NCBI RefSeq assembly: GCF_963853765.1
Contig: NC_088856.1
Coordinates: 53,878,001 to 53,942,000, forward strand
DNA length: 64,000 nt
DNA from: Magallana gigas
Lineage: Eukaryota
Direction of reading: 5' to 3'
The first letter of the stretch is position 1. Each line of letters opens with the position of its first letter. Made by a program: the position numbers and the translations under genes. Below, in pieces: positions 1-64,000 of this stretch. Under the pieces are notes generated by a model, which was given only the letters and a program-made list of their open reading frames with translations, searched no databases and was not told where the DNA came from.

Positions 1-1077
1 CTGCGTGCTTGTCCTGGGTCTTGAGTATCACGGGCAGCCGCCCGTTTAAGTTGTCTCTTCGGCCTTGGCATTGACCCCGTTGATCTCGTGGTATTTTAAA
101 ACAAAAGCGAAAATTGTTACCTAATTAATTTGTAAATAAATTAATGTTAATCAATTTCATAAAATTCTATTGGTATATTGGTAGCTAAGCCGAAAAAAGC
201 AGTAAATTTAAGATGAAGCTAAAATAATGTGCGCCATTGAAGATTGCACTCGAGAGATTGTTGCATCTAAATCCATACAATCAAAGGACCTCAGTGGCCA
301 TCGAGCGGAAATCGGTGGCAGATATGCCTTTTCTCGACTTTCTAAAATTGATAGAAGTATTTGAACGACTAAATTAATCTAAAGAGTATACTTTATTACG
401 GAGAATTAAAACATGTCTTACCAGTTTCAAGAAGAATCCAGAAATGATGCAAAAAGAGGCCTAATTTTAAAGCGAGTATATTCAACCGGAAAAATTCCGG
501 AAAAACATAAACACTATTTATAGGTCCTTGGATAAATTTGCATATCTTTGACAAGCCAAGATATGCCGTATTATTATTACAACCAATATCATTTCGATTA
601 ATGCAGGTTTTCAAGACATAAAGATAACATTTTTTCTGATATATATTTAGGACGCATGCAAACAATTCACAAAAATTAATATTTTACGTCTACTTTCAAA
701 CCATATGTTATAAGTTTCCATATATTAATTTATTTAAAGTTTAACAGAAAAATGAGGTACATTTTTGTGATTGCTCGATCGTTTTTTAGAACTTTAAATG
801 ACGACAGTCTTGTGAAAAAATTTAATGGATATTTTTTCAACTTTTCAATTTTTTTTAACTTTGTTTGAATTTATACTTAATAGCACTAGAAATTACTTTT
901 CTTGTGATTCAGGTTTTTCAATATTGGTATTCATATGACAGTGGCTATGTCTCGTTAAACTTCTCTTTTGTTCAGATATGATTTTAAAAAATACACAAGA
1001 ATTGTAATTTTAATTGTAATTGTAAATTAATAATCACTCACAAAATATTTATAACAAATCAATTCCTAAATGGTCTA

Positions 1078-1544
1078 GAGTCAGTTTATGCATATCTTTT
1101 ACAACACACACCATGCAATAGCATAGCATTGAAACCTCATACCACAGCATTAGAATCCCATACAATAGCACTGGAATCTCGAACCAAAGCATGAATTCTC
1201 ATTTGTCAATACATATCATAGCATACCATACATGATTTTAACTTGGTTTAAATGCTTTTATTTTAAAAAAGAGTAAATGTTCAAATGGCAGATTAGTGGT
1301 AAACTTTGGCTTTTTCTAATTTTAATTCAAAATGTTTGGAACATTTCTCTAAACGGCGGTGAATTTTTGTTCAAATCTCATAGCATACCATAGCGTAGCA
1401 TACCATACCATATTATCAAGCCGTTCATGTCATTTCCCCTAGTCATAGCATTAAAATCGAATATCATTGCATTATGATCTCTCAGCATATCATTAAAATT
1501 GTATGCCATAGCATGCATTGCAAAAGATATGCATGAAATGACTG
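1078..1544. mobile_element. Non-autonomous TIR element (Tc1/mariner-type MITE) with degenerate internal ~21-bp repeats
   Basis: Left gagtcagtttatgcatatcttttacaa matches the reverse complement of the right end ttgcaaaagatatgcatgaaatgactg; TA on both flanks (1076-77, 1545-46); the interior has repeated catagcatt/cataccatagc units. Confidence 0.6.
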
Positions 1545-1858
1545 TACATAAACGTTTTACTTATTTATTCATATAGATTTTTTTCTACAAAATGAACTTT
1601 TCGTAACTTTTCGCAGTTCACTGTTGATTTCAATTTGTGCTACATAATAATACGAATTCACCGATATGCTTAGAAATAAATACAGTTCAGAGATGAGAAG
1701 TAAAATGTTTCAGTAAGTTCCAGCCATGCTTTAGAACAAAGACAGCATTAAAAATGTCCTATTAATTGGGATAATATCACACACAACTGTTCTTAACTGC
1801 GACATGTTTTTCTAATGACACATCTGCAGCGCTTCCTACATGTGCTAATCTCACACAA

Positions 1859-1902
1859 CAGATGGTCAATGGCGACAATACGTCCAAGACTCTGTATATA
1901 AG
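1859..1902 (+). promoter_or_regulatory. Core promoter of stefin copy 1: E-box (CAGATG 1859-64) and TATA (TATATAAG 1895-1902)
   Basis: TATA lies about 55 bp upstream of the ATG; the same motif pair recurs at equivalent positions in the paralogues. Confidence 0.6.
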
Positions 1903-1953
1903 ATACGTTATTTCATCGAGTCTGCACAAAGTTTTCAACATTGCTTAACAAAC

Positions 1954-3077
1954 ATGCAAACTTTCGTATTTGTTGCTGTTGCCTTGTCCGTTGTCTGTTT
2001 GGCCGAAAGCAGGAACTACGGTCTTGCTGGAGGACTGGGGAGAACCAAAAACGCCACCCCAGAAACCCAGCGACTCGTGGACTCCGTGAGTAGTACATAT
2101 GGATAAAATATGAATTCGTATTCAAATCCCGACAAAGTTCTTATTTAAACCTCTTGCCCACATACAACGAACAAGGTAATTAAGAATTTACTGCTATTCC
2201 GAAGTAATTTTGAGACCCCGGTTGGCAAAACTTTAACGCATTTTATCATTGATATAATAAATATTTTTCATTGCTAATTTCATTGATGATAAATGGAATT
2301 TGAAGATGTATATATAAAATATTCAAATTTAAATATTATACAAAATTTGAAAAGAAAAAAGTTATAGACACTTTTTGTATATGACGGCAATATTGACTTT
2401 TATAACTTACGATAGTTTAAAGTACTGCCAGCTGATATTTTTGCTATATACGTATGACAAATTAGTGCTAAAATTTTGTATTTCCTATGGTTCCTTGAAA
2501 GTTCTATAAACGAGGTTTGTTGTAATATTATTGATGTAAATTCCAACTGATAGATAAAAATGAATTTCCTGTATTGTTACCGACAGGTGCGAGATGAGAT
2601 CATCGGTCAGCTTCCTCTGGGCTACGACAGGTAGCAGCCCTTACAGCTTACCGCCGTGTCATACAGAGAACAGGTTGTCGCTGGAAAGAACTACTTCATC
2701 AAGGTTTTCAAACGTGTTTTATATATTTTTCTGCAAGTTGCCAGATAGATATATATTATAGATTTTTTTTTTTCAACAAATATATGATTTATAGATTAAA
2801 TCAAAAGCCAAAACTCAAATTATAAAATTTCACACGTTCACTCTTTCTAGATGTATAAACTGTATAAATTAAGCTAATGATATATTAAACAAAACACCTC
2901 ATCATACTCAGTACACCATTTTGTCGTCTTGCCTCATTTCCGTCCAATATATTTCAGGTTGAGACCGGATTCAACAGATACATCCATGTCAGGATCTACA
3001 AAGACCTGAGAGGTGGTGCTTCCGTCACCACTGTCCAGTTAGAGAAGACTCTCTCTGACCCTATTGAATACTTCTAA
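1954..3077 (+). pseudogene. Secreted stefin-like cystatin copy 1 with an in-frame nonsense codon (exons 1954-2085, 2587-2703, 2958-3077)
   Basis: MQTFVFVAVALSVVCLA signal peptide, GG trunk, QVVAG, HVRIY and C-terminal DPIEYF; GT-AG phase-0 introns. TAG at 2632-2634 where copies 2-6 have GAG (Glu). AATAAA near 3122. Confidence 0.85.
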
Positions 3078-3403
3078 AAAAACGTGGATTAAAAATTATA
3101 CCCTTGATTATCTATACCGTAAATAAAATTAGACAACTACAGTTACAGCCTCTATTTGTTTATAAGGACTTTAAGCCATAAGTGCTCTTGGTCAAACATT
3201 TATCAGCAGTTTGATTTTGACCAGTTGTTCTAGAATGTTTTTAAAATGTATTAAAAATATTGCAACTAAATAATGTGAAAACACATTTAGACGGCATATT
3301 ATATAAACATTAAAACTAAAAGTCGAAGACTTCATTCAAGAAAGCAATTTATTATTTACATCTACATCTATCTATTAATTACTCGTTATCATTCTCTTTA
3401 AGA

Positions 3404-3820
3404 CATTCAGTAAAAATAAATAAACACTGCCTGTTTGGGAGGGTAACATTTGAAATAGACAGAAACCATTGACAATATGGTTTTTGAATAGGGTCAATTT
3501 CAACTGTTACCCTTCCAAATAGGCACTATTCGTATGATTATACCGAATGTGTTAATTTTAAAGTAAACTTTACTGTGTGTATTTTTAATCATTTATTTGC
3601 ATTATTTCAAACTCATAACTGACTTCTTTAGGATTGACGTGAATTCTTCGGCGAACCGTACGCACATAATTTACGGACATGTAACAATTCGTCGTAATAC
3701 CCGTTGCCAAGTATTTTGCTAGCGCCGAGGGTAATAGAACGGATCACAAACTGCGTCTAAACCAATCAGATTTCAGTATTTGATATTAGAGTATCATAAA
3801 ATTACATGACGTTGATTTGA
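3404..3820. mobile_element. Non-autonomous element with a subterminal long palindrome (3404-3548); boundaries approximate
   Basis: Arms tgcctgtttgggagggtaac...gttacccttccaaataggca; CCAAT-type motif (accaatcag) near the other end, as in related copies at 17.3, 22.2, 46.2 and 49.1 kb. Confidence 0.5.
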
Positions 3821-4490
3821 AAGTACATGTACTATTTTAATTTGTCATACAAAAATGTGTGTGTGGCATATTTTAGCAAATGTAACCGGCTGGCTGGTTA
3901 ATTTAATAAACTTTTATCTTATATAATCAATGCTTTTTTATCCATAGTCAAAGTATAACACTTAAAACGTAACAATTAAAATCATTAAAACCCTAAACAC
4001 AAATTCTTTCATTTTTCTTTTACAAATTTGCGCGCGTGCATGAATTTTGCCTGAGAGTAATTTGTTCTTATTTATCTATTCCAGTCATTTCCATCTCAAC
4101 AAATGTAGTAGTAGGTTACCCTGGGGATATATACTACAAGTCATGAATAGTAGTCTTAACGTTACATTATTTTCTAATTTGTATACAAAAACTATTATGA
4201 ATCAAAGTACTGAAGAACTGACGGGAGTTGATTTTGTCGATGTTTGTTTATCTTAAAATCAATGATATGTTATTTTGAATGACAAGCACATGTAGTTTCT
4301 AATTTGTATTTGAATTACACACATTTTTATAATATGATTGTTTGGACTTTTTCGACAAGAATGTCAAGAAACCCCCAAATGAATCATGGTAAATAATATT
4401 CATAGTAAAATTAATTCAATCAAACTATGTACGTATCAGTAATACAAAATATTTCTCTAAAATTGTATGGATGCAAGCAATATTGAACTC

Positions 4491-4579
4491 TAGTCTCGTT
4501 CAACCAAACACTCGGCTGACACCGTAAATCTCCGACAAGCATTTACAGAGACAGCCGAGCGTCGAGTTGAACGAGACTA
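4491..4579. mobile_element. 89-bp fold-back MITE with TAG...CTA termini
   Basis: tagtctcgttcaac ... gttgaacgagacta is a 14-bp perfect inverted repeat, with an inner ctcggctg/cagccgag pair. Confidence 0.65.
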
Positions 4580-4734
4580 TTAATATTGAACTCTGGCGTA
4601 GGAATACATACGACTACAAAAATATTTAAATTGTTCGTACCATTTAAAATCTGACTATTTTCAAGGTATTTATAAATAAGTTTCCTTGAAAAACAATTCT
4701 TTAGCATACATTACATCGAATTCATCAATCATTT

Positions 4735-5585
4735 TCAAGAACTAAGTCTTGTCAGCAGCGATGATTTGTGCTGAGGTCCAAACACTGTTTCACTTTCGGT
4801 TTGTCTAAGTGACTGCATAGGAGAGTTGATTAAAATCAACTCCCAAAAACTGCTGTTGTAAGAATAATCAACAAGTGAAAAGCTGTCAATGTGACAGCAA
4901 ACCGGGATTTCTTTTATGTAAACTGTATCCATAATCCATGTCAACCCATATCCAGTGAAATGGAGTACTCTATATGCAACATTTTGCCAAAAAATGACTT
5001 AGTTCAAAAGCTAGTATTTTTTTTTCAGAAATAATCAGAAATCAAAATCCTAGCGATGTGCTCACCTATGATATAGGTAAAATTGATCTGCAAAAGAACA
5101 ACTTCCTATCTTGAAAACTGTAGGAGGAGTTATCCGTACAATGAGGGTACCCTATATGCAATATTTTGCCAAAAATGACTAAGTTCAAAAGCTGGTATTT
5201 TTTCGATAGATAATCAGAAATCAAAATTCTAGCAAAATGCACACCTCTAATATGTGTACAATTGATCTGCAAAAGAACAACTTCCTATCTTGAGAACTGT
5301 GAGAGGATGTAATCCGTACAATGAAGGTACCCTATATGCAATATTTTTCCAAAAAATGACTAAGTTCAAAAGCTGGTATTTTTGCGATAAATGATCAGAA
5401 ATCAAAATTCTAGCAATTTGCAACCTCTGATATATGTACAATTGATCTACAAAAGAACAACCTACTATCTTGAGAACTGTAGGAGGAGTTATCCGTACAA
5501 AGAGGGTACCCTTTTGGCAGCCGCCCGCCCGCCATTTTCACCATTTTAATAACCGGATTTTTCCGTTGGAAAACCCGGTTAAAAA
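4735..5585. mobile_element. Helentron/DINE-type non-autonomous element with a central array of about three ~180-bp satellite-like units
   Basis: Units recur at 4970, 5152 and 5332 (period 179-182 bp), followed by a (GCCC)n tract at 5518-5533 and a terminal stem-loop aaccggatttt...aaaacccggtt (5551-5580) abutting an A-run. This is the HINE/pearl/DINE-1 architecture. Confidence 0.7.
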
Positions 5586-6301
5586 GGAAAAATAAGCTTA
5601 GATCATGTGGCCACTGAATGACAGCTATCAATAACATTGCAAAATTATTTTGTATAAATTAATTTACAGTTATTGGTGAGATAGATCCACTATTCCAGCA
5701 AATGACCGTTTACCAAAAAAGTGTTAAAAGCATTAATCATATTTTCATATAAATATCAAACCTTTATTTCTAATGTGAGAATGAATATTTATTTTATTTT
5801 AAAGCACTTTTCTAGAGAATGAAATAAAAACATAGATATGAGAACACTATGAATGCATAAAACTTACATTTATACACAGTATATTGTAAATAATTTCATT
5901 ATTTTATCTCTTACCAATTGATGTTTTGTCTTTCTTCAACAGCTGATAATAAAGTACATTTAGAAAAGGAGCTATCAAATTGCATAGAATGTATCGGAAA
6001 ATGTAAATATATCAGTTTGATAAATTCACGTTATTATCTTTTAACATAATGGATTAACACATGAATAAATTCATATCGAGATGAATTCCTTATTGGAGCG
6101 ATTTGAAAATTAGAAAAAGTTGCATTTAACGATTTAGACATGTCCAGGCTTTAAGAAACTGACTACATATACATGTACATCATTTTAATTCTGTCGTATT
6201 TTTGATAATGAAATACATTATTTATGTTAAGATTGACAATAAACGGGCAAATGAATATTCAGTTTTACGATTGAACTTTATTTGCAAAAATACCTTTTTA
6301 A

Positions 6302-6731
6302 GGTCAGACGACACCTTCCTTGGGCATCTTTTTTGTATCTCCTCGTAATAAAGAGTTCTAATAAAAAAATTATCATTTTTATAATGATTTTAAAATGATT
6401 GAAATTTACTTGTATATGTATATATACCTAGATGGCCGAGTGGTTAGAGCCGTGGCCGCTCTCTGCCAGGAGCGTAAGTTTTAGAGGTTGTGAGTTCAAA
6501 GCCCGGCCCAATATAATGAATTTCGCTGTGCTGTATTATTTATCTATTTTTATATCAGCAATTCGAGTGTATTTTCAAGAAGATTATATAAGAAATTGTA
6601 TTTACTAGTTTTTGCAGAAATGCCTGGTAAGGTATCCTAATTTTTTGCAAGAAAGCTTGTCAAAGTTTTAGTAAAACATTAACAAATTCCTGGAAAGTGT
6701 TAAATAAAATTGAGAAACGTGTCGTCTGACC
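6302..6731. mobile_element. Kolobok-type MITE carrying a tRNA-like cassette
   Basis: TIR ggtcagacgacac/gtgtcgtctgacc; flanks TTAA/TTAT; RR termini; A-box TGGCCGAGTGG at 6433-6443 and B-box-like gagttcaaagc at 6492-6502. Confidence 0.65.
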
Positions 6732-7467
6732 TTATGGTATTCAATGTATAATGAAGGGATACTGAACAATTTTGAATCAATTTCAAATAATTAAATATGT
6801 ATTGCTAGATAACCATGAACTCACAGTACTGACAACATATAAAAAGTCGGTCATTTAGCACTTTAAACTGTTTTATGAGTTACTCTTCCCTAGATGAAAT
6901 CAAGAAAAATTTTAATTTTGTCAAACCATCAGTGGTAAATGTTTCATTTTATTTCATATTTCAATAAAAAGAAAGTATTATATATATATATATATATTTA
7001 TCAAGAAATTTGTAAAAATTTCAACTTACTATCTACATTATCTGAATAATGCATGCATTGTCCGTAGATTTCAATTTAAACGTCAGTTGCAATTAATTGG
7101 AAAATTATCAAAATTTTGAAAATTTCTTTGGTGGAGTATATTTAAGTGATAAAAACTTTGAAATGATATCATGGTGAAGAATATCGGACCATTCGTTTAT
7201 TAGGTACAAAATGTGGTTGTAAAACTTTGAATACTTTAAACAAACTTTAAAATAATGAAAATTGATTAAAAGTTACTGGCCTTCCTAATGCCAATACGAT
7301 TTTGTACTGCTTTACTTTTGATAAATGAAACACGTTGGACATTAATTTATGTATCATAAACAACAGCTGGTACATTACTAACGATTCTATCATTGTGTTC
7401 CCGCGTATTTAAACGTCCAATATCTAATTTAATCTTCGCAAAAAGTTTTCAACTTTATAAAAACAAC

Positions 7468-8628
7468 ATGTATACCATTGTTTTTGTATTCCTTGCATTC
7501 TCTTGTACTTGTTTAGCGGACAATATTAGCTTTAGATATGGAGGACTGGGTGACCCCATGGACGCTACTTCAAAAACCCAGCGACTCGTGGATTCCGTAA
7601 GTATAGGTATTTTGGGGGTTGGGGGGGGGGGGGGCGGGCTTACCAATTATTTTATTTAATTTATTGTGAGAAAGTGATAGCATAGTTATAGCTTTTATAT
7701 TACCAACAGGTGCGGGATGATATCATTGATGAGCTCCCCTTGGGATACGATAGAGAGCAGTCTTTGCAGCTAAAAGCCGTCTCGTACAGAAAGCAATTAG
7801 TTTCAGGGTATAATTACTATAAAAAGGTAGGCAACACAATACAAGGTGTACTAAAACAGAGTTGTTTTTTACACAGCTTACGTGTTGTGTCTGTACCTCT
7901 AAACTAGATCGTATTTTTTTGTAGTAAGTGCCAATTAATTTGTTTTTATTTGTACTATCTTGCACACAGACCTATGTACATTAACATATATACACACACA
8001 TTTAGCAATGCTTTGGCTTTTATTAAGTGCCTTCAAAAGGAATGTAACAGAATGACTGGACAAGAACAGTTAATGAATTAAGCAAATTGATTTGACCGAA
8101 GTTAATTTTAGGAAAATAGAATGTCTTTTAACCTGTTCATTTAATGAAATATGCGTGAATGAAAATTCAGAACATGGAGTTAAAATAACTAACATATTAA
8201 CATATTAAAACCTTAAAACAGTAAATAACTAAAAACTATATTGTTTTCAAATCCAGATAGAATCACTGTATGTGACATACGTCTAAATATACTTAAGTAA
8301 AATGTTGTATTTTAATTTTCTTAAACTTATCTTTTAGCATTACTTTGTTGTTTTCTATATAAATTGGCATATATTTGCTACGGATATTCTCTTTAATGAA
8401 TATATTTTTGTAGATCTGATTGTAGAAGCAGTTTTTAAAATATGATTTTTTTTTCAATCCATTCTTTAGATCGAGACAAGCCAGGACAGATACATCCACG
8501 TAATAATTTACGAAGACTTCCGCAGCAATACTCTACTAACAGGCATGCAGCTAGGGAAATCCCTGTCTGACCCCATTGAATATTTCAGTTTAAACGTCGA
8601 TTTTGATACCTCAATATTTCGGCAATAA
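7468..8628 (+). CDS. Secreted stefin-like cystatin copy 2, 134 aa, divergent (exons 7468-7596, 7710-7826, 8470-8628)
   Basis: Signal MYTIVFVFLAFSCTCLA, YGG trunk, QLVSG first loop, YIHV, DPIEYF followed by the 13-aa extension SLNVDFDTSIFRQ; both introns GT-AG phase 0. Confidence 0.88.
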
Positions 8629-9470
8629 TTATTAATACAAAAAAGTTCGATAAAAGTAAATAAATAACATTTGAAATACAAATGCAAACATATTTTTATA
8701 CAGTATTACTCTTTTGGATATGCGACTTGTATTATAACTGAATAAAACTACAAATTTTAAAATTTCTCGAGATATTGGCGTTATTTTGTTATATAAAAAA
8801 CGTAAAACAACTAGGATTAGTGGGTGACGGGATCTAAAAGAAACGTTTACCTAATTATAATCATTGTGAACTTATGTCTTGTACAAATGTTACAAATCTT
8901 ATCTGAAAAATTATGTTATTTTATTATCAAAATATACAGTCTGATATAATAGTGTGTCCTCCATTATTGTTCTTTTTCCTATTTTCATTGTGTATATTGT
9001 ATTTGTATGCTAATTTACTATTTATCTACTACTTATCTATTAATTTATAAAATGTACCTCTGACTTTTGAACTCTATATATACTGATTGACCTCAGGTAC
9101 CCTTTCATGGTTTGAGAAAATAAACTGAACTGAATTGAAAATTGAATTGAAGGTGGCGGTTAAAGTTTACTATAAAACATCGTAAAATACTCAACCTAAA
9201 ATGATTGCTACATTGGTTAATATTAACAGAATTGAAAGTAATAACATAAGAAAGATATGCTGACCACTTTAAAACATTTTTATACGTTTACCTGTGATGT
9301 TTTTGGTAATAAGCTAACAAATAAGTAAGAAAATATCCAAATATTTAAGCTTTAAGATTTGATCATATTCCTTTATCTTTGTACGAAATAAATGTTGATC
9401 AAATTAGTCTAAAAATGATAACGACCATGAAGCCATTTTTATTACGTACAAGGAAACATTTTAAAAATAT

Positions 9471-10090
9471 ATCTTCTCTAGCCAAGGGTTTCTGACCCGT
9501 CTCGCTCCTCATGAACTGTTAGCATATCGTGCTATCAAAAGTCGGGATTTTTTTCCTGGATTTTAATTGGGGTTTATTGAAACCATTAGACCAATCAAAA
9601 AATGCAAAACATATCTGATTTAATCGACAGTGTTTTTCGCACTGTTTATTCACTAGTGTCTCTAACACGAATAGTTCAAAACCGTTATTTTTATAGTCTT
9701 TCTGTTTGAGTCTCCATGATGCATGAATCATTCAATGGTGATATACTATATAAGAGCGCCTGATTGTGTATCAACATAGACAGGTACTCGTAGATTGAGA
9801 ATTTACCTCCCCCAGTCTTGCACCCTTCGAATGAATTCGAAATATATAGAAAATTCCACATGAATACACTGTGCATTAAAACTTTCTTCCAATTTGTCGA
9901 TATCAATGTCTATAGAGGCTGCCATAACTGCATCAGATACGTTATAGTACGGCATCTTTCATTATTTGACTTATTTGAAAAAAGGATAGGAGATCACATG
10001 ACGAAAAAAAGTCCCGAATTTTAATAGCATGATATGCCAAGGGTTTGTGAGAAGCGGTGCGGGTCAGAAAACCTTTGGCTAGCGAAGATG
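9471..10090. mobile_element. Non-autonomous TIR DNA transposon, about 620 bp
   Basis: Left atcttctctagccaagggtttctgaccc and right gggtcagaaaacctttggctagcgaagat are near-complementary; a short relative lies at about 48411-48470. Confidence 0.65.
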
Positions 10091-10737
10091 GTTAAGATAA
10101 TGATAATCCAAAACAAATCATTCCAAATCAAATTGTTATTAATATTGTACTAAATTAAAACAGTTTTTGATATCTCTAATTAACATTGTTTAAAATACTA
10201 CCAAAAAACATCAGAACTATAGTTTGATAATTTATATGACGTCAGCAAACAAAATGTTAAGTGCCAATATTTACATTGACTTTCCTTCTCCCTATTAATT
10301 TGCATTGAATGATTTGAGTGATATTAACGCATAACACAGAAGACCTAATCACCAAATCTGGTGCGTATGAATACATTCAATCTTCCTTCAATATTTCTCG
10401 GAGAACATGACTGACTCTCCTCGTGACTTCAAACAGGACCACGGTCTAATGTAATACTTACGCTGATTGACATTTCATTGATGAAAAAAAAAATGAACAG
10501 TTAAAAGAATTCAATTGATTAATTTCAAAGTATATCAACGGTATATTTATCAAATTAAAGAATGAAAAACAATATCGTATCATTTGAATTTAAAGCGTTG
10601 TGCACTATTCTTGTCCCCGTAAATCGGCTGTTCCAATGGCTCTTCCGTAAATTGCGCATTATTTGTTAAATAAGGCAGAGGTTTTTAAAAATAATTATAA
10701 TTTGCCGAAAGGGATTGAATTTTAGAAAACGTAAATA

Positions 10738-10898
10738 TAAGTATTAAATCACTATTTTTTTAAAGATATGGGCTCATAACTGAAACGGTGAGTGCAATCA
10801 GATTTTCAAAACGCGCTAGCGCGAGTTATTCAATTTGTATGCACATGCCTTTGCAGTTATGAGACCACATCTTTCAAACAATAATGATTCAATGCTTA
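10738..10898. repeat. Imperfect long palindrome (about 160 bp), probably the end module of a non-autonomous element
   Basis: taagtattaaatcactatt...aagatatgggctcataactg pairs with cagttatgagaccacatctt...aataatgattcaatgctta; centre acgcgctagcgcga. Confidence 0.6.
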
Positions 10899-11672
10899 AA
10901 TAACAGACCAAGAATTTAATAAAATCATTGATAAGGTTTTTAATTAACTCAACCACAATGGAACATCAAATATCTTGATTACAAAGGATGCTGCAAACAT
11001 TTGTCAAAAAGCATTTATTTTGCTAATATTAACATCCTCTATTTCTTGATCCATAGCTTTATTAAAACTGTCAATCTCGAATCTAAATGATTCAATTCCA
11101 ACTATTTTATTGATAGATAGAAATTTGCAGCACCTTAAATTTGGGAATTGCACGAAAATGTCGACAAACTAAAGAAATCCGGACATATATGAATATTTTT
11201 TTTTATTTCTTCTATCCAAAATACTGATGTACAATAACAATTCTAGCAGTTTAATGACCTTCACAACCGCTTTATAAATAATTTATTATCGTTTATTTCA
11301 TAAATGATGCATGTAAATACAAAAAATAAATTGTTTTCTTTTATTATCTAGGCTATTAAGGAACATGTAGCAATCATTGCAGATAAACAATACAAAAGCT
11401 AATTAATGTTCAAGAGGATTTGATGGTCGTGGCCATTTTTAGACCGTATTGATCTCTTTTGAAAGGAGATCCACATATCAAAAAATAATAAAAATACCCA
11501 AATTTACGAAGGTAAAACGAAACTATGGATTTTTTTTCCTTTATCACATTTTAGTTTATAACATTAAAATTCTACATATCTGAAAATTTTAAGAAGATCT
11601 GATGATTAACCTGTTAACCGTCCAGTCTTTAGAATTAAACAAAAATTACAACTCTTACATTAATATTGAAGC

Positions 11673-11960
11673 AATTAATTAAGTAAAAATAAAAATATAT
11701 AAATATAGATTGTTTTAAAAAGGCTTAGTCTTTGTCTTGTGATGCTGTGATATGGCATTCTTTTCTTTATGAAATTATGGATTCTTAATTATTCAAAATG
11801 GATCACTTATTTACATTAATTAATTAAGTAAAAATTAAAATATATAAATATAGATTGTTTTAAAAAGGCTTAGTCTTTATCTTGTGATGCTGTGATATGG
11901 CATTCTTTTCTTTATGAAATTATGGATTCTTAATAATTCAAAATGGATCACTTATTTACA
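11673..11960. repeat. 145-bp tandem duplication (2 copies)
   Basis: aattaattaagtaaaa...ggatcacttatttaca occurs at 11673 and 11818 and is nearly identical. Confidence 0.9.
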
Positions 11961-13333
11961 TATTCATTATAATAACCACAATTATCTCGATTAACTAACG
12001 CAGGATTTCAAGACGCAAAGACAAGGTAGGCTTTCCAAAAAAATATTGAAATGATAACATTCGATTTTTTTTACAAAAATAAAGAACGCAAACAAACATA
12101 TGAGGACCTAATTTTTCTAACCTTAGATATCCATCATGTATTTAATACTCTGATATTAATCTAAAGCATTTAGAGAAGAAAAGGATTTACCAATTTTCAA
12201 AAATATTATTGACTAAGCAGTCATTAATTAATAAAGATTGCAATTAGGTCTATGAGGACAAGAATTCTTTTTAAAATAAAAAGTGAATACTAAAATTACC
12301 GATAAATACTCTGGTGGAAAGGTGTATTTTATCATTAAAAATACAGGAACTATTGAAAATAAATTTTATACCGTCTTAAATTTTTAAGAATTAATTTTTA
12401 TAGAATAAAAACAAAGGAAGGGAACCCTTCAGGAAAAAGAAAAGGTCATTTATTAGGACACATTCCGCTCTTACATATTGGGACTTAAACGTGAAAATGT
12501 TGTCCAAGTATACTGAGTATTAAGCCCATACATGTCTGTTATGCATCCAGATTGATGGGTCGGACACCTTTATATTACATACATCGTATATTATTCTTAA
12601 TAAGTTTATCAGAAAAGTACAGAAATCATTCTTCAATTGCTAAATCATCTCTTAAAAGTGTTGACTGCCGGGAAGCTAATAAGATGAAATAAAATTTCTC
12701 TCTTCAATATCTGTATCTGTTTATGCTAAACATACGTATTTGCACTAAGAAGTTACTTTAATTAAAACTGAGGATTCATTAGAATTGGTCATTATATTCT
12801 GAAAAAAATCTTTCTCTTTGAAATTATGTGGTTAGATTAATTTAAAAAAAACACAAAGATTTATGTATAAATCAAAAGTTTCTTAAAAAGTAAACTTCAA
12901 ATCGTATTCTTACTGGATAAACTACAATTTCTTTTCACTGCTATTTATATACTAGTAGATTTATTTTTATTTTGAGTGTATAACTTTTCTTAATTAACCC
13001 CTTTTGATTATAAGTTAAGTTACAAAACAATAAGAATGCATTTAATGTATGCATGTTTACAAATACATCGAGTTCACAGAAGTAAAATGTTACATTTAGT
13101 TCCAACTACGCTTTAGGACATTATTATAAATGTACTATTAATTGGGTTATCATCATAAACTACTGATACAAACTGTAACATGCTTTTCTATGGACACACA
13201 TTTGGTGCTCTATACATTTAGAAATCACACACAACAGGTGGCCAGTGGCAAACAATACATCCATTGTTTCAACACTTGTATATAAGCGTCATTATTTCAT
13301 TGAGTCTGCACAAAGTCTTCAACATTGTAAAAC

Positions 13334-13986
13334 ATGCAGACCTTCGTATTTGTTGCTGTTGCCTTGTCCGTTGTCTGTTTGGCCGAAAGCAGGGGTCTTG
13401 CTGGAGGACTAGGTAGAACAAAAAACGCCACCCCACAAACCCAGCGACTCGTGGATTCCGTGAGTATTACATTTGGAAAGTTTAAATTTATTTACATCTT
13501 ATTTCTGTGAATATGTTATAATGAATTCCCTGTATTTAATTGTTACCGACAGGTGCAAGATGAGATAATTGGTCAGCTTCCTCTGGGCTACGACAGGGAG
13601 CAGCCCTTACAGCTTACCGCCGTGTCATACAGAGATCAGGTCGTCGCCGGAATGAACTACTTCATCAAGGTTGGCCAAAACATTTTCAACCATAATACTC
13701 TGCATATTGAATTAGAAAACTTTGTGGATTTTTTTTTTTTTGTTTTTTTTTTGTTTTGTTTTTTTTTGGCGTTTTATATTTAGCAATCTGTGTAAATGTG
13801 TAAAGTTAAATGAAACAATTGTTCGCTAATCCACCTACATACGTCATCAATTCCAATGTATTTTAGGTTGAGACCGGATTCAACAGATACATCCATGTCA
13901 GAATCTACAAAGACCTGAGAGGCGATGCTTCCGTCACCAGAGTACAGTTAGAAAAGACTCTCTCTGACCCTATTGAATACTTCTAA
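13334..13986 (+). CDS. Secreted stefin-like cystatin copy 3, 120 aa (exons 13334-13459, 13553-13669, 13867-13986)
   Basis: Signal peptide, GLAGG, QVVAGMNYFIK, VETGFNRYIHVRIYKDLRGDASVTRVQLEKTLSDPIEYF*; TATATAAG at 13279. Confidence 0.93.
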
Positions 13987-15509
13987 ACCAAATGTGTGGC
14001 TCATTTCGCTTTTATTTTTGTATATGCAGAAATCATCTTAACTCAAAATAAATATCTTTAAAAAAAAAAAGATGCTTTAATCGTGATATTTTAATCAACA
14101 TATTTTGGTAAAAAAAAATCAGTGTTAGGTCTATCATATTTTTATTTGAAAAAGCTAGTTTCCATCTGTTTGAATAAGAGGACTTGATATCTAATATGTA
14201 ATCAAGATTAATACCATCACAGTGCTTTATTGTTCACATTTTATTAGGAGGGGAGATAAAATACAAGCTCAGCTACATACATTTTGAAATAAAATGAAAC
14301 GAAAATGACATGTTGCATTAAGAATCATCGGAAACATATATTCCATAAAGTCTTGTAATCGCAGCAAAAGCGGAGAGTCTTTTCGAGACTAGTGTTCATT
14401 TGATGTACCGTATATCCGGTATTTTTGAAGATTATCTATTTTTTGTATTATTTTCTATAAGAAACTTTTAAAATCGCAAAAATTGACTGACGCAAATAAA
14501 AAATGCTACATAGTTTCCCCCATTTTCGCGAATTTTGTGACACGCGAAAAAAACGGTTATATATACAGTATATCTAAAATCCCATGTTGTTTTCACAACA
14601 AATATAATACCGAGCGCAGCGAGAGGCGGGCGAAGCCTGCCTCGCGAAACGAGGATTAATGGTAACACGTATATATAGGAAAATCAGTGAAAAATGAATG
14701 TTGAATCAGGGGTACTAAGGCCAAAAAGAAGTTTCTTCCAGCCCTGGGTGCCGCCATATTGGCAGCCATTTTGTTTTTAAAAAGTTAGTTCGATCATTGA
14801 TTGACTGGTATTTTTCGATGTTTATTGCCCCTAAACTCGTTTAAATAAGTTCCAGTGTTTCAATAGAAGTGAATTTGAATTAAAAGAAATTAAAACGGAA
14901 ACCAGATAAGTTTCAATAGTGCTTCAGTCAAGAAACACGACTTGTTCTTTGTATGTCTTATCAAATTATCAGATGAAAAATAAAAACATTTACGTCAAGG
15001 AACTGATCTTTTAGATACTGAACAAAGTATGCAATTTTATTACAGCGGCATTCATATGAATTAAATTGATGAACAATAAAAGAAGAAATAAAACAAATTG
15101 GAATCACGTAATTGTCTTCGGCTATTTCCGAAGACAAAACTTGAACGTTTTACGTCTGAAATATGACGTCATAATGTAGACTGAGCACGCGACGTTTAGT
15201 TTAACTTTGACGAATGGTATGAGTAGGCAACCATGCAGGTGGATCCTACTGTGTGTGTTTTAAATAGATTTTATATTACAAAAATCAAACTGCACTGTGT
15301 TAAATCTGCGCTCGGTCCAACGGTCCCACCGTTTACATATTAAATCTCAAAAAAGGTTTGAATGTCATCTCCATCATTGCTGGAACATCTATATTTTTAA
15401 TGCCTCGTAATTTATATATGTATGGATAACTTTAACTCCGAAATAATATATGACTATGACAAGCAATTTTGAGACTTCAAAATATACGGACGTTAATGTA
15501 TAACCTTAT

Positions 15510-16182
15510 GGTGGCATACTTCTGCCCCTTGTGTGCAAGTTTTTTTTTTCATTAAATATGTCGACATGCAAGATAAATATGTTAACATGAAACATAAATA
15601 TGTCAACATGCAACATAAATATTTCGACATATGTTATAATTTTTTTTTAAAAACTGTCTTTAGGCTTCGTTACATAGGCCCAATACGTTGCATTTCTGTA
15701 TTGAGCTTTCTTTGTTAGGTGTCTATTTTAGAAACAAATGCGATTTGTTCTAAAGCTATTGAGAGCATACTAGTTTAGTGGAAAATAGGTGAAATACTAA
15801 ATAGTTTCATGATTTTATGACACAGAGTTTTAAAGTAAGTTGGTACGGGACATCTCCATGTTGTGACGTACTTCCTATCGAAATAAACAATGAAAACATC
15901 TATAATTCTATAATTTCTTTTTTTACCAATAAATTTGCATAACTGCGTAGCGCAAAAGGTGAAAGCGTTATTACGATTCTGTAAGTCATGAGTTCGAATC
16001 CCGCTTGGGTTTTTGAATTCTAAACCTGTCCAAAACTTTAAAAATCTTAACATGTCAAAACAATCTAAAAACAGATTTGTCAAATATCGCAAAATTTGAA
16101 AATGCTACACCGCTGCAGTGAAAGTAATTTGATTATGATTAACTTTAAAACATATTGATATCGACAGGTGTCCCATGCCACC
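15510..16182. mobile_element. Kolobok-type MITE with 21-bp internal repeats and a tRNA-like cassette
   Basis: Ends ggtggcat / atgccacc, flanks TTAT/TTAA; (taaatatgtcaacatgcaaca)-type repeats at 15555-15630; B-box gagttcgaatccc at 15990-16002 followed by T5. Confidence 0.6.
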
Positions 16183-17334
16183 TTAAAATAATGTATTTCA
16201 ATTCATCGATATCTTTAATTTGTAATAGAAGCCAATTTAGTATAAAAAAAAAAAAAACCAAAAAGTTGAAAATATCATGTTGCTTTTTCGTTTACCTATG
16301 ATACAAAAGGAATTTTTTGTCAAATGATAAAAACAGAAATTGTATGATGAACATAAAACTTAAAACCAATGATCTGGTGTTGTAAATTTTTATCGAATGT
16401 ATTTAACGATCCTGAAGATATGTCTTGTGGAATCTAAAAAGTAAATAATAAAAAATACATAGAAGTAGTCTTTTTTCTTAATCTCCAATCGTTTTAAATA
16501 TCTAAGAAATGAGTGTGTGGTCATATCTAATGCATAAACATGTCAATTTTTTAAATTTTTAAGTATTGTAAATTTATATGCGTGTCATGCTTATTGATTG
16601 ATAATACATGTAAATGTGCAAATGCTTGTAGGCGTATTGAATAAATGATTGTTTTCTTTACAAAAAAAAATTCTATATGTTCGCTTTTTTGGATATAAAA
16701 TATTACGTGGTTTTCATAACTTAAATTGCTTAAAGTCATATCAATACATTAACACAAACACGAGCGGATCATTCTTTAACAAATTATACAATTTTTATAT
16801 ATTTTCTTTAGAATCGATATTCAGAGATGATATAATCTATAGTTTTATATCAAATATGTGATGATGTTCGATGCTAACTGCCAGCAATGCACTAAATGTA
16901 TTTCACATAGAATTCTTGTCACGTGTCAAGTATACTGAGTATTAAGCCCATACATGTCTGTTATGCATCCAGATTGATGGGTCGGACACCTTTATATTAC
17001 ATACATTGTATATTATTCTTAATAAGTTTATCAGAAAAGTACAGAAATCATTCTTCAATTGCTTAATCATCTCTTAAAAGTGTTGACTGTCGGGAAGCTA
17101 ATTAGATGAAATAAAATTTCTCTCTATTCAATATTTGTATCTGTTAATGTTAAACATACGTATTTGCACTAAGAAGTTACTTTAATTAAAAATGAGGATT
17201 TATTAGAATTGGTCATTATATTCTAAAAAAAATATTTCTCTTTGAATTTATGTGAAGTTAGATTAATTCTTAAATAAAACACAAAGATTTATGTATAAAT
17301 CAAAAATTTCTTTAAAAGTTACCTTCAAATCGTA

Positions 17335-18463
17335 ATCATTTAAGTTTTATTCGTTTGATGAGATATCGGCGCTTCTGATTGGTCGAAACATTTCTTTAAT
17401 ACCTGTATCAATAAAATTTTAGCCGGATCTATTTTTCTCATATGTTCTGATTTAACACTATTTATAGTTCGGGAATTTCACAAATAAACACTGTCATCAA
17501 AATGTAAAGTTGTGTCTGTTTTATTGTCAGCAAACAAAATACAACTTTATAAACATAAAAACTTGAAAGTTTAACCTTCAAAAATAAACAAAACACATTA
17601 TTTGATTCACGAAATAGAAAATTAAGCGTCTTCTCACGATTTCGTCTGCTTGAGTTCAATCAACATTTACAGCGAGGCTGGCTGTTCCTTTTCCAGGAAT
17701 ATTAAAACGAACATAAAGGCCTAAACACTTTCACGGTAACACTGCTGTTTAAATTTGGTAACGATAATTTTTAAATTTACACACGTACATGATCGGTCAT
17801 CAGAATAAGCATCGTAAAGAAAAACTATGATCAATGCATCAACTCCTTCGGCGCATTCCAAGGGGCAGATATACCATTTAAGTACATCACTGGCTATCTA
17901 GTTATCATAACGTTTACAAAAGTCGCTTATACATACTATTCTTTGTCGACATATCAACTATCTTCGTCTACGATCGCCACTCCGTAGATGGCAAAGTCCA
18001 GATGCATATTCCAGCGATCTCACACGAAAACTAGTTTTATTACGAGTTTTTCTGCACAGTGAATAATATCATAAGCTATCGCATGTATTTTCCTTTCGTT
18101 TTCAATTCAGCCGGTTCAAATTTTAACTCACTATTTGTGTTTAATCCAATAAATTCAGCTCAATACCTCTGCATCAGCTGAAGGCGCATCCATTTTGAAT
18201 ATTGTTGCTGTTGTTGCTTTGTATTCATACGCGCCGCTTCATTTACATTATTTACATTTTTGATCAATGACACTTCACATTTTTTTATTTGAAAATGTTT
18301 TAATAAATGATAAGAAATGAAGATAATCATTTTTCTATTGATCGACGTATCAAAGAAATAATTGACCGGAAACATCAATGCACGTAGCGCATTGATGAAG
18401 TTTTCCGGTCAGTTTTTTCTTTGATACGTCGATCAATAGAAAAATTATTATCTTCATTTCTTA
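17335..18463. mobile_element. 1.13-kb non-autonomous element with a terminal 150-bp palindrome (18311-18463)
   Basis: Absent from unit 1 (empty site aaatcgta|ttcttactgg at 12906/12907), which defines the ends; a second copy is at 22212-23332. Confidence 0.8.
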
Positions 18464-18901
18464 ATTCTTACTGGTTAAACTACAAGTTTTATTTCACCGC
18501 TCTTTATATACTAGTAGATTTTTTTTATTTTGCGTGTGTAACTTTTCTTAATTAACTTTTTTTGATTTGAAGTTAAGTTACAAAACAATAAGAATGCATT
18601 TAATGTATGCATGTTTGCAAATACATCGAGTTCACAGAAGTACAATGTTACATTTAGTTCCAACTACATGTACGCTTTAAGACACTATTATAAATATACT
18701 TGTACTGTTAATTTGTTATCATCATAAACTACGGATACAGACTGTAACACGTTTTTCTATGGACACACATTTGGTGCTCTTTACATTTAGAAATCACACA
18801 CAACAGGTGGCCAGTGGCAAACAATACATCCATTGTTTCAACACTTGTATATAAGCGTCATTATTTCATTGAGTCTGCACAAAGTCTTCAACATTGTAAA
18901 C

Positions 18902-19596
18902 ATGCAGACCTTCGTATTTGTTGCTGTTGCCTTCTCCGTTGCCTGTTTAGTCCAAAGCAGGAACTACGGTCTTGCTGGAGGACTGGGGAGAACTAAAAAC
19001 GCCACCCCACAAACCCAGCGACTCGTGAACTCCGTGAGTATTACATTTGGAAAGTTTAAATTTCTTTACATCTTATTTCTGTGAATATGTTATAATGAGA
19101 TCCCTGTATTGATGCCGACAGGTGCAAGATGAGATTATTGGTCAGCTCCCTCTGGGGTACGACAGGGAGCAACCCTTACAGCTAACCGCCGTGTCATACA
19201 AAGAACAGGTCGTCGCCGGAGTGAACTACTTCATCAAGGTTGGCCAAAACATTTTCAACCATAATATTCTGCATATTAATAACTTTGAATTGGAAAACTT
19301 AGATATTTTGGCGTTTTATATTAAGTAATCTGTATATTACTTTAAACAAATGAAAAAGACCTAAACTCACACTGAAAATCAGCTTTCGTCGTTAAAGAAT
19401 GTATATGTGTAAAGTTAAATGAAACAATTGTTCGCTAATCCACCTATATACGTCATCAATTCCAATGTTTTTTTAGGTTGAGACCGGATTCAACAGATAC
19501 ATCCATGTCAGGATCTACAAAGACCTGAGAGGCGATCCTTCCGTCACCAGAGTACAGTTAGAGAAGACTCTCTCTGACCCTATTGAATACTTCTAA
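18902..19596 (+). CDS. Secreted stefin-like cystatin copy 4, 122 aa (exons 18902-19033, 19122-19238, 19477-19596)
   Basis: MQTFVFVAVAFSVACLVQSRNYGLAGG..., QVVAGVNYFIK, DLRGDPSVTRVQ...DPIEYF*; TATATAAG at 18848. Confidence 0.93.
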
Positions 19597-20385
19597 ACAA
19601 AATGTGTGGCTCGTTATGCTTTTATTTTTGTATATGCGGAAATCATCTTAACTCAAAATAAATATCTTTTACAAAAAAAAGATGCTTTAATCGTGATATT
19701 TTAATCAACATATTTTGGTAAAAAAAAAAAAATCAGTGTTAGGTCTATCATATTTTTATCTGAAAAAGCGAGTTTCCATCTGTTAGAATAAGAGAACTTG
19801 ATATCTATAAGTAATCAAGATTAATACTGTCACAGTGCTTTATTGTTCACATTTTTTTAGGAAGGGAGATAAAATACAAGTTCAGTTACATACATTTTGA
19901 AATAAATGAAACAAAAATGACATGTTGCATTAAGGATCTATAGGAAACCAATGTTCCATAAAGTCTTGTAATCGCAGCAAAAGCGGACAGTCTTTTCGAG
20001 CCTGGTGTTCATTTGATGTACCGTATATCCGGTATTTCTGGCGATTATTTATTTTCTGTATTATTTTCCATAAGAAACTTTTAAAATCGCAAAAATGACT
20101 GACGCAAATTAAAAATGCTACATAATTTCCCCCATTTTCGTGAATTTAGTGACACGCGAAAAAAAAACGTTTATATATACGGTATATTTAAAATCCCATG
20201 TTGTTTGCACAACAAATTACATAATAAATCTCAAAAAGGGTTTGAATGTCATCTTCATCATTGCTGGAACATCTTTTTTTAATGCCTCGTAATATTTATA
20301 TGTATGGGTGACTCCGAAATAAAATATGACTATGACAAGCAATTTTGAGACTTCAAAATATGCAGACGTTAATGTATAACATTAT

Positions 20386-21060
20386 GGTGGCATACTTCTG
20401 CCCCTTGTGTGCAAGTTATTTTTTCATTAAATATGTCGACATGCAAGATAAATATGTTAACATGAAACATAGATATGTCAACATTCAACATAAATATTTT
20501 GACGTGTTAAAATTAAAAAAAAAATGTCTTTAGGTTTCGTTACATAAGCCCAACACGTTGCATTCCTGTATTGAGCTTTCTTCGTTAGGTGTCTATTTTA
20601 GAAAAAAAAAATGGGATCTGTACTGAAGCTATCAAGAGCATGCTAGTTTAGTGGAAAATATGTCAATACTAAATAGTTTCATGATTTTATGACACAGAGT
20701 TTTAAATTAAGTTGGTACGGGACACCTCCATATTGTGGCGTTCTTCCTATCGAAATAAACAATGAAAACATGTATATTTCTTTAATTTCTATTTTTACCG
20801 ATATATTTGCATAACTGCGTAGCGCAATAGGTGAGAGCGTTATTGCGATTCTGTAAGTCATGAGTTCGAATCCTGCTTGGGCTTTTAAAATCTTAACCTG
20901 TCCAAAACTTTTAAAATCTTAACATCATGATGTCAAAACAATTTAAAAACAGATTGGTCAATTATCGCAAAATTTGAAAATGCTAAACTGGTAGGGTGGG
21001 AGTAATTTGATTATGATTAACTTTAAAACATATTGATATCGACAGGTGTCCCATGCCACC
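20386..21060. mobile_element. Duplicated copy of the Kolobok-type MITE at 15510
   Basis: Same ends (ttat|ggtggcat ... atgccacc|ttaa) at the same position in unit 2. Confidence 0.65.
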
Positions 21061-22211
21061 TTAAAATAATGTATTTCAATTCATCGATATCTTTAATTCG
21101 TAATAGAAGCCAATTTAGTAAATAAAAAAAGGGAAAATATCATGTGGCTTTTTCGTTTACCTAGAATACTAACAGAATTTTTTGTCAAATGATAAAAACA
21201 GAAATTGTATGATGAACATAAAACTTAAAACCAATGATCTGGTGTTGTGAATTTTTATCGAATGTATTTAATGATCATGAAGATAAGTTTTGAGGAATCT
21301 TAAAAAGTAAATTAAAACACCATGCATGGAAGTAGTCTTTTTTCTTAATTAATTTCCAATCGTTTTAAATATTTAAAAAATGAGTGTGTGGTCATATCTA
21401 ATACATAAACATGTCAATTTTTAAATTTTTAACCATTGTACATTTATATGCGTTTAATGTTTATTGATTGATAATACATGCAAATGTGCAAATGCTAGTA
21501 GGCGTATTGAATATATGTTTATTTTCTTAACCAAAAAAAATTCTATATGTTCCCTTTTTTGTATATAAAATATTACGTGCTTTTCATAACTTAAATTGCT
21601 AAAAGTCATATCAATACATTAACACAAACACGAGCGGATCATTCTTTAACAAAAGATGCAAACTTTATATATATTTTTTAAAATCGATATTCAGAGACGA
21701 TATAATCTATAGTTTTATATCAAATATCTGATGATGTTCGATACGAACTGCCAGCAATGCACTACATGTATTTCACATAGAATTCTTGTCACGTGTCAAG
21801 TATACTGAGTATACTATATTAAGCCCATACATGTCTGTTATGCATCCAGATTGATGGGTCGGACACCTTTATATTACATACATTGTATATTATTCTTAAT
21901 AAGTTTATCAGAAAAATACAAAAATCATTCTTCAATTGCTTAATCATCTCTTAAAAGTGTTGACTGTCGGGAAGCTAATTAGATGAAATAAAATTTCTCT
22001 CTATTCAATATTTGTATCTGTTAATGTTAAACATACGTATTTGCACTAAGAAGTTACTTTAATTAAAAATGAGGATTTATTAGAATTGGTCATTATATTC
22101 TGAAAAAAATCTTTCTCTTCGAAATTATGTGAAGTTAGATTAATTTTTAAATAAAACACAAAGATTTATGTATAAATCAAAAATTTCTTAAAAAGTTACC
22201 TTCAAATAGTA

Positions 22212-23332
22212 ATCATTTAAGTTTTATTCGTTTGATGAGATATCGGCGCTTCTGATTGGTCGAAAAATTTCTTTGATACCTGTATCAATAAAATTTTAGC
22301 CGGATCTATTTTTCTCATATGTTCTGATTTAACACTATTTATAGAACGGGAATTTCCAAAATAAACACTGTCATCAAAATGTAAAGTTGTGTCTGTTTTA
22401 TTGTCAGCAAACAAAATACAACTTTATAAACATAAAAACTTCAAAGTTTAACCTTCAAAAATAAACAAAACACATTATTTGATTCACGAAATAGAAAATT
22501 AAGCATCTTCTAACGATTTCGTCTGCTTGAGTTCAATCAACATTTACAGCGAGGCTGGCTGTTCCTTTTCCATGAATATTAAAACGAACATATAGGCCTA
22601 AACACTTTCACGGTAACACTGCTGTTTAAATTTGGTAACGATAATTTTTAAATTTACACACGTACATGATCGGTCATCAGAATAAGCATCGTAAAGAAAA
22701 GCTATGATCAATGCATCAACTCCTTCGGCGCATTCCAAGGGGCAGATATACCATTTAAGTACATCACTGGCTATCTAGTTATCACAACGTTTACAAAAGT
22801 CGCTTATACATACTATTCTTTGTCGACATATCAACTATCTTCGTCTACGATCGCCACTCCGTAGATGGCAAAGTCCAGATGCATATTCCAGCAATCTCAC
22901 ACGAAAACTAGTTTTAATACGAGTTTTTCTGCACAGTGAATAATATCACAAGCTATCGGATGTATTTTCCTTTCGTTTTCAATTCAGCCGGTTCAAATTT
23001 TAACTCACTATTTGTGTTTAATCCAATAAATTCAGCTCAATGCCTCTGCATCAGCTGAAGGCGCATCCATTTTGAATATTGTTGCTGTTGTTGTTTTGTA
23101 TTCATACGCGCCGCTTCATTTACATTATTTACATTTTTGATCAATGACACTTCACATTTTTTTATTTGAAAATGTTTTAATAAATGATAAGAAATGAAGA
23201 TAATAATTTTTCTATTGATCGACGTATCAAAGAAATAATTGACCGGAAAACATCAATGCATTGATGAAGTTTTCCGGTCAGTTTTTTCTTTGATACGTCG
23301 ATCAATAGAAAAACTATTATCTTCATTTCTTA
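22212..23332. mobile_element. Second copy of the palindrome-ended element
   Basis: Colinear with 17335-18463; palindrome at 23188-23332 with its apex deleted (catcaatgcattgatg). Confidence 0.8.
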
Positions 23333-23763
23333 TTCTTACTGGTTAAACTACATGTTTTATTTCATCGCTATTTATATACTAGTAGATTTATTTTTATTTT
23401 GCGTGTGTAACTTTTCTTATTTAACTTTTTTTGATTATAAGTTAAGTTACAAAACAATAAGAATGCATTTAATTTATGCATGTTTACAAATACATCGAGT
23501 TCACAGAAGTAAAATGTTACATTTAGTTCCAGCTACATGTACGCTTTGAGACATTATTATAAATATACTTGTACTGTACTGTTAATTTGGTATCATCATA
23601 AACTGTAACACGTTTTTCTATGGACACACATTTGGTGCTCTATACATTTAGAAATCACACACAACAGGTGGCCAGTGGCAAACAATACATCCATTGTTTC
23701 AACACTTCTATATAAGCGTCGTTATTTCATCGAGTCTGCACAAAGTCTTCAACATTGTAAAAC

Positions 23764-24408
23764 ATGCAGACCTTCGTATTTGTTGCTGTTGCCTTGTCCG
23801 TTGTCTGTTTGGCCGAAAGCAGGAGGGATGGACTCGCTGGAGGACTAGGTAGAACAAAACACGCCACCCCACAAACCCAGCGACTCGTGGACTCAGTGAG
23901 TATTACATTTGGAAAGTTTAAATTTCTTTACATCTTATTTCTGTGAATATATTGTAATGAATTCCCTGTATTGCTGCCGACAGTTGCGAGATGAGATTAT
24001 TGGTCAGCTTCCTCTGGGGTACGACAGAGAGCAGCCACTACAGCTTACCGCTGTGTCATACAGAGAACAGGTCGTCGCCGGAATGAACTACTTCATCAAG
24101 GTTGGCCAAAACATTTTTTTTTGGCGTTTCATATTTAGTAATCTGTTCATTACTTAAAACAAATGAAAAAGACCTAAACTCACACTGAAAAACAGCTTTC
24201 GTCGTTAAAGAATGTAAATGTGTAAAGTTAAATGAAACAATTGTTCGCTAATCCACCTACATACGTCATCAATTCCAATGTATTTCAGGTTGAGACCGGA
24301 TTCAACAGATACATCCACGTCAGGATCTACAAAGACCTGAGAGGTGGTGCTTCCGTCACCAGTGTCCAGTTAGAGAAGACTCTCTCTGACCCTATTGAAT
24401 ACTTCTAA
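23764..24408 (+). CDS. Secreted stefin-like cystatin copy 5, 122 aa (exons 23764-23895, 23984-24100, 24289-24408)
   Basis: ...CLAESRRDGLAGGLGRTKHATP..., QVVAGMNYFIK, DLRGGASVTSVQ...DPIEYF*; TATATAAG at 23709. Confidence 0.93.
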
Positions 24409-25184
24409 ACAAAATGTGTGGCTCATTTCGCTTTTATTTTTGTATATGCAGAAATCATCTTAACTCAAAATAAATATCTTTAAAAAAGATGCTTTTATCG
24501 TTATATTTTAATCAACATATTTTGTAAAAAAAAAAAATTGTTAGGTCTATCATAATTTTATCTGAAAAAGCGAGTTTCCAACTATGTGAATAAGAGGACT
24601 TGATTTCTAATATGTAATCAAGCTTAATACCATCACAATGCTTTATTGTTCACATTTTATTAGAAGGGGAGATAAAATACAAGTTCAGCTACAGACGTTT
24701 TGAAAAAAATGAAACAAAAATGACATATTGCATTAAGGATCTAGGAATTCAATGTTCCATAAAGTCCTATAATCGCAGCAAAAGCGGATAGTCTTTTCGA
24801 GCCTGGTGTTCATTTGATGTACCGTATATCCGGTATTTCTGGCGATTATCTATTTTCTGTATTTATTTCTATAAGAAACTATAAAAATCGCAAAAAAATG
24901 ACGGACGCAAATTAAAAATGCTACATAGTTTCCCCCATTTTCGCGAATTTAGTGAAACGCAGTTATATATACGGTATATCTAAAATCCCATGTTGTTTTT
25001 ACAACAAATATCATAATAAATCTCAAAAAAAGTTTGAATGTCATCTTCATCATCGCTGGAACATCTATTTTTTAATGCCTCGTAATTTTGATATGTATGG
25101 GTGACTTTAACTCCGAAATAAAATATGACTATGACAAGCAATTTTGAAAATTCAAAATATGCAGCCGTTAATGAATAACCTTAC

Positions 25185-25541
25185 TGATAAAGTTGGTACG
25201 GGACACCTCCATTTTGTGACGTACTTCCTATCGAAGTAAAGTTTAACAATGAAAACATGTATAATTCTATAATTTCTTTTTTTACCAATAAATTTGCATA
25301 ACTGCGTAGCGCAATAGGTGAGAGCGTTATTACGATTCTGTAAGTCATGAGTTCGAATCCTGCTTGGGCTTTTAAAATCTTAACCTCTCCAAAACTTTTA
25401 AAATCTAAACATGTCAAAACAATTTCAAAACAGATTGGTCAAATATCGCAAAAATTAAAAATGCTAAACCGGTGCAGTGAAAGTAATTTGATTATGATTA
25501 ACTTTAAAACATATTGATATCGACAGGTGTCCCATGCCACC
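25185..25541. mobile_element. 5'-deleted copy of the Kolobok-type MITE in unit 3
   Basis: Retains agttggtacgggacacc...gagttcgaatcc...atgccacc|ttaa; about 320 bp at the left end are missing relative to 15510. Confidence 0.6.
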
Positions 25542-25639
25542 TTAAAATAATATATTTCAATTCATCGATATCTTTAATTCGTAATAGAAGCCAATTTAGT
25601 AAAAAAAAAATAAAAATTGCAACTGCACATGAAGAGTGT

Positions 25640-25965
25640 ACCATATAACATAACGATTGAGTTTAGCTCTTTATGAAATGAGTCTATCATATATCATATA
25701 AAGATTTATTAATAGCATAAATAATGAATAAACTACTGCACATAATGATCTTACGACATAACGTAATGATCTTACCACTTCATATAAAGATTTTACCTCT
25801 GAATATAATGGCAAAATAAAGGTATATAATGATGTTACCACTGTATATAATGATGTTACAACTGCATGTAATGATATTACCACTGCATATAATGATATCA
25901 CTATTGCATATAAATGAAATACCAGTTCATATAATATGAAATTGACCATAAGTCAGCTATGGCGT
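25640..25965. repeat. Degenerate 21-bp minisatellite within an insertion specific to unit 3
   Basis: Repeated atataatgat(g/a)ttaccactgc; it interrupts sequence that is contiguous in units 1 and 2. Confidence 0.75.
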
Positions 25966-28562
25966 TCCATATATGATGAACATAAAACTTAAAACCAATG
26001 ATCTGGTGTTGTGAATTTTTATCGAATGTATTTAACGATTCTGAAGATATGTTTTGTGGAATCTAGAAAAGTAAATAAAAAAAACATGCATTGAAGTAGT
26101 CTTTTTTCTTAATCTTCAATCGTTTTAAATATTTAAAAAATGAGTGTGTGGTCATATTTAATACATAAACATATCAATTTTTAAACTTTTAACCATTGTA
26201 CATGCTTATTGATTGATAATACATGTAAATGTGCAAATGCTTGTAGGCGTATTGAATATATGTTTATTTTCTTTGCAAAAAAACAACAACATTTCTTTAT
26301 GTTCGCTTTTTTTGTGGTATATAAAATATTACAGTACGTGGTTTTCATAACTTAAATTGCTAAAAGTCATATCAATACATTACCACAAACACAAGTTATA
26401 ATGGTTATAAGGCTATAAGATTGTCCTATCCTTAATTTATACATACAGATATTCATTCTACATGTATATATTTTAAATCCAAATTGCTGACTATATCCGT
26501 TTAAGATGGCTGGATTGCTATGGCCATTTTCAGACTATATTCATATTCTAACGAGAAAGAGCTCTAAATAAAAGATGTAAGATTTTAAAGCTAAAGATAT
26601 ATATATTTTTTCTTTACTTGATAACAGTTTATGGTAGTCCTATACTCGGCACTGAATGGGCTCAATCATTAAAAGCTTAGCTTTAAATGATAAATATACA
26701 TTCTAGCAATACATATACAAAAGAAAATACGCATGTTTACATGCTAGTTTGTTTGTTATCACCTCTCAGACGGGTGTACCCCGTCCGTTTTTCCTAAAAA
26801 TAGTTACCAATTTTGGGAAAATTAGAACTGAACATACAAAATAGAGTATAAATATTTATTTAAGCCATATCTCATCAATAATTTTGCGCAAATTTTTGTA
26901 AGTAAGTACGCTTTATGGACCTGATGTATCAAAATAGAATACAAAAAATGCAATGCTAGTATCGCGTTTGGTAATTTTTTTACTATTTTATGGACTCAAA
27001 CTTTAATTCATGGTGTTTATTCTATAGATTGACATCGTAGAACAAAGATTTGGTAAAATAAATTATATGTTGACGGATTACTTTTCACGCTATAAGCTCT
27101 AAACCAAGTAGACCCTGACGAAAAAATCCGTAAAAATCACATTTTGCCACAGTTTTCTGCCTAGATCTGTCAACAATGTTAGATATCATTTAAACATTAA
27201 TTAATTGACGATTGATTAAATTCGAAATAGCGTCTGTCTCTTAATTTAAACCGGTTTTAGTAAAAGAAAAAGAAAATTTCGGGGGGGGGGGGGGGGGCAT
27301 CAAAACAAAGAAGATATAAGCAAACCTGAGATCCTGGTTAATCAGAAACTTCGTTTTTCATTTTACTTTAACACAATCGAGTTTCTCAACATTAATCATT
27401 TCTATCTCTCATAGAATATATTATATTACCGTTCTAATCGCTTATTATTGCCATAGTTTACAACAGCGATGTAGAGCAAAATCAATACCGGGTATCTAAA
27501 ACGCTTTGTAAAAGTCGAACCAATATTGTAAAATCCGTATTATGACGTAGTGCGATACTCGGACTACTTTAATTCTTATAAAATCATACCTAAGCATTCA
27601 TAAGGTACGTGTGATTGCTAATTTGCAGACCACACAGCAGGTCTCTTAATAACCGAGACTTGACGAGTGCAGTTATAGTTATTTGATAACATCATAAATA
27701 TAAACACTTTAAGGCAATGAATAATTATATAACTCAACGATCTACAACGAGCGTATCATTCTTTAACAAAAGATACAATTTTATATATATTTTTTAAAAT
27801 CGATATTCAGAGACGATATAATCCATGGTTTTATATCAAATATCTGATGATGTTCGATGCGAACTGCCAGTAATGCACTAATACACATGGGTATATCCCT
27901 CTTACTATTTTTAGAATCGATAGGACAACAAAGTAGTGCCTTTAAGCTATACTTGCAGAGAGTATGTACATTTATTTGGACATTTTAAACCAGAATGCTT
28001 GACACATGTCAGAAAAGGGGATTTGCAATTTTAAAAACAAGTGTCAAAATTGAATTATGATTTGAAAAAAAAGAATTGAAATAGTTTGATGTACACCCTT
28101 TCCAAAACTGAGAAATTCCCTAATTTTTCTTTCATTTTCAGAGTTTTTCAATACAGACGCATTTTGCCGGAAAACGAATCTGACTTCAAACCACGAAATT
28201 TTAACATGAAAGAGACAATTTGATGAGCTTTCATTCAAGAGGTCCCTCGAATGAATCCTTACGTTAACATTACCGCCTATGGAAAATGCATTAGTGGACC
28301 CTACCCACATAGAATTCTTGTCACGTGTCATTTTTGACAATAATTTTGCTATTTTCTATTGAAATGATGCATAACCACACTTATTAGGTTTACGATCATT
28401 TTCTGTAATATAAGCATCAATCAGTTTTTCATTCATTACTGGGCAGATGGCGCGGTCATTTTGCAACATATGCTCTATCCATGTATATCAAAGGTGTTAC
28501 GTTTAATACCTTACTATAAATAGAAGAGCGGTTTGTTTCAAGTGCACACCGACCTTTACACA

Positions 28563-28697
28563 ATGAACGCCGTGGTTCTACTGATTGCTGGGATGTCTGT
28601 CTGTGTGTCTGTACGAGCAGACGACACATACGTAGTTGGCGGGCTTGGTCCCACCAAGTTTGCCACCGAGGAGGTCCAGGACCTTGTCGACTTGGTA

Positions 28698-28746
<49 letters not shown>

Positions 28747-29644
28747 TGTTTTCTTTTACGTATCCTCACTTTCATCCTATTTTTCATTCTCTTTTTAAAT
28801 TAATTTTCAAGAACAACATGTAGATCTGCATGTGTGCGTTTAATTTAATTGATTTACTAATTAGAAATGTATTGCTTGGACAGTTGTTGAAATATGCAAC
28901 AAATTGATACACCCACTGCTGAGATATGTTTTTCTCTACAAGTTTTATTTTTCAAATAATTTTATTTAATCGGTCTAAAAATCTATGTTTTATTTATTGT
29001 ATTCACTTTGCCTGCTAAATAGACAAAATATCAATTATAATATATTTCAACTCACAGCTTCGAGAAGAAATTATTAGCGAGCTCCCCCTGGGGTACGACC
29101 AGGAGAAACCTCTCCCAGAATTCACCGCGCGCTTATACAGGGAACAGGTCGTCGCGGGAACAAACTTCTTTGTTAAGGTGAGTACATTCAGAAATCAACT
29201 AATATTCATGAGTAAGACATTCAATTTTNNNNNNNNNNNNNNNNNNNNNNNNNNNNNNNNNNNNNNNNNNNNNNNNNNNNNNNNNNNNNNNNNNNNNNNN
29301 NNNNNNNNNNNNNNNNNNNNNNNNNNNNNNNNNNNNNNNNNNNNNNNNNNNNNNNNNNNNNNNNNNNTCTTTGATTTTTTTTCCTGTATCAAATTACACA
29401 AATAATTTCATATGTTCTGCTTTTTTATGATGTAAAGCAATAAATGTGTTCCCAATTATATTAGATGCAAGATCAATTATAGTTTAAATAGTGGAAAAAC
29501 TGTAAATTACAAATTGAATTGCAGGTAGAGACTGGACCACTTCGATTCATTCACGTGAGAATTCACGCCGATCTCACGGGTGAGGCTCACGTGGTTGAGG
29601 TGCAGATTGGAAAAACAATGGGAGATTCATTGGAGTATTTCTAG
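28563..29644 (+). CDS. Secreted stefin-like cystatin copy 6, 123 aa, most divergent (exons 28563-28694, 29058-29177, 29525-29644)
   Basis: Signal MNAVVLLIAGMSVCVSVRA, VVGG trunk, QVVAGTNFFVK, FIHVRIHADLTGEAHVVEVQIGKTMGDSLEYF*; TATAAATA at 28515; N-gap in intron 2. Confidence 0.9.
28707..28740. repeat. (CT)n microsatellite in intron 1 of stefin copy 6
   Basis: Direct read. Confidence 0.95.
29229..29367. other. Assembly gap (139 N)
   Basis: Run of N. Confidence 1.
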
Positions 29645-29821
29645 AATGAATATTTTTTCTGTATTTAAATTTCTAAGAAATAAAATTCAGTCAATTGTAT
29701 CATAAACCGTCGTGTTCAATAAAAGTTATGGAGATGCATCCATTTTTAAAAAGTATCCGTCGAATTTTTGTTTCACTTATTAGTTTACACAATCATCTGT
29801 TATTCCGGTGAGCGTCATTAA

Positions 29822-30105
29822 GATGGCTCATTACACCTTGAAATACTTTCTTAAATAAGCAAAAAATTACTTGATTGTGGTAGATAGCATAAATGATAAG
29901 GATATCAGTCAAATAGAGGAAAAATATGCAATTTTGGATAAAGTGGGATAAAAAAAAATTATATTTTGATATGAACAAACCCCCATTTCGATTCGAACTC
30001 GTTACCGATACATGTACCTTAACCACTGAGCTATAACGATATTCAACCAAATAGATTGATACAAACAATTTAACAAAAATACATTTACAAGTGTAGTAAG
30101 GTACA
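29822..30105. mobile_element. Degenerate Kolobok-type MITE (same family as 63078-63409) with a minus-strand tRNA-like cassette
   Basis: ttaa|gatggctcattacaccttgaaata is related to ttaa|ggtgactcgctacaccttgaaata; minus-strand A-box TAGCTCAGTGG (30033-30023) and B-box GAGTTCGAATC (30000-29990). Confidence 0.6.
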
Positions 30106-31001
30106 GTAAAAGCTCAGCGGAAGAATAGATTAATTAACAGGTACATGTATGAAAAGTAATGACAACACATTGAATTAATCCCTCGCGGTGCTGTATTTAC
30201 AAGTAATTAATACCACATGTTGTCAGGACCAAACACACAGGGTCCAGAGCTGCGGGGTCCATTAATGAGGCTTAATATTAGTGGTCATTTTATAATACTT
30301 TCCTGTCTTTAGACACGGAAGAGGTTCATGAAGTTTTCCTTCAATATGATAATAGCAGTTTTAGTTATGAAAAAGACAGATAAATATCAGTTTGAATCAA
30401 AAAGTAATATTCCATGGTTATTGTCATGTAATAAACAAAGTCTCTGTTGATACTTTATCAGTGCAGACAAACAAATCCGTCAAAATAAATAACTTTTTTC
30501 CGAATTAATTGACTTTGGTATCTCAATCCGCTCGGATAAATGAGGATATCTCTACGCTATCTTCGTGTTTGTGTAAATAAGTGATTTAAACAAAGAAAGG
30601 GATTTTCATTAGTTTAATTAAAAGGTAAACCAGAAGAAAGGCAATTTTGAATTTTACATTTATTTTATACATGTAATATGTCATAAAGTAAATGTGATAA
30701 TCATACAATTAAATGACCTGTGAAAATTAAAAAAAAAAGATCACCAACGTTAACAGTTAAAGCAATAATTTAAAGTTATCCACAGAAAAAACAACACATA
30801 ACAAAGTAGCCACCTAAGCCACACACAGCCAGAACAATAGCAGAATATCCTTAACATACACGCAGCCCACCTGATCAAAACATGTCTGATGATCACATAT
30901 CGAATTTCAAAAAGAAATGCATTTATTTTTTATGTTTAACAATTATCCATTTAGACGATTGTGTTTGAATGTTTTGCCCTGCATCAGCATATGGCTTCAC
31001 A

Positions 31002-32168
31002 CTAGTTTCCTATCTTTTTCCTGAGGAATCTAAGCGACTGTTGTTTCTTGATGTCTTCCAGTTCCTGCAACAGTTCGCGCTCACGATCACGCAACTTCCG
31101 GGTTTCTTCATCTCCGACATTTTTGGCGGACCTTATTTGTCCGAGCTGACCTTTCACTCGATCCAATTCCCTTTTCAGTTTCTCAATTTCCGTCTGGAAT
31201 TTGGTTTCTATCTCTACACGTCTTTGTTCCTCTTCCGTTGCCCTGTCCTTTTCTTTCTTCAATTCTTCCGCCTTTCTGCGCAACTTCCCGCGCAGGCCTC
31301 CGATATCCGCCTCAAGTTTTTTAATCTCCTTTTCCTTGTTATCAACAATGGACGCCAAGTCGCGATTGATTTTCTCCTTCTCAAATTTCGCCTGCAGTAA
31401 TTTCTTCTCCAGCTGCAATCTCTTTAACTCTTGCTCTTTTCTGTTGAGCTCGTTCTGCATTTCTTTGATGGTAACCATCTTGTTTTCCAGCGCTTTTCCC
31501 GCGGCCTCCAGCGCCATTCTTTCAAACTCCGGCTTCAGTTGCTCCACCGCTAGTTTGACCATTTGTTTTGTGAAACTCCCAACAATCCTATCAGTAAAAC
31601 CAGAACTGGAATTAGGAATAAAAACTACTAGAATGCTGACTAATAAAAAATGTTTATCTCAATAATGACTGCATGATAAACTTCAATATTTAAGTTTGAA
31701 ATAATTAAGAGAGAAACTAGTTGTAGGTACTTTTTCCAATTCCCTTGATTTTTATTCATTCAATAAATATATATATACTTAGACTGACTAATAAATTACC
31801 CCATGCTTCTCCTAAATTCCTGGAATTCTCTCCCTTCATCTTGAGATAGCTCGTTGATTGCATGGGAAACTCGGTCTTTAAAAAAAAGGAAAATGAAATT
31901 CGAATATACATGTATTTACATAAATTGAAACTGGGTCACGTTTCGCAAATTCCAATATTTTAAAAGATTTTTAGTTTTCAGAGAATGATTTTTTTTTCAA
32001 TTCAACTCTTCAATTTCATAGCTGCTATCGCATTATATACTGAAAATCATACATGCACCAATGACCTCAAAAGACAATTCAAGGAATAAAACACATACGA
32101 GGAGTTCCGTTTCTAGAGACGCTGTGGGCCTCGTCATCCTTGTAACCATGGTACCCGTACGACGCCAT
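31002..32168 (-). CDS. Uncharacterised coiled-coil protein, 249 aa (coding exons 32168-32099, 31875-31800, 31605-31002; candidate 5'UTR exon ending at 32850)
   Basis: Phase-consistent GT-AG splicing (1, then 2) gives MASYGYHGYKDDEAHSVSRNGTPHRVSHAINELSQDEGREFQEFRRSMGSGFTDRIVGSFTKQMVKLAVEQLKPEFERM...FLRKKIGN*; the C-terminal ~170 aa are E/K/R/L heptad-rich; GC is higher than the flanks. Confidence 0.8.
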
Positions 32169-33899
32169 TCAGCTTTAAAATTGAAAACAAAAATGGTGAT
32201 GCTAGAGAGAGAGAGGGGGGGGGTGAGGGGTCTGTTAGTTCATTTAACAAGTAAAAAGACATAAAAACCGACATCAAATGAACTTACGAGATAAGAAGCT
32301 TTTGAAATGTTAATTCATTATACCGTGTAGCGAATTTAAAAACTTCATTTTCAATCTGCGGAACAGATGTTGGCTGATTTCGTTTTTTGTTCTTTTGGTT
32401 TGATCAGACAAATAAATAATACGTGGATAAGGCGTCCTTTCTCTATACAGTGTGTACAGAACTAAGATAACTAAATTCCTCACTTTGAATTCAAACATAA
32501 TACCCATAAATTTACGGTTGTTAAGCATCGATTTCGATCTTTTTAAAAGATTTAATAAAAAAAAACTAAACAAAAAAGCAAAAAAACAAAAATCATACAT
32601 ATAATACAATCAGAATAATATAGCTCAATATGAAAAATAAAATATATATTCTTGTACTGTATTAATTGTTCTCTCACTGTGAACATACAGGTAACAGCGT
32701 CAAATCAAGGAAAAAATTAACAACTCAAAAAAGATTTTTCCAATACAAAAACAGAATTACTTGTATTTCATAGCGATTGACCGCAGAATATAAGTAAGTA
32801 CCAAAGAGAAAGATGTCCTCAGACATCCATGAGTTCATTCTGCACTTACCTCATTCTAGTTGCCTTCTGCCTGTAAATTGGTTAGGGCTCTACTTTCGGG
32901 TCCACGTGAACAATGGCCCCAGAAACTCCCTTGTTCTTTATCGGCATGAAACCAAAAACGATCGAAGTCCCACAATGGGATTTATTTACCTGCCCGCTTG
33001 TTTTTGCCCGCGGTAATCACCTGATTTAAGATCACTGGCTGTTTGATTTGAGATAATTTGGTCATTTATTGCTCAACTTGGACGGGCGTCAAGAAGGATA
33101 GGGAGCTCCTTCAGATATCTTCATTTCGGTTCTAGTGCAATCGAAAAAAAAAGACCTGCAGAATGTTGGAGAAACGTCGATGAATGGGGTGTCAATGGCT
33201 CTATTGGAGAGACAATTGACAAGCTTGGGTGATAAAAACGTGGTATAAAATGAATTATGATTTATATATTGTTTACGTTTTTAATTCACCCATATTGCAC
33301 CGCGTACATACCAGAACATTAAAATTTTCAAACCAGCTACAAATTGAAATAATGTTTACTTATAACATTTCTATCATGGAAAACTTAATATGAAATTGTC
33401 CATTTTTCGCACAGATGACTATAAATCAAATATTATTACCGATTTAAACTTTGTATGACCATGATCAATCCACATTCACGGTGCTTTTAATTAAGGTGCT
33501 TGGAACAATTCGTCATAAGAAACGCAATTGTTCGCGCGTCCCGACGTGTTACCAAAACTTACGTTGTTACAACATGGACGTACAGTATATGGAACATCTT
33601 AATTTGACCATTTGATTTTAATCAACATATTGTTTCGAACAACTGACCACACTAAATGTTGATTGATTATAGTAAACAAGGTTTTAATTGATCAGGTGAC
33701 ACAAGGGTAACTCCCCGCTGTTCTTGTGATTGCTCCATACACAGAAAGGGTTGTGTTGATTTCTCTATCTTCTTACATAGTTTTTAATTCTGGGAAAAGT
33801 TGTTGATAAAAATATTATTGCTAAAGATGTCTAATGCAAAAGATATATAAATTGAACACAACAATACCTCGCTTATTCCATGCAGGATGGTAGACAGTT

Positions 33900-34135
33900 C
33901 TATAAAGTGAAACAATGTTGTTGCATGACAAATAAACAATAGAATGGTAGACAAAGCCCTGTAAAGTATAACAATATTGTAGACAAATAAGCGGCAGAAT
34001 GATCAACAGTGCAGTGTAAAGTGTAATAACATTGTAGACAAATAGGCTACAGAATGATTAACAGTGCACTGTAGAGTGTTACAATGTTGTAGACAAATAG
34101 GCTACAGAATGATTAACGGTGTAGTGTAAAGTTTA
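33900..34135. repeat. 55-bp tandem repeat, 3-4 degenerate copies
   Basis: ttgtagacaaata at 33977, 34032 and 34087. Confidence 0.8.
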
Positions 34136-34975
34136 ACAAGAGATGTTTGTGAAACACTTATGCCCCCCTCCCTTGGAAACATCCACAAAGAAAATGAACG
34201 TAAACTGCAATTAACTGGAATTTTTCTAAGTCCAAAGGTTATAACTCTGTCGAAAATTGCTCTATCATGCCCAAAATCAAACTTGACCTAGATATTATTT
34301 AGATAAACATTTATACTAAATTTCATATCAAAATGAGCGGAAACTGCAAATAACTGGAATTTTTCTAAGTCCAAGGACCATAACTCTGTCGAAAATTTCT
34401 CGATCGTACCAAGTATCATACTTGACCTAGATATTATCATGATAAACCTGTTTACCAAATTTCATTCCAATATGTTCATCCTCTGCGAAGAAAATGAGCG
34501 GACACTGCAAATAACTGGAATTTTTCTAAGTCCAAGGGCCATAACTCTGTCGAAAATTTCTCGATCGTACCCAATATCGAACTTGACCTAGATATTATCA
34601 TGATAAACCTGTATACCAAATTTCATTCCAATATGTTCATCCTCTGCGAAGAAAATCAGCGGAAACTGCAATTAACTGGAATTTTTTCTATGTCCAAGGG
34701 CCATAACTCTGTTGAAAATTGCTCGATCGTACCCAATATCGAACTTGACCTAGATATTATCATGATAAACCTGTATACTAAATTTCATTCCAATATGTTC
34801 ATCCTCTGCGAAGAAAATGAGCGGAAACTGCAATTAACTGGAATTGTTTCTATGTCCAAGGGCCATAACTCTGTTGAAAATTGCTCGATCGTACCCAATA
34901 TCGAACTTGACCTAGATATTATCATGATAAACCTGTATACTAAATTTCATTCCAATATGTTCATCCTCTGCAAAG
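34136..34975. mobile_element. 3'-truncated Helentron-type non-autonomous element with about five 161-162-bp satellite-like units
   Basis: Head aacaagagatgtttgtgaaacacttatgccccc; atgataaacctg at 34439, 34600, 34762 and 34924; no terminal hairpin at the right end. Confidence 0.7.
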
Positions 34976-36252
34976 AAATTATTTTGATTGTTTATGTTCT
35001 GCAGACAAATTCTTTATACATAGAGTAAAAACAAATTCCATGGTTGCCTCAAATTTGCATGCGAACCATACTTTTTTCCTCAGCTTCCTGAGTTACACAT
35101 GAAAACTAAGGACTAACACTTGCAAAAATTAAAACAAAGCTGCTCAAATGCAATCAAACTTTACTTGGCCTCATTATTTTTTTTTTTAAATCCACACTGA
35201 CATATAACAACAACGACAGATAATTTGAGAATATTTATCATATAAATTAAAGCACACAGATTAATTACATCTGCCTCTGTATAATCACCAGTTAAATACA
35301 ATATAATATGCAGTGACATATAGTTATTGTGGTCCACATAAATCAATTGCGTTATAAAGTTAAATGTGTTCTTGACAGACAATACCTGTCTGTAACAAAC
35401 ATCTGGGTGATCAAGACAATTTATCACTTCCGTCTACTTAGTGCAAGAGGAAGAGGAAGTGTTTTTAAAACACTATGTCCATACAAAAACAAAAGCTTAA
35501 GAAAACAAATTGGCCCTCTGACCTCTATCAGTGTCCATGACCTTTAAGCTGACAATGACCTCTGGTCTCTTTTTGAAAAAAATTAGATCAGAGTTTGTAA
35601 AGTTAACAAGACAGATGTTATTTGTAAACAGACAGCTGCAAACCTAAAACAGATATCAAAATTAATGCAATGAAAACTTAATGAATATGAATCAAAAAAA
35701 AGAGAAGACAACAAACAAAATTGTAAAAGAGCATCGCAAATAGGAATTAAAGCTAAAACCTTATCACTGCAAAAACACATTGGTGATAAAACCATAACCC
35801 CAGATTTACAAAACAGACCATGTTGATAATATCACTGTGGCATTTCCAATGCCTTCAAAATATTAAGAAAAAAAGAACTAGGCGAACATCTGTTTACATC
35901 AAAACAAACAAAACACAACTCTGGCTAAATGTTACATGTTCCTGACTTCATATTAGGATCACTCTTCACATACATTTACCGGGTAAATAGACTCTGGCTT
36001 CCCCCTCTCTGTGTCCTAACTAGACATTATAGCACCCAGTCACGGAGATGTCCTTCTCGGCGACTTGTGTTTCTGTTCTAAAGGGACACTTCACTGAATC
36101 CATCATTTTTGACATGTTTTTATACATACATATACTTAGAGTATTACTTTAGTGGCTATTCTATGAGAAAATTATAAATTAAAAGTAAACAGTATTTCTT
36201 AAAAGACAAAATAGTGGTACAACTTCAAAAGTATACTGAATCGTATCTTATA

Positions 36253-36498
36253 CTGTAGAATCTTTTAAATTCATGGGGGCTAGTTTTCCTGGTTTGTGGG
36301 TATTTTTGCTTATCCAAAAAATAAGTTTCATTCCTATAATTCATGGGAATGCAATTTTGTGAATGTGTCAGTTTTTAATTTCAGTAAAAATGATAAATCT
36401 TTCTAGATTTGTTTTCGTCTATGACGTAACTTTGTGGGGGATGGCTACCAATAAATACCACAAAAATTGAACCCCAATGAGTTTTACTTATTCCACAG
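36253..36498. mobile_element. TA-flanked MITE
   Basis: ta|ctgtagaat ... attccacag|ta; same terminal type as 43632-43846. Confidence 0.55.
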
Positions 36499-36855
36499 TA
36501 TCTATAATGTATTAGGTATTTTATACCAATGAACTTTGTGAATATTTTCACAATTATTTATAACCATAGACAACAAGTACATCAGACTTTTGATTTGTGA
36601 TTCACTGGTTCTGGCTCAGGACAAAAATCATGCAATAGTGGATGATTACCGTTTCACATCTTATGAGAGTAACAAAACTACAGCATCTCTAGAAGATTAA
36701 AATACAACTTTGTACAAGATTAAAATATCAAAGCTTACCCTTTTCTCTGACTTTTTTGGATTAATCTGATTTTTCCTAAACATCTATGCATAAATATATA
36801 TATATATTCTTCAACAAAAGGCCATTAAAATTCTTGATTTTTTTTTTAAATCTCT

Positions 36856-36859
36856 CGTG

Positions 36860-36902
<43 letters not shown>

Positions 36903-36906
36903 ACAT
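36856..36906. repeat. Compound (CT)n(CA)n microsatellite
   Basis: Direct read. Confidence 0.95.
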
Positions 36907-38206
36907 AAAACATGGGCTCATATCATTTCAATGCTCAAAAATGCATCAGTAAGGATTGTCACTGTCTTGATATCACACCTAAAATCGTAAAACACATCTA
37001 AAGCCCACAAGTTGTAAAATGGAAACTCTCTTAATAAAACATTGAACCTTCTTGGTCTATTATCCATTCTTGAACTAACCATAACCAGAAACTATATCCA
37101 AAATATCCACTACATGTAGTTTCTGAATACTGTTTAATGAATATGTAACATTAATGTAAACTGTTACTTGCATCTTTTGATACAGAATAAAAAACTTTTG
37201 GCAGAATTTTATTAAAAGACATGTTCCATAACTTTACATGGTAAAAATTCAGTGGTTAAAATTTTAGCAAGCAACTGCCCTATTACAACTATGGGTTAAC
37301 CTAAGCACCCTGCTAATTAGCTAACTTGCTAATACTGTACAAATAATCAAAAAATTTTTACATGCCTGCAATTTCTGCTTTTTCTTAAAGAGTATACTGC
37401 ATAGTCACAAGGTACCATGTTTTGTGTCTAACAAAAGTGTGTATATTTAGTGAATAAGTCAAAGTTCTTGGAAATTTCACAGAGTGTTTTCAGAAAGCCA
37501 CAGTCGAATGTACTTTCACACAAGCAAATAAAGCAGAAAAAAATAATCCTAAAAACTACTGACAACATTGAATGTTCCCCAAACACTAGCAAAGATAGAT
37601 ATGGCACTTCACAAACAAATGTACAAGTTTCTTATAATACTGCCTTAAAAGGCCACAACAATTCGTCAATACATTTCTTGCAAAAAATATCAAGGTAATA
37701 AAATAGAGCCAAAATTCACAATTAACACTAGGTGTTCAATTTTCCTCTCTGTCCCCTTTCTCTTTGATTAAGTAAATATGTGCTGACAATGATTTAGATG
37801 CAAAACATAAAAACCAGTAATAAATACAACAACTTCATCTAGTATCTTGAAAATTAACCATGCATGCAGCTTTAAATTTTTTTAATCTTCATTCTTCATG
37901 TGAATACAAAGTAACTTCCTCTTTAGATGTGTGTCAGGTTGTTTCTTTATTGCTTATTAAGTTGACATTTATTCCTCATGAATGCCCTTACTTATAAACC
38001 TGTTCATACTTTCCTAAATTCATACTTAATTTTACACATGAATTTAAAATTCCTTGATGTTCATATGTCTGTTTTCCCTCTTCATCTGTCTGGTAAACTT
38101 CCTTCCTCTTCTGTTATTTTAAACTTCCTTTTTCTTCTTCTGTGTACTTATACATTCTTCTACACTTTCTATTTCACTTACATAAGTAGTTAACTTCCTC
38201 TTTAGT

Positions 38207-63077: not shown

Positions 63078-63409
63078 GGTGACTCGCTACACCTTGAAAT
63101 ATTTTATCAAATCGGCAGAAATTTACTTGATTATGATAGATATTATAATGGATAAGATTTTAGTCAAATAGGCAAAAAAATGTGCAATTTTTTATGAAAA
63201 ATTACATTTCGAAAATTCAATTCAGTAAACATGAACAAAAGCTTCAAGCGGATTCGTACTCCTGATCCGCAGAAGCCCAATACTATAACCACTGATCTAC
63301 GACGATATACAACCGCATCAAACGATATAAACAGTTTAACAAAACATTTAAATCGCCATCTTGTGACGTAGTGTCTTAAAAAGTATATGTCTGGGTGTAG
63401 TGAGGTACC
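63078..63409. mobile_element. Kolobok-type MITE, 332 bp, with a degenerate tRNA-like cassette
   Basis: ttaa|ggtgactcgctacacc ... ggtgtagtgaggtacc|ttaa. Confidence 0.7.
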
Positions 63410-63589
63410 TTAAAAGACGACACTTATTGATTTTTAGGTCAAAACTTTAAATGTCAAGGCAAGCAATGTTATAAATTTCACAAACCTGTTGTCATGTTGT
63501 AAATTTTGAATTTACCGGGTGGCAGTAAATACAAAATTTACAACATGACACTGTTACCATTTTCAAGATAACGCAATGCGTTAACTTAA

Positions 63590-64000
63590 AGGGTCATGGT
63601 CACGATTTTGGCCAAATTCTAATTTTCTGATTTTATTATTTACAATGCTTTAAAAATGCATTTTTAATGATAAAAATAAAATTTGAGAGTAATTTATGGA
63701 GTTATAAGAGAGATACAGAGCTCACAATTCTTTGTCATGTAAACAAGCCTCGTGTCGATCCTGTTTTTGTTTACAAAATTTCAATATGCTAGTTAAAAAT
63801 ATTTTAAGCTGAATTGTCTATCTTTTTATTCATTTTAATCATAGATAATCAGTTCCTTATGTTTAACACATTCATTTTTGGTTTAAAACTGGAATTTTCA
63901 CTTCAGCATTCAAAATGTAAACAAACTCTTTGTTTACATAGCAAAGAATTTTAAGCTCTGTAACTCGCTTATATAACTCAATGAATGACACTCAAATTTT
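63590..64000. mobile_element. Kolobok-type MITE related to 59995-60521, running off the window
   Basis: ttaa|agggtcatggtcacgatttt; shares internal tacagag...aattctttgt..tgtaaacaa with the 60 kb copy. Confidence 0.65.

What the first reader, a model, noticed from the sequence alone, without database searches (positions are those of the whole stretch)
1954..29644. Tandem array of six secreted, disulfide-free stefin-type cystatins
Seen: six same-strand genes with the stefin signature (trunk G, QxVxG, H-x-R/I-I-Y, C-terminal D-x-(I/L)-E-Y-F) and two phase-0 introns. Each has a 17-19-aa hydrophobic signal peptide fused into exon 1 and no Cys in the mature chain. Established: vertebrate type 1 cystatins (CSTA/CSTB) have introns after codons 22 and 56, positions these genes match, but they are cytosolic and lack leaders. 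Secreted cystatins are normally the disulfide-bonded type 2, though signal-peptide stefins have been reported sporadically (e.g. in trematodes). Inference: a lineage-specific, expanding extracellular anti-cysteine-protease repertoire, e.g. mucus or haemolymph defence against pathogen or parasite cathepsin-like proteases. This is the best candidate system in the window.
Basis: partly seen in the sequence, partly recalled or inferred. Interest (0 to 1): 0.78.

Follow-up and report, generated by a model that had tools for sequence, protein, structure and literature searches.

The report
Oyster array of leader-bearing stefin genes
The Pacific oyster carries a tandem cluster of small cysteine-protease-inhibitor genes of the normally cytosolic "stefin" type that have each gained a secretion leader; the genes are real and already annotated, but this secreted classical-stefin architecture is missing from the cystatin literature I could search.

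Summary
The window is Magallana (Crassostrea) gigas, contig C4. It carries six same-strand, three-exon stefin-type genes with GT..AG phase-0 introns at the two conserved stefin positions. Each has a 17-19 aa hydrophobic leader in exon 1 and no Cys after it.

Corrections:
- Gene 1 has an in-frame TAG (2632-2634) in this assembly.
- Gene 2 carries a conserved 13-aa C-terminal tail.
- The array continues upstream of the window, giving about 12 loci, two of them on the minus strand.
- The assembly gap lies inside intron 2 of gene 6 and interrupts no coding sequence.

The products of genes 4, 5 and 6 are identical to RefSeq proteins named cystatin-A3-like and cystatin-A2. Sequence and predicted fold match stefins, not type 2 cystatins. 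All oyster leader-bearing stefins form one well-supported clade, apart from the oyster's classical leaderless stefin. dN/dS of 0.11-0.27 indicates purifying, not diversifying, selection. One spliced RNA-derived contig shows the leader inside gene 6's transcript.

The best reading is secretory-pathway cysteine-protease inhibitors. An extracellular role in shell matrix or defence is plausible from published proteomics and transcriptomics, but I did not test it. I rate this a new variant of a known kind, of moderate interest.

The parts
1954..3077 (+). g1: stefin-type gene, exons 1954-2085 / 2587-2703 / 2958-3077. It is broken in this assembly.
   Evidence: dN/dS against g3-g5 is 0.11-0.27, so the inactivation is recent or is an allele.
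2632..2634 (+). In-frame TAG in g1 exon 2. The paralogues have GAG (Glu of LGYDREQ) at this codon.
   Evidence: reported as '1 TAG'.
7468..8628 (+). g2: divergent paralogue, exons 7468-7596 / 7710-7826 / 8470-8628. It has QLVSG and a 13-aa tail (SLNVDFDTSIFRQ) after EYF. A GT follows the SLN codons at 8596.
   Evidence: The nearest annotated protein is P0128 (134 aa, 124/134 identical).
13334..13986 (+). g3: exons 13334-13459 / 13553-13669 / 13867-13986. Product of 120 aa.
   Evidence: Exon 2 hits Pfam Cystatin and stefin B residues 20-56.
18902..19596 (+). g4: exons 18902-19033 / 19122-19238 / 19477-19596. Product of 122 aa.
   Evidence: The spliced product is identical to P0142 (XP_065939063.1, cystatin-A3-like).
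23764..24408 (+). g5: exons 23764-23895 / 23984-24100 / 24289-24408. Product of 122 aa.
   Evidence: The spliced product is identical to P0143 (XP_065939064.1).
28563..29644 (+). g6: oldest paralogue in the window, exons 28563-28694 / 29058-29177 / 29525-29644. Product of 123 aa.
   Evidence: The product is identical to P0024 (XP_011421190.2, cystatin-A2). A spliced contig in run X15 joins exon 1 to exon 2 and starts 19 nt upstream of the ATG (table 8, record 7).
29229..29367 (.). Assembly gap, inside intron 2 of g6.
   Evidence: The donor at 29178 and the acceptor at 29524 both lie outside the gap.
12501..25616 (+). Young tandem duplication units carrying g3, g4 and g5. Units are about 4.9-5.5 kb and 90-93% identical through both genes and spacers.
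   Evidence: Self-BLAST.

Best explanation
These are paralogous genes for classical-type stefins (type 1 cystatins, MEROPS I25A) in which exon 1 has been extended at its 5' end to encode a cleavable signal peptide.

Proposed mechanism, mostly inferred:
- The protein enters the ER and the leader is removed after residue 17-19.
- An 11-13.6 kDa inhibitor without cysteines leaves by the secretory pathway.
- It blocks papain-like cysteine proteases with the usual tripartite wedge: an N-terminal trunk ending in Gly-Gly, the QxVxG hairpin, and a second hairpin with the conserved Leu.

Shown here:
- the gene models, and their identity to annotated proteins;
- stefin sequence, stefin fold and stefin intron positions;
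- the absence of Cys after the leader;
- purifying selection;
- a single oyster-wide origin of the leader-bearing clade, followed by recent tandem duplication in M. gigas;
- a spliced transcript of g6 that contains the leader.

Inferred only: cleavage, secretion, inhibitory activity, and the site of action (shell matrix, haemolymph or mucus, acting against pathogen or endogenous proteases).
For: - Gene models. The spliced g4, g5 and g6 products equal RefSeq proteins.
- Stefin membership by sequence: all PDB hits with E<=1e-5 are stefins, starting at residue 24-27 of the query and residue 2-8 of the chain. No type 2 cystatin appears at E<=1. Exon 2 alone hits stefin B residues 20-56.
- Stefin membership by fold: the AF2 model has pLDDT 87 for the domain and about 58-60 for residues 1-20. 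Foldseek's top hits are Dictyostelium cystatin A2, human stefin B and A, and CsStefin-1, with TMt 0.76-0.85. Cystatin C and chicken cystatin have TMt about 0.4.
- Leader: an h-region of 15-17 uncharged residues with mean Kyte-Doolittle 2.1-2.7, and A/S/V at -3/-1. QxVxG sits at residue 65-77 in leader-bearing proteins against about 46 in classical stefins. Maximum N-terminal hydropathy is >=2.6 against <1.6.
- No in-frame Met lies between the leader's ATG and the GG trunk, so the leader must be translated if the trunk is.
- Transcript: an X15 contig runs 28544-28693 | 29057-29179 with intron 1 removed.
- Selection: dN/dS 0.11-0.27.
- Clade: 97/96 support for all 25 oyster leader-bearing stefins.
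- Literature: a cystatin A2 was found in C. gigas nacre soluble matrix. Cystatin A/A2 is up-regulated in hemocytes of Vibrio-challenged and surviving oysters. The consecutively numbered cystatin gene models CGI_10013713/15/17 are tied to larval shell formation.
Against: - No signal-peptide predictor was available. Cleavage and secretion are heuristic.
- The n-region carries no positive charge.
- Two polyA RNA runs, sampled at about 1%, gave no reads on g5 or g6, so expression level and tissue are unknown.
- The published nacre and hemocyte 'cystatin A2' entries could not be mapped to a particular gene of this array.
- The Pro of the stefin second-loop Leu-Pro pair is replaced (LR, LT, LS, FR), so potency and specificity may differ.
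- One copy (g1) is broken.
Confidence: 0.72

Rival explanations
1. The leader sends the inhibitors into the secretory or endolysosomal system, and their targets are the oyster's own cathepsins. Candidates are digestive-gland lysosomes, the digestive lumen, or tissue and shell-matrix remodelling. The array would then be housekeeping regulation of endogenous proteolysis, not anti-pathogen defence.
For: - Selection is purifying, not diversifying.
- Three old subfamilies are conserved across Ostrea, Saccostrea and Crassostrea.
- The consecutively numbered cystatin gene models CGI_10013713/15/17 are linked to larval shell formation.
- A cystatin is present in nacre matrix.
Against: - Cystatin A/A2 is up-regulated in Vibrio-challenged hemocytes and belongs to a survival signature.
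- Nothing here separates endogenous from exogenous targets.
Confidence: 0.2
2. The hydrophobic N-terminus is an uncleaved signal-anchor. The stefin domain would then be displayed on a membrane (type II orientation) and not released.
For: - The n-region lacks charge.
- The h-region reaches 15-17 residues.
Against: - The h-region is shorter than a typical membrane span.
- It is followed by a polar c-region with small -3/-1 residues in all paralogues and orthologues.
- A soluble cystatin A2 was recovered from nacre water-soluble matrix.
Confidence: 0.05
3. Some copies are decaying duplicates without function, and the array is mostly neutral copy-number variation.
For: - g1 carries a TAG.
- Upstream loci uB and uC are broken.
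- Database alleles differ between assemblies.
- No raw reads fell on g5 or g6.
Against: - dN/dS is well below 1 for every intact pair, and also for g1.
- Frames, splice sites and motifs are intact in nine loci.
- Orthologues are kept in five oyster species.
Confidence: 0.03

Closest known systems
Classical stefins (type 1 cystatins: human stefin A/B, Dictyostelium cystatin A2; MEROPS I25A)
   Same: - Domain of about 100 aa, N-terminal Gly-Gly trunk and QxVxG loop.
- C-terminal D/E-x-L/I-x-Y-F motif.
- No disulfides.
- Two phase-0 introns at the equivalents of codons 22 and 56.
- Best sequence and fold matches.
   Different: - An N-terminal leader of 17-19 aa, plus 4-8 extra trunk residues.
- A 5-6 residue insertion (LPLGYDRE) between the helix and strand 2.
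- The second-loop Pro is replaced.
- Many tandem copies, whereas stefins are reported as single or few copy (PMC2784779).
Cystatin-like stefins (CyL-stefins; FhCyLS-2 of Fasciola hepatica, myxozoan Smolstatin)
   Same: A stefin-like body with an obligatory signal peptide. Secretion has been shown experimentally for FhCyLS-2 (PMC9986714).
   Different: - CyL-stefins lack the C-terminal D/E-x-L-x-Y/H-F motif, usually have two disulfides, and are reported only from parasitic flukes and myxozoans.
- The oyster proteins keep the motif, have no Cys, and come from a free-living animal.
- Smolstatin is only a weak sequence hit (E 0.015, against 1e-11 for stefins).
Type 2 cystatins (cystatin C, chicken egg-white cystatin, tick sialostatins)
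   Same: Signal peptide, and a secreted single-domain cysteine-protease inhibitor with a QxVxG loop.
   Different: - Type 2 cystatins have two disulfides, a PW second loop and a central insertion. None of these is present here.
- No sequence hit at E<=1, and fold TMt only about 0.4.
Leader-bearing stefin-like proteins elsewhere in databases (Mytilus californianus cystatin-A2-like P0051; tardigrade Paramacrobiotus P0028; unnamed P0031, P0083)
   Same: A hydrophobic N-terminal extension before the GG trunk and a stefin-type C-terminus.
   Different: - They are not resolved as sisters of the oyster clade.
- They are single sequences, and their gene structures were not examined here.

Membership tests
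Type 1 cystatin / stefin (I25A) | Single cystatin domain closest in sequence to stefins A/B | tested here: met
   all PDB hits down to E 8e-6 are stefins. Pfam PF00031 is above its cut-off for P0005, P0003 and P0004, and just below it (21.2 against 22.2 bits) for P0024.
Type 1 cystatin / stefin (I25A) | Stefin fold: one helix packed on a five-stranded sheet, without the type 2 insertion | tested here: met
   TMt 0.83-0.85 to 8gqq, 1stf_I and 5zc1. This is a predicted model, not a solved structure.
Type 1 cystatin / stefin (I25A) | Conserved N-terminal Gly and QxVxG first hairpin | tested here: met
   G26, G27, Q74, V76 and G78 are invariant across 50 sequences.
Type 1 cystatin / stefin (I25A) | Second hairpin Leu-Pro pair | tested here: inconclusive
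   Leu is nearly invariant, but Pro is replaced by R, T or S (g2 has F-R).
Type 1 cystatin / stefin (I25A) | No disulfide bonds | tested here: met
   zero Cys after the leader in all six genes.
Type 1 cystatin / stefin (I25A) | C-terminal D/E-x-L/I-x-Y/H-F motif | tested here: met
   DPIEYF or DSLEYF in all six. In g2 the motif is followed by 13 more residues.
Type 1 cystatin / stefin (I25A) | Two conserved intron positions | tested here: met
   Conservation of the two stefin introns in animals is stated in PMC7913475. The human codon numbers 22 and 56 are from my own knowledge.
Type 1 cystatin / stefin (I25A) | No signal peptide; cytosolic | tested here: not met
   a hydrophobic leader is present in every copy. 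This is why I file the genes as a variant and not as plain members.
Type 1 cystatin / stefin (I25A) | Tight-binding inhibition of papain-like proteases | not testable with these tools
   Needs recombinant protein and Ki measurements.
Cystatin-like stefins (CyLS) | Obligatory signal peptide | tested here: met
   (heuristic only; no SignalP).
Cystatin-like stefins (CyLS) | Loss of the classical C-terminal motif | tested here: not met
   The motif is retained. The definition is in PMC9986714.
Cystatin-like stefins (CyLS) | Typically two disulfides | tested here: not met
Type 2 cystatins (I25B) | Two conserved disulfides, PW second loop, central insertion | tested here: not met
   No type 2 sequence hit, and fold matches are weak.

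The most novel reading that the evidence does not exclude
Oysters carry a third cystatin architecture that superfamily reviews do not list: classical stefins that keep the C-terminal motif, the conserved introns and the lack of disulfides, and that gained a cleavable signal peptide once, before the Ostrea/Saccostrea/Crassostrea split. The gain would be by 5' extension of exon 1 and independent of the fluke and myxozoan CyL-stefins. The family then expanded into a cluster of about 12 loci. Neighbouring members may also be spliced together, from a GT just after the DTN/SLN codons in the exon 3 tail of uD or g2 to exon 2 of the next gene. That would give a secreted two-domain stefin of about 22 kDa, which may be the nacre 'cystatin A2'.
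Probability: 0.4. Interest if true: 0.55.

Novelty: new variant of a known kind. Interest (0 to 1): 0.42.

Why it matters
Stefins are the textbook cytosolic, single-copy branch of the cystatin superfamily. Reviews state that signal-peptide stefins occur only in parasitic flukes and myxozoans, and only in an atypical form.

A free-living bivalve with a conserved, expanded clade of otherwise classical stefins sent into the secretory pathway would show that this switch of compartment happened more than once and without disulfide stabilisation.

It would also give named candidates for three published observations in a major aquaculture species:
- the cysteine-protease inhibitory activity and 'cystatin A2' reported from oyster shell matrix;
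- hemocyte signatures of survival after Vibrio infection;
- larval shell formation under acidification.

The practical value is modest, because the genes are already annotated.

Tried and rejected
- Type 2 cystatin membership: rejected.
- CyL-stefin membership: rejected on the C-terminal motif and on Cys content.
- Diversifying selection across paralogues: not seen at whole-gene level. Site-wise tests were not run because there are too few sites.
- Raw-read RNA support for g5 and g6: none in X21 or X22, with about 1% of each run read. This does not show silence. The heavy read pile at 26608-28299 comes from a dispersed high-copy repeat, not from a gene of the array.
- The look-up of encoding contigs for P0003 and P0024: nothing on record.
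- Rfam scan of 1-31000: no hit.
- The search of earlier findings by place and by words: nothing.
- Paper searches for cystatin-A3 with oyster, for UniProt and CGI identifiers, and for parasite terms: little beyond the papers cited.
- Not run: the large representative-protein search, complex prediction, and a second fold. No claim here rests on them.
Spliced models were searched exon by exon by reference. Full-length analyses used database proteins identical to the spliced products (P0024, P0142, P0143) or close alleles. Joined products of g1-g3 and of the upstream loci were assembled only inside scripts for local comparison.
Full report
**Origin of the window**
The window is contig C4:53878001-53942000 of a 564-Mb, 29-contig assembly. 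Database proteins identical to its products are from Magallana (Crassostrea) gigas. DNA runs that hold the stretch are labelled oyster.

**Observation**
A motif scan of all six frames, followed by inspection of the DNA, finds six + strand genes of three exons each. The coordinates are under 'parts'.
- All twelve introns are phase 0 with GT..AG ends.
- Exon 1 encodes Met, a 15-17 residue uncharged stretch, a short polar segment, and then GGLG..AT(P/S/E)..Q.LVD(S/L).
- Exon 2 encodes ..LPLGYD(R/Q)E..QxVxG.N(Y/F)(F/Y).K.
- Exon 3 encodes (V/I)ET....(Y/F)IHV.I(Y/H)....D.(I/L)EYF.
- After a candidate cleavage site at residue 17 or 19 there is no Cys. Mature masses are 11.2-13.6 kDa and pI ranges from 4.6 to 9.3.

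- g1 has TAG at 2632-2634 where its paralogues have GAG.
- g2 continues for 13 residues after EYF.
- The array does not stop at the window edge (next section).

**The gap**
The gap at 29229-29367 is inside intron 2 of g6. It begins 51 nt after the exon 2 donor and ends 157 nt before the exon 3 acceptor, so no reading frame crosses it. The three-exon product equals RefSeq XP_011421190.2 and is one residue from K1RFZ1 of the independent 2012 assembly. That supports both flanks belonging to one gene.

**Extent of the array**
Exon-wise searches of the whole genome and reading of 68 kb upstream show further loci, all within about 67 kb:
- uA at C4:53853386-53854069: intact, identical to P0005 (cystatin-A3).
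- uB at about 53857212: stops in exons 2 and 3.
- uC at about 53865927: an exon 2 fragment with a stop.
- uD at about 53871130-53871797: intact, g2-like, with the same kind of C-terminal tail.
- m1 and m2: two minus-strand genes at 53848168-53851452 and 53840278-53842055, both with leaders.

No further copy lies downstream of g6. The only other stefin-like locus found is at C4:2074966-2075250(-). These counts are lower bounds.

**What the genes are**
- Sequence. Exon 2 alone finds human stefin B residues 20-56. The full g6 product (P0024) finds only type 1 cystatins in the PDB, with E from 1.6e-11 to 8e-6. The alignments begin at query residue 24-27 and chain residue 2-8, so the first ~23 residues have no counterpart. 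No type 2 cystatin appears at E<=1.
- Fold. An AlphaFold2 model built on a 50-sequence alignment has pLDDT 87. Residues 1-20 are at about 58-60 and unstructured, followed by a helix and four long strands. Foldseek ranks Dictyostelium cystatin A2, the stefin B chain of its papain complex (1stf_I), CsStefin-1 and stefin A first (TMt 0.76-0.85). Cystatin C, chicken cystatin and tick cystatins follow at about 0.4.
- Intron positions. The introns correspond to stefin A/B residues 22|23 and 56|57. Conservation of two intron positions in animal stefins is reported in PMC7913475.
- Conclusion. The body is a classical stefin. The one defining feature it fails is the absence of a signal peptide.

**The leader**
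Across 123 retrieved relatives the pattern is bimodal.
- Classical stefins have QxVxG at about residue 46 and maximal N-terminal hydropathy below 1.6.
- The oyster proteins, and a few others (Mytilus californianus, a tardigrade, two unnamed sequences), have QxVxG at residue 65-77 and hydropathy of 2.6 or more.

All orthologues from Saccostrea cucullata, S. echinata, Ostrea edulis, Crassostrea virginica and C. angulata carry the leader. No in-frame Met lies between the leader's ATG and the GG trunk, so a functional N-terminal trunk requires translating the leader.

Run X15 holds a 521-nt contig that lies on 28544-28693 and then directly on 29057-29179. Intron 1 of g6 is removed, and the contig starts 19 nt upstream of the ATG. 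The 1-2 nt offsets at both junctions are explained by identical bases on either side (table 8). This is the only direct transcript evidence I obtained. The two raw polyA runs gave no reads on g5 or g6 at about 1% sampling. No signal-peptide predictor was available.

**Evolution**
- A maximum-likelihood tree of 43 stefin domains, with leaders trimmed, places all 25 oyster leader-bearing proteins in one clade on a long stem (97/96).
- Inside that clade are old subfamilies shared by genera. One holds g6 with C. virginica and Saccostrea proteins (100/99). Another holds m1 and m2 with C. virginica, O. edulis and Saccostrea proteins (100/99).
- An M. gigas group holds uA, g2+uD, and g1/g3/g4/g5.
- The young copies sit in units of 4.9-5.5 kb that are 90-93% identical through genes and spacers.
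- Pairwise dN/dS is 0.11-0.27 for all pairs, g1 included. The proteins are constrained, and the g1 stop is recent or allelic.
- An intact exon 2 that shares g1's distinguishing Lys (AGKNYFIK) exists in proteins from other assemblies (P0001, P0009).
- The locus at C4:2.07 Mb encodes a classical stefin: RCGG trunk, LP pair, and 45-51% identity to Pomacea, Lingula and vertebrate stefins. It lies in one open frame without either conserved intron, and it groups with the Pomacea stefin. So the oyster also keeps a classical-type copy in whose domain exon no hydrophobic leader is seen; its start exon was not found.

**Mechanism**
The best-supported reading is a set of secretory-pathway cysteine-protease inhibitors.
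- The Gly-Gly trunk, the QxVxG loop and the second-loop Leu are kept. The Pro of the Leu-Pro pair is not.
- The mature N-terminus would carry 4-8 residues before Gly-Gly, more like cystatin C than stefin A. That comparison is from my own knowledge.
- g1, g3, g4 and uA have an N-A-T sequon just after the trunk, and g2 has N-I-S. Glycosylation is possible but untested.
- Where the proteins act is inference. Published work reports a 'cystatin A2' in C. gigas nacre water-soluble matrix (PMC3361287). It also reports cystatin A/A2 transcripts raised in hemocytes after Vibrio challenge and in a survival signature (PMC3150398, PMC3418554). Three consecutively numbered cystatin gene models were tied to larval shell formation (PMC5824581).
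- None of these could be mapped to a specific gene here.

**Comparison with known kinds**
- Against classical stefins, the differences are the leader, a 5-6 residue insertion before strand 2, the altered second loop, and the copy number.
- CyL-stefins (PMC9986714) share the signal peptide. By their definition they lack the C-terminal motif and usually have two disulfides, and they were found only in flukes and myxozoans. The oyster proteins fail both sequence criteria.
- Reviews state that signal-peptide stefins in animals are exclusive to those parasites, and that metazoan stefins lack signal peptides and are single or few copy.
- I found no paper in the searchable library that describes leader-bearing classical stefins in molluscs. 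Subscription journals are not covered.
- The genes themselves are annotated in RefSeq and UniProt under automatic names.

**A lead I could not finish**
- In uD and g2 a GT follows the DTN/SLN codons in the exon 3 tail, in phase 0.
- Two annotated proteins join exactly that point to an exon 2 of g1 type: K1R803 (196 aa, 22.5 kDa) and C. angulata XP_052679452.1 (203 aa, 21.4 kDa without its leader). Each is a two-domain stefin.
- The nacre paper reports that its cystatin A2 ran at 22 kDa and that the EST predicted the same mass.
- This fits read-through splicing between neighbouring array members. It may instead be an annotation artefact.

**Verdict**
The stefin and leader parts of the interpretation are supported. 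The defence role and the idea of an 'expanding' repertoire are not shown. I rate it a new variant of a known kind, of moderate interest.

Noticed in passing
upstream of the window: G000 C4:53840278-53871797 (loci L001-L004): The stefin array continues upstream. On the + strand there are uA (intact), uB (stops in exons 2 and 3), uC (an exon 2 fragment) and uD (intact, with a g2-like tail). On the minus strand there are two leader-bearing genes, m1 and m2. Together with the window this makes about 12 loci in about 67 kb.
   Followed up: yes
G000 C4:2074966-2075250 (-), locus L008:966-1250: A classical stefin (RCGG trunk, LP pair) lies in one open frame without either of the two conserved stefin introns. 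The frame contains no ATG, so the start is probably in a small upstream exon. It may be a retrogene-like copy. It groups with the Pomacea stefin, not with the array.
   Followed up: partly
window 8593-8598 (g2) and C4:53871765-53871770 (uD): A GT lies directly after the SLN/DTN codons in the exon 3 tail. Annotated two-domain proteins (K1R803, and C. angulata XP_052679452.1) join this point to exon 2 of the next gene. This may be read-through splicing that gives a secreted two-domain stefin of about 22 kDa, the mass reported for nacre cystatin A2.
   Followed up: partly
window 26608-28299: This is a dispersed high-copy repeat with at least 470 candidate copies, often in tandem with periods of about 2.6-3.1 kb on other contigs. 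It draws very deep RNA-run coverage with many loose ends, and the reads are mostly 95-99% alike, so they come from other copies.
   Followed up: partly
window 51683-52693 (-): A 336-aa ORF begins with an ETS DNA-binding domain of the ELK/TCF type (LWQFLLELL...GEFKL...[10 protein letters not shown]). The family is judged by eye only.
   Followed up: no
window 31002-31562 (-): A 186-aa ORF rich in Lys and Glu that looks like a coiled coil. A mirror ORF lies on the + strand.
   Followed up: no
window 56773-56906: A second assembly gap, outside the finding.
   Followed up: no
window 28695-28757 (intron 1 of g6): A (CT/TC)n simple repeat starts directly after the g6 exon 1 donor. The reads tool flagged reads as cut there.
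   Followed up: no
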